From positions 124,001 to 188,000 of the forward strand of contig NW_027437431.1 in the NCBI RefSeq assembly GCF_964204645.1: a stretch of DNA of 64,000 nucleotides, given 5' to 3'. A program made the translations under genes and the position numbers. Numbering within the stretch: position 1 is the first letter of the stretch; each line of letters starts with the position of its first letter. This document shows, piece after piece, positions 1-64,000 of the stretch. This DNA is from Tubulanus polymorphus. Taxonomy: Eukaryota; Animalia; Nemertea. The notes beneath the pieces are model-generated. The model searched no databases. It saw only the letters and a list, made by a program, of their open reading frames with translations, and was not told the origin of the DNA.

Positions 1-2
1 AT

Positions 3-893
3 CAGACATTTTTGGACAGTGCTTCGGGTGTGAACGGTGTAGGTGCGAGACTAACGTCGAGTGTATTCAGAGCAAAACGGGCGTTATTTCCAACAATGGC
101 GGAAGAACCGGCATTAAAAAGATCAAAGAGAACGGCGGAAACGGGGAGCGAAGAAGGGAACGCCCAACAAATGATGACTCACATGACGGAAAAGCCGTCA
201 CTACACTATAAGAGCGTGTTAATACATAGAGGTTACCTAACGTTTACGAATTGGGATCCGGACCAGGCGTACGGAGCATTCGGAAGAAAAGCGAAGATTT
301 ACTGTTCGGGAATGAGAACGTTTAACTTCGGATTAAAAGAAAGAGAAGGATGGAGAAGATTTCCAGCCAGCATGGATACCATAGGGATGTGGGATCAATT
401 CAAAGTGACTTCGGGTAAAATAACGTTATACCCCATAGCGAGCGAAAGCGCGGTAAGCTCTGATTCGAACGCGTTCCAAGATCCGATAGTATGGTTAAAG
501 ACGGCAGCCGATTGGGACTTGAAAGTGAAAGACTCGGCCGCCAATACTCACCAGGGATCGCCGTACGCCGATATAAATTTATTAACTCAAAAGCAAAGCT
601 ACAGGCAATACGAATTAGGTCGGGGATGCGTTAGCATGGGATTACCCATGTCGACCATAAGAACCGAAATACAAGACACGAGTGACCCGACAGACGTTAC
701 CAGATCGGTGAATATCGGGGATAACTCGGCGTGGTTAGACGGAGCGTACCGCGATCATTGGCAATCAGCCGCGCTCATTATGCAAATGTTAGTGTACAAC
801 GATTCGATACACGCGGATTTAAACACGCCCCATACAGAAATTATCGTTCCAGCGGAAGTGGAGTTTACGATGATTCATAGAAACAGAGTATAA
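3..893 (+). CDS. Capsid protein, copy 1 (5'-truncated by window edge)
   Basis: Identical to the C-terminal part of the 360-aa ORF in later copies. Confidence 0.85.
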   Translation, partial: QTFLDSASGVNGVGARLTSSVFRAKRALFPTMAEEPALKRSKRTAETGSEEGNAQQMMTHMTEKPSLHYKSVLIHRGYLTFTNWDPDQAYGAFGRKAKIYCSGMRTFNFGLKEREGWRRFPASMDTIGMWDQFKVTSGKITLYPIASESAVSSDSNAFQDPIVWLKTAADWDLKVKDSAANTHQGSPYADINLLTQKQSYRQYELGRGCVSMGLPMSTIRTEIQDTSDPTDVTRSVNIGDNSAWLDGAYRDHWQSAALIMQMLVYNDSIHADLNTPHTEIIVPAEVEFTMIHRNRV

Positions 894-894
894 T

Positions 895-1203
895 ATGATA
901 ATAACTTTCCTATTCTTGGCATCCGGTTTCCTACACGAGTACAAGTGGCACGTATATACTAAACGTATCATGAGTAGAACGCAACGATTCATGAAAATAA
1001 GAGACGAAGTGGCGAACGAGTGGGTCATCAAACACGACGTCAACGAAAATCGGGTACTAAGGGAACAACACATTACAGAAGTAGCGAAAAGGATATTCTA
1101 CTACCGGGAAAAACAATGGGAACTAAGTCGAGAAACTGGTCGTTCACAACCGACAATCGAGCAGAAGTCTGCCTCGAAAGTCAAATCGGAACGTCAACAG
1201 TAA
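895..1203 (+). CDS. Small accessory ORF (102 aa, or 77 aa from ATG 970) overlapping the Rep 5' end; repeated every 3406 bp (4301, 7707 ... 48579)
   Basis: ATG lies 1 nt after the capsid stop and the ORF fills the cap-rep gap. Charged, helical-looking sequence with no recognisable motif. Intact in all 15 copies, but the copies are near-identical so this is weak evidence. Confidence 0.45.
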   Translation: MIITFLFLASGFLHEYKWHVYTKRIMSRTQRFMKIRDEVANEWVIKHDVNENRVLREQHITEVAKRIFYYREKQWELSRETGRSQPTIEQKSASKVKSERQQ

Positions 1204-2519
1204 CCGTACACATAGGTCCGCAAGAAGATCCGGACGGTTACGCGCACGGAGTAATAATAACGTTAGCCAAAGGTACGCAACGACCGTTGAAACAGAGCGA
1301 AAACGCGATTAGACAACTGTTACACTCGCTAGGCATTAGATTAGTTAACGACTACATCAAACCGACGGAAAAATTAGGCGCCTACATTCAATACATGTAC
1401 AAAGAAGCCGACAAAATACCGGAAGAATTACGAGGTCACTTGGAGGTGAAAAACTCGAAAACGAACGACGACTTTTTCGGCCAAAAGATAAACGCGTTAT
1501 ACGCGGAATACCAACAAAGACCGGGACTAGCCGATTGGACGGCGAGAATAGTGAAGGAGTTCGGTTACAACGTACCCGAACTGAAAGTGAAAAGATCGTT
1601 TAAAAATTGGCCGGTAAGGGTAAAAGATATTACGAGAAACGCGGGTGACTTTGCGTTGAAAATGACGGACATAACAGAGCCGAAATTGACGCCGGAAATG
1701 GGAGTAGAAATTATAACGAAATGCCTGGATAACGTTCAATCGGCGATGTGGGATGGTAAACATATAAATAAACGTGACCTGCTGGTAATATTGGTGAACG
1801 CGGCGATCGAGGGAGGTACGAGTAAAATCAGAAACGCGCCTCATATAATATTTTACGGAGATGCCGGGTCTGGTAAATCGATGTTGGCTAAATTATTGTT
1901 CCCGGATTCGATTACGAGCCAAATGCCGACGGATTCGGAAGGCGTAGGAGCGTGCGAGATGGGAGGAGGACAACGTATATTCAAAGTCGACGACGCCAGC
2001 GACGCTTTTTGGCACAACTCGGGGTTGTTGTCGATGATACTCGCGATGTACCAGTCCACCTGGGAGGCAAAAGTACATTCTAGTAAACAAAGTAACCCGC
2101 CGTGTATGACGGTAATTACGACGAATTGTAAGAATCCGTTAGAGAAGTTCGCCTCTACAGTAGCTTTGGAAGCTGTGGAAAGGAGATTCTTGTCGGTGTA
2201 TTTCAAAGGTAAAGCAGATTTGGGAAACGTAGTTTACGACATTACGCCGGGCGTATGCGAAGAAATATTAGAAATAATAGTTAACGAAATTAGACAAGGT
2301 AGATATCTGGACAACCAAGTCCACTTGGACGACTGGGAAACGGATGATGACGTGGTGATACCGTTCGAAAAAGAAAGAAACTTCATCGAAGCGTACCACG
2401 TAGGTCACATGTCGGACGCGATGCATCAGAATATGGAGGAAAGGTTAAAACGTAAACGTAAAGAAGAAGACGATACGAATGAAACTCTTAAGTTCGCTAA
2501 ACGCGGGGAAATCCTGTAG
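1116..2519 (+). CDS. rep: Replication initiator protein (HUH endonuclease + SF3 helicase), copy 1
   Basis: First ATG (1116, ACAATGG Kozak context) gives 467 aa. RCR motif I SRNWSFT, motif II-like GYAHG, motif III YIQYMYK, Walker A GDAGSGKS, Walker B FKVDD, motif C VITTN, Arg finger ERRF, C-terminal KRKRK NLS. The ORF track starts at GTG 1020. Confidence 0.9.
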   Translation: MGTKSRNWSFTTDNRAEVCLESQIGTSTVTVHIGPQEDPDGYAHGVIITLAKGTQRPLKQSENAIRQLLHSLGIRLVNDYIKPTEKLGAYIQYMYKEADKIPEELRGHLEVKNSKTNDDFFGQKINALYAEYQQRPGLADWTARIVKEFGYNVPELKVKRSFKNWPVRVKDITRNAGDFALKMTDITEPKLTPEMGVEIITKCLDNVQSAMWDGKHINKRDLLVILVNAAIEGGTSKIRNAPHIIFYGDAGSGKSMLAKLLFPDSITSQMPTDSEGVGACEMGGGQRIFKVDDASDAFWHNSGLLSMILAMYQSTWEAKVHSSKQSNPPCMTVITTNCKNPLEKFASTVALEAVERRFLSVYFKGKADLGNVVYDITPGVCEEILEIIVNEIRQGRYLDNQVHLDDWETDDDVVIPFEKERNFIEAYHVGHMSDAMHQNMEERLKRKRKEEDDTNETLKFAKRGEIL

Positions 2520-2530
2520 TTGGCAATGTA

Positions 2531-2536
2531 AATAAA
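2531..2536 (+). terminator. Polyadenylation signal AATAAA after rep (repeated in each unit)
   Basis: AATAAA begins 12 nt downstream of the rep stop codon. Confidence 0.6.
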
Positions 2537-2576
2537 TCTATAAATAGAATTCTATAAATTTCTCAATTCGTTACTA

Positions 2577-2690
2577 CCAGTGGACCCGCAGACCCGCGGA
2601 CCCACTGGCTGTTCGTTTTTCATGGTCTACCCCCCCTTATATATATAATAAGGAAAGAGAAGGAGGGTCCGCGGGTCCGCGGGTCTGCGG
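2577..2690. promoter_or_regulatory. Candidate replication origin/promoter: inverted GC-rich iterons flanking a TATA-rich stem-loop (each unit)
   Basis: Perfect 18-bp inverted repeat CCGCAGACCCGCGGACCC (2586-2603) / GGGTCCGCGGGTCTGCGG (2673-2690), built of 8-bp GACCCGCR units. Central CCTTAT-ATATATA-ATAAGG stem-loop (2635-2653). Additional CCAGTGG/CCACTGG stem (2577-2608). Confidence 0.6.
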
Positions 2691-2774
2691 TATTCTCTAA
2701 ACCGAGAATCGAAAAGTTAATGAAACTAGGTCGGAAAGATAACAAATTATTATTCAATATATCCTAAAGCTTCT

Positions 2775-2824
2775 ACGAGGTTGGTCACGCGCTCGCTACG
2801 CTCGCCAGCGTGACACAACCTCGT
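2775..2824. promoter_or_regulatory. 16-bp-stem hairpin with GCTC-repeat loop (each unit)
   Basis: ACGAGGTTG-GTCACGC pairs with GCGTGAC-A-CAACCTCGT (one bulge). Loop is GCTCGCTACGCTCGCCA. Confidence 0.6.
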
Positions 2825-3216
2825 GGACGCTCCAAAGATAATGAGTATGTGCTTGATAATGAGTGAATTAATTGGGAACCCTATAGCGGGTAAAAGGTAA
2901 GAAGTAGAAATTATAGGGTTAGGGGTTATCATTATACTCGGATGCCCACAGCCCGTGGTGGTCTGTGACAGTGGAGGTTAGTTAAAGTTCGAGGCGTGTG
3001 ACTAGTCGGGGGGAATAACATAGGCGGCTACGCCGCGATAGTTAGTCGGCAAGGTCGGCTGCGCCTCCGGCGGTACAGATTACATCTGAGTGTATTAGTC
3101 TACCAACGGAAGCCCAAACCCTAAATAATATTAGTCGGAAAAATCTGAGTTAGAGGGTCGCAACCGGTTCAAACAATTTAACATCTCATACAGGTGACTC
3201 GTACTTTTAGTATCAA

Positions 3217-4299
3217 ATGCCATCGTTGAAACGGAGGCGAAACGGATTTACATTGCCCGGTTTACCACATTGCGGTCCATTCAACGATATATCCAGTTAC
3301 AAAAGCGAAGGAATAGACGAAGTGTGCCGTATTCACGACAAAGAGTACGGAGAACTGCAAGAGAAATACGGTAAATGGGCTCCGTACTTCCAGTACAATT
3401 CAGCGGATCAGACATTTTTGGACAGTGCTTCGGGTGTGAACGGTGTAGGTGCGAGACTAACGTCGAGTGTATTCAGAGCAAAACGGGCGTTATTTCCAAC
3501 AATGGCGGAAGAACCGGCATTAAAAAGATCAAAGAGAACGGCGGAAACGGGGAGCGAAGAAGGGAACGCCCAACAAATGATGACTCACATGACGGAAAAG
3601 CCGTCACTACACTATAAGAGCGTGTTAATACATAGAGGTTACCTAACGTTTACGAATTGGGATCCGGACCAGGCGTACGGAGCATTCGGAAGAAAAGCGA
3701 AGATTTACTGTTCGGGAATGAGAACGTTTAACTTCGGATTAAAAGAAAGAGAAGGATGGAGAAGATTTCCAGCCAGCATGGATACCATAGGGATGTGGGA
3801 TCAATTCAAAGTGACTTCGGGTAAAATAACGTTATACCCCATAGCGAGCGAAAGCGCGGTAAGCTCTGATTCGAACGCGTTCCAAGATCCGATAGTATGG
3901 TTAAAGACGGCAGCCGATTGGGACTTGAAAGTGAAAGACTCGGCCGCCAATACTCACCAGGGATCGCCGTACGCCGATATAAATTTATTAACTCAAAAGC
4001 AAAGCTACAGGCAATACGAATTAGGTCGGGGATGCGTTAGCATGGGATTACCCATGTCGACCATAAGAACCGAAATACAAGACACGAGTGACCCGACAGA
4101 CGTTACCAGATCGGTGAATATCGGGGATAACTCGGCGTGGTTAGACGGAGCGTACCGCGATCATTGGCAATCAGCCGCGCTCATTATGCAAATGTTAGTG
4201 TACAACGATTCGATACACGCGGATTTAAACACGCCCCATACAGAAATTATCGTTCCAGCGGAAGTGGAGTTTACGATGATTCATAGAAACAGAGTATAA
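3217..4299 (+). CDS. Capsid protein with N-terminal parvovirus-type phospholipase A2 (VP1u-like), copy 2
   Basis: LPGLPHCGPFN (Ca-binding loop), DEVCRIHDKEY (catalytic HD), PYFQYNSADQTF and VFRAKR follow the parvoviral VP1u PLA2 pattern. Internal strong-Kozak ATG at 3502 (MAEEPALKRSKR) gives a 265-aa product with WDQFKVTSGKITLYP, resembling the conserved strand of CRESS/circovirus-like jelly-roll capsids. Confidence 0.88.
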   Translation: MPSLKRRRNGFTLPGLPHCGPFNDISSYKSEGIDEVCRIHDKEYGELQEKYGKWAPYFQYNSADQTFLDSASGVNGVGARLTSSVFRAKRALFPTMAEEPALKRSKRTAETGSEEGNAQQMMTHMTEKPSLHYKSVLIHRGYLTFTNWDPDQAYGAFGRKAKIYCSGMRTFNFGLKEREGWRRFPASMDTIGMWDQFKVTSGKITLYPIASESAVSSDSNAFQDPIVWLKTAADWDLKVKDSAANTHQGSPYADINLLTQKQSYRQYELGRGCVSMGLPMSTIRTEIQDTSDPTDVTRSVNIGDNSAWLDGAYRDHWQSAALIMQMLVYNDSIHADLNTPHTEIIVPAEVEFTMIHRNRV

Positions 4300-4521
4300 T
4301 ATGATAATAACTTTCCTATTCTTGGCATCCGGTTTCCTACACGAGTACAAGTGGCACGTATATACTAAACGTATCATGAGTAGAACGCAACGATTCATGA
4401 AAATAAGAGACGAAGTGGCGAACGAGTGGGTCATCAAACACGACGTCAACGAAAATCGGGTACTAAGGGAACAACACATTACAGAAGTAGCGAAAAGGAT
4501 ATTCTACTACCGGGAAAAACA

Positions 4522-5925
4522 ATGGGAACTAAGTCGAGAAACTGGTCGTTCACAACCGACAATCGAGCAGAAGTCTGCCTCGAAAGTCAAATCGGAACGT
4601 CAACAGTAACCGTACACATAGGTCCGCAAGAAGATCCGGACGGTTACGCGCACGGAGTAATAATAACGTTAGCCAAAGGTACGCAACGACCGTTGAAACA
4701 GAGCGAAAACGCGATTAGACAACTGTTACACTCGCTAGGCATTAGATTAGTTAACGACTACATCAAACCGACGGAAAAATTAGGCGCCTACATTCAATAC
4801 ATGTACAAAGAAGCCGACAAAATACCGGAAGAATTACGAGGTCACTTGGAGGTGAAAAACTCGAAAACGAACGACGACTTTTTCGGCCAAAAGATAAACG
4901 CGTTATACGCGGAATACCAACAAAGACCGGGACTAGCCGATTGGACGGCGAGAATAGTGAAGGAGTTCGGTTACAACGTACCCGAACTGAAAGTGAAAAG
5001 ATCGTTTAAAAATTGGCCGGTAAGGGTAAAAGATATTACGAGAAACGCGGGTGACTTTGCGTTGAAAATGACGGACATAACAGAGCCGAAATTGACGCCG
5101 GAAATGGGAGTAGAAATTATAACGAAATGCCTGGATAACGTTCAATCGGCGATGTGGGATGGTAAACATATAAATAAACGTGACCTGCTGGTAATATTGG
5201 TGAACGCGGCGATCGAGGGAGGTACGAGTAAAATCAGAAACGCGCCTCATATAATATTTTACGGAGATGCCGGGTCTGGTAAATCGATGTTGGCTAAATT
5301 ATTGTTCCCGGATTCGATTACGAGCCAAATGCCGACGGATTCGGAAGGCGTAGGAGCGTGCGAGATGGGAGGAGGACAACGTATATTCAAAGTCGACGAC
5401 GCCAGCGACGCTTTTTGGCACAACTCGGGGTTGTTGTCGATGATACTCGCGATGTACCAGTCCACCTGGGAGGCAAAAGTACATTCTAGTAAACAAAGTA
5501 ACCCGCCGTGTATGACGGTAATTACGACGAATTGTAAGAATCCGTTAGAGAAGTTCGCCTCTACAGTAGCTTTGGAAGCTGTGGAAAGGAGATTCTTGTC
5601 GGTGTATTTCAAAGGTAAAGCAGATTTGGGAAACGTAGTTTACGACATTACGCCGGGCGTATGCGAAGAAATATTAGAAATAATAGTTAACGAAATTAGA
5701 CAAGGTAGATATCTGGACAACCAAGTCCACTTGGACGACTGGGAAACGGATGATGACGTGGTGATACCGTTCGAAAAAGAAAGAAACTTCATCGAAGCGT
5801 ACCACGTAGGTCACATGTCGGACGCGATGCATCAGAATATGGAGGAAAGGTTAAAACGTAAACGTAAAGAAGAAGACGATACGAATGAAACTCTTAAGTT
5901 CGCTAAACGCGGGGAAATCCTGTAG
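4522..5925 (+). CDS. rep: Rep, copy 2
   Basis: Protein identical to copy 1. Confidence 0.9.
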   Translation: MGTKSRNWSFTTDNRAEVCLESQIGTSTVTVHIGPQEDPDGYAHGVIITLAKGTQRPLKQSENAIRQLLHSLGIRLVNDYIKPTEKLGAYIQYMYKEADKIPEELRGHLEVKNSKTNDDFFGQKINALYAEYQQRPGLADWTARIVKEFGYNVPELKVKRSFKNWPVRVKDITRNAGDFALKMTDITEPKLTPEMGVEIITKCLDNVQSAMWDGKHINKRDLLVILVNAAIEGGTSKIRNAPHIIFYGDAGSGKSMLAKLLFPDSITSQMPTDSEGVGACEMGGGQRIFKVDDASDAFWHNSGLLSMILAMYQSTWEAKVHSSKQSNPPCMTVITTNCKNPLEKFASTVALEAVERRFLSVYFKGKADLGNVVYDITPGVCEEILEIIVNEIRQGRYLDNQVHLDDWETDDDVVIPFEKERNFIEAYHVGHMSDAMHQNMEERLKRKRKEEDDTNETLKFAKRGEIL

Positions 5926-6622
5926 TTGGCAATGTAAATAAATCTATAAATAGAATTCTATAAATTTCTCAATTCGTTACTACCAGTGGACCCGCAGACC
6001 CGCGGACCCACTGGCTGTTCGTTTTTCATGGTCTACCCCCCCTTATATATATAATAAGGAAAGAGAAGGAGGGTCCGCGGGTCCGCGGGTCTGCGGTATT
6101 CTCTAAACCGAGAATCGAAAAGTTAATGAAACTAGGTCGGAAAGATAACAAATTATTATTCAATATATCCTAAAGCTTCTACGAGGTTGGTCACGCGCTC
6201 GCTACGCTCGCCAGCGTGACACAACCTCGTGGACGCTCCAAAGATAATGAGTATGTGCTTGATAATGAGTGAATTAATTGGGAACCCTATAGCGGGTAAA
6301 AGGTAAGAAGTAGAAATTATAGGGTTAGGGGTTATCATTATACTCGGATGCCCACAGCCCGTGGTGGTCTGTGACAGTGGAGGTTAGTTAAAGTTCGAGG
6401 CGTGTGACTAGTCGGGGGGAATAACATAGGCGGCTACGCCGCGATAGTTAGTCGGCAAGGTCGGCTGCGCCTCCGGCGGTACAGATTACATCTGAGTGTA
6501 TTAGTCTACCAACGGAAGCCCAAACCCTAAATAATATTAGTCGGAAAAATCTGAGTTAGAGGGTCGCAACCGGTTCAAACAATTTAACATCTCATACAGG
6601 TGACTCGTACTTTTAGTATCAA

Positions 6623-7705
6623 ATGCCATCGTTGAAACGGAGGCGAAACGGATTTACATTGCCCGGTTTACCACATTGCGGTCCATTCAACGATATATCC
6701 AGTTACAAAAGCGAAGGAATAGACGAAGTGTGCCGTATTCACGACAAAGAGTACGGAGAACTGCAAGAGAAATACGGTAAATGGGCTCCGTACTTCCAGT
6801 ACAATTCAGCGGATCAGACATTTTTGGACAGTGCTTCGGGTGTGAACGGTGTAGGTGCGAGACTAACGTCGAGTGTATTCAGAGCAAAACGGGCGTTATT
6901 TCCAACAATGGCGGAAGAACCGGCATTAAAAAGATCAAAGAGAACGGCGGAAACGGGGAGCGAAGAAGGGAACGCCCAACAAATGATGACTCACATGACG
7001 GAAAAGCCGTCACTACACTATAAGAGCGTGTTAATACATAGAGGTTACCTAACGTTTACGAATTGGGATCCGGACCAGGCGTACGGAGCATTCGGAAGAA
7101 AAGCGAAGATTTACTGTTCGGGAATGAGAACGTTTAACTTCGGATTAAAAGAAAGAGAAGGATGGAGAAGATTTCCAGCCAGCATGGATACCATAGGGAT
7201 GTGGGATCAATTCAAAGTGACTTCGGGTAAAATAACGTTATACCCCATAGCGAGCGAAAGCGCGGTAAGCTCTGATTCGAACGCGTTCCAAGATCCGATA
7301 GTATGGTTAAAGACGGCAGCCGATTGGGACCTGAAAGTGAAAGACTCGGCCGCCAATACTCACCAGGGATCGCCGTACGCCGATATAAATTTATTAACTC
7401 AAAAGCAAAGCTACAGGCAATACGAATTAGGTCGGGGATGCGTTAGCATGGGATTACCCATGTCGACCATAAGAACCGAAATACAAGACACGAGTGACCC
7501 GACAGACGTTACCAGATCGGTGAATATCGGGGATAACTCGGCGTGGTTAGACGGAGCGTACCGCGATCATTGGCAATCAGCCGCGCTCATTATGCAAATG
7601 TTAGTGTACAACGATTCGATACACGCGGATTTAAACACGCCCCATACAGAAATTATCGTTCCAGCGGAAGTGGAGTTTACGATGATTCATAGAAACAGAG
7701 TATAA
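6623..7705 (+). CDS. PLA2-capsid protein, copy 3
   Basis: Identical protein; synonymous T>C at 7331. Confidence 0.88.
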   Translation: MPSLKRRRNGFTLPGLPHCGPFNDISSYKSEGIDEVCRIHDKEYGELQEKYGKWAPYFQYNSADQTFLDSASGVNGVGARLTSSVFRAKRALFPTMAEEPALKRSKRTAETGSEEGNAQQMMTHMTEKPSLHYKSVLIHRGYLTFTNWDPDQAYGAFGRKAKIYCSGMRTFNFGLKEREGWRRFPASMDTIGMWDQFKVTSGKITLYPIASESAVSSDSNAFQDPIVWLKTAADWDLKVKDSAANTHQGSPYADINLLTQKQSYRQYELGRGCVSMGLPMSTIRTEIQDTSDPTDVTRSVNIGDNSAWLDGAYRDHWQSAALIMQMLVYNDSIHADLNTPHTEIIVPAEVEFTMIHRNRV

Positions 7706-7927
7706 TATGATAATAACTTTCCTATTCTTGGCATCCGGTTTCCTACACGAGTACAAGTGGCACGTATATACTAAACGTATCATGAGTAGAACGCAACGAT
7801 TCATGAAAATAAGAGACGAAGTGGCGAACGAGTGGGTCATCAAACACGACGTCAACGAAAATCGGGTACTAAGGGAACAACACATTACAGAAGTAGCGAA
7901 AAGGATATTCTACTACCGGGAAAAACA

Positions 7928-9331
7928 ATGGGAACTAAGTCGAGAAACTGGTCGTTCACAACCGACAATCGAGCAGAAGTCTGCCTCGAAAGTCAAATCG
8001 GAACGTCAACAGTAACCGTACACATAGGTCCGCAAGAAGATCCGGACGGTTACGCGCACGGAGTAATAATAACGTTAGCCAAAGGTACGCAACGACCGTT
8101 GAAACAGAGCGAAAACGCGATTAGACAACTGTTACACTCGCTAGGCATTAGATTAGTTAACGACTACATCAAACCGACGGAAAAATTAGGCGCCTACATT
8201 CAATACATGTACAAAGAAGCCGACAAAATACCGGAAGAATTACGAGGTCACTTGGAGGTGAAAAACTCGAAAACGAACGACGACTTTTTCGGCCAAAAGA
8301 TAAACGCGTTATACGCGGAATACCAACAAAGACCGGGACTAGCCGATTGGACGGCGAGAATAGTGAAGGAGTTCGGTTACAACGTACCCGAACTGAAAGT
8401 GAAAAGATCGTTTAAAAATTGGCCGGTAAGGGTAAAAGATATTACGAGAAACGCGGGTGACTTTGCGTTGAAAATGACGGACATAACAGAGCCGAAATTG
8501 ACGCCGGAAATGGGAGTAGAAATTATAACGAAATGCCTGGATAACGTTCAATCGGCGATGTGGGATGGTAAACATATAAATAAACGTGACCTGCTGGTAA
8601 TATTGGTGAACGCGGCGATCGAGGGAGGTACGAGTAAAATCAGAAACGCGCCTCATATAATATTTTACGGAGATGCCGGGTCTGGTAAATCGATGTTGGC
8701 TAAATTATTGTTCCCGGATTCGATTACGAGCCAAATGCCGACGGATTCGGAAGGCGTAGGAGCGTGCGAGATGGGAGGAGGACAACGTATATTCAAAGTC
8801 GACGACGCCAGCGACGCTTTTTGGCACAACTCGGGGTTGTTGTCGATGATACTCGCGATGTACCAGTCCACCTGGGAGGCAAAAGTACATTCTAGTAAAC
8901 AAAGTAACCCGCCGTGTATGACGGTAATTACGACGAATTGTAAGAATCCGTTAGAGAAGTTCGCCTCTACAGTAGCTTTGGAAGCTGTGGAAAGGAGATT
9001 CTTGTCGGTGTATTTCAAAGGTAAAGCAGATTTGGGAAACGTAGTTTACGACATTACGCCGGGCGTATGCGAAGAAATATTAGAAATAATAGTTAACGAA
9101 ATTAGACAAGGTAGATATCTGGACAACCAAGTCCACTTGGACGACTGGGAAACGGATGATGACGTGGTGATACCGTTCGAAAAAGAAAGAAACTTCATCG
9201 AAGCGTACCACGTAGGTCACATGTCGGACGCGATGCATCAGAATATGGAGGAAAGGTTAAAACGTAAACGTAAAGAAGAAGACGATACGAATGAAACTCT
9301 TAAGTTCGCTAAACGCGGGGAAATCCTGTAG
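7928..9331 (+). CDS. rep: Rep, copy 3
   Basis: Identical protein. Confidence 0.9.
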   Translation: MGTKSRNWSFTTDNRAEVCLESQIGTSTVTVHIGPQEDPDGYAHGVIITLAKGTQRPLKQSENAIRQLLHSLGIRLVNDYIKPTEKLGAYIQYMYKEADKIPEELRGHLEVKNSKTNDDFFGQKINALYAEYQQRPGLADWTARIVKEFGYNVPELKVKRSFKNWPVRVKDITRNAGDFALKMTDITEPKLTPEMGVEIITKCLDNVQSAMWDGKHINKRDLLVILVNAAIEGGTSKIRNAPHIIFYGDAGSGKSMLAKLLFPDSITSQMPTDSEGVGACEMGGGQRIFKVDDASDAFWHNSGLLSMILAMYQSTWEAKVHSSKQSNPPCMTVITTNCKNPLEKFASTVALEAVERRFLSVYFKGKADLGNVVYDITPGVCEEILEIIVNEIRQGRYLDNQVHLDDWETDDDVVIPFEKERNFIEAYHVGHMSDAMHQNMEERLKRKRKEEDDTNETLKFAKRGEIL

Positions 9332-10028
9332 TTGGCAATGTAAATAAATCTATAAATAGAATTCTATAAATTTCTCAATTCGTTACTACCAGTGGACCCG
9401 CAGACCCGCGGACCCACTGGCTGTTCGTTTTTCATGGTCTACCCCCCCTTATATATATAATAAGGAAAGAGAAGGAGGGTCCGCGGGTCCGCGGGTCTGC
9501 GGTATTCTCTAAACCGAGAATCGAAAAGTTAATGAAACTAGGTCGGAAAGATAACAAATTATTATTCAATATATCCTAAAGCTTCTACGAGGTTGGTCAC
9601 GCGCTCGCTACGCTCGCCAGCGTGACACAACCTCGTGGACGCTCCAAAGATAATGAGTATGTGCTTGATAATGAGTGAATTAATTGGGAACCCTATAGCG
9701 GGTAAAAGGTAAGAAGTAGAAATTATAGGGTTAGGGGTTATCATTATACTCGGATGCCCACAGCCCGTGGTGGTCTGTGACAGTGGAGGTTAGTTAAAGT
9801 TCGAGGCGTGTGACTAGTCGGGGGGAATAACATAGGCGGCTACGCCGCGATAGTTAGTCGGCAAGGTCGGCTGCGCCTCCGGCGGTACAGATTACATCTG
9901 AGTGTATTAGTCTACCAACGGAAGCCCAAACCCTAAATAATATTAGTCGGAAAAATCTGAGTTAGAGGGTCGCAACCGGTTCAAACAATTTAACATCTCA
10001 TACAGGTGACTCGTACTTTTAGTATCAA

Positions 10029-11111
10029 ATGCCATCGTTGAAACGGAGGCGAAACGGATTTACATTGCCCGGTTTACCACATTGCGGTCCATTCAACGAT
10101 ATATCCAGTTACAAAAGCGAAGGAATAGACGAAGTGTGCCGTATTCACGACAAAGAGTACGGAGAACTGCAAGAGAAATACGGTAAATGGGCTCCGTACT
10201 TCCAGTACAATTCAGCGGATCAGACATTTTTGGACAGTGCTTCGGGTGTGAACGGTGTAGGTGCGAGACTAACGTCGAGTGTATTCAGAGCAAAACGGGC
10301 GTTATTTCCAACAATGGCGGAAGAACCGGCATTAAAAAGATCAAAGAGAACGGCGGAAACGGGGAGCGAAGAAGGGAACGCCCAACAAATGATGACTCAC
10401 ATGACGGAAAAGCCGTCACTACACTATAAGAGCGTGTTAATACATAGAGGTTACCTAACGTTTACGAATTGGGATCCGGACCAGGCGTACGGAGCATTCG
10501 GAAGAAAAGCGAAGATTTACTGTTCGGGAATGAGAACGTTTAACTTCGGATTAAAAGAAAGAGAAGGATGGAGAAGATTTCCAGCCAGCATGGATACCAT
10601 AGGGATGTGGGATCAATTCAAAGTGACTTCGGGTAAAATAACGTTATACCCCATAGCGAGCGAAAGCGCGGTAAGCTCTGATTCGAACGCGTTCCAAGAT
10701 CCGATAGTATGGTTAAAGACGGCAGCCGATTGGGACTTGAAAGTGAAAGACTCGGCCGCCAATACTCACCAGGGATCGCCGTACGCCGATATAAATTTAT
10801 TAACTCAAAAGCAAAGCTACAGGCAATACGAATTAGGTCGGGGATGCGTTAGCATGGGATTACCCATGTCGACCATAAGAACCGAAATACAAGACACGAG
10901 TGACCCGACAGACGTTACCAGATCGGTGAATATCGGGGATAACTCGGCGTGGTTAGACGGAGCGTACCGCGATCATTGGCAATCAGCCGCGCTCATTATG
11001 CAAATGTTAGTGTACAACGATTCGATACACGCGGATTTAAACACGCCCCATACAGAAATTATCGTTCCAGCGGAAGTGGAGTTTACGATGATTCATAGAA
11101 ACAGAGTATAA
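10029..11111 (+). CDS. PLA2-capsid protein, copy 4
   Basis: Identical protein. Confidence 0.88.
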   Translation: MPSLKRRRNGFTLPGLPHCGPFNDISSYKSEGIDEVCRIHDKEYGELQEKYGKWAPYFQYNSADQTFLDSASGVNGVGARLTSSVFRAKRALFPTMAEEPALKRSKRTAETGSEEGNAQQMMTHMTEKPSLHYKSVLIHRGYLTFTNWDPDQAYGAFGRKAKIYCSGMRTFNFGLKEREGWRRFPASMDTIGMWDQFKVTSGKITLYPIASESAVSSDSNAFQDPIVWLKTAADWDLKVKDSAANTHQGSPYADINLLTQKQSYRQYELGRGCVSMGLPMSTIRTEIQDTSDPTDVTRSVNIGDNSAWLDGAYRDHWQSAALIMQMLVYNDSIHADLNTPHTEIIVPAEVEFTMIHRNRV

Positions 11112-11333
11112 TATGATAATAACTTTCCTATTCTTGGCATCCGGTTTCCTACACGAGTACAAGTGGCACGTATATACTAAACGTATCATGAGTAGAACGC
11201 AACGATTCATGAAAATAAGAGACGAAGTGGCGAACGAGTGGGTCATCAAACACGACGTCAACGAAAATCGGGTACTAAGGGAACAACACATTACAGAAGT
11301 AGCGAAAAGGATATTCTACTACCGGGAAAAACA

Positions 11334-12737
11334 ATGGGAACTAAGTCGAGAAACTGGTCGTTCACAACCGACAATCGAGCAGAAGTCTGCCTCGAAAGTC
11401 AAATCGGAACGTCAACAGTAACCGTACACATAGGTCCGCAAGAAGATCCGGACGGTTACGCGCACGGAGTAATAATAACGTTAGCCAAAGGTACGCAACG
11501 ACCGTTGAAACAGAGCGAAAACGCGATTAGACAACTGTTACACTCGCTAGGCATTAGATTAGTTAACGACTACATCAAACCGACGGAAAAATTAGGCGCC
11601 TACATTCAATACATGTACAAAGAAGCCGACAAAATACCGGAAGAATTACGAGGTCACTTGGAGGTGAAAAACTCGAAAACGAACGACGACTTTTTCGGAC
11701 AAAAGATAAACGCGTTATACGCGGAATACCAACAAAGACCGGGACTAGCCGATTGGACGGCGAGAATAGTGAAGGAGTTCGGTTACAACGTACCCGAACT
11801 GAAAGTGAAAAGATCGTTTAAAAATTGGCCGGTAAGGGTAAAAGATATTACGAGAAACGCGGGTGACTTTGCGTTGAAAATGACGGACATAACAGAGCCG
11901 AAATTGACGCCGGAAATGGGAGTAGAAATTATAACGAAATGCCTGGATAACGTTCAATCGGCGATGTGGGATGGTAAACATATAAATAAACGTGACCTGC
12001 TGGTAATATTGGTGAACGCGGCGATCGAGGGAGGTACGAGTAAAATCAGAAACGCGCCTCATATAATATTTTACGGAGATGCCGGGTCTGGTAAATCGAT
12101 GTTGGCTAAATTATTGTTCCCGGATTCGATTACGAGCCAAATGCCGACGGATTCGGAAGGCGTAGGAGCGTGCGAGATGGGAGGAGGACAACGTATATTC
12201 AAAGTCGACGACGCCAGCGACGCTTTTTGGCACAACTCGGGGTTGTTGTCGATGATACTCGCGATGTACCAGTCCACCTGGGAGGCAAAAGTACATTCTA
12301 GTAAACAAAGTAACCCGCCGTGTATGACGGTAATTACGACGAATTGTAAGAATCCGTTAGAGAAGTTCGCCTCTACAGTAGCTTTGGAAGCTGTGGAAAG
12401 GAGATTCTTGTCGGTGTATTTCAAAGGTAAAGCAGATTTGGGAAACGTAGTTTACGACATTACGCCGGGCGTATGCGAAGAAATATTAGAAATAATAGTT
12501 AACGAAATTAGACAAGGTAGATATCTGGACAACCAAGTCCACTTGGACGACTGGGAAACGGATGATGACGTGGTGATACCGTTCGAAAAAGAAAGAAACT
12601 TCATCGAAGCGTACCACGTAGGTCACATGTCGGACGCGATGCATCAGAATATGGAGGAAAGGTTAAAACGTAAACGTAAAGAAGAAGACGATACGAATGA
12701 AACTCTTAAGTTCGCTAAACGCGGGGAAATCCTGTAG
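11334..12737 (+). CDS. rep: Rep, copy 4
   Basis: Identical protein; synonymous C>A at 11699. Confidence 0.9.
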   Translation: MGTKSRNWSFTTDNRAEVCLESQIGTSTVTVHIGPQEDPDGYAHGVIITLAKGTQRPLKQSENAIRQLLHSLGIRLVNDYIKPTEKLGAYIQYMYKEADKIPEELRGHLEVKNSKTNDDFFGQKINALYAEYQQRPGLADWTARIVKEFGYNVPELKVKRSFKNWPVRVKDITRNAGDFALKMTDITEPKLTPEMGVEIITKCLDNVQSAMWDGKHINKRDLLVILVNAAIEGGTSKIRNAPHIIFYGDAGSGKSMLAKLLFPDSITSQMPTDSEGVGACEMGGGQRIFKVDDASDAFWHNSGLLSMILAMYQSTWEAKVHSSKQSNPPCMTVITTNCKNPLEKFASTVALEAVERRFLSVYFKGKADLGNVVYDITPGVCEEILEIIVNEIRQGRYLDNQVHLDDWETDDDVVIPFEKERNFIEAYHVGHMSDAMHQNMEERLKRKRKEEDDTNETLKFAKRGEIL

Positions 12738-13434
12738 TTGGCAATGTAAATAAATCTATAAATAGAATTCTATAAATTTCTCAATTCGTTACTACCAGTG
12801 GACCCGCAGACCCGCGGACCCACTGGCTGTTCGTTTTTCATGGTCTACCCCCCCTTATATATATAATAAGGAAAGAGAAGGAGGGTCCGCGGGTCCGCGG
12901 GTCTGCGGTATTCTCTAAACCGAGAATCGAAAAGTTAATGAAACTAGGTCGGAAAGATAACAAATTATTATTCAATATATCCTAAAGCTTCTACGAGGTT
13001 GGTCACGCGCTCGCTACGCTCGCCAGCGTGACACAACCTCGTGGACGCTCCAAAGATAATGAGTATGTGCTTGATAATGAGTGAATTAATTGGGAACCCT
13101 ATAGCGGGTAAAAGGTAAGAAGTAGAAATTATAGGGTTAGGGGTTATCATTATACTCGGATGCCCACAGCCCGTGGTGGTCTGTGACAGTGGAGGTTAGT
13201 TAAAGTTCGAGGCGTGTGACTAGTCGGGGGGAATAACATAGGCGGCTACGCCGCGATAGTTAGTCGGCAAGGTCGGCTGCGCCTCCGGCGGTACAGATTA
13301 CATCTGAGTGTATTAGTCTACCAACGGAAGCCCAAACCCTAAATAATATTAGTCGGAAAAATCTGAGTTAGAGGGTCGCAACCGGTTCAAACAATTTAAC
13401 ATCTCATACAGGTGACTCGTACTTTTAGTATCAA

Positions 13435-14517
13435 ATGCCATCGTTGAAACGGAGGCGAAACGGATTTACATTGCCCGGTTTACCACATTGCGGTCCATTC
13501 AACGATATATCCAGTTACAAAAGCGAAGGAATAGACGAAGTGTGCCGTATTCACGACAAAGAGTACGGAGAACTGCAAGAGAAATACGGTAAATGGGCTC
13601 CGTACTTCCAGTACAATTCAGCGGATCAGACATTTTTGGACAGTGCTTCGGGTGTGAACGGTGTAGGTGCGAGACTAACGTCGAGTGTATTCAGAGCAAA
13701 ACGGGCGTTATTTCCAACAATGGCGGAAGAACCGGCATTAAAAAGATCAAAGAGAACGGCGGAAACGGGGAGCGAAGAAGGGAACGCCCAACAAATGATG
13801 ACTCACATGACGGAAAAGCCGTCACTACACTATAAGAGCGTGTTAATACATAGAGGTTACCTAACGTTTACGAATTGGGATCCGGACCAGGCGTACGGAG
13901 CATTCGGAAGAAAAGCGAAGATTTACTGTTCGGGAATGAGAACGTTTAACTTCGGATTAAAAGAAAGAGAAGGATGGAGAAGATTTCCAGCCAGCATGGA
14001 TACCATAGGGATGTGGGATCAATTCAAAGTGACTTCGGGTAAAATAACGTTATACCCCATAGCGAGCGAAAGCGCGGTAAGCTCTGATTCGAACGCGTTC
14101 CAAGATCCGATAGTATGGTTAAAGACGGCAGCCGATTGGGACTTGAAAGTGAAAGACTCGGCCGCCAATACTCACCAGGGATCGCCGTACGCCGATATAA
14201 ATTTATTAACTCAAAAGCAAAGCTACAGGCAATACGAATTAGGTCGGGGATGCGTTAGCATGGGATTACCCATGTCGACCATAAGAACCGAAATACAAGA
14301 CACGAGTGACCCGACAGACGTTACCAGATCGGTGAATATCGGGGATAACTCGGCGTGGTTAGACGGAGCGTACCGCGATCATTGGCAATCAGCCGCGCTC
14401 ATTATGCAAATGTTAGTGTACAACGATTCGATACACGCGGATTTAAACACGCCCCATACAGAAATTATCGTTCCAGCGGAAGTGGAGTTTACGATGATTC
14501 ATAGAAACAGAGTATAA
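13435..14517 (+). CDS. PLA2-capsid protein, copy 5
   Basis: Identical protein. Confidence 0.88.
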   Translation: MPSLKRRRNGFTLPGLPHCGPFNDISSYKSEGIDEVCRIHDKEYGELQEKYGKWAPYFQYNSADQTFLDSASGVNGVGARLTSSVFRAKRALFPTMAEEPALKRSKRTAETGSEEGNAQQMMTHMTEKPSLHYKSVLIHRGYLTFTNWDPDQAYGAFGRKAKIYCSGMRTFNFGLKEREGWRRFPASMDTIGMWDQFKVTSGKITLYPIASESAVSSDSNAFQDPIVWLKTAADWDLKVKDSAANTHQGSPYADINLLTQKQSYRQYELGRGCVSMGLPMSTIRTEIQDTSDPTDVTRSVNIGDNSAWLDGAYRDHWQSAALIMQMLVYNDSIHADLNTPHTEIIVPAEVEFTMIHRNRV

Positions 14518-14739
14518 TATGATAATAACTTTCCTATTCTTGGCATCCGGTTTCCTACACGAGTACAAGTGGCACGTATATACTAAACGTATCATGAGTA
14601 GAACGCAACGATTCATGAAAATAAGAGACGAAGTGGCGAACGAGTGGGTCATCAAACACGACGTCAACGAAAATCGGGTACTAAGGGAACAACACATTAC
14701 AGAAGTAGCGAAAAGGATATTCTACTACCGGGAAAAACA

Positions 14740-16143
14740 ATGGGAACTAAGTCGAGAAACTGGTCGTTCACAACCGACAATCGAGCAGAAGTCTGCCTCG
14801 AAAGTCAAATCGGAACGTCAACAGTAACCGTACACATAGGTCCGCAAGAAGATCCGGACGGTTACGCGCACGGAGTAATAATAACGTTAGCCAAAGGTAC
14901 GCAACGACCGTTGAAACAGAGCGAAAACGCGATTAGACAACTGTTACACTCGCTAGGCATTAGATTAGTTAACGACTACATCAAACCGACGGAAAAATTA
15001 GGCGCCTACATTCAATACATGTACAAAGAAGCCGACAAAATACCGGAAGAATTACGAGGTCACTTGGAGGTGAAAAACTCGAAAACGAACGACGACTTTT
15101 TCGGCCAAAAGATAAACGCGTTATACGCGGAATACCAACAAAGACCGGGACTAGCCGATTGGACGGCGAGAATAGTGAAGGAGTTCGGTTACAACGTACC
15201 CGAACTGAAAGTGAAAAGATCGTTTAAAAATTGGCCGGTAAGGGTAAAAGATATTACGAGAAACGCGGGTGACTTTGCGTTGAAAATGACGGACATAACA
15301 GAGCCGAAATTGACGCCGGAAATGGGAGTAGAAATTATAACGAAATGCCTGGATAACGTTCAATCGGCGATGTGGGATGGTAAACATATAAATAAACGTG
15401 ACCTGCTGGTAATATTGGTGAACGCGGCGATCGAGGGAGGTACGAGTAAAATCAGAAACGCGCCTCATATAATATTTTACGGAGATGCCGGGTCTGGTAA
15501 ATCGATGTTGGCTAAATTATTGTTCCCGGATTCGATTACGAGCCAAATGCCGACGGATTCGGAAGGCGTAGGAGCGTGCGAGATGGGAGGAGGACAACGT
15601 ATATTCAAAGTCGACGACGCCAGCGACGCTTTTTGGCACAACTCGGGGTTGTTGTCGATGATACTCGCGATGTACCAGTCCACCTGGGAGGCAAAAGTAC
15701 ATTCTAGTAAACAAAGTAACCCGCCGTGTATGACGGTAATTACGACGAATTGTAAGAATCCGTTAGAGAAGTTCGCCTCTACAGTAGCTTTGGAAGCTGT
15801 GGAAAGGAGATTCTTGTCGGTGTATTTCAAAGGTAAAGCAGATTTGGGAAACGTAGTTTACGACATTACGCCGGGCGTATGCGAAGAAATATTAGAAATA
15901 ATAGTTAACGAAATTAGACAAGGTAGATATCTGGACAACCAAGTCCACTTGGACGACTGGGAAACGGATGATGACGTGGTGATACCGTTCGAAAAAGAAA
16001 GAAACTTCATCGAAGCGTACCACGTAGGTCACATGTCGGACGCGATGCATCAGAATATGGAGGAAAGGTTAAAACGTAAACGTAAAGAAGAAGACGATAC
16101 GAATGAAACTCTTAAGTTCGCTAAACGCGGGGAAATCCTGTAG
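14740..16143 (+). CDS. rep: Rep, copy 5
   Basis: Identical protein. Confidence 0.9.
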   Translation: MGTKSRNWSFTTDNRAEVCLESQIGTSTVTVHIGPQEDPDGYAHGVIITLAKGTQRPLKQSENAIRQLLHSLGIRLVNDYIKPTEKLGAYIQYMYKEADKIPEELRGHLEVKNSKTNDDFFGQKINALYAEYQQRPGLADWTARIVKEFGYNVPELKVKRSFKNWPVRVKDITRNAGDFALKMTDITEPKLTPEMGVEIITKCLDNVQSAMWDGKHINKRDLLVILVNAAIEGGTSKIRNAPHIIFYGDAGSGKSMLAKLLFPDSITSQMPTDSEGVGACEMGGGQRIFKVDDASDAFWHNSGLLSMILAMYQSTWEAKVHSSKQSNPPCMTVITTNCKNPLEKFASTVALEAVERRFLSVYFKGKADLGNVVYDITPGVCEEILEIIVNEIRQGRYLDNQVHLDDWETDDDVVIPFEKERNFIEAYHVGHMSDAMHQNMEERLKRKRKEEDDTNETLKFAKRGEIL

Positions 16144-16840
16144 TTGGCAATGTAAATAAATCTATAAATAGAATTCTATAAATTTCTCAATTCGTTACTA
16201 CCAGTGGACCCGCAGACCCGCGGACCCACTGGCTGTTCGTTTTTCATGGTCTACCCCCCCTTATATATATAATAAGGAAAGAGAAGGAGGGTCCGCGGGT
16301 CCGCGGGTCTGCGGTATTCTCTAAACCGAGAATCGAAAAGTTAATGAAACTAGGTCGGAAAGATAACAAATTATTATTCAATATATCCTAAAGCTTCTAC
16401 GAGGTTGGTCACGCGCTCGCTACGCTCGCCAGCGTGACACAACCTCGTGGACGCTCCAAAGATAATGAGTATGTGCTTGATAATGAGTGAATTAATTGGG
16501 AACCCTATAGCGGGTAAAAGGTAAGAAGTAGAAATTATAGGGTTAGGGGTTATCATTATACTCGGATGCCCACAGCCCGTGGTGGTCTGTGACAGTGGAG
16601 GTTAGTTAAAGTTCGAGGCGTGTGACTAGTCGGGGGGAATAACATAGGCGGCTACGCCGCGATAGTTAGTCGGCAAGGTCGGCTGCGCCTCCGGCGGTAC
16701 AGATTACATCTGAGTGTATTAGTCTACCAACGGAAGCCCAAACCCTAAATAATATTAGTCGGAAAAATCTGAGTTAGAGGGTCGCAACCGGTTCAAACAA
16801 TTTAACATCTCATACAGGTGACTCGTACTTTTAGTATCAA

Positions 16841-17923
16841 ATGCCATCGTTGAAACGGAGGCGAAACGGATTTACATTGCCCGGTTTACCACATTGCGGT
16901 CCATTCAACGATATATCCAGTTACAAAAGCGAAGGAATAGACGAAGTGTGCCGTATTCACGACAAAGAGTACGGAGAACTGCAAGAGAAATACGGTAAAT
17001 GGGCTCCGTACTTCCAGTACAATTCAGCGGATCAGACATTTTTGGACAGTGCTTCGGGTGTGAACGGTGTAGGTGCGAGACTAACGTCGAGTGTATTCAG
17101 AGCAAAACGGGCGTTATTTCCAACAATGGCGGAAGAACCGGCATTAAAAAGATCAAAGAGAACGGCGGAAACGGGGAGCGAAGAAGGGAACGCCCAACAA
17201 ATGATGACTCACATGACGGAAAAGCCGTCACTACACTATAAGAGCGTGTTAATACATAGAGGTTACCTAACGTTTACGAATTGGGATCCGGACCAGGCGT
17301 ACGGAGCATTCGGAAGAAAAGCGAAGATTTACTGTTCGGGAATGAGAACGTTTAACTTCGGATTAAAAGAAAGAGAAGGATGGAGAAGATTTCCAGCCAG
17401 CATGGATACCATAGGGATGTGGGATCAATTCAAAGTGACTTCGGGTAAAATAACGTTATACCCCATAGCGAGCGAAAGCGCGGTAAGCTCTGATTCGAAC
17501 GCGTTCCAAGATCCGATAGTATGGTTAAAGACGGCAGCCGATTGGGACTTGAAAGTGAAAGACTCGGCCGCCAATACTCACCAGGGATCGCCGTACGCCG
17601 ATATAAATTTATTAACTCAAAAGCAAAGCTACAGGCAATACGAATTAGGTCGGGGATGCGTTAGCATGGGATTACCCATGTCGACCATAAGAACCGAAAT
17701 ACAAGACACGAGTGACCCGACAGACGTTACCAGATCGGTGAATATCGGGGATAACTCGGCGTGGTTAGACGGAGCGTACCGCGATCATTGGCAATCAGCC
17801 GCGCTCATTATGCAAATGTTAGTGTACAACGATTCGATACACGCGGATTTAAACACGCCCCATACAGAAATTATCGTTCCAGCGGAAGTGGAGTTTACGA
17901 TGATTCATAGAAACAGAGTATAA
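16841..17923 (+). CDS. PLA2-capsid protein, copy 6
   Basis: Identical protein. Confidence 0.88.
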   Translation: MPSLKRRRNGFTLPGLPHCGPFNDISSYKSEGIDEVCRIHDKEYGELQEKYGKWAPYFQYNSADQTFLDSASGVNGVGARLTSSVFRAKRALFPTMAEEPALKRSKRTAETGSEEGNAQQMMTHMTEKPSLHYKSVLIHRGYLTFTNWDPDQAYGAFGRKAKIYCSGMRTFNFGLKEREGWRRFPASMDTIGMWDQFKVTSGKITLYPIASESAVSSDSNAFQDPIVWLKTAADWDLKVKDSAANTHQGSPYADINLLTQKQSYRQYELGRGCVSMGLPMSTIRTEIQDTSDPTDVTRSVNIGDNSAWLDGAYRDHWQSAALIMQMLVYNDSIHADLNTPHTEIIVPAEVEFTMIHRNRV

Positions 17924-18145
17924 TATGATAATAACTTTCCTATTCTTGGCATCCGGTTTCCTACACGAGTACAAGTGGCACGTATATACTAAACGTATCA
18001 TGAGTAGAACGCAACGATTCATGAAAATAAGAGACGAAGTGGCGAACGAGTGGGTCATCAAACACGACGTCAACGAAAATCGGGTACTAAGGGAACAACA
18101 CATTACAGAAGTAGCGAAAAGGATATTCTACTACCGGGAAAAACA

Positions 18146-19549
18146 ATGGGAACTAAGTCGAGAAACTGGTCGTTCACAACCGACAATCGAGCAGAAGTCT
18201 GCCTCGAAAGTCAAATCGGAACGTCAACAGTAACCGTACACATAGGTCCGCAAGAAGATCCGGACGGTTACGCGCACGGAGTAATAATAACGTTAGCCAA
18301 AGGTACGCAACGACCGTTGAAACAGAGCGAAAACGCGATTAGACAACTGTTACACTCGCTAGGCATTAGATTAGTTAACGACTACATCAAACCGACGGAA
18401 AAATTAGGCGCCTACATTCAATACATGTACAAAGAAGCCGACAAAATACCGGAAGAATTACGAGGTCACTTGGAGGTGAAAAACTCGAAAACGAACGACG
18501 ACTTTTTCGGCCAAAAGATAAACGCGTTATACGCGGAATACCAACAAAGACCGGGACTAGCCGATTGGACGGCGAGAATAGTGAAGGAGTTCGGTTACAA
18601 CGTACCCGAACTGAAAGTGAAAAGATCGTTTAAAAATTGGCCGGTAAGGGTAAAAGATATTACGAGAAACGCGGGTGACTTTGCGTTGAAAATGACGGAC
18701 ATAACAGAGCCGAAATTGACGCCGGAAATGGGAGTAGAAATTATAACGAAATGCCTGGATAACGTTCAATCGGCGATGTGGGATGGTAAACATATAAATA
18801 AACGTGACCTGCTGGTAATATTGGTGAACGCGGCGATCGAGGGAGGTACGAGTAAAATCAGAAACGCGCCTCATATAATATTTTACGGAGATGCCGGGTC
18901 TGGTAAATCGATGTTGGCTAAATTATTGTTCCCGGATTCGATTACGAGCCAAATGCCGACGGATTCGGAAGGCGTAGGAGCGTGCGAGATGGGAGGAGGA
19001 CAACGTATATTCAAAGTCGACGACGCCAGCGACGCTTTTTGGCACAACTCGGGGTTGTTGTCGATGATACTCGCGATGTACCAGTCCACCTGGGAGGCAA
19101 AAGTACATTCTAGTAAACAAAGTAACCCGCCGTGTATGACGGTAATTACGACGAATTGTAAGAATCCGTTAGAGAAGTTCGCCTCTACAGTAGCTTTGGA
19201 AGCTGTGGAAAGGAGATTCTTGTCGGTGTATTTCAAAGGTAAAGCAGATTTGGGAAACGTAGTTTACGACATTACGCCGGGCGTATGCGAAGAAATATTA
19301 GAAATAATAGTTAACGAAATTAGACAAGGTAGATATCTGGACAACCAAGTCCACTTGGACGACTGGGAAACGGATGATGACGTGGTGATACCGTTCGAAA
19401 AAGAAAGAAACTTCATCGAAGCGTACCACGTAGGTCACATGTCGGACGCGATGCATCAGAATATGGAGGAAAGGTTAAAACGTAAACGTAAAGAAGAAGA
19501 CGATACGAATGAAACTCTTAAGTTCGCTAAACGCGGGGAAATCCTGTAG
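18146..19549 (+). CDS. rep: Rep, copy 6
   Basis: Identical protein. Confidence 0.9.
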   Translation: MGTKSRNWSFTTDNRAEVCLESQIGTSTVTVHIGPQEDPDGYAHGVIITLAKGTQRPLKQSENAIRQLLHSLGIRLVNDYIKPTEKLGAYIQYMYKEADKIPEELRGHLEVKNSKTNDDFFGQKINALYAEYQQRPGLADWTARIVKEFGYNVPELKVKRSFKNWPVRVKDITRNAGDFALKMTDITEPKLTPEMGVEIITKCLDNVQSAMWDGKHINKRDLLVILVNAAIEGGTSKIRNAPHIIFYGDAGSGKSMLAKLLFPDSITSQMPTDSEGVGACEMGGGQRIFKVDDASDAFWHNSGLLSMILAMYQSTWEAKVHSSKQSNPPCMTVITTNCKNPLEKFASTVALEAVERRFLSVYFKGKADLGNVVYDITPGVCEEILEIIVNEIRQGRYLDNQVHLDDWETDDDVVIPFEKERNFIEAYHVGHMSDAMHQNMEERLKRKRKEEDDTNETLKFAKRGEIL

Positions 19550-20246
19550 TTGGCAATGTAAATAAATCTATAAATAGAATTCTATAAATTTCTCAATTCG
19601 TTACTACCAGTGGACCCGCAGACCCGCGGACCCACTGGCTGTTCGTTTTTCATGGTCTACCCCCCCTTATATATATAATAAGGAAAGAGAAGGAGGGTCC
19701 GCGGGTCCGCGGGTCTGCGGTATTCTCTAAACCGAGAATCGAAAAGTTAATGAAACTAGGTCGGAAAGATAACAAATTATTATTCAATATATCCTAAAGC
19801 TTCTACGAGGTTGGTCACGCGCTCGCTACGCTCGCCAGCGTGACACAACCTCGTGGACGCTCCAAAGATAATGAGTATGTGCTTGATAATGAGTGAATTA
19901 ATTGGGAACCCTATAGCGGGTAAAAGGTAAGAAGTAGAAATTATAGGGTTAGGGGTTATCATTATACTCGGATGCCCACAGCCCGTGGTGGTCTGTGACA
20001 GTGGAGGTTAGTTAAAGTTCGAGGCGTGTGACTAGTCGGGGGGAATAACATAGGCGGCTACGCCGCGATAGTTAGTCGGCAAGGTCGGCTGCGCCTCCGG
20101 CGGTACAGATTACATCTGAGTGTATTAGTCTACCAACGGAAGCCCAAACCCTAAATAATATTAGTCGGAAAAATCTGAGTTAGAGGGTCGCAACCGGTTC
20201 AAACAATTTAACATCTCATACAGGTGACTCGTACTTTTAGTATCAA

Positions 20247-21329
20247 ATGCCATCGTTGAAACGGAGGCGAAACGGATTTACATTGCCCGGTTTACCACAT
20301 TGCGGTCCATTCAACGATATATCCAGTTACAAAAGCGAAGGAATAGACGAAGTGTGCCGTATTCACGACAAAGAGTACGGAGAACTGCAAGAGAAATACG
20401 GTAAATGGGCTCCGTACTTCCAGTACAATTCAGCGGATCAGACATTTTTGGACAGTGCTTCGGGTGTGAACGGTGTAGGTGCGAGACTAACGTCGAGTGT
20501 ATTCAGAGCAAAACGGGCGTTATTTCCAACAATGGCGGAAGAACCGGCATTAAAAAGATCAAAGAGAACGGCGGAAACGGGGAGCGAAGAAGGGAACGCC
20601 CAACAAATGATGACTCACATGACGGAAAAGCCGTCACTACACTATAAGAGCGTGTTAATACATAGAGGTTACCTAACGTTTACGAATTGGGATCCGGACC
20701 AGGCGTACGGAGCATTCGGAAGAAAAGCGAAGATTTACTGTTCGGGAATGAGAACGTTTAACTTCGGATTAAAAGAAAGAGAAGGATGGAGAAGATTTCC
20801 AGCCAGCATGGATACCATAGGGATGTGGGATCAATTCAAAGTGACTTCGGGTAAAATAACGTTATACCCCATAGCGAGCGAAAGCGCGGTAAGCTCTGAT
20901 TCGAACGCGTTCCAAGATCCGATAGTATGGTTAAAGACGGCAGCCGATTGGGACTTGAAAGTGAAAGACTCGGCCGCCAATACTCACCAGGGATCGCCGT
21001 ACGCCGATATAAATTTATTAACTCAAAAGCAAAGCTACAGGCAATACGAATTAGGTCGGGGATGCGTTAGCATGGGATTACCCATGTCGACCATAAGAAC
21101 CGAAATACAAGACACGAGTGACCCGACAGACGTTACCAGATCGGTGAATATCGGGGATAACTCGGCGTGGTTAGACGGAGCGTACCGCGATCATTGGCAA
21201 TCAGCCGCGCTCATTATGCAAATGTTAGTGTACAACGATTCGATACACGCGGATTTAAACACGCCCCATACAGAAATTATCGTTCCAGCGGAAGTGGAGT
21301 TTACGATGATTCATAGAAACAGAGTATAA
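20247..21329 (+). CDS. PLA2-capsid protein, copy 7
   Basis: Identical protein. Confidence 0.88.
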   Translation: MPSLKRRRNGFTLPGLPHCGPFNDISSYKSEGIDEVCRIHDKEYGELQEKYGKWAPYFQYNSADQTFLDSASGVNGVGARLTSSVFRAKRALFPTMAEEPALKRSKRTAETGSEEGNAQQMMTHMTEKPSLHYKSVLIHRGYLTFTNWDPDQAYGAFGRKAKIYCSGMRTFNFGLKEREGWRRFPASMDTIGMWDQFKVTSGKITLYPIASESAVSSDSNAFQDPIVWLKTAADWDLKVKDSAANTHQGSPYADINLLTQKQSYRQYELGRGCVSMGLPMSTIRTEIQDTSDPTDVTRSVNIGDNSAWLDGAYRDHWQSAALIMQMLVYNDSIHADLNTPHTEIIVPAEVEFTMIHRNRV

Positions 21330-21551
21330 TATGATAATAACTTTCCTATTCTTGGCATCCGGTTTCCTACACGAGTACAAGTGGCACGTATATACTAAAC
21401 GTATCATGAGTAGAACGCAACGATTCATGAAAATAAGAGACGAAGTGGCGAACGAGTGGGTCATCAAACACGACGTCAACGAAAATCGGGTACTAAGGGA
21501 ACAACACATTACAGAAGTAGCGAAAAGGATATTCTACTACCGGGAAAAACA

Positions 21552-22955
21552 ATGGGAACTAAGTCGAGAAACTGGTCGTTCACAACCGACAATCGAGCAG
21601 AAGTCTGCCTCGAAAGTCAAATCGGAACGTCAACAGTAACCGTACACATAGGTCCGCAAGAAGATCCGGACGGTTACGCGCACGGAGTAATAATAACGTT
21701 AGCCAAAGGTACGCAACGACCGTTGAAACAGAGCGAAAACGCGATTAGACAACTGTTACACTCGCTAGGCATTAGATTAGTTAACGACTACATCAAACCG
21801 ACGGAAAAATTAGGCGCCTACATTCAATACATGTACAAAGAAGCCGACAAAATACCGGAAGAATTACGAGGTCACTTGGAGGTGAAAAACTCGAAAACGA
21901 ACGACGACTTTTTCGGCCAAAAGATAAACGCGTTATACGCGGAATACCAACAAAGACCGGGACTAGCCGATTGGACGGCGAGAATAGTGAAGGAGTTCGG
22001 TTACAACGTACCCGAACTGAAAGTGAAAAGATCGTTTAAAAATTGGCCGGTAAGGGTAAAAGATATTACGAGAAACGCGGGTGACTTTGCGTTGAAAATG
22101 ACGGACATAACAGAGCCGAAATTGACGCCGGAAATGGGAGTAGAAATTATAACGAAATGCCTGGATAACGTTCAATCGGCGATGTGGGATGGTAAACATA
22201 TAAATAAACGTGACCTGCTGGTAATATTGGTGAACGCGGCGATCGAGGGAGGTACGAGTAAAATCAGAAACGCGCCTCATATAATATTTTACGGAGATGC
22301 CGGGTCTGGTAAATCGATGTTGGCTAAATTATTGTTCCCGGATTCGATTACGAGCCAAATGCCGACGGATTCGGAAGGCGTAGGAGCGTGCGAGATGGGA
22401 GGAGGACAACGTATATTCAAAGTCGACGACGCCAGCGACGCTTTTTGGCACAACTCGGGGTTGTTGTCGATGATACTCGCGATGTACCAGTCCACCTGGG
22501 AGGCAAAAGTACATTCTAGTAAACAAAGTAACCCGCCGTGTATGACGGTAATTACGACGAATTGTAAGAATCCGTTAGAGAAGTTCGCCTCTACAGTAGC
22601 TTTGGAAGCTGTGGAAAGGAGATTCTTGTCGGTGTATTTCAAAGGTAAAGCAGATTTGGGAAACGTAGTTTACGACATTACGCCGGGCGTATGCGAAGAA
22701 ATATTAGAAATAATAGTTAACGAAATTAGACAAGGTAGATATCTGGACAACCAAGTCCACTTGGACGACTGGGAAACGGATGATGACGTGGTGATACCGT
22801 TCGAAAAAGAAAGAAACTTCATCGAAGCGTACCACGTAGGTCACATGTCGGACGCGATGCATCAGAATATGGAGGAAAGGTTAAAACGTAAACGTAAAGA
22901 AGAAGACGATACGAATGAAACTCTTAAGTTCGCTAAACGCGGGGAAATCCTGTAG
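21552..22955 (+). CDS. rep: Rep, copy 7
   Basis: Identical protein. Confidence 0.9.
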   Translation: MGTKSRNWSFTTDNRAEVCLESQIGTSTVTVHIGPQEDPDGYAHGVIITLAKGTQRPLKQSENAIRQLLHSLGIRLVNDYIKPTEKLGAYIQYMYKEADKIPEELRGHLEVKNSKTNDDFFGQKINALYAEYQQRPGLADWTARIVKEFGYNVPELKVKRSFKNWPVRVKDITRNAGDFALKMTDITEPKLTPEMGVEIITKCLDNVQSAMWDGKHINKRDLLVILVNAAIEGGTSKIRNAPHIIFYGDAGSGKSMLAKLLFPDSITSQMPTDSEGVGACEMGGGQRIFKVDDASDAFWHNSGLLSMILAMYQSTWEAKVHSSKQSNPPCMTVITTNCKNPLEKFASTVALEAVERRFLSVYFKGKADLGNVVYDITPGVCEEILEIIVNEIRQGRYLDNQVHLDDWETDDDVVIPFEKERNFIEAYHVGHMSDAMHQNMEERLKRKRKEEDDTNETLKFAKRGEIL

Positions 22956-23652
22956 TTGGCAATGTAAATAAATCTATAAATAGAATTCTATAAATTTCTC
23001 AATTCGTTACTACCAGTGGACCCGCAGACCCGCGGACCCACTGGCTGTTCGTTTTTCATGGTCTACCCCCCCTTATATATATAATAAGGAAAGAGAAGGA
23101 GGGTCCGCGGGTCCGCGGGTCTGCGGTATTCTCTAAACCGAGAATCGAAAAGTTAATGAAACTAGGTCGGAAAGATAACAAATTATTATTCAATATATCC
23201 TAAAGCTTCTACGAGGTTGGTCACGCGCTCGCTACGCTCGCCAGCGTGACACAACCTCGTGGACGCTCCAAAGATAATGAGTATGTGCTTGATAATGAGT
23301 GAATTAATTGGGAACCCTATAGCGGGTAAAAGGTAAGAAGTAGAAATTATAGGGTTAGGGGTTATCATTATACTCGGATGCCCACAGCCCGTGGTGGTCT
23401 GTGACAGTGGAGGTTAGTTAAAGTTCGAGGCGTGTGACTAGTCGGGGGGAATAACATAGGCGGCTACGCCGCGATAGTTAGTCGGCAAGGTCGGCTGCGC
23501 CTCCGGCGGTACAGATTACATCTGAGTGTATTAGTCTACCAACGGAAGCCCAAACCCTAAATAATATTAGTCGGAAAAATCTGAGTTAGAGGGTCGCAAC
23601 CGGTTCAAACAATTTAACATCTCATACAGGTGACTCGTACTTTTAGTATCAA

Positions 23653-24735
23653 ATGCCATCGTTGAAACGGAGGCGAAACGGATTTACATTGCCCGGTTTA
23701 CCACATTGCGGTCCATTCAACGATATATCCAGTTACAAAAGCGAAGGAATAGACGAAGTGTGCCGTATTCACGACAAAGAGTACGGAGAACTGCAAGAGA
23801 AATACGGTAAATGGGCTCCGTACTTCCAGTACAATTCAGCGGATCAGACATTTTTGGACAGTGCTTCGGGTGTGAACGGTGTAGGTGCGAGACTAACGTC
23901 GAGTGTATTCAGAGCAAAACGGGCGTTATTTCCAACAATGGCGGAAGAACCGGCATTAAAAAGATCAAAGAGAACGGCGGAAACGGGGAGCGAAGAAGGG
24001 AACGCCCAACAAATGATGACTCACATGACGGAAAAGCCGTCACTACACTATAAGAGCGTGTTAATACATAGAGGTTACCTAACGTTTACGAATTGGGATC
24101 CGGACCAGGCGTACGGAGCATTCGGAAGAAAAGCGAAGATTTACTGTTCGGGAATGAGAACGTTTAACTTCGGATTAAAAGAAAGAGAAGGATGGAGAAG
24201 ATTTCCAGCCAGCATGGATACCATAGGGATGTGGGATCAATTCAAAGTGACTTCGGGTAAAATAACGTTATACCCCATAGCGAGCGAAAGCGCGGTAAGC
24301 TCTGATTCGAACGCGTTCCAAGATCCGATAGTATGGTTAAAGACGGCAGCCGATTGGGACTTGAAAGTGAAAGACTCGGCCGCCAATACTCACCAGGGAT
24401 CGCCGTACGCCGATATAAATTTATTAACTCAAAAGCAAAGCTACAGGCAATACGAATTAGGTCGGGGATGCGTTAGCATGGGATTACCCATGTCGACCAT
24501 AAGAACCGAAATACAAGACACGAGTGACCCGACAGACGTTACCAGATCGGTGAATATCGGGGATAACTCGGCGTGGTTAGACGGAGCGTACCGCGATCAT
24601 TGGCAATCAGCCGCGCTCATTATGCAAATGTTAGTGTACAACGATTCGATACACGCGGATTTAAACACGCCCCATACAGAAATTATCGTTCCAGCGGAAG
24701 TGGAGTTTACGATGATTCATAGAAACAGAGTATAA
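23653..24735 (+). CDS. PLA2-capsid protein, copy 8
   Basis: Identical protein. Confidence 0.88.
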   Translation: MPSLKRRRNGFTLPGLPHCGPFNDISSYKSEGIDEVCRIHDKEYGELQEKYGKWAPYFQYNSADQTFLDSASGVNGVGARLTSSVFRAKRALFPTMAEEPALKRSKRTAETGSEEGNAQQMMTHMTEKPSLHYKSVLIHRGYLTFTNWDPDQAYGAFGRKAKIYCSGMRTFNFGLKEREGWRRFPASMDTIGMWDQFKVTSGKITLYPIASESAVSSDSNAFQDPIVWLKTAADWDLKVKDSAANTHQGSPYADINLLTQKQSYRQYELGRGCVSMGLPMSTIRTEIQDTSDPTDVTRSVNIGDNSAWLDGAYRDHWQSAALIMQMLVYNDSIHADLNTPHTEIIVPAEVEFTMIHRNRV

Positions 24736-24957
24736 TATGATAATAACTTTCCTATTCTTGGCATCCGGTTTCCTACACGAGTACAAGTGGCACGTATATA
24801 CTAAACGTATCATGAGTAGAACGCAACGATTCATGAAAATAAGAGACGAAGTGGCGAACGAGTGGGTCATCAAACACGACGTCAACGAAAATCGGGTACT
24901 AAGGGAACAACACATTACAGAAGTAGCGAAAAGGATATTCTACTACCGGGAAAAACA

Positions 24958-26361
24958 ATGGGAACTAAGTCGAGAAACTGGTCGTTCACAACCGACAATC
25001 GAGCAGAAGTCTGCCTCGAAAGTCAAATCGGAACGTCAACAGTAACCGTACACATAGGTCCGCAAGAAGATCCGGACGGTTACGCGCACGGAGTAATAAT
25101 AACGTTAGCCAAAGGTACGCAACGACCGTTGAAACAGAGCGAAAACGCGATTAGACAACTGTTACACTCGCTAGGCATTAGATTAGTTAACGACTACATC
25201 AAACCGACGGAAAAATTAGGCGCCTACATTCAATACATGTACAAAGAAGCCGACAAAATACCGGAAGAATTACGAGGTCACTTGGAGGTGAAAAACTCGA
25301 AAACGAACGACGACTTTTTCGGCCAAAAGATAAACGCGTTATACGCGGAATACCAACAAAGACCGGGACTAGCCGATTGGACGGCGAGAATAGTGAAGGA
25401 GTTCGGTTACAACGTACCCGAACTGAAAGTGAAAAGATCGTTTAAAAATTGGCCGGTAAGGGTAAAAGATATTACGAGAAACGCGGGTGACTTTGCGTTG
25501 AAAATGACGGACATAACAGAGCCGAAATTGACGCCGGAAATGGGAGTAGAAATTATAACGAAATGCCTGGATAACGTTCAATCGGCGATGTGGGATGGTA
25601 AACATATAAATAAACGTGACCTGCTGGTAATATTGGTGAACGCGGCGATCGAGGGAGGTACGAGTAAAATCAGAAACGCGCCTCATATAATATTTTACGG
25701 AGATGCCGGGTCTGGTAAATCGATGTTGGCTAAATTATTGTTCCCGGATTCGATTACGAGCCAAATGCCGACGGATTCGGAAGGCGTAGGAGCGTGCGAG
25801 ATGGGAGGAGGACAACGTATATTCAAAGTCGACGACGCCAGCGACGCTTTTTGGCACAACTCGGGGTTGTTGTCGATGATACTCGCGATGTACCAGTCCA
25901 CCTGGGAGGCAAAAGTACATTCTAGTAAACAAAGTAACCCGCCGTGTATGACGGTAATTACGACGAATTGTAAGAATCCGTTAGAGAAGTTCGCCTCTAC
26001 AGTAGCTTTGGAAGCTGTGGAAAGGAGATTCTTGTCGGTGTATTTCAAAGGTAAAGCAGATTTGGGAAACGTAGTTTACGACATTACGCCGGGCGTATGC
26101 GAAGAAATATTAGAAATAATAGTTAACGAAATTAGACAAGGTAGATATCTGGACAACCAAGTCCACTTGGACGACTGGGAAACGGATGATGACGTGGTGA
26201 TACCGTTCGAAAAAGAAAGAAACTTCATCGAAGCGTACCACGTAGGTCACATGTCGGACGCGATGCATCAGAATATGGAGGAAAGGTTAAAACGTAAACG
26301 TAAAGAAGAAGACGATACGAATGAAACTCTTAAGTTCGCTAAACGCGGGGAAATCCTGTAG
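24958..26361 (+). CDS. rep: Rep, copy 8
   Basis: Identical protein. Confidence 0.9.
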   Translation: MGTKSRNWSFTTDNRAEVCLESQIGTSTVTVHIGPQEDPDGYAHGVIITLAKGTQRPLKQSENAIRQLLHSLGIRLVNDYIKPTEKLGAYIQYMYKEADKIPEELRGHLEVKNSKTNDDFFGQKINALYAEYQQRPGLADWTARIVKEFGYNVPELKVKRSFKNWPVRVKDITRNAGDFALKMTDITEPKLTPEMGVEIITKCLDNVQSAMWDGKHINKRDLLVILVNAAIEGGTSKIRNAPHIIFYGDAGSGKSMLAKLLFPDSITSQMPTDSEGVGACEMGGGQRIFKVDDASDAFWHNSGLLSMILAMYQSTWEAKVHSSKQSNPPCMTVITTNCKNPLEKFASTVALEAVERRFLSVYFKGKADLGNVVYDITPGVCEEILEIIVNEIRQGRYLDNQVHLDDWETDDDVVIPFEKERNFIEAYHVGHMSDAMHQNMEERLKRKRKEEDDTNETLKFAKRGEIL

Positions 26362-27058
26362 TTGGCAATGTAAATAAATCTATAAATAGAATTCTATAAA
26401 TTTCTCAATTCGTTACTACCAGTGGACCCGCAGACCCGCGGACCCACTGGCTGTTCGTTTTTCATGGTCTACCCCCCCTTATATATATAATAAGGAAAGA
26501 GAAGGAGGGTCCGCGGGTCCGCGGGTCTGCGGTATTCTCTAAACCGAGAATCGAAAAGTTAATGAAACTAGGTCGGAAAGATAACAAATTATTATTCAAT
26601 ATATCCTAAAGCTTCTACGAGGTTGGTCACGCGCTCGCTACGCTCGCCAGCGTGACACAACCTCGTGGACGCTCCAAAGATAATGAGTATGTGCTTGATA
26701 ATGAGTGAATTAATTGGGAACCCTATAGCGGGTAAAAGGTAAGAAGTAGAAATTATAGGGTTAGGGGTTATCATTATACTCGGATGCCCACAGCCCGTGG
26801 TGGTCTGTGACAGTGGAGGTTAGTTAAAGTTCGAGGCGTGTGACTAGTCGGGGGGAATAACATAGGCGGCTACGCCGCGATAGTTAGTCGGCAAGGTCGG
26901 CTGCGCCTCCGGCGGTACAGATTACATCTGAGTGTATTAGTCTACCAACGGAAGCCCAAACCCTAAATAATATTAGTCGGAAAAATCTGAGTTAGAGGGT
27001 CGCAACCGGTTCAAACAATTTAACATCTCATACAGGTGACTCGTACTTTTAGTATCAA

Positions 27059-28141
27059 ATGCCATCGTTGACACGGAGGCGAAACGGATTTACATTGCCC
27101 GGTTTACCACATTGCGGTCCATTCAACGATATATCCAGTTACAAAAGCGAAGGAATAGACGAAGTGTGCCGTATTCACGACAAAGAGTACGGAGAACTGC
27201 AAGAGAAATACGGTAAATGGGCTCCGTACTTCCAGTACAATTCAGCGGATCAGACATTTTTGGACAGTGCTTCGGGTGTGAACGGTGTAGGTGCGAGACT
27301 AACGTCGAGTGTATTCAGAGCAAAACGGGCGTTATTTCCAACAATGGCGGAAGAACCGGCATTAAAAAGATCAAAGAGAACGGCGGAAACGGGGAGCGAA
27401 GAAGGGAACGCCCAACAAATGATGACTCACATGACGGAAAAGCCGTCACTACACTATAAGAGCGTGTTAATACATAGAGGTTACCTAACGTTTACGAATT
27501 GGGATCCGGACCAGGCGTACGGAGCATTCGGAAGAAAAGCGAAGATTTACTGTTCGGGAATGAGAACGTTTAACTTCGGATTAAAAGAAAGAGAAGGATG
27601 GAGAAGATTTCCAGCCAGCATGGATACCATAGGGATGTGGGATCAATTCAAAGTGACTTCGGGTAAAATAACGTTATACCCCATAGCGAGCGAAAGCGCG
27701 GTAAGCTCTGATTCGAACGCGTTCCAAGATCCGATAGTATGGTTAAAGACGGCAGCCGATTGGGACTTGAAAGTGAAAGACTCGGCCGCCAATACTCACC
27801 AGGGATCGCCGTACGCCGATATAAATTTATTAACTCAAAAGCAAAGCTACAGGCAATACGAATTAGGTCGGGGATGCGTTAGCATGGGATTACCCATGTC
27901 GACCATAAGAACCGAAATACAAGACACGAGTGACCCGACAGACGTTACCAGATCGGTGAATATCGGGGATAACTCGGCGTGGTTAGACGGAGCGTACCGC
28001 GATCATTGGCAATCAGCCGCGCTCATTATGCAAATGTTAGTGTACAACGATTCGATACACGCGGATTTAAACACGCCCCATACAGAAATTATCGTTCCAG
28101 CGGAAGTGGAGTTTACGATGATTCATAGAAACAGAGTATAA
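27059..28141 (+). CDS. PLA2-capsid protein, copy 9 (K5T)
   Basis: A>C at 27072. Confidence 0.88.
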   Translation: MPSLTRRRNGFTLPGLPHCGPFNDISSYKSEGIDEVCRIHDKEYGELQEKYGKWAPYFQYNSADQTFLDSASGVNGVGARLTSSVFRAKRALFPTMAEEPALKRSKRTAETGSEEGNAQQMMTHMTEKPSLHYKSVLIHRGYLTFTNWDPDQAYGAFGRKAKIYCSGMRTFNFGLKEREGWRRFPASMDTIGMWDQFKVTSGKITLYPIASESAVSSDSNAFQDPIVWLKTAADWDLKVKDSAANTHQGSPYADINLLTQKQSYRQYELGRGCVSMGLPMSTIRTEIQDTSDPTDVTRSVNIGDNSAWLDGAYRDHWQSAALIMQMLVYNDSIHADLNTPHTEIIVPAEVEFTMIHRNRV

Positions 28142-28363
28142 TATGATAATAACTTTCCTATTCTTGGCATCCGGTTTCCTACACGAGTACAAGTGGCACG
28201 TATATACTAAACGTATCATGAGTAGAACGCAACGATTCATGAAAATAAGAGACGAAGTGGCGAACGAGTGGGTCATCAAACACGACGTCAACGAAAATCG
28301 GGTACTAAGGGAACAACACATTACAGAAGTAGCGAAAAGGATATTCTACTACCGGGAAAAACA

Positions 28364-29767
28364 ATGGGAACTAAGTCGAGAAACTGGTCGTTCACAACCG
28401 ACAATCGAGCAGAAGTCTGCCTCGAAAGTCAAATCGGAACGTCAACAGTAACCGTACACATAGGTCCGCAAGAAGATCCGGACGGTTACGCGCACGGAGT
28501 AATAATAACGTTAGCCAAAGGTACGCAACGACCGTTGAAACAGAGCGAAAACGCGATTAGACAACTGTTACACTCGCTAGGCATTAGATTAGTTAACGAC
28601 TACATCAAACCGACGGAAAAATTAGGCGCCTACATTCAATACATGTACAAAGAAGCCGACAAAATACCGGAAGAATTACGAGGTCACTTGGAGGTGAAAA
28701 ACTCGAAAACGAACGACGACTTTTTCGGCCAAAAGATAAACGCGTTATACGCGGAATACCAACAAAGACCGGGACTAGCCGATTGGACGGCGAGAATAGT
28801 GAAGGAGTTCGGTTACAACGTACCCGAACTGAAAGTGAAAAGATCGTTTAAAAATTGGCCGGTAAGGGTAAAAGATATTACGAGAAACGCGGGTGACTTT
28901 GCGTTGAAAATGACGGACATAACAGAGCCGAAATTGACGCCGGAAATGGGAGTAGAAATTATAACGAAATGCCTGGATAACGTTCAATCGGCGATGTGGG
29001 ATGGTAAACATATAAATAAACGTGACCTGCTGGTAATATTGGTGAACGCGGCGATCGAGGGAGGTACGAGTAAAATCAGAAACGCGCCTCATATAATATT
29101 TTACGGAGATGCCGGGTCTGGTAAATCGATGTTGGCTAAATTATTGTTCCCGGATTCGATTACGAGCCAAATGCCGACGGATTCGGAAGGCGTAGGAGCG
29201 TGCGAGATGGGAGGAGGACAACGTATATTCAAAGTCGACGACGCCAGCGACGCTTTTTGGCACAACTCGGGGTTGTTGTCGATGATACTCGCGATGTACC
29301 AGTCCACCTGGGAGGCAAAAGTACATTCTAGTAAACAAAGTAACCCGCCGTGTATGACGGTAATTACGACGAATTGTAAGAATCCGTTAGAGAAGTTCGC
29401 CTCTACAGTAGCTTTGGAAGCTGTGGAAAGGAGATTCTTGTCGGTGTATTTCAAAGGTAAAGCAGATTTGGGAAACGTAGTTTACGACATTACGCCGGGC
29501 GTATGCGAAGAAATATTAGAAATAATAGTTAACGAAATTAGACAAGGTAGATATCTGGACAACCAAGTCCACTTGGACGACTGGGAAACGGATGATGACG
29601 TGGTGATACCGTTCGAAAAAGAAAGAAACTTCATCGAAGCGTACCACGTAGGTCACATGTCGGACGCGATGCATCAGAATATGGAGGAAAGGTTAAAACG
29701 TAAACGTAAAGAAGAAGACGATACGAATGAAACTCTTAAGTTCGCTAAACGCGGGGAAATCCTGTAG
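28364..29767 (+). CDS. rep: Rep, copy 9
   Basis: Identical protein. Confidence 0.9.
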   Translation: MGTKSRNWSFTTDNRAEVCLESQIGTSTVTVHIGPQEDPDGYAHGVIITLAKGTQRPLKQSENAIRQLLHSLGIRLVNDYIKPTEKLGAYIQYMYKEADKIPEELRGHLEVKNSKTNDDFFGQKINALYAEYQQRPGLADWTARIVKEFGYNVPELKVKRSFKNWPVRVKDITRNAGDFALKMTDITEPKLTPEMGVEIITKCLDNVQSAMWDGKHINKRDLLVILVNAAIEGGTSKIRNAPHIIFYGDAGSGKSMLAKLLFPDSITSQMPTDSEGVGACEMGGGQRIFKVDDASDAFWHNSGLLSMILAMYQSTWEAKVHSSKQSNPPCMTVITTNCKNPLEKFASTVALEAVERRFLSVYFKGKADLGNVVYDITPGVCEEILEIIVNEIRQGRYLDNQVHLDDWETDDDVVIPFEKERNFIEAYHVGHMSDAMHQNMEERLKRKRKEEDDTNETLKFAKRGEIL

Positions 29768-30464
29768 TTGGCAATGTAAATAAATCTATAAATAGAATTC
29801 TATAAATTTCTCAATTCGTTACTACCAGTGGACCCGCAGACCCGCGGACCCACTGGCTGTTCGTTTTTCATGGTCTACCCCCCCTTATATATATAATAAG
29901 GAAAGAGAAGGAGGGTCCGCGGGTCCGCGGGTCTGCGGTATTCTCTAAACCGAGAATCGAAAAGTTAATGAAACTAGGTCGGAAAGATAACAAATTATTA
30001 TTCAATATATCCTAAAGCTTCTACGAGGTTGGTCACGCGCTCGCTACGCTCGCCAGCGTGACACAACCTCGTGGACGCTCCAAAGATAATGAGTATGTGC
30101 TTGATAATGAGTGAATTAATTGGGAACCCTATAGCGGGTAAAAGGTAAGAAGTAGAAATTATAGGGTTAGGGGTTATCATTATACTCGGATGCCCACAGC
30201 CCGTGGTGGTCTGTGACAGTGGAGGTTAGTTAAAGTTCGAGGCGTGTGACTAGTCGGGGGGAATAACATAGGCGGCTACGCCGCGATAGTTAGTCGGCAA
30301 GGTCGGCTGCGCCTCCGGCGGTACAGATTACATCTGAGTGTATTAGTCTACCAACGGAAGCCCAAACCCTAAATAATATTAGTCGGAAAAATCTGAGTTA
30401 GAGGGTCGCAACCGGTTCAAACAATTTAACATCTCATACAGGTGACTCGTACTTTTAGTATCAA

Positions 30465-31547
30465 ATGCCATCGTTGACACGGAGGCGAAACGGATTTACA
30501 TTGCCCGGTTTACCACATTGCGGTCCATTCAACGATATATCCAGTTACAAAAGCGAAGGAATAGACGAAGTGTGCCGTATTCACGACAAAGAGTACGGAG
30601 AACTGCAAGAGAAATACGGTAAATGGGCTCCGTACTTCCAGTACAATTCAGCGGATCAGACATTTTTGGACAGTGCTTCGGGTGTGAACGGTGTAGGTGC
30701 GAGACTAACGTCGAGTGTATTCAGAGCAAAACGGGCGTTATTTCCAACAATGGCGGAAGAACCGGCATTAAAAAGATCAAAGAGAACGGCGGAAACGGGG
30801 AGCGAAGAAGGGAACGCCCAACAAATGATGACTCACATGACGGAAAAGCCGTCACTACACTATAAGAGCGTGTTAATACATAGAGGTTACCTAACGTTTA
30901 CGAATTGGGATCCGGACCAGGCGTACGGAGCATTCGGAAGAAAAGCGAAGATTTACTGTTCGGGAATGAGAACGTTTAACTTCGGATTAAAAGAAAGAGA
31001 AGGATGGAGAAGATTTCCAGCCAGCATGGATACCATAGGGATGTGGGATCAATTCAAAGTGACTTCGGGTAAAATAACGTTATACCCCATAGCGAGCGAA
31101 AGCGCGGTAAGCTCTGATTCGAACGCGTTCCAAGATCCGATAGTATGGTTAAAGACGGCAGCCGATTGGGACTTGAAAGTGAAAGACTCGGCCGCCAATA
31201 CTCACCAGGGATCGCCGTACGCCGATATAAATTTATTAACTCAAAAGCAAAGCTACAGGCAATACGAATTAGGTCGGGGATGCGTTAGCATGGGATTACC
31301 CATGTCGACCATAAGAACCGAAATACAAGACACGAGTGACCCGACAGACGTTACCAGATCGGTGAATATCGGGGATAACTCGGCGTGGTTAGACGGAGCG
31401 TACCGCGATCATTGGCAATCAGCCGCGCTCATTATGCAAATGTTAGTGTACAACGATTCGATACACGCGGATTTAAACACGCCCCATACAGAAATTATCG
31501 TTCCAGCGGAAGTGGAGTTTACGATGATTCATAGAAACAGAGTATAA
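30465..31547 (+). CDS. PLA2-capsid protein, copy 10 (K5T)
   Basis: A>C at 30478, same change as copy 9. Confidence 0.88.
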   Translation: MPSLTRRRNGFTLPGLPHCGPFNDISSYKSEGIDEVCRIHDKEYGELQEKYGKWAPYFQYNSADQTFLDSASGVNGVGARLTSSVFRAKRALFPTMAEEPALKRSKRTAETGSEEGNAQQMMTHMTEKPSLHYKSVLIHRGYLTFTNWDPDQAYGAFGRKAKIYCSGMRTFNFGLKEREGWRRFPASMDTIGMWDQFKVTSGKITLYPIASESAVSSDSNAFQDPIVWLKTAADWDLKVKDSAANTHQGSPYADINLLTQKQSYRQYELGRGCVSMGLPMSTIRTEIQDTSDPTDVTRSVNIGDNSAWLDGAYRDHWQSAALIMQMLVYNDSIHADLNTPHTEIIVPAEVEFTMIHRNRV

Positions 31548-31769
31548 TATGATAATAACTTTCCTATTCTTGGCATCCGGTTTCCTACACGAGTACAAGT
31601 GGCACGTATATACTAAACGTATCATGAGTAGAACGCAACGATTCATGAAAATAAGAGACGAAGTGGCGAACGAGTGGGTCATCAAACACGACGTCAACGA
31701 AAATCGGGTACTAAGGGAACAACACATTACAGAAGTAGCGAAAAGGATATTCTACTACCGGGAAAAACA

Positions 31770-33173
31770 ATGGGAACTAAGTCGAGAAACTGGTCGTTCA
31801 CAACCGACAATCGAGCAGAAGTCTGCCTCGAAAGTCAAATCGGAACGTCAACAGTAACCGTACACATAGGTCCGCAAGAAGATCCGGACGGTTACGCGCA
31901 CGGAGTAATAATAACGTTAGCCAAAGGTACGCAACGACCGTTGAAACAGAGCGAAAACGCGATTAGACAACTGTTACACTCGCTAGGCATTAGATTAGTT
32001 AACGACTACATCAAACCGACGGAAAAATTAGGCGCCTACATTCAATACATGTACAAAGAAGCCGACAAAATACCGGAAGAATTACGAGGTCACTTGGAGG
32101 TGAAAAACTCGAAAACGAACGACGACTTTTTCGGCCAAAAGATAAACGCGTTATACGCGGAATACCAACAAAGACCGGGACTAGCCGATTGGACGGCGAG
32201 AATAGTGAAGGAGTTCGGTTACAACGTACCCGAACTGAAAGTGAAAAGATCGTTTAAAAATTGGCCGGTAAGGGTAAAAGATATTACGAGAAACGCGGGT
32301 GACTTTGCGTTGAAAATGACGGACATAACAGAGCCGAAATTGACGCCGGAAATGGGAGTAGAAATTATAACGAAATGCCTGGATAACGTTCAATCGGCGA
32401 TGTGGGATGGTAAACATATAAATAAACGTGACCTGCTGGTAATATTGGTGAACGCGGCGATCGAGGGAGGTACGAGTAAAATCAGAAACGCGCCTCATAT
32501 AATATTTTACGGAGATGCCGGGTCTGGTAAATCGATGTTGGCTAAATTATTGTTCCCGGATTCGATTACGAGCCAAATGCCGACGGATTCGGAAGGCGTA
32601 GGAGCGTGCGAGATGGGAGGAGGACAACGTATATTCAAAGTCGACGACGCCAGCGACGCTTTTTGGCACAACTCGGGGTTGTTGTCGATGATACTCGCGA
32701 TGTACCAGTCCACCTGGGAGGCAAAAGTACATTCTAGTAAACAAAGTAACCCGCCGTGTATGACGGTAATTACGACGAATTGTAAGAATCCGTTAGAGAA
32801 GTTCGCCTCTACAGTAGCTTTGGAAGCTGTGGAAAGGAGATTCTTGTCGGTGTATTTCAAAGGTAAAGCAGATTTGGGAAACGTAGTTTACGACATTACG
32901 CCGGGCGTATGCGAAGAAATATTAGAAATAATAGTTAACGAAATTAGACAAGGTAGATATCTGGACAACCAAGTCCACTTGGACGACTGGGAAACGGATG
33001 ATGACGTGGTGATACCGTTCGAAAAAGAAAGAAACTTCATCGAAGCGTACCACGTAGGTCACATGTCGGACGCGATGCATCAGAATATGGAGGAAAGGTT
33101 AAAACGTAAACGTAAAGAAGAAGACGATACGAATGAAACTCTTAAGTTCGCTAAACGCGGGGAAATCCTGTAG
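31770..33173 (+). CDS. rep: Rep, copy 10
   Basis: Identical protein. Confidence 0.9.
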   Translation: MGTKSRNWSFTTDNRAEVCLESQIGTSTVTVHIGPQEDPDGYAHGVIITLAKGTQRPLKQSENAIRQLLHSLGIRLVNDYIKPTEKLGAYIQYMYKEADKIPEELRGHLEVKNSKTNDDFFGQKINALYAEYQQRPGLADWTARIVKEFGYNVPELKVKRSFKNWPVRVKDITRNAGDFALKMTDITEPKLTPEMGVEIITKCLDNVQSAMWDGKHINKRDLLVILVNAAIEGGTSKIRNAPHIIFYGDAGSGKSMLAKLLFPDSITSQMPTDSEGVGACEMGGGQRIFKVDDASDAFWHNSGLLSMILAMYQSTWEAKVHSSKQSNPPCMTVITTNCKNPLEKFASTVALEAVERRFLSVYFKGKADLGNVVYDITPGVCEEILEIIVNEIRQGRYLDNQVHLDDWETDDDVVIPFEKERNFIEAYHVGHMSDAMHQNMEERLKRKRKEEDDTNETLKFAKRGEIL

Positions 33174-33870
33174 TTGGCAATGTAAATAAATCTATAAATA
33201 GAATTCTATAAATTTCTCAATTCGTTACTACCAGTGGACCCGCAGACCCGCGGACCCACTGGCTGTTCGTTTTTCATGGTCTACCCCCCCTTATATATAT
33301 AATAAGGAAAGAGAAGGAGGGTCCGCGGGTCCGCGGGTCTGCGGTATTCTCTAAACCGAGAATCGAAAAGTTAATGAAACTAGGTCGGAAAGATAACAAA
33401 TTATTATTCAATATATCCTAAAGCTTCTACGAGGTTGGTCACGCGCTCGCTACGCTCGCCAGCGTGACACAACCTCGTGGACGCTCCAAAGATAATGAGT
33501 ATGTGCTTGATAATGAGTGAATTAATTGGGAACCCTATAGCGGGTAAAAGGTAAGAAGTAGAAATTATAGGGTTAGGGGTTATCATTATACTCGGATGCC
33601 CACAGCCCGTGGTGGTCTGTGACAGTGGAGGTTAGTTAAAGTTCGAGGCGTGTGACTAGTCGGGGGGAATAACATAGGCGGCTACGCCGCGATAGTTAGT
33701 CGGCAAGGTCGGCTGCGCCTCCGGCGGTACAGATTACATCTGAGTGTATTAGTCTACCAACGGAAGCCCAAACCCTAAATAATATTAGTCGGAAAAATCT
33801 GAGTTAGAGGGTCGCAACCGGTTCAAACAATTTAACATCTCATACAGGTGACTCGTACTTTTAGTATCAA

Positions 33871-34953
33871 ATGCCATCGTTGAAACGGAGGCGAAACGGA
33901 TTTACATTGCCCGGTTTACCACATTGCGGTCCATTCAACGATATATCCAGTTACAAAAGCGAAGGAATAGACGAAGTGTGCCGTATTCACGACAAAGAGT
34001 ACGGAGAACTGCAAGAGAAATACGGTAAATGGGCTCCGTACTTCCAGTACAATTCAGCGGATCAGACATTTTTGGACAGTGCTTCGGGTGTGAACGGTGT
34101 AGGTGCGAGACTAACGTCGAGTGTATTCAGAGCAAAACGGGCGTTATTTCCAACAATGGCGGAAGAACCGGCATTAAAAAGATCAAAGAGAACGGCGGAA
34201 ACGGGGAGCGAAGAAGGGAACGCCCAACAAATGATGACTCACATGACGGAAAAGCCGTCAATACACTATAAGAGCGTGTTAATACATAGAGGTTACCTAA
34301 CGTTTACGAATTGGGATCCGGACCAGGCGTACGGAGCATTCGGAAGAAAAGCGAAGATTTACTGTTCGGGAATGAGAACGTTTAACTTCGGATTAAAAGA
34401 AAGAGAAGGATGGAGAAGATTTCCAGCCAGCATGGATACCATAGGGATGTGGGATCAATTCAAAGTGACTTCGGGTAAAATAACGTTATACCCCATAGCG
34501 AGCGAAAGCGCGGTAAGCTCTGATTCGAACGCGTTCCAAGATCCGATAGTATGGTTAAAGACGGCAGCCGATTGGGACTTGAAAGTGAAAGACTCGGCCG
34601 CCAATACTCACCAGGGATCGCCGTACGCCGATATAAATTTATTAACTCAAAAGCAAAGCTACAGGCAATACGAATTAGGTCGGGGATGCGTTAGCATGGG
34701 ATTACCCATGTCGACCATAAGAACCGAAATACAAGACACGAGTGACCCGACAGACGTTACCAGATCGGTGAATATCGGGGATAACTCGGCGTGGTTAGAC
34801 GGAGCGTACCGCGATCATTGGCAATCAGCCGCGCTCATTATGCAAATGTTAGTGTACAACGATTCGATACACGCGGATTTAAACACGCCCCATACAGAAA
34901 TTATCGTTCCAGCGGAAGTGGAGTTTACGATGATTCATAGAAACAGAGTATAA
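33871..34953 (+). CDS. PLA2-capsid protein, copy 11 (L131I)
   Basis: C>A at 34261. Confidence 0.88.
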   Translation: MPSLKRRRNGFTLPGLPHCGPFNDISSYKSEGIDEVCRIHDKEYGELQEKYGKWAPYFQYNSADQTFLDSASGVNGVGARLTSSVFRAKRALFPTMAEEPALKRSKRTAETGSEEGNAQQMMTHMTEKPSIHYKSVLIHRGYLTFTNWDPDQAYGAFGRKAKIYCSGMRTFNFGLKEREGWRRFPASMDTIGMWDQFKVTSGKITLYPIASESAVSSDSNAFQDPIVWLKTAADWDLKVKDSAANTHQGSPYADINLLTQKQSYRQYELGRGCVSMGLPMSTIRTEIQDTSDPTDVTRSVNIGDNSAWLDGAYRDHWQSAALIMQMLVYNDSIHADLNTPHTEIIVPAEVEFTMIHRNRV

Positions 34954-35175
34954 TATGATAATAACTTTCCTATTCTTGGCATCCGGTTTCCTACACGAGT
35001 ACAAGTGGCACGTATATACTAAACGTATCATGAGTAGAACGCAACGATTCATGAAAATAAGAGACGAAGTGGCGAACGAGTGGGTCATCAAACACGACGT
35101 CAACGAAAATCGGGTACTAAGGGAACAACACATTACAGAAGTAGCGAAAAGGATATTCTACTACCGGGAAAAACA

Positions 35176-36579
35176 ATGGGAACTAAGTCGAGAAACTGGT
35201 CGTTCACAACCGACAATCGAGCAGAAGTCTGCCTCGAAAGTCAAATCGGAACGTCAACAGTAACCGTACACATAGGTCCGCAAGAAGATCCGGACGGTTA
35301 CGCGCACGGAGTAATAATAACGTTAGCCAAAGGTACGCAACGACCGTTGAAACAGAGCGAAAACGCGATTAGACAACTGTTACACTCGCTAGGCATTAGA
35401 TTAGTTAACGACTACATCAAACCGACGGAAAAATTAGGCGCCTACATTCAATACATGTACAAAGAAGCCGACAAAATACCGGAAGAATTACGAGGTCACT
35501 TGGAGGTGAAAAACTCGAAAACGAACGACGACTTTTTCGGCCAAAAGATAAACGCGTTATACGCGGAATACCAACAAAGACCGGGACTAGCCGATTGGAC
35601 GGCGAGAATAGTGAAGGAGTTCGGTTACAACGTACCCGAACTGAAAGTGAAAAGATCGTTTAAAAATTGGCCGGTAAGGGTAAAAGATATTACGAGAAAC
35701 GCGGGTGACTTTGCGTTGAAAATGACGGACATAACAGAGCCGAAATTGACGCCGGAAATGGGAGTAGAAATTATAACGAAATGCCTGGATAACGTTCAAT
35801 CGGCGATGTGGGATGGTAAACATATAAATAAACGTGACCTGCTGGTAATATTGGTGAACGCGGCGATCGAGGGAGGTACGAGTAAAATCAGAAACGCGCC
35901 TCATATAATATTTTACGGAGATGCCGGGTCTGGTAAATCGATGTTGGCTAAATTATTGTTCCCGGATTCGATTACGAGCCAAATGCCGACGGATTCGGAA
36001 GGCGTAGGAGCGTGCGAGATGGGAGGAGGACAACGTATATTCAAAGTCGACGACGCCAGCGACGCTTTTTGGCACAACTCGGGGTTGTTGTCGATGATAC
36101 TCGCGATGTACCAGTCCACCTGGGAGGCAAAAGTACATTCTAGTAAACAAAGTAACCCGCCGTGTATGACGGTAATTACGACGAATTGTAAGAATCCGTT
36201 AGAGAAGTTCGCCTCTACAGTAGCTTTGGAAGCTGTGGAAAGGAGATTCTTGTCGGTGTATTTCAAAGGTAAAGCAGATTTGGGAAACGTAGTTTACGAC
36301 ATTACGCCGGGCGTATGCGAAGAAATATTAGAAATAATAGTTAACGAAATTAGACAAGGTAGATATCTGGACAACCAAGTCCACTTGGACGACTGGGAAA
36401 CGGATGATGACGTGGTGATACCGTTCGAAAAAGAAAGAAACTTCATCGAAGCGTACCACGTAGGTCACATGTCGGACGCGATGCATCAGAATATGGAGGA
36501 AAGGTTAAAACGTAAACGTAAAGAAGAAGACGATACGAATGAAACTCTTAAGTTCGCTAAACGCGGGGAAATCCTGTAG
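35176..36579 (+). CDS. rep: Rep, copy 11
   Basis: Identical protein. Confidence 0.9.
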   Translation: MGTKSRNWSFTTDNRAEVCLESQIGTSTVTVHIGPQEDPDGYAHGVIITLAKGTQRPLKQSENAIRQLLHSLGIRLVNDYIKPTEKLGAYIQYMYKEADKIPEELRGHLEVKNSKTNDDFFGQKINALYAEYQQRPGLADWTARIVKEFGYNVPELKVKRSFKNWPVRVKDITRNAGDFALKMTDITEPKLTPEMGVEIITKCLDNVQSAMWDGKHINKRDLLVILVNAAIEGGTSKIRNAPHIIFYGDAGSGKSMLAKLLFPDSITSQMPTDSEGVGACEMGGGQRIFKVDDASDAFWHNSGLLSMILAMYQSTWEAKVHSSKQSNPPCMTVITTNCKNPLEKFASTVALEAVERRFLSVYFKGKADLGNVVYDITPGVCEEILEIIVNEIRQGRYLDNQVHLDDWETDDDVVIPFEKERNFIEAYHVGHMSDAMHQNMEERLKRKRKEEDDTNETLKFAKRGEIL

Positions 36580-37276
36580 TTGGCAATGTAAATAAATCTA
36601 TAAATAGAATTCTATAAATTTCTCAATTCGTTACTACCAGTGGACCCGCAGACCCGCGGACCCACTGGCTGTTCGTTTTTCATGGTCTACCCCCCCTTAT
36701 ATATATAATAAGGAAAGAGAAGGAGGGTCCGCGGGTCCGCGGGTCTGCGGTATTCTCTAAACCGAGAATCGAAAAGTTAATGAAACTAGGTCGGAAAGAT
36801 AACAAATTATTATTCAATATATCCTAAAGCTTCTACGAGGTTGGTCACGCGCTCGCTACGCTCGCCAGCGTGACACAACCTCGTGGACGCTCCAAAGATA
36901 ATGAGTATGTGCTTGATAATGAGTGAATTAATTGGGAACCCTATAGCGGGTAAAAGGTAAGAAGTAGAAATTATAGGGTTAGGGGTTATCATTATACTCG
37001 GATGCCCACAGCCCGTGGTGGTCTGTGACAGTGGAGGTTAGTTAAAGTTCGAGGCGTGTGACTAGTCGGGGGGAATAACATAGGCGGCTACGCCGCGATA
37101 GTTAGTCGGCAAGGTCGGCTGCGCCTCCGGCGGTACAGATTACATCTGAGTGTATTAGTCTACCAACGGAAGCCCAAACCCTAAATAATATTAGTCGGAA
37201 AAATCTGAGTTAGAGGGTCGCAACCGGTTCAAACAATTTAACATCTCATACAGGTGACTCGTACTTTTAGTATCAA

Positions 37277-38359
37277 ATGCCATCGTTGAAACGGAGGCGA
37301 AACGGATTTACATTGCCCGGTTTACCACATTGCGGTCCATTCAACGATATATCCAGTTACAAAAGCGAAGGAATAGACGAAGTGTGCCGTATTCACGACA
37401 AAGAGTACGGAGAACTGCAAGAGAAATACGGTAAATGGGCTCCGTACTTCCAGTACAATTCAGCGGATCAGACATTTTTGGACAGTGCTTCGGGTGTGAA
37501 CGGTGTAGGTGCGAGACTAACGTCGAGTGTATTCAGAGCAAAACGGGCGTTATTTCCAACAATGGCGGAAGAACCGGCATTAAAAAGATCAAAGAGAACG
37601 GCGGAAACGGGGAGCGAAGAAGGGAACGCCCAACAAATGATGACTCACATGACGGAAAAGCCGTCACTACACTATAAGAGCGTGTTAATACATAGAGGTT
37701 ACCTAACGTTTACGAATTGGGATCCGGACCAGGCGTACGGAGCATTCGGAAGAAAAGCGAAGATTTACTGTTCGGGAATGAGAACGTTTAACTTCGGATT
37801 AAAAGAAAGAGAAGGATGGAGAAGATTTCCAGCCAGCATGGATACCATAGGGATGTGGGATCAATTCAAAGTGACTTCGGGTAAAATAACGTTATACCCC
37901 ATAGCGAGCGAAAGCGCGGTAAGCTCTGATTCGAACGCGTTCCAAGATCCGATAGTATGGTTAAAGACGGCAGCCGATTGGGACTTGAAAGTGAAAGACT
38001 CGGCCGCCAATACTCACCAGGGATCGCCGTACGCCGATATAAATTTATTAACTCAAAAGCAAAGCTACAGGCAATACGAATTAGGTCGGGGATGCGTTAG
38101 CATGGGATTACCCATGTCGACCATAAGAACCGAAATACAAGACACGAGTGACCCGACAGACGTTACCAGATCGGTGAATATCGGGGATAACTCGGCGTGG
38201 TTAGACGGAGCGTACCGCGATCATTGGCAATCAGCCGCGCTCATTATGCAAATGTTAGTGTACAACGATTCGATACACGCGGATTTAAACACGCCCCATA
38301 CAGAAATTATCGTTCCAGCGGAAGTGGAGTTTACGATGATTCATAGAAACAGAGTATAA
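37277..38359 (+). CDS. PLA2-capsid protein, copy 12
   Basis: Identical protein. Confidence 0.88.
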   Translation: MPSLKRRRNGFTLPGLPHCGPFNDISSYKSEGIDEVCRIHDKEYGELQEKYGKWAPYFQYNSADQTFLDSASGVNGVGARLTSSVFRAKRALFPTMAEEPALKRSKRTAETGSEEGNAQQMMTHMTEKPSLHYKSVLIHRGYLTFTNWDPDQAYGAFGRKAKIYCSGMRTFNFGLKEREGWRRFPASMDTIGMWDQFKVTSGKITLYPIASESAVSSDSNAFQDPIVWLKTAADWDLKVKDSAANTHQGSPYADINLLTQKQSYRQYELGRGCVSMGLPMSTIRTEIQDTSDPTDVTRSVNIGDNSAWLDGAYRDHWQSAALIMQMLVYNDSIHADLNTPHTEIIVPAEVEFTMIHRNRV

Positions 38360-38581
38360 TATGATAATAACTTTCCTATTCTTGGCATCCGGTTTCCTAC
38401 ACGAGTACAAGTGGCACGTATATACTAAACGTATCATGAGTAGAACGCAACGATTCATGAAAATAAGAGACGAAGTGGCGAACGAGTGGGTCATCAAACA
38501 CGACGTCAACGAAAATCGGGTACTAAGGGAACAACACATTACAGAAGTAGCGAAAAGGATATTCTACTACCGGGAAAAACA

Positions 38582-39985
38582 ATGGGAACTAAGTCGAGAA
38601 ACTGGTCGTTCACAACCGACAATCGAGCAGAAGTCTGCCTCGAAAGTCAAATCGGAACGTCAACAGTAACCGTACACATAGGTCCGCAAGAAGATCCGGA
38701 CGGTTACGCGCACGGAGTAATAATAACGTTAGCCAAAGGTACGCAACGACCGTTGAAACAGAGCGAAAACGCGATTAGACAACTGTTACACTCGCTAGGC
38801 ATTAGATTAGTTAACGACTACATCAAACCGACGGAAAAATTAGGCGCCTACATTCAATACATGTACAAAGAAGCCGACAAAATACCGGAAGAATTACGAG
38901 GTCACTTGGAGGTGAAAAACTCGAAAACGAACGACGACTTTTTCGGCCAAAAGATAAACGCGTTATACGCGGAATACCAACAAAGACCGGGACTAGCCGA
39001 TTGGACGGCGAGAATAGTGAAGGAGTTCGGTTACAACGTACCCGAACTGAAAGTGAAAAGATCGTTTAAAAATTGGCCGGTAAGGGTAAAAGATATTACG
39101 AGAAACGCGGGTGACTTTGCGTTGAAAATGACGGACATAACAGAGCCGAAATTGACGCCGGAAATGGGAGTAGAAATTATAACGAAATGCCTGGATAACG
39201 TTCAATCGGCGATGTGGGATGGTAAACATATAAATAAACGTGACCTGCTGGTAATATTGGTGAACGCGGCGATCGAGGGAGGTACGAGTAAAATCAGAAA
39301 CGCGCCTCATATAATATTTTACGGAGATGCCGGGTCTGGTAAATCGATGTTGGCTAAATTATTGTTCCCGGATTCGATTACGAGCCAAATGCCGACGGAT
39401 TCGGAAGGCGTAGGAGCGTGCGAGATGGGAGGAGGACAACGTATATTCAAAGTCGACGACGCCAGCGACGCTTTTTGGCACAACTCGGGGTTGTTGTCGA
39501 TGATACTCGCGATGTACCAGTCCACCTGGGAGGCAAAAGTACATTCTAGTAAACAAAGTAACCCGCCGTGTATGACGGTAATTACGACGAATTGTAAGAA
39601 TCCGTTAGAGAAGTTCGCCTCTACAGTAGCTTTGGAAGCTGTGGAAAGGAGATTCTTGTCGGTGTATTTCAAAGGTAAAGCAGATTTGGGAAACGTAGTT
39701 TACGACATTACGCCGGGCGTATGCGAAGAAATATTAGAAATAATAGTTAACGAAATTAGACAAGGTAGATATCTGGACAACCAAGTCCACTTGGACGACT
39801 GGGAAACGGATGATGACGTGGTGATACCGTTCGAAAAAGAAAGAAACTTCATCGAAGCGTACCACGTAGGTCACATGTCGGACGCGATGCATCAGAATAT
39901 GGAGGAAAGGTTAAAACGTAAACGTAAAGAAGAAGACGATACGAATGAAACTCTTAAGTTCGCTAAACGCGGGGAAATCCTGTAG
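38582..39985 (+). CDS. rep: Rep, copy 12
   Basis: Identical protein. Confidence 0.9.
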   Translation: MGTKSRNWSFTTDNRAEVCLESQIGTSTVTVHIGPQEDPDGYAHGVIITLAKGTQRPLKQSENAIRQLLHSLGIRLVNDYIKPTEKLGAYIQYMYKEADKIPEELRGHLEVKNSKTNDDFFGQKINALYAEYQQRPGLADWTARIVKEFGYNVPELKVKRSFKNWPVRVKDITRNAGDFALKMTDITEPKLTPEMGVEIITKCLDNVQSAMWDGKHINKRDLLVILVNAAIEGGTSKIRNAPHIIFYGDAGSGKSMLAKLLFPDSITSQMPTDSEGVGACEMGGGQRIFKVDDASDAFWHNSGLLSMILAMYQSTWEAKVHSSKQSNPPCMTVITTNCKNPLEKFASTVALEAVERRFLSVYFKGKADLGNVVYDITPGVCEEILEIIVNEIRQGRYLDNQVHLDDWETDDDVVIPFEKERNFIEAYHVGHMSDAMHQNMEERLKRKRKEEDDTNETLKFAKRGEIL

Positions 39986-40682
39986 TTGGCAATGTAAATA
40001 AATCTATAAATAGAATTCTATAAATTTCTCAATTCGTTACTACCAGTGGACCCGCAGACCCGCGGACCCACTGGCTGTTCGTTTTTCATGGTCTACCCCC
40101 CCTTATATATATAATAAGGAAAGAGAAGGAGGGTCCGCGGGTCCGCGGGTCTGCGGTATTCTCTAAACCGAGAATCGAAAAGTTAATGAAACTAGGTCGG
40201 AAAGATAACAAATTATTATTCAATATATCCTAAAGCTTCTACGAGGTTGGTCACGCGCTCGCTACGCTCGCCAGCGTGACACAACCTCGTGGACGCTCCA
40301 AAGATAATGAGTATGTGCTTGATAATGAGTGAATTAATTGGGAACCCTATAGCGGGTAAAAGGTAAGAAGTAGAAATTATAGGGTTAGGGGTTATCATTA
40401 TACTCGGATGCCCACAGCCCGTGGTGGTCTGTGACAGTGGAGGTTAGTTAAAGTTCGAGGCGTGTGACTAGTCGGGGGGAATAACATAGGCGGCTACGCC
40501 GCGATAGTTAGTCGGCAAGGTCGGCTGCGCCTCCGGCGGTACAGATTACATCTGAGTGTATTAGTCTACCAACGGAAGCCCAAACCCTAAATAATATTAG
40601 TCGGAAAAATCTGAGTTAGAGGGTCGCAACCGGTTCAAACAATTTAACATCTCATACAGGTGACTCGTACTTTTAGTATCAA

Positions 40683-41765
40683 ATGCCATCGTTGAAACGG
40701 AGGCGAAACGGATTTACATTGCCCGGTTTACCACATTGCGGTCCATTCAACGATATATCCAGTTACAAAAGCGAAGGAATAGACGAAGTGTGCCGTATTC
40801 ACGACAAAGAGTACGGAGAACTGCAAGAGAAATACGGTAAATGGGCTCCGTACTTCCAGTACAATTCAGCGGATCAGACATTTTTGGACAGTGCTTCGGG
40901 TGTGAACGGTGTAGGTGCGAGACTAACGTCGAGTGTATTCAGAGCAAAACGGGCGTTATTTCCAACAATGGCGGAAGAACCGGCATTAAAAAGATCAAAG
41001 AGAACGGCGGAAACGGGGAGCGAAGAAGGGAACGCCCAACAAATGATGACTCACATGACGGAAAAGCCGTCACTACACTATAAGAGCGTGTTAATACATA
41101 GAGGTTACCTAACGTTTACGAATTGGGATCCGGACCAGGCGTACGGAGCATTCGGAAGAAAAGCGAAGATTTACTGTTCGGGAATGAGAACGTTTAACTT
41201 CGGATTAAAAGAAAGAGAAGGATGGAGAAGATTTCCAGCCAGCATGGATACCATAGGGATGTGGGATCAATTCAAAGTGACTTCGGGTAAAATAACGTTA
41301 TACCCCATAGCGAGCGAAAGCGCGGTAAGCTCTGATTCGAACGCGTTCCAAGATCCGATAGTATGGTTAAAGACGGCAGCCGATTGGGACTTGAAAGTGA
41401 AAGACTCGGCCGCCAATACTCACCAGGGATCGCCGTACGCCGATATAAATTTATTAACTCAAAAGCAAAGCTACAGGCAATACGAATTAGGTCGGGGATG
41501 CGTTAGCATGGGATTACCCATGTCGACCATAAGAACCGAAATACAAGACACGAGTGACCCGACAGACGTTACCAGATCGGTGAATATCGGGGATAACTCG
41601 GCGTGGTTAGACGGAGCGTACCGCGATCATTGGCAATCAGCCGCGCTCATTATGCAAATGTTAGTCTACAACGATTCGATACACGCGGATTTAAACACGC
41701 CCCATACAGAAATTATCGTTCCAGCGGAAGTGGAGTTTACGATGATTCATAGAAACAGAGTATAA
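40683..41765 (+). CDS. PLA2-capsid protein, copy 13
   Basis: Identical protein; synonymous G>C at 41666. Confidence 0.88.
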   Translation: MPSLKRRRNGFTLPGLPHCGPFNDISSYKSEGIDEVCRIHDKEYGELQEKYGKWAPYFQYNSADQTFLDSASGVNGVGARLTSSVFRAKRALFPTMAEEPALKRSKRTAETGSEEGNAQQMMTHMTEKPSLHYKSVLIHRGYLTFTNWDPDQAYGAFGRKAKIYCSGMRTFNFGLKEREGWRRFPASMDTIGMWDQFKVTSGKITLYPIASESAVSSDSNAFQDPIVWLKTAADWDLKVKDSAANTHQGSPYADINLLTQKQSYRQYELGRGCVSMGLPMSTIRTEIQDTSDPTDVTRSVNIGDNSAWLDGAYRDHWQSAALIMQMLVYNDSIHADLNTPHTEIIVPAEVEFTMIHRNRV

Positions 41766-41987
41766 TATGATAATAACTTTCCTATTCTTGGCATCCGGTT
41801 TCCTACACGAGTACAAGTGGCACGTATATACTAAACGTATCATGAGTAGAACGCAACGATTCATGAAAATAAGAGACGAAGTGGCGAACGAGTGGGTCAT
41901 CAAACACGACGTCAACGAAAATCGGGTACTAAGGGAACAACACATTACAGAAGTAGCGAAAAGGATATTCTACTACCGGGAAAAACA

Positions 41988-43391
41988 ATGGGAACTAAGT
42001 CGAGAAACTGGTCGTTCACAACCGACAATCGAGCAGAAGTCTGCCTCGAAAGTCAAATCGGAACGTCAACAGTAACCGTACACATAGGTCCGCAAGAAGA
42101 TCCGGACGGTTACGCGCACGGAGTAATAATAACGTTAGCCAAAGGTACGCAACGACCGTTGAAACAGAGCGAAAACGCGATTAGACAACTGTTACACTCG
42201 CTAGGCATTAGATTAGTTAACGACTACATCAAACCGACGGAAAAATTAGGCGCCTACATTCAATACATGTACAAAGAAGCCGACAAAATACCGGAAGAAT
42301 TACGAGGTCACTTGGAGGTGAAAAACTCGAAAACGAACGACGACTTTTTCGGCCAAAAGATAAACGCGTTATACGCGGAATACCAACAAAGACCGGGACT
42401 AGCCGATTGGACGGCGAGAATAGTGAAGGAGTTCGGTTACAACGTACCCGAACTGAAAGTGAAAAGATCGTTTAAAAATTGGCCGGTAAGGGTAAAAGAT
42501 ATTACGAGAAACGCGGGTGACTTTGCGTTGAAAATGACGGACATAACAGAGCCGAAATTGACGCCGGAAATGGGAGTAGAAATTATAACGAAATGCCTGG
42601 ATAACGTTCAATCGGCGATGTGGGATGGTAAACATATAAATAAACGTGACCTGCTGGTAATATTGGTGAACGCGGCGATCGAGGGAGGTACGAGTAAAAT
42701 CAGAAACGCGCCTCATATAATATTTTACGGAGATGCCGGGTCTGGTAAATCGATGTTGGCTAAATTATTGTTCCCGGATTCGATTACGAGCCAAATGCCG
42801 ACGGATTCGGAAGGCGTAGGAGCGTGCGAGATGGGAGGAGGACAACGTATATTCAAAGTCGACGACGCCAGCGACGCTTTTTGGCACAACTCGGGGTTGT
42901 TGTCGATGATACTCGCGATGTACCAGTCCACCTGGGAGGCAAAAGTACATTCTAGTAAACAAAGTAACCCGCCGTGTATGACGGTAATTACGACGAATTG
43001 TAAGAATCCGTTAGAGAAGTTCGCCTCTACAGTAGCTTTGGAAGCTGTGGAAAGGAGATTCTTGTCGGTGTATTTCAAAGGTAAAGCAGATTTGGGAAAC
43101 GTAGTTTACGACATTACGCCGGGCGTATGCGAAGAAATATTAGAAATAATAGTTAACGAAATTAGACAAGGTAGATATCTGGACAACCAAGTCCACTTGG
43201 ACGACTGGGAAACGGATGATGACGTGGTGATACCGTTCGAAAAAGAAAGAAACTTCATCGAAGCGTACCACGTAGGTCACATGTCGGACGCGATGCATCA
43301 GAATATGGAGGAAAGGTTAAAACGTAAACGTAAAGAAGAAGACGATACGAATGAAACTCTTAAGTTCGCTAAACGCGGGGAAATCCTGTAG
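41988..43391 (+). CDS. rep: Rep, copy 13
   Basis: Identical protein. Confidence 0.9.
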   Translation: MGTKSRNWSFTTDNRAEVCLESQIGTSTVTVHIGPQEDPDGYAHGVIITLAKGTQRPLKQSENAIRQLLHSLGIRLVNDYIKPTEKLGAYIQYMYKEADKIPEELRGHLEVKNSKTNDDFFGQKINALYAEYQQRPGLADWTARIVKEFGYNVPELKVKRSFKNWPVRVKDITRNAGDFALKMTDITEPKLTPEMGVEIITKCLDNVQSAMWDGKHINKRDLLVILVNAAIEGGTSKIRNAPHIIFYGDAGSGKSMLAKLLFPDSITSQMPTDSEGVGACEMGGGQRIFKVDDASDAFWHNSGLLSMILAMYQSTWEAKVHSSKQSNPPCMTVITTNCKNPLEKFASTVALEAVERRFLSVYFKGKADLGNVVYDITPGVCEEILEIIVNEIRQGRYLDNQVHLDDWETDDDVVIPFEKERNFIEAYHVGHMSDAMHQNMEERLKRKRKEEDDTNETLKFAKRGEIL

Positions 43392-44088
43392 TTGGCAATG
43401 TAAATAAATCTATAAATAGAATTCTATAAATTTCTCAATTCGTTACTACCAGTGGACCCGCAGACCCGCGGACCCACTGGCTGTTCGTTTTTCATGGTCT
43501 ACCCCCCCTTATATATATAATAAGGAAAGAGAAGGAGGGTCCGCGGGTCCGCGGGTCTGCGGTATTCTCTAAACCGAGAATCGAAAAGTTAATGAAACTA
43601 GGTCGGAAAGATAACAAATTATTATTCAATATATCCTAAAGCTTCTACGAGGTTGGTCACGCGCTCGCTACGCTCGCCAGCGTGACACAACCTCGTGGAC
43701 GCTCCAAAGATAATGAGTATGTGCTTGATAATGAGTGAATTAATTGGGAACCCTATAGCGGGTAAAAGGTAAGAAGTAGAAATTATAGGGTTAGGGGTTA
43801 TCATTATACTCGGATGCCCACAGCCCGTGGTGGTCTGTGACAGTGGAGGTTAGTTAAAGTTCGAGGCGTGTGACTAGTCGGGGGGAATAACATAGGCGGC
43901 TACGCCGCGATAGTTAGTCGGCAAGGTCGGCTGCGCCTCCGGCGGTACAGATTACATCTGAGTGTATTAGTCTACCAACGGAAGCCCAAACCCTAAATAA
44001 TATTAGTCGGAAAAATCTGAGTTAGAGGGTCGCAACCGGTTCAAACAATTTAACATCTCATACAGGTGACTCGTACTTTTAGTATCAA

Positions 44089-45171
44089 ATGCCATCGTTG
44101 AAACGGAGGCGAAACGGATTTACATTGCCCGGTTTACCACATTGCGGTCCATTCAACGATATATCCAGTTACAAAAGCGAAGGAATAGACGAAGTGTGCC
44201 GTATTCACGACAAAGAGTACGGAGAACTGCAAGAGAAATACGGTAAATGGGCTCCGTACTTCCAGTACAATTCAGCGGATCAGACATTTTTGGACAGTGC
44301 TTCGGGTGTGAACGGTGTAGGTGCGAGACTAACGTCGAGTGTATTCAGAGCAAAACGGGCGTTATTTCCAACAATGGCGGAAGAACCGGCATTAAAAAGA
44401 TCAAAGAGAACGGCGGAAACGGGGAGCGAAGAAGGGAACGCCCAACAAATGATGACTCACATGACGGAAAAGCCGTCACTACACTATAAGAGCGTGTTAA
44501 TACATAGAGGTTACCTAACGTTTACGAATTGGGATCCGGACCAGGCGTACGGAGCATTCGGAAGAAAAGCGAAGATTTACTGTTCGGGAATGAGAACGTT
44601 TAACTTCGGATTAAAAGAAAGAGAAGGATGGAGAAGATTTCCAGCCAGCATGGATACCATAGGGATGTGGGATCAATTCAAAGTGACTTCGGGTAAAATA
44701 ACGTTATACCCCATAGCGAGCGAAAGCGCGGTAAGCTCTGATTCGAACGCGTTCCAAGATCCGATAGTATGGTTAAAGACGGCAGCCGATTGGGACTTGA
44801 AAGTGAAAGACTCGGCCGCCAATACTCACCAGGGATCGCCGTACGCCGATATAAATTTATTAACTCAAAAGCAAAGCTACAGGCAATACGAATTAGGTCG
44901 GGGATGCGTTAGCATGGGATTACCCATGTCGACCATAAGAACCGAAATACAAGACACGAGTGACCCGACAGACGTTACCAGATCGGTGAATATCGGGGAT
45001 AACTCGGCGTGGTTAGACGGAGCGTACCGCGATCATTGGCAATCAGCCGCGCTCATTATGCAAATTTTAGTGTACAACGATTCGATACACGCGGATTTAA
45101 ACACGCCCCATACAGAAATTATCGTTCCAGCGGAAGTGGAGTTTACGATGATTCATAGAAACAGAGTATAA
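44089..45171 (+). CDS. PLA2-capsid protein, copy 14 (M326I)
   Basis: G>T at 45066. Confidence 0.88.
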   Translation: MPSLKRRRNGFTLPGLPHCGPFNDISSYKSEGIDEVCRIHDKEYGELQEKYGKWAPYFQYNSADQTFLDSASGVNGVGARLTSSVFRAKRALFPTMAEEPALKRSKRTAETGSEEGNAQQMMTHMTEKPSLHYKSVLIHRGYLTFTNWDPDQAYGAFGRKAKIYCSGMRTFNFGLKEREGWRRFPASMDTIGMWDQFKVTSGKITLYPIASESAVSSDSNAFQDPIVWLKTAADWDLKVKDSAANTHQGSPYADINLLTQKQSYRQYELGRGCVSMGLPMSTIRTEIQDTSDPTDVTRSVNIGDNSAWLDGAYRDHWQSAALIMQILVYNDSIHADLNTPHTEIIVPAEVEFTMIHRNRV

Positions 45172-45393
45172 TATGATAATAACTTTCCTATTCTTGGCAT
45201 CCGGTTTCCTACACGAGTACAAGTGGCACGTATATACTAAACGTATCATGAGTAGAACGCAACGATTCATGAAAATAAGAGACGAAGTGGCGAACGAGTG
45301 GGTCATCAAACACGACGTCAACGAAAATCGGGTACTAAGGGAACAACACATTACAGAAGTAGCGAAAAGGATATTCTACTACCGGGAAAAACA

Positions 45394-46797
45394 ATGGGAA
45401 CTAAGTCGAGAAACTGGTCGTTCACAACCGACAATCGAGCAGAAGTCTGCCTCGAAAGTCAAATCGGAACGTCAACAGTAACCGTACACATAGGTCCGCA
45501 AGAAGATCCGGACGGTTACGCGCACGGAGTAATAATAACGTTAGCCAAAGGTACGCAACGACCGTTGAAACAGAGCGAAAACGCGATTAGACAACTGTTA
45601 CACTCGCTAGGCATTAGATTAGTTAACGACTACATCAAACCGACGGAAAAATTAGGCGCCTACATTCAATACATGTACAAAGAAGCCGACAAAATACCGG
45701 AAGAATTACGAGGTCACTTGGAGGTGAAAAACTCGAAAACGAACGACGACTTTTTCGGCCAAAAGATAAACGCGTTATACGCGGAATACCAACAAAGACC
45801 GGGACTAGCCGATTGGACGGCGAGAATAGTGAAGGAGTTCGGTTACAACGTACCCGAACTGAAAGTGAAAAGATCGTTTAAAAATTGGCCGGTAAGGGTA
45901 AAAGATATTACGAGAAACGCGGGTGACTTTGCGTTGAAAATGACGGACATAACAGAGCCGAAATTGACGCCGGAAATGGGAGTAGAAATTATAACGAAAT
46001 GCCTGGATAACGTTCAATCGGCGATGTGGGATGGTAAACATATAAATAAACGTGACCTGCTGGTAATATTGGTGAACGCGGCGATCGAGGGAGGTACGAG
46101 TAAAATCAGAAACGCGCCTCATATAATATTTTACGGAGATGCCGGGTCTGGTAAATCGATGTTGGCTAAATTATTGTTCCCGGATTCGATTACGAGCCAA
46201 ATGCCGACGGATTCGGAAGGCGTAGGAGCGTGCGAGATGGGAGGAGGACAACGTATATTCAAAGTCGACGACGCCAGCGACGCTTTTTGGCACAACTCGG
46301 GGTTGTTGTCGATGATACTCGCGATGTACCAGTCCACCTGGGAGGCAAAAGTACATTCTAGTAAACAAAGTAACCCGCCGTGTATGACGGTAATTACGAC
46401 GAATTGTAAGAATCCGTTAGAGAAGTTCGCCTCTACAGTAGCTTTGGAAGCTGTGGAAAGGAGATTCTTGTCGGTGTATTTCAAAGGTAAAGCAGATTTG
46501 GGAAACGTAGTTTACGACATTACGCCGGGCGTATGCGAAGAAATATTAGAAATAATAGTTAACGAAATTAGACAAGGTAGATATCTGGACAACCAAGTCC
46601 ACTTGGACGACTGGGAAACGGATGATGACGTGGTGATACCGTTCGAAAAAGAAAGAAACTTCATCGAAGCGTACCACGTAGGTCACATGTCGGACGCGAT
46701 GCATCAGAATATGGAGGAAAGGTTAAAACGTAAACGTAAAGAAGAAGACGATACGAATGAAACTCTTAAGTTCGCTAAACGCGGGGAAATCCTGTAG
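45394..46797 (+). CDS. rep: Rep, copy 14
   Basis: Identical protein. Confidence 0.9.
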   Translation: MGTKSRNWSFTTDNRAEVCLESQIGTSTVTVHIGPQEDPDGYAHGVIITLAKGTQRPLKQSENAIRQLLHSLGIRLVNDYIKPTEKLGAYIQYMYKEADKIPEELRGHLEVKNSKTNDDFFGQKINALYAEYQQRPGLADWTARIVKEFGYNVPELKVKRSFKNWPVRVKDITRNAGDFALKMTDITEPKLTPEMGVEIITKCLDNVQSAMWDGKHINKRDLLVILVNAAIEGGTSKIRNAPHIIFYGDAGSGKSMLAKLLFPDSITSQMPTDSEGVGACEMGGGQRIFKVDDASDAFWHNSGLLSMILAMYQSTWEAKVHSSKQSNPPCMTVITTNCKNPLEKFASTVALEAVERRFLSVYFKGKADLGNVVYDITPGVCEEILEIIVNEIRQGRYLDNQVHLDDWETDDDVVIPFEKERNFIEAYHVGHMSDAMHQNMEERLKRKRKEEDDTNETLKFAKRGEIL

Positions 46798-47494
46798 TTG
46801 GCAATGTAAATAAATCTATAAATAGAATTCTATAAATTTCTCAATTCGTTACTACCAGTGGACCCGCAGACCCGCGGACCCACTGGCTGTTCGTTTTTCA
46901 TGGTCTACCCCCCCTTATATATATAATAAGGAAAGAGAAGGAGGGTCCGCGGGTCCGCGGGTCTGCGGTATTCTCTAAACCGAGAATCGAAAAGTTAATG
47001 AAACTAGGTCGGAAAGATAACAAATTATTATTCAATATATCCTAAAGCTTCTACGAGGTTGGTCACGCGCTCGCTACGCTCGCCAGCGTGACACAACCTC
47101 GTGGACGCTCCAAAGATAATGAGTATGTGCTTGATAATGAGTGAATTAATTGGGAACCCTATAGCGGGTAAAAGGTAAGAAGTAGAAATTATAGGGTTAG
47201 GGGTTATCATTATACTCGGATGCCCACAGCCCGTGGTGGTCTGTGACAGTGGAGGTTAGTTAAAGTTCGAGGCGTGTGACTAGTCGGGGGGAATAACATA
47301 GGCGGCTACGCCGCGATAGTTTGTCGGCAAGGTCGGCTGCGCCTCCGGCGGTACAGATTACATCTGAGTGTATTAGTCTACCAACGGAAGCCCAAACCCT
47401 AAATAATATTAGTCGGAAAAATCTGAGTTAGAGGGTCGCAACCGGTTCAAACAATTTAACATCTCATACAGGTGACTCGTACTTTTAGTATCAA

Positions 47495-48577
47495 ATGCCA
47501 TCGTTGAAACGGAGGCGAAACGGATTTACATTGCCCGGTTTACCACATTGCGGTCCATTCAACGATATATCCAGTTACAAAAGCGAAGGAATAGACGAAG
47601 TGTGCCGTATTCACGACAAAGAGTACGGAGAACTGCAAGAGAAATACGGTAAATGGGCTCCGTACTTCCAGTACAATTCAGCGGATCAGACATTTTTGGA
47701 CAGTGCTTCGGGTGTGAACGGTGTAGGTGCGAGACTAACGTCGAGTGTATTCAGAGCAAAACGGGCGTTATTTCCAACAATGGCGGAAGAACCGGCATTA
47801 AAAAGATCAAAGAGAACGGCGGAAACGGGGAGCGAAGAAGGGAACGCCCAACAAATGATGACTCACATGACGGAAAAGCCGTCACTACACTATAAGAGCG
47901 TGTTAATACATAGAGGTTACCTAACGTTTACGAATTGGGATCCGGACCAGGCGTACGGAGCATTCGGAAGAAAAGCGAAGATTTACTGTTCGGGAATGAG
48001 AACGTTTAACTTCGGATTAAAAGAAAGAGAAGGATGGAGAAGATTTCCAGCCAGCATGGATACCATAGGGATGTGGGATCAATTCAAAGTGACTTCGGGT
48101 AAAATAACGTTATACCCCATAGCGAGCGAAAGCGCGGTAAGCTCTGATTCGAACGCGTTCCAAGATCCGATAGTATGGTTAAAGACGGCAGCCGATTGGG
48201 ACTTGAAAGTGAAAGACTCGGCCGCCAATACTCACCAGGGATCGCCGTACGCCGATATAAATTTATTAACTCAAAAGCAAAGCTACAGGCAATACGAATT
48301 AGGTCGGGGATGCGTTAGCATGGGATTACCCATGTCGACCATAAGAACCGAAATACAAGACACGAGTGACCCGACAGACGTTACCAGATCGGTGAATATC
48401 GGGGATAACTCGGCGTGGTTAGACGGAGCGTACCGCGATCATTGGCAATCAGCCGCGCTCATTATGCAAATGTTAGTGTACAACGATTCGATACACGCGG
48501 ATTTAAACACGCCCCATACAGAAATTATCGTTCCAGCGGAAGTGGAGTTTACGATGATTCATAGAAACAGAGTATAA
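47495..48577 (+). CDS. PLA2-capsid protein, copy 15
   Basis: Identical protein. Confidence 0.88.
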   Translation: MPSLKRRRNGFTLPGLPHCGPFNDISSYKSEGIDEVCRIHDKEYGELQEKYGKWAPYFQYNSADQTFLDSASGVNGVGARLTSSVFRAKRALFPTMAEEPALKRSKRTAETGSEEGNAQQMMTHMTEKPSLHYKSVLIHRGYLTFTNWDPDQAYGAFGRKAKIYCSGMRTFNFGLKEREGWRRFPASMDTIGMWDQFKVTSGKITLYPIASESAVSSDSNAFQDPIVWLKTAADWDLKVKDSAANTHQGSPYADINLLTQKQSYRQYELGRGCVSMGLPMSTIRTEIQDTSDPTDVTRSVNIGDNSAWLDGAYRDHWQSAALIMQMLVYNDSIHADLNTPHTEIIVPAEVEFTMIHRNRV

Positions 48578-48799
48578 TATGATAATAACTTTCCTATTCT
48601 TGGCATCCGGTTTCCTACACGAGTACAAGTGGCACGTATATACTAAACGTATCATGAGTAGAACGCAACGATTCATGAAAATAAGAGACGAAGTGGCGAA
48701 CGAGTGGGTCATCAAACACGACGTCAACGAAAATCGGGTACTAAGGGAACAACACATTACAGAAGTAGCGAAAAGGATATTCTACTACCGGGAAAAACA

Positions 48800-50203
48800 A
48801 TGGGAACTAAGTCGAGAAACTGGTCGTTCACAACCGACAATCGAGCAGAAGTCTGCCTCGAAAGTCAAATCGGAACGTCAACAGTAACCGTACACATAGG
48901 TCCGCAAGAAGATCCGGACGGTTACGCGCACGGAGTAATAATAACGTTAGCCAAAGGTACGCAACGACCGTTGAAACAGAGCGAAAACGCGATTAGACAA
49001 CTGTTACACTCGCTAGGCATTAGATTAGTTAACGACTACATCAAACCGACGGAAAAATTAGGCGCCTACATTCAATACATGTACAAAGAAGCCGACAAAA
49101 TACCGGAAGAATTACGAGGTCACTTGGAGGTGAAAAACTCGAAAACGAACGACGACTTTTTCGGCCAAAAGATAAACGCGTTATACGCGGAATACCAACA
49201 AAGACCGGGACTAGCCGATTGGACGGCGAGAATAGTGAAGGAGTTCGGTTACAACGTACCCGAACTGAAAGTGAAAAGATCGTTTAAAAATTGGCCGGTA
49301 AGGGTAAAAGATATTACGAGAAACGCGGGTGACTTTGCGTTGAAAATGACGGACATAACAGAGCCGAAATTGACGCCGGAAATGGGAGTAGAAATTATAA
49401 CGAAATGCCTGGATAACGTTCAATCGGCGATGTGGGATGGTAAACATATAAATAAACGTGACCTGCTGGTAATATTGGTGAACGCGGCGATCGAGGGAGG
49501 TACGAGTAAAATCAGAAACGCGCCTCATATAATATTTTACGGAGATGCCGGGTCTGGTAAATCGATGTTGGCTAAATTATTGTTCCCGGATTCGATTACG
49601 AGCCAAATGCCGACGGATTCGGAAGGCGTAGGAGCGTGCGAGATGGGAGGAGGACAACGTATATTCAAAGTCGACGACGCCAGCGACGCTTTTTGGCACA
49701 ACTCGGGGTTGTTGTCGATGATACTCGCGATGTACCAGTCCACCTGGGAGGCAAAAGTACATTCTAGTAAACAAAGTAACCCGCCGTGTATGACGGTAAT
49801 TACGACGAATTGTAAGAATCCGTTAGAGAAGTTCGCCTCTACAGTAGCTTTGGAAGCTGTGGAAAGGAGATTCTTGTCGGTGTATTTCAAAGGTAAAGCA
49901 GATTTGGGAAACGTAGTTTACGACATTACGCCGGGCGTATGCGAAGAAATATTAGAAATAATAGTTAACGAAATTAGACAAGGTAGATATCTGGACAACC
50001 AAGTCCACTTGGACGACTGGGAAACGGATGATGACGTGGTGATACCGTTCGAAAAAGAAAGAAACTTCATCGAAGCGTACCACGTAGGTCACATGTCGGA
50101 CGCGATGCATCAGAATATGGAGGAAAGGTTAAAACGTAAACGTAAAGAAGAAGACGATACGAATGAAACTCTTAAGTTCGCTAAACGCGGGGAAATCCTG
50201 TAG
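48800..50203 (+). CDS. rep: Rep, copy 15
   Basis: Identical protein. Confidence 0.9.
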   Translation: MGTKSRNWSFTTDNRAEVCLESQIGTSTVTVHIGPQEDPDGYAHGVIITLAKGTQRPLKQSENAIRQLLHSLGIRLVNDYIKPTEKLGAYIQYMYKEADKIPEELRGHLEVKNSKTNDDFFGQKINALYAEYQQRPGLADWTARIVKEFGYNVPELKVKRSFKNWPVRVKDITRNAGDFALKMTDITEPKLTPEMGVEIITKCLDNVQSAMWDGKHINKRDLLVILVNAAIEGGTSKIRNAPHIIFYGDAGSGKSMLAKLLFPDSITSQMPTDSEGVGACEMGGGQRIFKVDDASDAFWHNSGLLSMILAMYQSTWEAKVHSSKQSNPPCMTVITTNCKNPLEKFASTVALEAVERRFLSVYFKGKADLGNVVYDITPGVCEEILEIIVNEIRQGRYLDNQVHLDDWETDDDVVIPFEKERNFIEAYHVGHMSDAMHQNMEERLKRKRKEEDDTNETLKFAKRGEIL

Positions 50204-50599
50204 TTGGCAATGTAAATAAATCTATAAATAGAATTCTATAAATTTCTCAATTCGTTACTACCAGTGGACCCGCAGACCCGCGGACCCACTGGCTGTTCGT
50301 TTTTCATGGTCTACCCCCCCTTATATATATAATAAGGAAAGAGAAGGAGGGTCCGCGGGTCCGCGGGTCTGCGGTATTCTCTAAACCGAGAATCGAAAAG
50401 TTAATGAAACTAGGTCGGAAAGATAACAAAGCGTATCTTATTTATAAAAAGGTTTAGATTTTATATTATATCTCTTTTAAAGTTGTGAAACTAATTCCTG
50501 TTTCACGCAATATAAATCTAAATATCAATTTATTTAATACTGTAAACGTTGAATTAAAGGAAGAAATAACAGTTGATCCTTCAGTTTTGATAAATCTTT

Positions 50600-51298
50600 T
50601 TACTAATTTTATCAATGTTTACAATTAAAATTATTCCCTGTTTATACATCACAATCAATGATATATTTCTGTTTTTCTAAATAATACAAATCACATTCAG
50701 ATAACTTATAATTAATTTGTGTTCAAAATCGTTTAACATTTTTTAATGGCAAAATATTTAATAAACTAGAATTACAAATTGTACTTTACTTGCTTCAAAC
50801 AGGGTCTATTAAATTGCAATAAATATAAAAATGTGTAAAAGGTATTAATTTTGATGTACCTTCTATGTTTCCAGTAACAATATCTGGTTTAATTCCTAAC
50901 AACTTTGCTATTGATTTTCTTACCAAAAATGCTTGTTCATTTTCATCATATACCTTTATTTTGATTTTGTTTGAACTATCACTTTTTATAAATCTAATTA
51001 GTAATTTATCATCACCTCTAATTTTCAACCGTGCTCGTCTATTAATTTCGTGAGCTTATGTTTCTAAATAGTATAATCCTGGTTTTAAAAATAAAGTAAA
51101 CCATTTACCTATATTTTAATATGAATTTAAAAAACGTTATCTTCAAGAGTTTTATCCGTTATATTATAAAAAGAATTACATAAACTAATATTTACTAATT
51201 TTAAATGAACATAATTCTCTATCTAATTGTATTTGTAAATTATTAGATTTTTGATTTCTATGTTTTCTAGAATCAACATATATTCTATATTCTTTCAT
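50600..51298 (-). pseudogene. Degraded Polinton/Maverick-like minor capsid (penton-like) gene
   Basis: Manual translation across frameshifts and stops gives MKEYRIYVDSRKHRNQKSNNLQIQL ... LVNISLCNSFYNIT ... FLKPGLYY ... IAKLLGI ... FYIYCNLID ... SSLLNILPL. This matches my recollection of the IDS / NSFYNI / PGxY / LLG / IxCxL motif order of Polinton and NCLDV minor capsid proteins. 3' end approximate. Confidence 0.55.
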
Positions 51299-51314
51299 TT
51301 ATTTTACATATTTT

Positions 51315-51638
51315 TCATTCAAAATCTATAACATGATGTCCTTTTTCATCTTTATCTTTATAAATTAAATCAAATATTCCTGATTTTAAATCATCAATAT
51401 CTTCAATTGATAATCTATTAAATCTATCTGGTAAATATGTTCTAAATTCATGATTATTTCTTAAATGTGCTACAAATTCATATTCAGTTGATATTATTTC
51501 AATATCTGTTATTAAATATCTTTTATTAAATGTTAATTCAATCAATTTTTTATATCTATAATCTACATTCTTAGCAACTGTTATATCTTTTATTCTTTCA
51601 ATAAAGTTTTTATTGTTTTGTGATTGTTTACGCTCCAT
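51315..51638 (-). CDS. 107-aa hypothetical protein, probably Polinton-associated
   Basis: Intact ATG-started ORF tightly packed upstream of the penton-like pseudogene. KKLxEL..KRYLIT..TYLPDRF resembles small uncharacterised proteins of invertebrate Mavericks (recollection, unverified). Confidence 0.45.
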   Translation of the reverse strand: MERKQSQNNKNFIERIKDITVAKNVDYRYKKLIELTFNKRYLITDIEIISTEYEFVAHLRNNHEFRTYLPDRFNRLSIEDIDDLKSGIFDLIYKDKDEKGHHVIDFE

Positions 51639-52121
51639 TCATTATACATATTTCTTATCAAAAATAAAATTATTATATTATTATTTGATATTATTTAATA
51701 TTTTAATAAATTAGGTAATATAGATACATTAATCATTATTGAGAAATATTCACATAATTTTATGATATTGAAATAGTTATGAAATAATAATAATATATAA
51801 ACATTATTTTTATATTTTTAAAACTACTTTTATATTCCTTATCTAATAAAGCGACTGAAATTACTAAGGAGAAATAAAGACACAGGGGTGATATAATAAA
51901 CAAGTGTCATATTTACATTTTATAATTTTTCTAATATTGAAAATGGTACAAACTATAAAATATAAATATAATAAGATATTATTTGTTACATATTGAATGA
52001 TATTTATTAAAAAATTCAAAATAATCATTTTTTATTTTATCAATTTTAGATTTTAATATTTTGATATTTATTTCATTATTTATTTATAATTATGAAAATA
52101 AAACATTTTAATAGATATTAG

Positions 52122-52265
52122 AGTAAGTGTATAATCATGTTTACATATTGAAGGTTGAAAGGTTGAGTGAATAAAATATAGATAAATTCGAGCCGGCGAG
52201 AATGTTTTTTATTTTTGAGCTCGACCTTTCGACCTTCGATCTGAAAACATAATTATACACTTACT
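52122..52265. mobile_element. Polinton-type terminus forming a 144-bp foldback (AGTAAGT...ACTTACT)
   Basis: AGTAAGTGTATAATCATGTTTACATATTGAAGGTTGAAAGGTTGAG is an imperfect inverted copy of the end ...GAGCTCGACCTTTCGACCTTCGATCTGAAAACATAATTATACACTTACT. It shares a subterminal motif with the TIRs at 53582 and 58213. Confidence 0.6.
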
Positions 52266-52315
52266 GATGTGTAACCAATGCCAACTTAGAGGAAGACCGC
52301 TCTGCGCACAAGCGC

Positions 52316-52424
52316 CAACAATGCCAGTTGTCAATAAGATGGAAACTGGAAATGTGATATTAAATTTGAGCAACAATGCCAGTTGTCAATAAGATGGAAA
52401 ACTGGAAATGTGATATTAAATTTG
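52316..52424 (+). repeat. 55-bp tandem duplication followed by an A-run
   Basis: CAACAATGCCAGTTGTCAATAAGATGGAAACTGGAAATGTGATATTAAATTTGA occurs twice. Confidence 0.85.
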
Positions 52425-52730
52425 AAAAAAAAAACTGATTGGGTTAGGAAGACGTAAATTTTTTTAGAAATGTGAGACTTACTTATTCACCTATATTTCC
52501 TCTTTCAGATGATACCAAAATTGTCGTTGACGATTGAAATGTACCTTTTCCAATATTTTAGTCCTGTCCATGGGTCCCAAAAATTGACTTTTCGCTTGAG
52601 TGGAAATTTCGTGAATTTTTTTTTTTTGAAGGTAGCCCTTGTTCTCTAGTACCAGGATCCAATTATCATTGGTCCAAATTTTGCAGGCGTGACCTTAAAG
52701 ATGTTGCTATAGCAACTACTATTCGTTCAT

Positions 52731-52844
52731 CTGGACCCAGTTCCACAGTTGTGAGTTAGAGTTAACTCTGAGTTAAAGTTAGTTCATTTTCGATGTTTTA
52801 ACCCAGGGTTAAATCTTAACTCAGAACTGTGGAACTGGACCCTG
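52731..52844. mobile_element. Small MITE-like foldback
   Basis: CCAGTTCCACAGTT..TGAGTTA pairs with TAACTCA..AACTGTGGAACTGG; non-coding. Confidence 0.6.
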
Positions 52845-53509
52845 AATGTCATTTTCACGATTAAAATACTTTTATTTGAGCATAAATACCAAACAGGATG
52901 GTTAAATTCTGGTGTCCGATTTAAACCACTGCTATATCATAATATCATTCCAAAAGTTTCAATAAAATTTCAATTCTGCAACAAAGGAGTTTTAATTTTC
53001 TAAATTGAAATTTTACTGTAAAAACCAGAAATGTGAACAAAATCGTATTAAATTCTAGTCACATATTCTATTTATTCCAAAACAGATTTAGACAGTTGAT
53101 CATTCCATACCTTGTACTTGTTACAAAATACAATATATCGTTATTTGAAGTGAATGAAACTTATAAGTGATGATACATCACAGCAGAGAAAAGCACTAGG
53201 CTAGTGCATAGCCTTAATGATGTTTTTTCTTATGAATAACATGTTCCATTCTTTAAATTGATTAATCTCATTCTTAAAATTATTTAATCGATAACGAATG
53301 CACTGAGTGAGAACCTGAGTGTCAGTGACAGTGGTATATCGCTATCGGACACACGCGAGCAGTATTACGGAGCGCCACGCTCGGGACTGGGTGAATCATT
53401 CAGGTTGCATCTAAAACACTAAAATCAAAATCGGAACGAAAAAACCAAAGGGCGGTTAGAGGTATGTTCTTTAGACAGACCCATAAAAGATATTTATACT
53501 ACACAAAAA

Positions 53510-53563
53510 GGTTTCGGCGTGGCCGAACCCGCGACCTTCCGCGTGTGAAGCGGACGTGATAAC
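53510..53563 (-). pseudogene. 5'-truncated tRNA-Val(CAC)-derived sequence
   Basis: Minus strand reads GTTATCACGTCCGCTTCACACGCGGAAGGTCGCGGGTTCGGCCACGCCGAAACC, then TTTTT. Anticodon arm TCCGC-TTCACAC-GCGGA and GGTTCG T-loop start are present. The 5' acceptor/D-arm part is missing and the T-arm is degenerate. Confidence 0.7.
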
Positions 53564-53756
53564 TGTAACCGGCTGGTTGTTAGTAATAGGGGTAATGGGC
53601 TTTCAGATCAAAGGTCGAAGGGTCGAGCTCGTAAAAAATGAAAAACATAAAAATAATATCAATTTCTACTTGAATTACTCGCGAAACTCATAAAAATGAA
53701 AAATAAATTCTCACACGCTCGAATTTATTTTTCATTTTTACTCGCTAGAAAAAAGT

Positions 53757-54457
53757 GTGAGTGAAATAATTCATAAATCATTGAATATTTATATTTATAT
53801 GCGTTGGATTCATTTTAATAAAAGTTTTGTTATTGAAATGAAGACAGAAGAAGAAGAACCCAACTTTAAAATCGAAATCAATGAAACCAATAAATCATTT
53901 TCACAGTTTTACATTAAAAATTATATTTCAGCAACAAATTTAGTGTCCGCAAGACATTATAAAATCGATAACATAACTATGATTAATCAAATATTATCAA
54001 ATGAAACATATTTACTCACTGAACTAGTAGATACTTTTGATAATGGTGTTAAAAATCCTAAAGTATTCAATACAGTTTTAAATTTTAAAGGAACTTTAGA
54101 TGAAAACATAATTAATATTCTTAAAACTCCTTTCAATGAAAGAAATGATGATATAATACTTTCAAAAGATTACAATGATTTGATTAACTTAAGAATTGAA
54201 AAAAGACAATTATATTATTTCAATTTTGATAATAAACAAATTATCTATAATGAAAATTCATCAAATATTGGCATTCAATGTGAATCAGATAATGAAAAAT
54301 CATTTAAAGATATTGCAGTTTAATGTAATTTAGATGATGAATTTAGAAAATTCAATCCTAATGAAAAAGTGCATTGTTATTGCGGAGGTAAATATTTAAA
54401 ATCACATAAATCAAAGCATTATGAAACAATTAAACATAAAAACTGGCGTAAAGAGTA
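53757..54457 (+). pseudogene. Left-TIR copy of the 233-aa Zn-finger ORF with a premature stop
   Basis: TAA at 54321-54323 where the right-TIR copy has CAA (Gln). Confidence 0.7.
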
Positions 54458-54510
54458 ACAATTCTACATTATAATTATTGAATTGAGTTAAATGATTTAA
54501 ATATCTAATA

Positions 54511-54822
54511 GACTGTTAAAATGATAAATTGTTTTACAGTTAAAATGATAAATTGTTTGACAGTTAAAATGATGAATTGTTTGACGGTTGAAATGATAAA
54601 TTGTTTGGCAGTTGAAATGATAAATTGTTCGACAGTTGAAATGATAAATTGTTTGACAGTTGAAATGATAAATTGTTAGACAGTTAAAATGATAAATTGT
54701 TTGACTGTTGAAATGATAAATTGTTTGACTGTTGAAATGATAAATTGTTTGACAGTTGAAATGATAAATTGTTTGACTGTTGAAATGTTAAATTGTTAGA
54801 CTGTTGAAATGTTAAATTGTTT
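54511..54822 (+). repeat. 24-bp minisatellite x13 within left TIR
   Basis: Consensus GACAGTTGAAATGATAAATTGTTT. Confidence 0.9.
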
Positions 54823-54947
54823 GGCTGTAAATTTAATTGTTATTTGATTTAATCATTTAAAGGTTTAATATTTTTAAAATGATTATAAAATATCTAATTA
54901 AAAACTAGCAAATATTTTATAAACTGTTTAATTTTTCTCTTAAATAA

Positions 54948-55166
54948 ATGGATGGTTTCATCCCAACTGGGAAAAGTGATTTGAAACATTATTTAGTTGC
55001 TGGAGGTTTAATATTGGCAGCATTATATTTTTACTATGAGAATATTTCAAAAGATTTGATGAATGAAAATAATAAATTGAGTAAAAAATTAAAGAAGTTA
55101 AATGGAAACAATCACAGAAATAAAAAGAATAAAAATGTTAATTTAGAAAATGATTTAGAGGACTAA
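54948..55166 (+). CDS. 72-aa small putative membrane protein (left TIR)
   Basis: TAAATAAATG start context; hydrophobic YLVAGGLILAALYFYY segment and basic tail. Confidence 0.5.
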   Translation: MDGFIPTGKSDLKHYLVAGGLILAALYFYYENISKDLMNENNKLSKKLKKLNGNNHRNKKNKNVNLENDLED

Positions 55167-55204
55167 AACAGCATCTTTTAATTTCATATATTTTGACTAT
55201 AAAA

Positions 55205-55507
55205 ATGAGTGAAAATATATTCAACTTATTACATCTAATATATAAAAATCAACAGAATATTAAATCAATTATTATGCTTACAGGTTTATTTTCTTTTTCA
55301 ATTTATAGTATAAAACAGTTGTTAGAATTCTATGATAGCTGTAAAATTAGATATACAGAATTGAAAGATAACATAAATTATATTTCAGATAGATTGAATA
55401 ATATTAAATGCTGTGAAATATGCAATAAAAGATATAAAAATAAAAAGAGTTTAAAAACTCATAAATATATTCATGAATTAGATGATAAACTGTATAATTC
55501 AAATTAA
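55205..55507 (+). CDS. Small protein with a hydrophobic segment and a C-terminal C2H2 zinc finger
   Basis: CEICNKRYKNKKSLKTHKYIH. First ATG at 55205 (track start TTG 55193). Crosses the inner TIR boundary at 55370. Confidence 0.55.
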   Translation: MSENIFNLLHLIYKNQQNIKSIIMLTGLFSFSIYSIKQLLEFYDSCKIRYTELKDNINYISDRLNNIKCCEICNKRYKNKKSLKTHKYIHELDDKLYNSN

Positions 55508-55612
55508 GCAATAGACTGTTAAATTGGTTGAACATATAAAAATAGATAATATTATAACTATTTCAATATTTAGATTAATAATTTATATTTATGATTTTTA
55601 TAAAAACTAATC

Positions 55613-55720
55613 TATATATCTATGTACTAGACGTACGAGTAAGAAAGTAAGATTCTTGCCAAGAAAGTAAGAAAGTAAGATTTCTTGGATTCTTACGTAC
55701 GTCTAGTACATAGATATATA
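55613..55720. repeat. Perfect 25-bp inverted repeat enclosing AAGAAAGT repeats
   Basis: TATATATCTATGTACTAGACGTACG (55613-55637) / CGTACGTCTAGTACATAGATATATA (55696-55720). Confidence 0.85.
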
Positions 55721-56413
55721 AATAGTTTTATCATATATATTTCTGTTTCAATATTTATTTATCTATCTCACAGATTTATTATAAATATTTGGAAAAGTAT
55801 AAATCATATTAAATTATATATTTACATTTATCATAATTAACAGAGTAATACAATGAACCCGCTAGATTGTTAAACTGTTTAAGTATTGAATTGTGTAGAT
55901 TGTATATTCATAAACTAAATGATAAATCACGAATAAGACTGTTAAATTAGCTGAAAATATAAAATATTGGTATGAAATATTAGTTAATTGAAAAAGGGGG
56001 TTGAGGTATCAATGTATTAAATACGTATTAAATACGTATCAAATACGTATTAATGGTATTAAATACGTATTAATGGTATTAAATACATATTAGGCTTTAT
56101 TTCTGAAAATGAAGTAACAGAAGCAATTTATGTTTTAATTCATTCAAGTATGATATTTTAAATTCTTTACATTTGACTAGGATAATACAAGAGTGATATT
56201 AGTTAGTTGGCTTATTCAATAAGAGAAACAATGAAATAATACTAGAGTGATACTAACAGTTAAAGTTATTGATATTCTTGTTAAATCTATTTGAATTCTA
56301 GTCAATTCTTGTTAACCAATAGCGCGAATAGAAATCAAATAGATTTGAATAAAAAAACAATAATTTAAATAAGTTAGTATTAGATAAAGTAACTTATTGT
56401 TTTTTTATTCAGA

Positions 56414-56602
56414 TCATATCTTCATATCTTTCAATTCTGTATATCTAATTTTACAGCTATCATAGAATTCTAACAACTGTTTTATACTATAAATTGAAAA
56501 AGAAAATAAACCTGTAAGCATAATAATTGATTTAATATTCTGTTGATTTTTATATATTAGATGTAATAAGTTGAATATATTTTCACTCATTTTTATAGTC
56601 AA
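56414..56602 (-). pseudogene. Right-TIR copy of the C2H2 ORF, truncated at the TIR boundary
   Basis: Identical up to YTELKD, then diverges and stops; lacks the zinc finger. Confidence 0.65.
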
Positions 56603-56628
56603 AATATATGAAATTAAAAGATGCTGTT

Positions 56629-56847
56629 TTAATCCTCTAAATCATTTTCTAAATTAACATTTTTATTCTTTTTATTTCTGTGATTGTTTCCATTTAACTT
56701 CTTTAATTTTTTACTCAATTTATTATTTTCATTCATCAAATCTTTTGAAATATTCTCATAGTAAAAATATAATGCTGCCAATATTAAACCTCCAGCAACT
56801 AAATAATGTTTCAAATCACTTTTCCCAGTTGGGATGAAACCATCCAT
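56629..56847 (-). CDS. 72-aa small putative membrane protein (right TIR)
   Basis: Protein identical to 54948-55166. Confidence 0.5.
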   Translation of the reverse strand: MDGFIPTGKSDLKHYLVAGGLILAALYFYYENISKDLMNENNKLSKKLKKLNGNNHRNKKNKNVNLENDLED

Positions 56848-56972
56848 TTATTTAAGAGAAAAATTAAACAGTTTATAAAATATTTGCTAGTTTTTAATTA
56901 GATATTTTATAATCATTTTAAAAATATTAAACCTTTAAATGATTAAATCAAATAACAATTAAATTTACAGCC

Positions 56973-57284
56973 AAACAATTTAACATTTCAACAGTCTAAC
57001 AATTTAACATTTCAACAGTCAAACAATTTATCATTTCAACTGTCAAACAATTTATCATTTCAACAGTCAAACAATTTATCATTTCAACAGTCAAACAATT
57101 TATCATTTTAACTGTCTAACAATTTATCATTTCAACTGTCAAACAATTTATCATTTCAACTGTCGAACAATTTATCATTTCAACTGCCAAACAATTTATC
57201 ATTTCAACCGTCAAACAATTCATCATTTTAACTGTCAAACAATTTATCATTTTAACTGTAAAACAATTTATCATTTTAACAGTC
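56973..57284 (-). repeat. 24-bp minisatellite x13 within right TIR
   Basis: Mirror of 54511-54822. Confidence 0.9.
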
Positions 57285-57336
57285 TATTAGATATTTAAAT
57301 CATTTAACTCAATTCAATAATTATAATGTAGAATTG

Positions 57337-58038
57337 TTACTCTTTACGCCAGTTTTTATGTTTAATTGTTTCATAATGCTTTGATTTATGTGATTTTAAA
57401 TATTTACCTCCGCAATAACAATGCACTTTTTCATTAGGATTGAATTTTCTAAATTCATCATCTAAATTACATTGAACTGCAATATCTTTAAATGATTTTT
57501 CATTATCTAATTCACATTGAATGCCAATATTTGATGAATTTTCATTATAGATAATTTGTTTATTATCAAAATTGAAATAATATAATTGTCTTTTTTCAAT
57601 TCTTAAGTTAATCAAATCATTGTAATCTTTTGAAAGTATTATATCATCATTTCTTTCATTGAAAGGAGTTTTAAGAATATTAATTATGTTTTCATCTAAA
57701 GTTCCTTTAAAATTTAAAACTGTATTGAATACTTTAGGATTTTTAACACCATTATCAAAAGTATCTACTAGTTCAGTGAGTAAATATGTTTCATTTGATA
57801 ATATTTGATTAATCATAGTTATGTTATCGATTTTATAATGTCTTGCGGACACTAAATTTGTTGCTGAAATATAATTTTTAATGTAAAACTGTGAAAATGA
57901 TTTATTGGTTTCATTGATTTCGATTTTAAAGTTGGGTTCTTCTTCTTCTGTCTTCATTTCAATAACAAAACTTTTATCAAAATGAATCCAACGCATATAA
58001 ATATAAATATTCAATGATTTATGAATTATTTCACTCAC
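57337..58038 (-). CDS. Hypothetical protein with C-terminal CxCGG..H..H zinc-finger-like motif (true start probably ATG 57996 or 57957)
   Basis: Intact ORF ending HCYCGGKYLKSHKSKHYETIKHKNW, a motif type common in large DNA virus and Polinton proteins. Confidence 0.55.
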   Translation of the reverse strand: MSEIIHKSLNIYIYMRWIHFDKSFVIEMKTEEEEPNFKIEINETNKSFSQFYIKNYISATNLVSARHYKIDNITMINQILSNETYLLTELVDTFDNGVKNPKVFNTVLNFKGTLDENIINILKTPFNERNDDIILSKDYNDLINLRIEKRQLYYFNFDNKQIIYNENSSNIGIQCELDNEKSFKDIAVQCNLDDEFRKFNPNEKVHCYCGGKYLKSHKSKHYETIKHKNWRKE

Positions 58039-58213
58039 ACTTTTTTCTAGCGAGTAAAAATGAAAAATAAATTCGAGCGTGTGAGAATTTATTTTTAATT
58101 TTTATGAGTTTCGCGAGTAATTCAAGTAGAAATTGTTATTATTTTTATGTTTTTCATTTTTTACGAGCTCGACCCTTCGACCTTTGATCTGAAAGCCCAT
58201 TACCCCTATTACT

Positions 58214-58938
58214 GTTGTTGTATCGGCAGGCTGGCTGAAAATGTTTGCACTAGTATTGTCATCTGCGAAATCGAAACAATCATCGTCAGTTACATTGTAT
58301 GCAAATCCAAGCACATAATCTTTTGAAATTTGAATTGGTTCATTAGTAGGATTCACAATAGTAGCGAAAATTTTACCGTCCGTGATTTTGCATAATGTTT
58401 TACCTCCACCTAAACATTTATTCAATAACTTGTGGTTGTATGGTTCAAAAACAACCAATGAACCTTCCGCCAACGTATCGACACTTATTTGAACTATTTG
58501 TTTAGTATTTGGTGAAATAACTATCATGTTAACCGTTTTAGCTTTATTTCTGTACAGCTCTTGTTTATTCCTAAGAATCTTTAATGGAATCGAAACATCT
58601 TTAAATTCAATTGTGCCTGATGCAAAGTCAATGTTTACATTGTTTTCCTTCAAAAAATCCAGTCCTAGAATGACATCTGTATGTAGCCTATCGAATACAT
58701 AAAAATTATGCGTTAATACATGAGATTGAATGCAAATGGGTACATCAATTCTACCAATTACTGAATGTGCTTCCCCACAAACTCCTCTAATAATGTTTAT
58801 ATCCGAATGACTATATATGGGATTTTTGATACACCTTTCGACCGTTGATCTAGCAATACATGAAATTGATGCACCTGTATCGACTAATGCTCGTTGGGAG
58901 TGTTTATTAATATCAACGTTTATAATATTCCGATTCAA
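58214..58938 (-). pseudogene. Retropepsin-type aspartic protease fragment (Ty3/Gypsy-like pol), interrupted by the Polinton-like element
   Basis: ALVDTGASISCI active site and VILGLDFL motif. The last ~37 aa of the track ORF are read-through into the TIR. Confidence 0.8.
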
Positions 58939-60045
58939 CCCTGAAACTAAGCTTATATCAATCGCATTGATATCAGGTACCCATAATCGAGATGCTTCTT
59001 TGCGACAAACATCCTTACTACAATCACAGGCACTTGAATATGGGCTTTGATAATGGATGAATATTTGATAATTTACCAGCGATACGTCAATCCTACTTTA
59101 ATAGATCCGCCATGTTTTAAAATAAATTTACCCATGATGCAACGCGCGCCGGTCGTTTAGCTATACTATACAGAAAGGCTGGAAACGATCCTATCTCCGT
59201 AATGCTTAAATCTACCCGCAGTTATCGGGACAGCCGAACACTGCCGATGATTGCCGAAGTACGTCCTTAGTGTCAATTTTAATCCTGAAATATAGGAGCG
59301 CCCATAATTTCAATTGTAGATGATTTTTTGGAAACATTGACACTGTTTTAGCTCCATTAAAGATTTTAAATGGCAACAAAATTGATTTTTGAAAATTCGC
59401 GATGCCTCTTCGGGATTGCTGTGACGTCATCTGTCCCGATAATCCCGTGAATAAGGAAATATACCTATCAATATATATATACATATATATATCTATTTTC
59501 TTTGCATCATTGATCAATAAGCTATATACCTGTATATTAACTCATTGTTAAATTTGACAAAATAAAAATAAAAAATCAATTCTCAGAAAACGAGCACAAT
59601 TCGACCAGATTCGTGACTTGAATAGATTCATATGAAAGTTTGAAATCTCACTGAATCTCATTGAATGGTGCTAAATCGGAAAACTGGAATCGAATGAAGC
59701 TAAGGGAGCCACCGAAAACCGAACAAAACCAGAATGTCCACACAACTAAAACTAAAAAGTACATTGAACTAGCAACTGATAATATTCTCATTATATATCA
59801 TGGGAGGAAGCTAAGTTATGTAATATCTCGGATGTATGTAATTCGCTTCTGTGGTCAGTGGACAGCAGCTACGAAACATCAGGTATGGTACTAGCTGTCA
59901 AGAACATGGCCATGATCTGTTGTCAACGGCTACAGGAAACGTGCGACTCGATACTGTACACAGTTTGTAGCATGATCTTGCGTAGACTGGCTCAAAATAG
60001 GCCTTTAGGTTGGTTTCCCCTTGGTAAAACTGAGCGAGATTATAT

Positions 60046-60415
60046 CAGGCCCGTAACCAGGGAGGGGGGAGGAGGCAGGGCACCTCCACACAAAATCTAG
60101 AAATCCACTATTTTTTGTCAAAGAAAATTTCTCAAGACTTGATTTCACGTCTCTCTTCTCTCGCTTGCCCACATTCATATAACTATGATATGGATATAGC
60201 CCGTTATAAAAAATAGCCAGTCTCCATAAACGAAGGATGAGACTCCAGTATATGTTATTGGAGTAAGACCTACTTAATACAAACTTATTCTGAATATGTT
60301 TCGAGGATCAATTACATTTTTTTCAATGCGCTCGCATTGGCCACGGACGCAATCAAATAAGTTCCACCCTCTTTAAATTTAAACCCACCCAAAAGAGAGG
60401 CTGCGTACGGGCCTG
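60046..60415. mobile_element. MITE / non-autonomous DNA transposon
   Basis: TIRs CAGGCCCGTA / TACGGGCCTG, flanked on both sides by TATAT. Confidence 0.65.
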
Positions 60416-60768
60416 TATATCTCTTGTTATCTTATTCCATGACAGTGAATGAATGTTTAGACCATCTAATCTTTATAGCGTGTTAAATTTCGATGAAAGT
60501 ATATTATTAATTATGGCTATATTTTGAGAGAAACATACAACAGTATTGAAAAAGTATTCAACCCCAGTGCAATTTCTCAAAATCAAACTTGTTTTCTAGG
60601 ACTTAGATAAACCACTAGTTTTAAATTTTGACCTGAAGGTGAATACATTAGATTTTTTTGTACATTTCAATTCTCCATTAAGTAAACCACCAATCAAGAG
60701 TCAAAATTTGTGTAAATGAGGTTTCATTTTGAGCTCCAGATTGCCGCTCGCCGCTACGCCGCTCGCCG

Positions 60769-61408
60769 CTACCGCGTCCCCATTGATTGAAGAGGTTTGT
60801 CGAGGCTTTCTTGCGGTATACCATCGTTTAGTATATAATTAACTGAGGGCCTAGGACGCCGGCTAGGGATAGGACGCCTACTGCGCCAAGTCAGCTGTAG
60901 TTTCCCATCTATGGCTTCTTGATCAATAACGCGTTCCTCCAGTAATTTGAACAGGGCATTTTCTACATTAGTGTTCGTACCTGATGACTTCAACGACTTA
61001 ACCGATTTTTCGACATCGCTTATCTTTATGGTAAACTCATTTCGTAACTGGCCTACGACAGAATCAATTCTAAAATCGATAGTTTTTTCAATCTCGGATC
61101 TGGAGTGTTGGATCTCCTCTCTCAGTAGGTTGAACTTCCTATCGATTTTCTTTTCGATGGTTTTTTCATCCCCCTGATCTCATATAGCACATCGTTCAAT
61201 GTAAGCGCATCCTCGTCGTCGCTGTAGTCCGATGCTTATTCATTTTCCGAGGAAATTGGTTCATCTGGAGCGTTCTGGACGGTAACGACTTTTTAGCGGG
61301 AGGGGTGTTATTTGCCCCAAATGAGCCACGTTTTGAACTTTTGGTCGACTGAGTTTGCGGAGTATTATGGTTTTTACCTTTGTCCTTTTTCCCGTTTGCA
61401 GGCATCAC
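60769..61408 (-). pseudogene. Fragmented LINE ORF1-like (basic N-terminus + coiled coil) sequence
   Basis: Basic low-complexity N-terminus (KKDKGK..TPPAKK), then a heptad-like stretch (EKKIDRKFNLLREEIQ..ISDVEKSVKSL) broken by frameshift/stop. Assignment is tentative. Confidence 0.35.
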
Positions 61409-61788
61409 GAAATAAACGGTAATACTGCTTGTGAAGAGATTTCTAGTGCATTCACTACTTAGTTTCGAGCGGGTTTATAGCTTCATTCATGCGTGACGGA
61501 ATTTCGCCTATGTCGCGTCTATTGGTAATGATCGGGTCTGCAATGGCGAGAATTACTAAGTCCAATAGCGAATAAAATCACGAAGTTTTCTAATGTATTT
61601 TACAAGTCACCATATTGCGCAAAACTCACAAAATTCATGCATACACATCTCCCGAGATTTACGTACTTTCTCTTGTCCAATCCTTGTGAGTGTCAGATGT
61701 CATATCAAAGGAATTTTGCAAATATTTTCGGACGACATACACACTTTGCGTCTACATACACGCCGCCATTTTGCCCAGGATTTTGCTC

Positions 61789-61905
61789 AGGATTGTAGAT
61801 ATAGATATTGTCTACGAGTAGAATCGGTCGACAATTAGGATTGTAGACATAGTCGACGAGTAAAATCGGTCGACAATCAGGATTGTAGACATTGTTGACG
61901 AGTAA
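61789..61905 (+). repeat. ~42-bp imperfect tandem repeat x3
   Basis: AGGATTGTAGACAT..GTCGACGAGTAAAATCGGTCGACAAT units. Confidence 0.7.
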
Positions 61906-62660
61906 ATGGGGCTAATTCTCCAGCATTACGTCATAATGCTCGGGATTCCATGAGAAGAGATCACTTCCGGAGTCACTGAGGTCCAACTTCCTTGTGGGTG
62001 ACGGACCTATTTTGAGAGTGCTCTCATCAAAATTATTTTGGTTCGTTATCGGTGGTCATCTACTGTTGTAAGGTGAAAAATATTATATATTTATATTTGT
62101 TTACTTTTTCTTTACCTACTGTTGTAAGGTATGTTTATGCCATGGCGGCTCATAATAAATTAGATTTACTTGACATTGGGTCAGAAATTACGGTCGCCAA
62201 TGAGGACGAGTCAGCTTGTTCTGCTGGTCTTGTGGCTGACGAAATGTCGGTTCAACAGGCTATTGATAAAGGACGGAGTCAGTCTTTTCTCCTTCTGTCT
62301 GACTATTATGGGTCTTCAAATAAGAACACTCAGGCTGTAAGTGTTGATAAAAAAGATAAGGACAAAGCCGCTAAACTGAAAGTTATTCCTAAAATTGCTC
62401 GTCGAGTTGTTAGGTCAAAAAGCTCAGGTTCAGCTCAACCAGAGACTTTATCTGAAAGTCATGTCGATCCTGTTATAACAGAGTTTTTAGAGATGAAAAA
62501 GAGACCTGAGGCTTTAGAGTCTTAATATTTGCAAAATGATTATGATCGGTTACAGGATCATTGTATACGAGTATATCAATATGGCGGCTTAGAGTCAGAC
62601 GCACAAATTTCGTGCTCGTTATATTTTCTCAATAATCGTTGTCCAAGTGATCGTAAGACA

Positions 62661-64000
62661 ATGGATGCTGTGCAAGAATCGTTATTAATAAGAGAGAATT
62701 CTGTTAAATTCAGCCTCAGTCAGTTTGGGAAGCAGAAGTTAGGACATCTGGATGTAGTAAATGCGTTAGCGAAATATAAAATTGACGTGAGTAAAATCCT
62801 GTCGATTCAGTTAACTAACTCTAACTGTATAATCACAGCCACTGACAAGGAAACAAAAAATCGTTTATCAAAGCTCCAACTTGTTATCATGGATCGGCAA
62901 GTTAATTTCACCGATGTGGATGTTAATTACATTAATGTTAAGATAGTTGACGCTCCGATTGAAATGGACGACAAGGTGATCGTTGCGTTTTTATTGAAAT
63001 ACGGAGATTACGTGGACGGATCAATTAAAAGAGGTGTCATAAAAGGAACTCAGATATTTACAGGTACAAGGTATCTCCAGCTTCGTAACCTTGCAAACGT
63101 TATGCCGACATTTACAAAAATTGGAAATTTTCCAGTGAGATTGGATTGCGACTCTATATGTCATCTCTGTCTGAATTGTGATCACAATTCTTCAAATTGC
63201 CCGCGCCGACCGAACAATCGTTTATGTCACAACTGTAAATCGGCAGATCATTTTAAACGCGATTGTCCGTTGTTGAATGACCATGCTAAACAAGAGAGTA
63301 TTGGTCACCCGGTCACTGAAAGAGCTAATCTCCCAGGACCTGAAAGCACGCAAACAAGTGTAGAATCCGATAGAAACCAATCGCCTGATGTTGTCATTAT
63401 TGGAGATTCGAACATGCGAGATCTCCAGTATCCACATAGTAGCAGCGCTGTCATCCACCATTCTGGAGCAGCCGCTGAAAATATTCAGTCGCTTTTAGAA
63501 AAAGCATCATCCCAAATACCGAATCTAGAATCCGTTAAGGAGGTCATCGTTCACATTGGTACCAATGACGTCAATCGCAACAAGTCCGATACCGATGCTA
63601 TCAAAATGAACATTACCTTCGCCATCGCCAAAGTTCAGGAAAACTTTCCTTCCGCAAAAATATCACTTTCAAGTATCTTCCCTAAGAAAGGGAACTCAAA
63701 CGCTGCGAGGGATTTCAATACTGCCGCCTGCGCAGTTAATTCATACATGGGGCGATTCTGCTCCAAACAGAACATCCTATTCATTGATAATGACATCATT
63801 CTGAAACCCCACGGGGCTTTAAGAGATAGGTTTTACAACATTAGTGACAAATCGGGGATTCATTTGAACGAACTCGGGAAATCAACTGTTGCGAAGAACT
63901 TTGAATCGATGATCACTGCGATTACTACTGAAAACCACACTGAAGTTTTCAGTACCCCTGTGAATACAACGAAAAGAAAAGATCGATCTGAATCACAGAC
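62661..64000 (+). CDS. Non-LTR retrotransposon ORF1 (RRM-like region, two CCHC zinc knuckles, SGNH esterase); 3'-partial
   Basis: Manual translation is open from ATG 62661 to the window end (probably missing from the ORF track because no stop is reached). Motifs: DAPIEMDDKVIVAFLLKYG..TGTRYL, CHLCLNCDHNSSNC, CHNCKSADHFKRDC, IIGDSN, HIGTNDV, DKSGIHLN. Confidence 0.85.
   Translation, partial: MDAVQESLLIRENSVKFSLSQFGKQKLGHLDVVNALAKYKIDVSKILSIQLTNSNCIITATDKETKNRLSKLQLVIMDRQVNFTDVDVNYINVKIVDAPIEMDDKVIVAFLLKYGDYVDGSIKRGVIKGTQIFTGTRYLQLRNLANVMPTFTKIGNFPVRLDCDSICHLCLNCDHNSSNCPRRPNNRLCHNCKSADHFKRDCPLLNDHAKQESIGHPVTERANLPGPESTQTSVESDRNQSPDVVIIGDSNMRDLQYPHSSSAVIHHSGAAAENIQSLLEKASSQIPNLESVKEVIVHIGTNDVNRNKSDTDAIKMNITFAIAKVQENFPSAKISLSSIFPKKGNSNAARDFNTAACAVNSYMGRFCSKQNILFIDNDIILKPHGALRDRFYNISDKSGIHLNELGKSTVAKNFESMITAITTENHTEVFSTPVNTTKRKDRSESQ

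Follow-up and report, generated by a model that had tools for sequence, protein, structure and literature searches.

What fills the first 50 kb of this 64,000-nt stretch of Tubulanus polymorphus DNA (the window): a virus inserted into a chromosome, a repeat grown by the host, or a free molecule misplaced by amplification or assembly? On the evidence collected here, we favour with some confidence the first answer, in the form of an unclassified small DNA virus whose genome, complete and intact, entered very recently as a rolling-circle concatemer, likely on one homologue only. Self-match and copy comparison place the viral tandem array at 1..50430 (+), with a 3406-bp unit repeated head to tail in at least 14.8 copies. 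Self-match at lag 3406 amounts to 99.97% over 45 kb; at other lags, 6812 excepted, it does not exceed 0.29. The last array letter is exactly 50430, and the copy count of 14.81 is a floor, the window opening inside cap with the array running on upstream and only one of its ends in view. Each repeat unit corresponds exactly to one whole viral genome, free of host DNA. Between units there are no indels and just 7 variable columns with 8 variant letters (any two of the 14 complete copies differ at 0-3 positions, mean 1.1), and not one inversion occurs in the 50 kb. No internal stop was found in cap (14/14 complete copies), the small ORF (15/15) or rep (15/15); Rep is identical in all 15 copies and cap shows three amino-acid variants. 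The earlier note had described a 3406-bp unit in about 14.8 copies, with cap and rep intact, no indels and few substitutions, all of which self-match and copy comparison confirm; its broader claim, of many intact ssDNA-virus copies forming a very young array next to transposon DNA, is supported as well. No methylation-driven decay is seen in the array, CpG transitions making up 0 of the 7 variants although the CpG o/e of the unit is 1.54.

The capsid gene (3217..4299, + strand, 360 aa in the example copy) is recognized as an open reading frame matching PF08398 (E 2.4e-11; 44.2 bits, cut-off 23.9) and parvovirus VP1. Its N-terminus holds a parvovirus-type PLA2 (aa 10-89), which aligns with parvovirus VP1 chains at E 1.3e-12 and has its His-Asp pair in register with that of parvoviral VP1. 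A second ATG at 3502 would yield a predicted major capsid protein of 265 aa. This capsid body found no sequence match in the PDB, and word-indexed protein searches with cap found no relative. The top ESM Atlas cluster for the capsid, 'Capsid protein' (0.93), is PLA2-bearing and mostly cressdnaviricot; below 0.9, Viral_coat and Circo_capsid clusters bear on the question of a single jelly-roll as leads only. Downstream, a small ORF of 102 aa from the ORF list (4301..4609, +) overlaps the rep start and has no protein family match, and PHROGs and Rfam searches gave nothing useful.

Rep (4522..5925, +; 467 aa) comprises an HUH-type nuclease, helical domains and an SF3 helicase, as delineated by alignment, motif tally, structure model and fold matches. 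The nuclease has a motif I-like WSFT, an xHG and a YxxK, with motif I CRESS-like; motif II, xHG in the window's Rep, is a full HxH in 8 of 22 relatives. Walker A, Walker B, motif C and an Arg finger mark the helicase. HUH motifs I, II and III (by alignment) and an SF3 helicase (by fold) are fused in one protein, a combination expected of the described Cressdnaviricota families. Among Pfam families, neither Viral_Rep nor Gemini_AL1 matched any of the 23 aligned members of the Rep family at E 0.1, Parvo_NS1 matched none of the 23, and RNA_helicase matched one at 0.001; the window's Rep itself has no match to the Pfam viral Rep families. The structure model (pLDDT 80.8; a single-sequence model, at 33.6, was useless) suggests that its closest counterparts in fold are papillomavirus E1 and AAV Rep. 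In the fold comparison, the helicase aligns with E1 at Z 13.1 (rmsd 3.5, 183 residues, 13% identity) and with AAV Rep40 at Z 12.3 (rmsd 3.5, 179 aligned); B19 NS1 is also like this module, and PCV2 Rep matches in the ATPase core only (Z 8.5, rmsd 3.1, 125 residues). ESM features, a lead only, score Rep alike for CRESS, plasmid and parvoviral Reps (0.94-0.96).

The 48 relatives of Rep (22-42% identity) are nearly all without a name. One is a gene model of the tunicate Styela clava, and 4 of the 30 proteins looked up are encoded on long ENA contigs (126 kb, 175 kb, 647 kb and 1.9 Mb); the family therefore likely integrates repeatedly. Word-indexed protein searches with Rep found no relative and, with the alignment, one that was already known; locus searches placed no relative in viral contigs. 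Metagenome contigs gave only a 43-aa piece at a contig end (L001) beside unrelated ORFs, which is uninformative on gene order. A quick tree of 22 rows, with P0019 of alignment A1 and short matches left out, puts the window's Rep in no supported group.

A motif scan finds an AATAAA polyadenylation-like signal 12 nt past the rep stop (5937..5942, +) and none after cap. Two adjacent hairpins follow, both on the + strand and both standing out against letter shuffles. Hairpin 1 (5982..6096; z about -5), a candidate origin or right end, has GC-rich octamer repeats in its arms and an AT-rich apex; hairpin 2 (6174..6237; z about -6), a candidate origin or left end, has GCTC repeats in its loop that may resemble the AAV Rep-binding element. 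No nonanucleotide stem-loop or canonical rolling-circle origin of the usual motif pattern was found in the unit, the two strong hairpins included, and the single near-nonanucleotide on the + strand, at 6532, lies outside any stem. With the host junction between them, the hairpins are compatible with circularised linear ends and also with a circular origin; the joint of unit end to unit start is present in runs X1-X3, and a tandem array would give the same joint. The 102-aa ORF, the capsid PLA2 and both hairpins had gone without mention in the earlier note.

The virus does not fit the standard CRESS type. The CRESS analogy drawn previously stands as regards the HUH motifs and the SF3 helicase; it does not extend to the Viral_Rep/Gemini_AL1 signature (0/23), the E1/AAV-like helicase, the parvoviral PLA2 or the missing nonanucleotide stem-loop. 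With Parvoviridae and AAV, the virus shares a VP1u-type PLA2 before a second ATG, a helicase like that of AAV Rep40 and B19 NS1, and the two hairpins, whereas the lack of any Parvo_NS1 match, the CRESS-like motif I and a capsid body of just 265 aa set it apart. If the hairpins are ends, so does the cap-then-rep order, the reverse of which is usual in parvoviruses. A VP1-unique PLA2 is common in Parvoviridae and not universal there. Oomyviridae, parvo-like hybrids of the Cressdnaviricota, likewise join a PLA2-bearing capsid to a non-parvoviral Rep (PMC13426907, PMC12451638). They are described there as linear, with a circovirus-homologous Rep and likely stramenopile hosts, whereas the window's Rep has no Viral_Rep match and its unit lies among animal-type transposons, a separation drawn from the published oomyvirus descriptions.

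Is the array part of a chromosome? By sequence comparison, the virus-host junction falls at 50430..50431, unit coordinate 6152, between both hairpins, with neither gap nor filler; the alternative join of the flank, in a 536-nt contig of run X1, overlaps it by 2 nt. The window holds 0 N letters, hence no scaffold gap underlies the junction; this, together with the finding that unit and flank have nothing in common past chance 24-nt matches, disfavours a misjoin. Judged by its repeats and ORF domains, the host flank (50431..64000) contains an AT-rich repeated element, a high-copy short repeat and a 1.8-kb inverted duplication, its repeats being of very high copy, and it encodes a retroviral-type aspartyl protease as well as an ORF that combines a zinc knuckle with a GDSL esterase (LINE-type ORF1). 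The viral array is contiguous with this host DNA in the assembly, as expected of a chromosomal endogenous viral element.

The joint would be spurious if the virus existed as free nuclear double-stranded circles or multimers, the concatemer being a product of assembly and its link to the host coming from a rare or chimeric read. Such an origin would agree with the unit forming a closed loop in runs X1-X3 with no listed host branch. The contigs of these runs hold no virus-to-flank bridge, the only joint at 50430 being a return to the unit start; Logan contigs drop rare branches, which makes the missing bridge weak evidence, though a misjoin would look alike. It would also agree with the 536-nt contig of run X1, which matches the flank fully, crosses its start and continues into 204 non-viral letters. 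The depth of this contig is 56.5, against 55.9 expected for an empty allele at half depth, and it points to an empty allele or else to a misjoin; the array is probably hemizygous. Opposed to free circles are the joint without gap or common sequence and the presence of copy-specific variants whose positions are fixed and close enough for reads to link. Array variants are private to fixed copies (for example 47322 and 45066) with a spacing never above 15.4 kb, which we infer to fit a clonal array phased by long reads, unlike a pool of free circles.

The depth of the strain across samples, run X1 representing one and runs X2-X4 a second (X1-X3 read as contigs), bears on the same question. The strain is present in both at about 20-35x flank depth. 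In X1, the unit contig has a depth of 1980 against 56-73 for flank contigs without other letters (27-35x), and in X2 and X3 the values are 332 against 15 and 1107 against 35 (22x and 31x; one flank contig each), all contig depths being rough and not to be taken as copy number. Run X1 possibly supplied the assembly itself, in which case it would not be independent. A virus-to-host ratio this similar in two samples argues against free circles. Along the unit, X2/X3 depth tracks the GATC+GANTC density (Spearman 0.94, n=6; 0.82, n=7), the best of three covariates tried, as expected for double-stranded nuclear DNA in a Hi-C library, a library type assigned by inference. Runs X2-X4 are nearly without immediate flank (shares of 0.70, 0.70 and 0.44 against 0.71 for the virus alone), with a depth of 0-0.45 at 50481-50696 in X2 and X3, and low GC (17-22%) together with few cut sites could explain this scarcity.

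The earlier note had itself raised the objection that concatemer and junction might be phi29 whole-genome-amplification products of a free viral circle. Circles amplified by phi29 do give perfect head-to-tail multimers, and no library type is recorded for X1. Yet the depth ratio is similarly modest in three runs of the second, Hi-C-like sample, where coverage in X2/X3 is linked to restriction sites; no inversion interrupts the array; and an unrelated 2026 Illumina WGS run contains a sister strain at high depth. We consider a phi29 artefact highly improbable.

A third sample is without reads of the strain over much of the unit and has a related strain at high depth. Related strains exist within the same species, each multi-copy and uniform within its sample, and they differ mostly at third codon positions (30/43 listed sites, p 1e-6). 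Several strains with third-position-biased differences, and the missing reads of the third sample, would suit a circulating virus in free circles; weighed with the fixed variants and the stable ratio, that account appears unlikely to us, and we hold with considerable confidence that the array is chromosomal. Identity of a second strain in X1 with the strain in X6 was rejected: 16/16 listed differences at 47605-47777 are common to both, with disagreement just upstream, judged by eye. RNA runs are absent from the listed carriers of the sequence, and runs X7 and X8 gave no aligned contigs, neither of which has a bearing on expression; the share of 0.05 in run X5 was left out of account.

A chromosomal array could also have been amplified by the host from one or two integrated copies, by unequal exchange as in satellites, to become silent or a source of small RNAs, with Rep uninvolved in its growth. 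One variant is common to the neighbouring copies 8 and 9, showing that local duplication or conversion occurred; the other 6 of 7 variants, however, are singletons, and neither a gradient nor a higher-order period was found among them. The repeat-rich surroundings of the array and the siRNAs described for yam's tandem geminiviral array (PMC5014472) speak for host amplification, whereas units of one whole genome speak against it, flank or partial units often being expected. The multi-copy, uniform state of the other strains in their samples points to a viral property, and host amplification is in our judgement fairly unlikely.

Insertion of a viral concatemer, the reading we prefer, can be laid out as a sequence of events. 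The virus would replicate via a circular double-stranded form whose origin lies at the pair of intergenic hairpins, with rolling-circle replication generating long head-to-tail multimers. One multimer may have been broken or nicked between the hairpins and end-joined into AT-rich repeat DNA, and later local exchange would have copied one variant into two neighbouring units. Integrated AAV concatemers likewise form head-to-tail arrays. Because no unit is incomplete and each lies between presumed origins, Rep expression or inter-unit recombination would be able to release unit-length circles. The model for such release is endogenous banana streak virus, also a complete integrated virus able to start infection (PMC6355771); as described there, it is a plant pararetrovirus with proven activation, whereas release in Tubulanus is suggested by analogy.

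In the literature covered, from which subscription papers mostly fell outside the scope, no intact full-genome ssDNA-virus tandem array was found in an animal. An anellovirus is reportedly integrated in tandem in a human cell line; that report was not found in the literature covered. The published tandem ssDNA-virus elements that we found are from plants and are incomplete or decayed, and endogenous ssDNA viral elements are described as usually defective (PMC13426907). Closest in layout are the tandem endogenous geminiviral elements of yam (EGV1) and Nicotiana (GRD), which are also ssDNA-virus units in direct tandem in a eukaryote chromosome (PMC5014472). That source gives EGV1 as a 2.6-kb unit of rep, ren and intergenic region, in arrays perhaps >23 kb with many rep copies intact, the copies being diverse and found across species, and GRD reps as degenerate and truncated. 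The Tubulanus array, in contrast, has the whole genome including the capsid intact, copies 99.97% alike, a likely animal host, and a strain missing from another sample of the same species. The endogenised RepE1 cressviruses of sea anemones resemble it as circular small DNA viruses with an E1-like Rep, integrated at high copy next to the retrotransposons of an invertebrate (PMC11071296). They are described there as fragments, highly rearranged, with a Rep BLAST-similar to E1 and a hepevirus-like capsid, whereas the Tubulanus array is unrearranged, E1-like in fold alone, and has a PLA2 capsid. Five short motifs of the window's Rep family are absent from the six supplementary files of that study that were covered.

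Lastly, the locus has importance for how small DNA viruses may persist in animals. With tens of almost identical copies of a complete viral genome, all intact, and with sister strains in a different sample of the species, the locus would show endogenisation while it is under way; the array links a host to an unnamed Rep family and could act as a latent virus reservoir. The combination of CRESS-like nuclease motifs, an E1/AAV-like helicase fold and a PLA2 capsid is relevant to the proposal that the Reps of parvo- and papillomaviruses derive from CRESS Reps (as cited in PMC11071296). Possible, if tentative, is an undescribed animal ssDNA virus family between CRESS and parvo-/papillomaviruses, for which chromosomal head-to-tail arrays would be the normal latent phase, and the different strains of individuals would be polymorphic proviral arrays shedding unit-length genomes. 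If true, this would be a provirus life cycle that dispenses with both integrase and reverse transcriptase, and the array lets a true latent proviral phase of ssDNA viruses in animals be tested.

A repeat period of 3406 runs through the first 50,430 bases (self-match 99.97%; at most 0.29 at lags except 3406 and 6812) and the repetition stops at exactly base 50430 after 14.81 copies, which bears out the reading of the earlier note that an ssDNA virus is stored here head to tail, in about 14.8 copies over more than 50 kb. The accompanying claim of uninterrupted cap and rep genes, no indels and few substitutions also holds, in that the array contains 0 indels and only seven variable columns with eight variant letters (7331, 11699, 27072, 30478, 34261, 41666, 45066 and 47322), and all complete copies are stop-free (cap, 14 of 14; the small ORF, 15 of 15; rep, 15 of 15). 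Rep is identical in every copy, and any two of the 14 complete copies are 0–3 bases apart. With the numbers being small, five of the seven variable columns lie in cap, which makes up 32% of the unit, and six are transversions; none changes Rep. Variants are spaced by 15.4 kb at maximum, as would fit a clonal array resolved by long reads.

The boundary to transposon-rich DNA is as clean as had been proposed. The window contains no N, unit and flank share chance matches only, and GC content is 45% in the array and 21–41% beyond it. In the flank lie an ORF for a retroviral-type aspartyl protease (58102–59097, minus strand) and one combining zinc knuckle and GDSL esterase (62526–63998, plus strand), a combination we take to be typical of LINE ORF1, hence the label LINE-type. 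These elements make an animal host likely. An inverted duplication of 1789 bp (53582–55370 and 56425–58213; 99.7% identity, 1054-bp spacer) carries in each arm a 24-bp minisatellite repeated 13 times and an AT-rich ORF (207 vs 254 aa, a stop interrupting the ORF of one arm). These ORFs gave no Pfam match above cut-off and presumably resemble Polinton/Maverick accessory genes. By eye, a GC-richer short motif found at the arms' outer ends (~58150–58200) reappears near 52200 (~52150–52245), and the target DNA of the virus (50431–52245) may come from the same family of AT-rich elements. A short, MITE-like inverted-repeat element at ~52730–52845 is very high-copy, with a bin depth of ~4000 and many different flanks in run X6.

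Part of 47025–51800 is present in five of 11 listed sequencing runs, and at least half of it in three; a single organism and a single study account for four of these five. In X1, possibly the source of the assembly, the unit forms one closed contig at depth 1980, and four flank contigs without other letters have depths of 56–73, suggesting, as a rough estimate, ~30 copies per haploid genome or ~55 on one homologue. A second sample, sequenced in runs X2 and X3, carries the window's strain at 22 and 31 times, respectively, the depth of one flank contig. The earlier note had proposed comparing read depth with single-copy genes; here flank contigs serve as the reference, and the copy number is rough. 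Since depth along the unit tracks GATC+GANTC density (rho 0.94, n=6, and 0.82, n=7; best of three covariates), X2/X3 coverage reads as Hi-C of double-stranded DNA; that the array is an amplification artefact appears very improbable. Episomes misjoined to the flank in assembly are a somewhat more serious, still doubtful, explanation. In its favour, none of the X1–X3 contigs runs from virus into flank, and an X1 contig of 536 nt continues from exact flank sequence into 204 letters that are not viral. At 56.5, the depth of that contig is close to the 55.9 expected for an empty allele present at half depth; the value would fit the true sequence as well, were the window misjoined. The flank immediately beyond the array, at 17–22% GC and almost without cut sites, is missing from X2 and X3. 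A chromosomal location of the array is, in our assessment, probable.

Each unit has three ORFs, all on the plus strand. The 360-aa capsid protein begins with a parvovirus-type PLA2 (PF08398, E 2.4e-11; best PDB matches parvoviral VP1, E 1.3e-12), and translation from a second ATG, at 3502, would yield a predicted 265-aa major protein, for which a PDB sequence search returned no match. According to PMC11903649, PLA2 serves in escape from the endosome. The 697-bp intergenic region folds much better than shuffled sequence (z −5.85), with hairpins at 5982–6096 and 6174–6237 (both plus strand) and a polyadenylation-like signal; no nonanucleotide stem-loop was found in it. Five short TAGTC/TAGGTC-type repeats (6131–6545) are candidate Rep-binding iterons.

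The 467-aa Rep gave no Pfam match above any cut-off and none in a word-indexed protein search; a full HMMER scan returned 48 relatives at 22–42% identity. Of the 30 relatives checked, a single one is informatively named, as a gene model of Styela clava, and four sit on long contigs (126 kb to 1.9 Mb). At the extreme end of a marine metagenome contig (L001, 5938–6066) lies a 43-aa stretch with 93% identity to one relative (P0003); by eye, the remaining ORFs of this contig appear phage-like, and the stretch is probably a chimeric contig end. Across 23 aligned members, a CRESS-like motif I, xHG or HxH, YxxK, Walker A and B, motif C and the arginine finger are kept, and 0 of 23 match Viral_Rep, Gemini_AL1 or Parvo_NS1. 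The alignment-based structure model (pLDDT 80.8) resembles papillomavirus E1 (Z 13.1, rmsd 3.5, 183 aligned) and AAV Rep40 (Z 12.3, rmsd 3.5, 179 aligned), with a poorer match to PCV2 Rep (Z 8.5, rmsd 3.1, 125 aligned); among similar predicted viral structures, E1 and parvoviral NS1 are interspersed with CRESS Reps. These searches probed chiefly the helicase; the putative nuclease assignment rests on motifs. The virus operates like a rolling-circle HUH/SF3 virus. The CRESS analogy of the earlier note holds only in part, with no CRESS family matched in Pfam and no nonanucleotide stem-loop found. Oomyviridae, according to PMC13426907 and PMC12451638, are linear, likely infect stramenopiles and are defined by a PLA2 capsid with a non-parvoviral Rep, a pairing which the window's virus shares in having PLA2 and a Rep that lacks a Parvo_NS1 match. 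By sequence-level membership, assignment to the described CRESS families, Parvoviridae or Oomyviridae fails.

The host junction falls at unit coordinate 6152, between the two hairpins, in a gap of ~2% of the unit; this is a single event, noticed post hoc. Only one array end is visible in the window. Most probably, the double-stranded viral form gave a multimer by rolling-circle synthesis, and this multimer, opened between the hairpins, was integrated into AT-rich repeats; later local exchange within the array is proposed because copies 8 and 9 have one variant in common. Such a Rep-derived chromosomal array is the reading we favour, with moderate confidence; a chromosomal array multiplied by the host we consider unlikely. 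Seven mutations over 50.4 kb amount to 1.4e-4 per site and, at typical animal mutation rates, put the age of the array at no more than about 10^4–10^5 generations, lower if some arose in viral replication. As whole units each flanked by candidate origins, the copies are predicted to release unit-length genomes if Rep is made.

At least three further strains occur under the same species label (X1 and X6, compared over 47025–50780), mostly less than 90% alike to the window's strain. X1 holds further strains at depths of 453 and 81. X6, raw Illumina reads of a third sample from a different study (12% of reads examined), is without the window's strain, several bins being empty and only 6 of 2382 placed reads being 99% alike; it has a related strain at depth up to ~227 vs ~2–5 in low-copy flank bins, the differences being common to all reads. 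Third codon positions account for 30 of 43 cap differences among those listed (p 1e-6), which indicates that the strains were functional viruses, kept under purifying selection as they diverged.

Tandem ssDNA-virus arrays occur in yam and tobacco, where, according to PMC5014472, they are incomplete or decayed, whereas the present array is intact. E1-like cressviruses in anemones form high-copy integrations that PMC11071296 describes as rearranged, in contrast to an array without indel and with period 3406 throughout. No intact array of this kind from an animal turned up in the literature searched. The array is genuine and unusual, and is best read as a tandem endogenous ssDNA virus, a kind of element already known, from a lineage of viruses that is unclassified.

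Follow-up and report, generated by a model that had tools for sequence, protein, structure and literature searches.

A capsid gene combining a parvovirus-type phospholipase A2 with a predicted circovirus-like shell in a tandem array of a putative unclassified ssDNA virus

Which kind of virus encodes a coat protein that begins with a phospholipase A2 (PLA2) of the parvovirus type and continues into a shell domain of CRESS size, and is this design new? The question is raised by an open reading frame in the stretch of DNA analysed here (64,000 nt; in the following, the window), which matches the description given in an initial annotation of the sequence (Table 1). The gene is present as 14 full copies within a tandem array. 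Each 3,406-bp unit of this array comprises the capsid gene, an ORF2 of 102 aa and a Rep of 467 aa, all located on the plus strand, plus 697 nt of non-coding DNA. It is rather likely that the gene encodes the capsid of an unclassified small ssDNA virus, in which a VP1/VP2-like arrangement is built on a circovirus-like shell and which works in the four steps outlined in the last section.

Table 1. Positions of the viral and host-type features in the window
Feature	Position	Strand	Basis or remark
Capsid gene, long form (predicted VP1, 360 aa)	3217..4299	+	second unit of the array
PLA2 domain, aa 10-89; HCGPF, HDxxY, two conserved Cys	3244..3483	+	Pfam PF08398, 44.2 bits; invariant columns of the alignment
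Predicted major capsid protein (VP2, 265 aa) from Met96; jelly-roll ~aa 130-360	3502..4299	+	start context, model
ORF2, 102 aa, no family	4301..4609	+	sequence, Pfam
Rep, 467 aa, divergent HUH-SF3	4522..5925	+	sequence, relatives' alignment, ESM Atlas
Imperfect inverted repeat, 21- and 18-nt arms, AT-rich core	5982..6099	.	downstream of the poly(A)-like signal of Rep at 5937
Strongest non-coding hairpin, candidate origin or terminus	6174..6237	.	-19.3 kcal/mol; 0/40 shuffles as low
Head-to-tail array, 3,406-bp unit, 14.8 copies, starts before the window	1..50430	+	sequence comparison
Junction of array and AT-rich DNA, equivalent to 6152, between two hairpins	50430..50431	.	2-nt microhomology
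Host-type flank; LTR-retroelement protease ORF, zinc-knuckle/esterase ORF	50431..64000	.	GC 30.5% vs 45.3% in the unit

The two parts of the capsid protein

The initial annotation had placed a parvovirus-type PLA2 at the N-terminus, and this was confirmed by the Pfam search, in which aa 10-89 matched PF08398 well above the cut-off (44.2 bits vs 23.9; E 2.4e-11). Presumably, HCGPF represents the calcium-loop-like and HDxxY the catalytic-type motif of this domain. In the PDB sequence search, the best 32 of 37 matches were parvoviral VP1 or capsid chains (best E 1.3e-12), which cover only the N-terminal ~115 aa of the 360-aa ORF.

The remainder of 265 aa stated in the annotation agrees with the count from Met96. 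The first ATG shows C at position -3 and is therefore in a weak context, whereas Met96 possesses a strong one (A at -3, G at +4); the stretch between the two contains a single out-of-frame ATG. A methionine close behind the PLA2 was present in all eight family proteins examined (8/8). In relatives (L003, L005, L007 and others), a +1-frame ORF of ~130 aa with a hydrophobic stretch overlaps the PLA2, which we take to be reminiscent of the overlapping X proteins of parvoviruses. In the window, no long +1 frame is open across the PLA2, in contrast to these relatives. The arm between Met96 and the shell (aa 96-130) carries 5 basic and 6 acidic residues and differs in this respect from the basic arms which are typical of most ssDNA virus families (PMC11945456).

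For the capsid, an AlphaFold model was obtained from an input alignment of 6 sequences, with a mean pLDDT of 55 and values of 55-77 in the strands. In this model, the PLA2 is helical and is connected by a linker of low confidence (aa 98-130) to a beta domain (aa 132-358); the segment WDQFKVTSGKITLYP was modelled as a helix followed by strand 195-206. When this model was compared to 48,161 solved chains with VIA-align, the capsid of a bat circovirus ranked first (Z 9.7, rmsd 4.2, 177 aligned), followed by the BFDV capsid (Z 8.7, rmsd 3.8, 157 aligned) and an anellovirus (Z 7.1), Z values of 8-10 being only modestly above the level of common folds. Foldseek against the PDB likewise listed BFDV first, at an E-value tied with that of a tombus-like capsid, and PCV2 next, with jelly-rolls of RNA viruses interspersed. 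Parvoviral chains were not among the listed matches of VIA-align or of Foldseek/PDB.

These results suggest that aa 130-360 form a single jelly-roll which is closest to circovirus capsids. The two-part anatomy of the capsid is real, and the fold assignment is a prediction from a model of moderate quality. The small circovirus-like jelly-roll of the annotation is in line with both searches of solved structures, which are led by circovirus capsids and start from a pLDDT-55 model. Structure prediction, which it had proposed as a check, gave a single predicted jelly-roll in this part of the protein, and sequence similarity to parvoviral shells was not detected. As predicted, the coat protein would join a parvovirus-type PLA2 to a circovirus-like shell.

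Rep, non-coding region and relatives

The nuclease part of Rep contains a motif I-like RNWSFT, a motif II in which one of the two usual histidines is missing (the relatives have both) and a motif III, YMYK. In the helicase part, Walker A (GDAGSGKS), Walker B (KVDD), motif C (VITTN) and an arginine-finger-like VERRF were recognized. These motifs align with those of the relatives and fit the published definitions (PMC6668415). A Pfam match to a Rep family (Viral_Rep, RNA_helicase or Parvo_NS1) was not obtained for the 467-aa protein, and sequence searches of the PDB yielded weak P-loop matches only. In the ESM Atlas, Rep reached 0.95-0.96 to HUH-SF3 clusters, comprising plasmid pCRESS-type, Cressdnaviricota, one Parvo_NS1 and unnamed clusters. 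Judged from its motifs and Atlas neighbours, Rep most probably is an HUH endonuclease fused to an SF3 helicase, a feature of the Cressdnaviricota. The structure model of Rep (pLDDT 35) was unusable and the fold search done with it uninformative, and both were set aside. ORF2 showed no detectable similarity to the middle ORF of the relatives, which occupies the same place.

A nonanucleotide at the tip of the origin stem-loop is a feature of the Circoviridae. A scan of both strands of the non-coding region (5926-6622) revealed near-matches only, none of them at the main hairpin, and no canonical nonanucleotide on a stem-loop. In the same region, the minus strand contains five GNA-triloop mini-hairpins, whereas the plus strand is devoid of them (mean of the shuffles 0.5; 0/500 shuffles reach 5); this excess was noticed by eye first and shuffle-tested afterwards. 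The bias suggests that the minus strand exists in single-stranded form. Furthermore, GGTTGG followed by GCTC-like repeats occurs at 6183-6212, inside the main hairpin, which presumably recalls the nick site and Rep-binding element of AAV; motifs of this kind occur frequently among small ssDNA viruses.

A search of 1.84 billion representatives with the capsid yielded 194 matches, of which 150 were listed, nearly all of them found via the PLA2. Iteration with the shell only recovered five of the 150 (P0016, P0003, P0005, P0008 and P0116). The closest shell relative, P0016 (26% over 233 columns), has no PLA2. In the metagenome scan, 15 of 401 candidate stretches were confirmed, and 13 of these (L002-L014, corresponding to 7 distinct copies at 97%) belong to the lineage of the window. 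A Rep match was found in 10 of the 13 loci, mostly with 26-29% identity (best E 7e-51), and the order capsid, middle ORF, Rep in eight of the 13; L002 and L004 are rearranged. Several loci are broken and L006 is flanked by an LTR retrotransposon, so the related loci look endogenous. The word-index protein search gave no match among the candidates for the capsid (0/575) or for Rep (0/7,997), and with the alignment of the capsid family only P0116 was retrieved (1/5,774). Scans of IMG/VR with Rep, the Rep alignment and P0003 as well as of GTDB genomes and plasmids revealed no locus.

Three of the relatives (L002, L011, L012) possess terminal palindromes of 250-280 nt to the right of Rep, the arms of which are diverged yet self-complementary, with an AAA/TTT tip. 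L008 has a left hairpin of ~210 nt, and an inverted repeat of 26-27 nt occurs inside both ends. Judged from these ends, the relatives look like linear genomes. In the window unit, no inverted repeat longer than 21 nt was found.

Array, junction and flank

The array contains seven variant sites, none of them a stop and one common to two adjacent copies. In none of the unit copies compared is any of the three ORFs interrupted by a stop. The greater part of the unit is contained in four sequencing runs (two samples, one study), from which the assembly may have been made. No RNA run was listed among the data sets containing the unit, which says nothing about expression. In run X1, the unit is a single self-closing contig with a depth of ~1,980, which fits a circle or an array equally well, and the same joint is present in X2; in both, head-to-tail is the sole joint of unit length. 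Run X5 (share 0.07), with only short low-depth contigs of the unit and of the host repeat, was left out. Beside the unit itself, X1, X2 and X6 contain patchy, diverged relatives of the unit over 47241-49800 (~85-90% identity, some with deletions). X6, of which ~12% was read, is a different sample with the same species label and has these diverged relatives only.

The initial annotation had described a circular CRESS-type virus. The CRESS-type part is consistent with the HUH-SF3 Rep. The genome itself may be circular or linear: the unit is arranged head-to-tail, and its nearest relatives possess long terminal palindromes, which are typical of linear genomes. It is possible, though doubtful, that the virus is linear with hairpin ends, like a parvovirus or oomyvirus, and that the array consists of end-joined genomes whose natural ends lie between the two hairpins. 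The right-end palindromes of L002, L011 and L012, the left hairpin of L008 and the inner inverted repeat point in this direction. So does the junction with the host, which falls into the ~75 nt between the two hairpins of the window, ~2% of the unit, a coincidence noticed post hoc. However, these hairpin-ended relatives are distant (Rep 26-29%), the unit has no comparable inverted repeat, no head-to-head junction occurs in the 14.8 copies, and X1 and X2 have no other unit-length joint than head-to-tail.

The flank resembles animal repeat DNA. The sequence struck by the array (50431-51700) is a repeat of high copy number, in which the minus-strand ORFs are degraded and Pfam matches were not found; by its motifs, it presumably resembles accessory genes of polintons or adintoviruses. 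Further downstream, a large fold-back is located at 53582-58213 (arms of 1,789 nt with ~6 mismatches, a 24-nt tandem repeat per arm), which contains small AT-rich ORFs, one with weak C2H2 zinc-finger matches, and a short hairpin near its centre; it might represent a mobile element of the fold-back type or have arisen as an artefact of assembly. An aspartyl-protease ORF of a retroelement follows at 58102-59097 on the minus strand. At 62526-63998 on the plus strand, a zinc-knuckle plus GDSL-esterase ORF was found, which we take to be of the LINE ORF1 type.

In X1, X3 and X4, no contig crosses the junction of virus and host. The exact flank runs upstream into non-viral sequence in X1, that is, into an intact empty site. 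Missing bridging contigs and an empty site would result from a heterozygous insertion and from a chimeric join alike, and Logan contigs drop rare branches. In view of the uninterrupted host site in the same sample, the array is only putatively integrated into a chromosome. The array might be non-chromosomal, i.e. a replicating or amplified viral concatemer which was joined to the host repeat via a chimeric molecule, but we regard this as unlikely. Such an origin would agree with the empty site and the unbridged junction, with the high copy number of the flanking repeat and with the depth of the unit in X1, ~1,980 in comparison to 56-66 for the exact flank contigs, although depth is not copy number. 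It is countered by the seven variant sites, which lie at most 15.4 kb apart, one of them shared by neighbours, and which would fit an array phased by long reads; their spacing mildly favours a real array. In addition, a heterozygous insertion also leaves an empty allele, rare branches are lost in Logan, and related elements are integrated elsewhere.

Place among known viruses and proposed working

The family Oomyviridae belongs to the order Lineavirales of the Cressdnaviricota, and its members were formerly known as PHV/NIH-CQV. It was created for parvo-like hybrid viruses, which combine a PLA2-containing capsid with a circovirus-like Rep (PMC13426907). Their genomes are linear and their hosts are thought to be stramenopiles (PMC12451638); according to PMC13141889, no host is confirmed and the family is known largely from reagent contamination. 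The window virus resembles the Oomyviridae in its PLA2-containing capsid and CRESS-type Rep (PMC13426907), and it has in common with the oomyvirus reference L017 a genome size of 3-4 kb and the location of both genes on the same strand. Unlike L017, in which Rep precedes the capsid and which has 82-nt terminal inverted repeats, the unit is capsid-first with a middle ORF. Its capsid has 360 aa instead of 450-520 aa, and its copies lie beside animal-type DNA, whereas stramenopiles are the likely hosts of oomyviruses (PMC12451638).

That the virus is a divergent member of the Oomyviridae is highly improbable. In the Foldseek search of BFVD, a parvo-like hybrid capsid was the best match (E 1.1e-14), followed mostly by small CRESS capsids, but with a TM of 0.25 and an rmsd of 24.6 this match probably rests on the shared two-domain layout. 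In the Atlas, the cluster nearest to the capsid consists of a Cressdnaviricota capsid with PLA2 (0.88), which is no more than a lead. L017 was the best, though weak, match of Rep among 140 reference loci (tblastn E 0.25; hhalign probability 75-78 over 36 columns around Walker A). In hhalign, the shell profile reached a probability of 0.04 against the 12 capsids of the oomyvirus group, to which the PHV capsid P0162 belongs, and of 0.18 against 13 parvoviral VPs; this test is blunt, as every pair between groups remained below 1, and shows distance only. When 115 sequences were clustered by their C-terminal parts (phmmer), five large groups resulted, and the window family was separate from those of the oomyviruses and the parvoviruses. 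Altogether, the window virus does not look like a member of the Oomyviridae. In the helicase tree (24 rows from 58), the window family formed its own long branch, flagged by a long-branch warning, in an unresolved star with thin CRESS sampling; star-like trees of SF3 domains have been reported likewise (PMC6668415).

With the Parvoviridae, the virus shares an N-terminal PLA2 homologous to that of the VP1u of Parvovirinae and Densovirinae, a likely VP1/VP2 arrangement with a second in-frame methionine, and a non-basic arm. Terminal hairpins, a feature of this family (PMC13426907), are present in the relatives L002, L008, L011 and L012. The Rep helicase aligned with Parvovirinae at hhalign probabilities of 46-58 over 85 columns, and the Parvo_NS1 cluster of the Atlas was reached at 0.95. 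Nevertheless, we consider it very unlikely that the virus is a parvovirus which has diverged strongly, with its capsid shrunken and its gene order reversed. The shell is predicted to be circovirus-like and has ~230 aa only, its matches among solved structures are led by circoviruses, its probability against the 13 VPs is as low as given above, and the unit is head-to-tail without long hairpins. Pfam matches to Parvo_coat or Parvo_NS1 were not found in the capsid and Rep of the window, and the nuclease region aligned weakly with CRESS motifs I and II, not with NS1 (hhalign).

The virus is similar to the Circoviridae in the best solved-structure match of its shell and in Rep motifs I-III plus SF3. 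In the Circoviridae, the genes of Rep and capsid lie on opposite strands, whereas all three ORFs of the window unit are on the plus strand. Further differences are the PLA2 in place of an arginine-rich arm, the size of 3.4 kb and the 467-aa Rep without a Viral_Rep or RNA_helicase match.

PLA2 was found on at least four other capsid groups, two circular CRESS contigs included. The latter (L001/L064 and L148) encode open frames of 523 and 550 aa which are led by PLA2; in the set of 90 loci screened, PLA2 capsids occurred in two, the set including some duplicates and the locus first found via its PLA2. L016 is an RNA-virus-like contig in which an RdRP_3 gene is followed by a PLA2-led ORF. In P0036 and P0060, PLA2 is fused to capsids with a tombusvirus-type S domain, and in P0097 to a weakly geminivirus-like capsid; P0039 looks alike, without such a match. 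Like the window capsid, L001/L064, L148 and L016 carry the PLA2 N-terminal to a non-parvoviral capsid, and the shell sequences are unrelated. They differ from the window unit in that L001 encodes a short Rep of canonical type on the other strand and L016 an RdRp. PLA2-capsid RNA viruses are on record (PMC7508674, PMC11903649), and among the dark-matter circles of Tisza et al. one cluster is listed as PLA2, without further detail (PMC7000223). The phospholipase of bacilladnaviruses was rejected as a parallel, as it is a PLA1 encoded by a separate gene (PMC13623192; PMC11903649).

The combination of a PLA2 with a non-parvoviral capsid, the central observation of the initial annotation, is not new: it has been described for the Oomyviridae (PMC13426907, PMC12451638), and it recurs in other CRESS-type and RNA-virus capsids. 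The undescribed lineage which it also suggested as a possibility is probable. The shell has no sequence similarity to oomyvirus or parvovirus capsids, and the only relatives of Rep, which look endogenous, show 26-29% identity. No description of this lineage was found in the open-access full texts searched. It is likely that PLA2 and shell were paired separately in the window lineage, and we are probably dealing with a known design that was reached in an unnamed family-level lineage.

For the unclassified virus with a VP1/VP2-like capsid, which we favour, the following working is proposed. First, ribosomes would mostly bypass the weak first ATG and start at Met96, the resulting 265-aa major protein would form a T=1 shell, and few copies of the 360-aa long form would be included per shell. 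Second, the PLA2 of the long form would be exposed in the endosome and breach the membrane; parvoviral PLA2 serves endosomal escape (PMC11945456, PMC11903649). Third, the HUH-SF3 Rep would nick and unwind the genome and probably also pump DNA into the capsid; packaging driven by a helicase is likelier than co-assembly by an arginine-rich arm, because the arm is not basic. Fourth, a circular double-stranded template, derived from a circular genome or from a linear one with joined ends, would be copied into the head-to-tail array, which may have recently entered the host repeat; head-to-tail copies imply such a template at some stage. Genome size would be no barrier: circoviruses hold ~2 kb at 1 nt/nm3 (PMC11945456), which implies that their cavity is near that of a densovirus, which holds 3.3 kb (PMC12115719). 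The host likely is an invertebrate. Points counted against this explanation are the weak capsid model (pLDDT 55, 6 sequences), the P0016 shell without PLA2, the single histidine of motif II, the missing stem-loop nonanucleotide, the palindromes of 210-280 nt in the relatives and the unbridged junction.

A more far-reaching reading, which taken as a whole we consider quite unlikely, is that the virus represents an undescribed lineage of family rank, comprising ssDNA viruses of animals and standing between the CRESS viruses and the parvoviruses. It would unite a circovirus-like shell, a VP1u-type PLA2, the VP1/VP2 strategy and a CRESS-like nuclease, with hairpin-ended linear members beside one multiplying head-to-tail. 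If true, this lineage would exemplify in living viruses the step from circular to linear genomes by which parvoviruses have been proposed to originate (PMC6668415), and one of its copies, intact and freshly amplified, would be tied to the genome of an animal. Hairpin-ended and head-to-tail members in one lineage would bear on the question how circular ssDNA genomes gave rise to linear ones.

The combination of a parvoviral entry enzyme with a capsid of CRESS size recurs among viruses and is not a first. The window lineage has copies beside animal-type DNA, whereas the Oomyviridae are without a confirmed host. A shell of 230 aa plus a VP1u is a minimal system for asking which features enable a capsid to conceal a phospholipase and to bring it into action.
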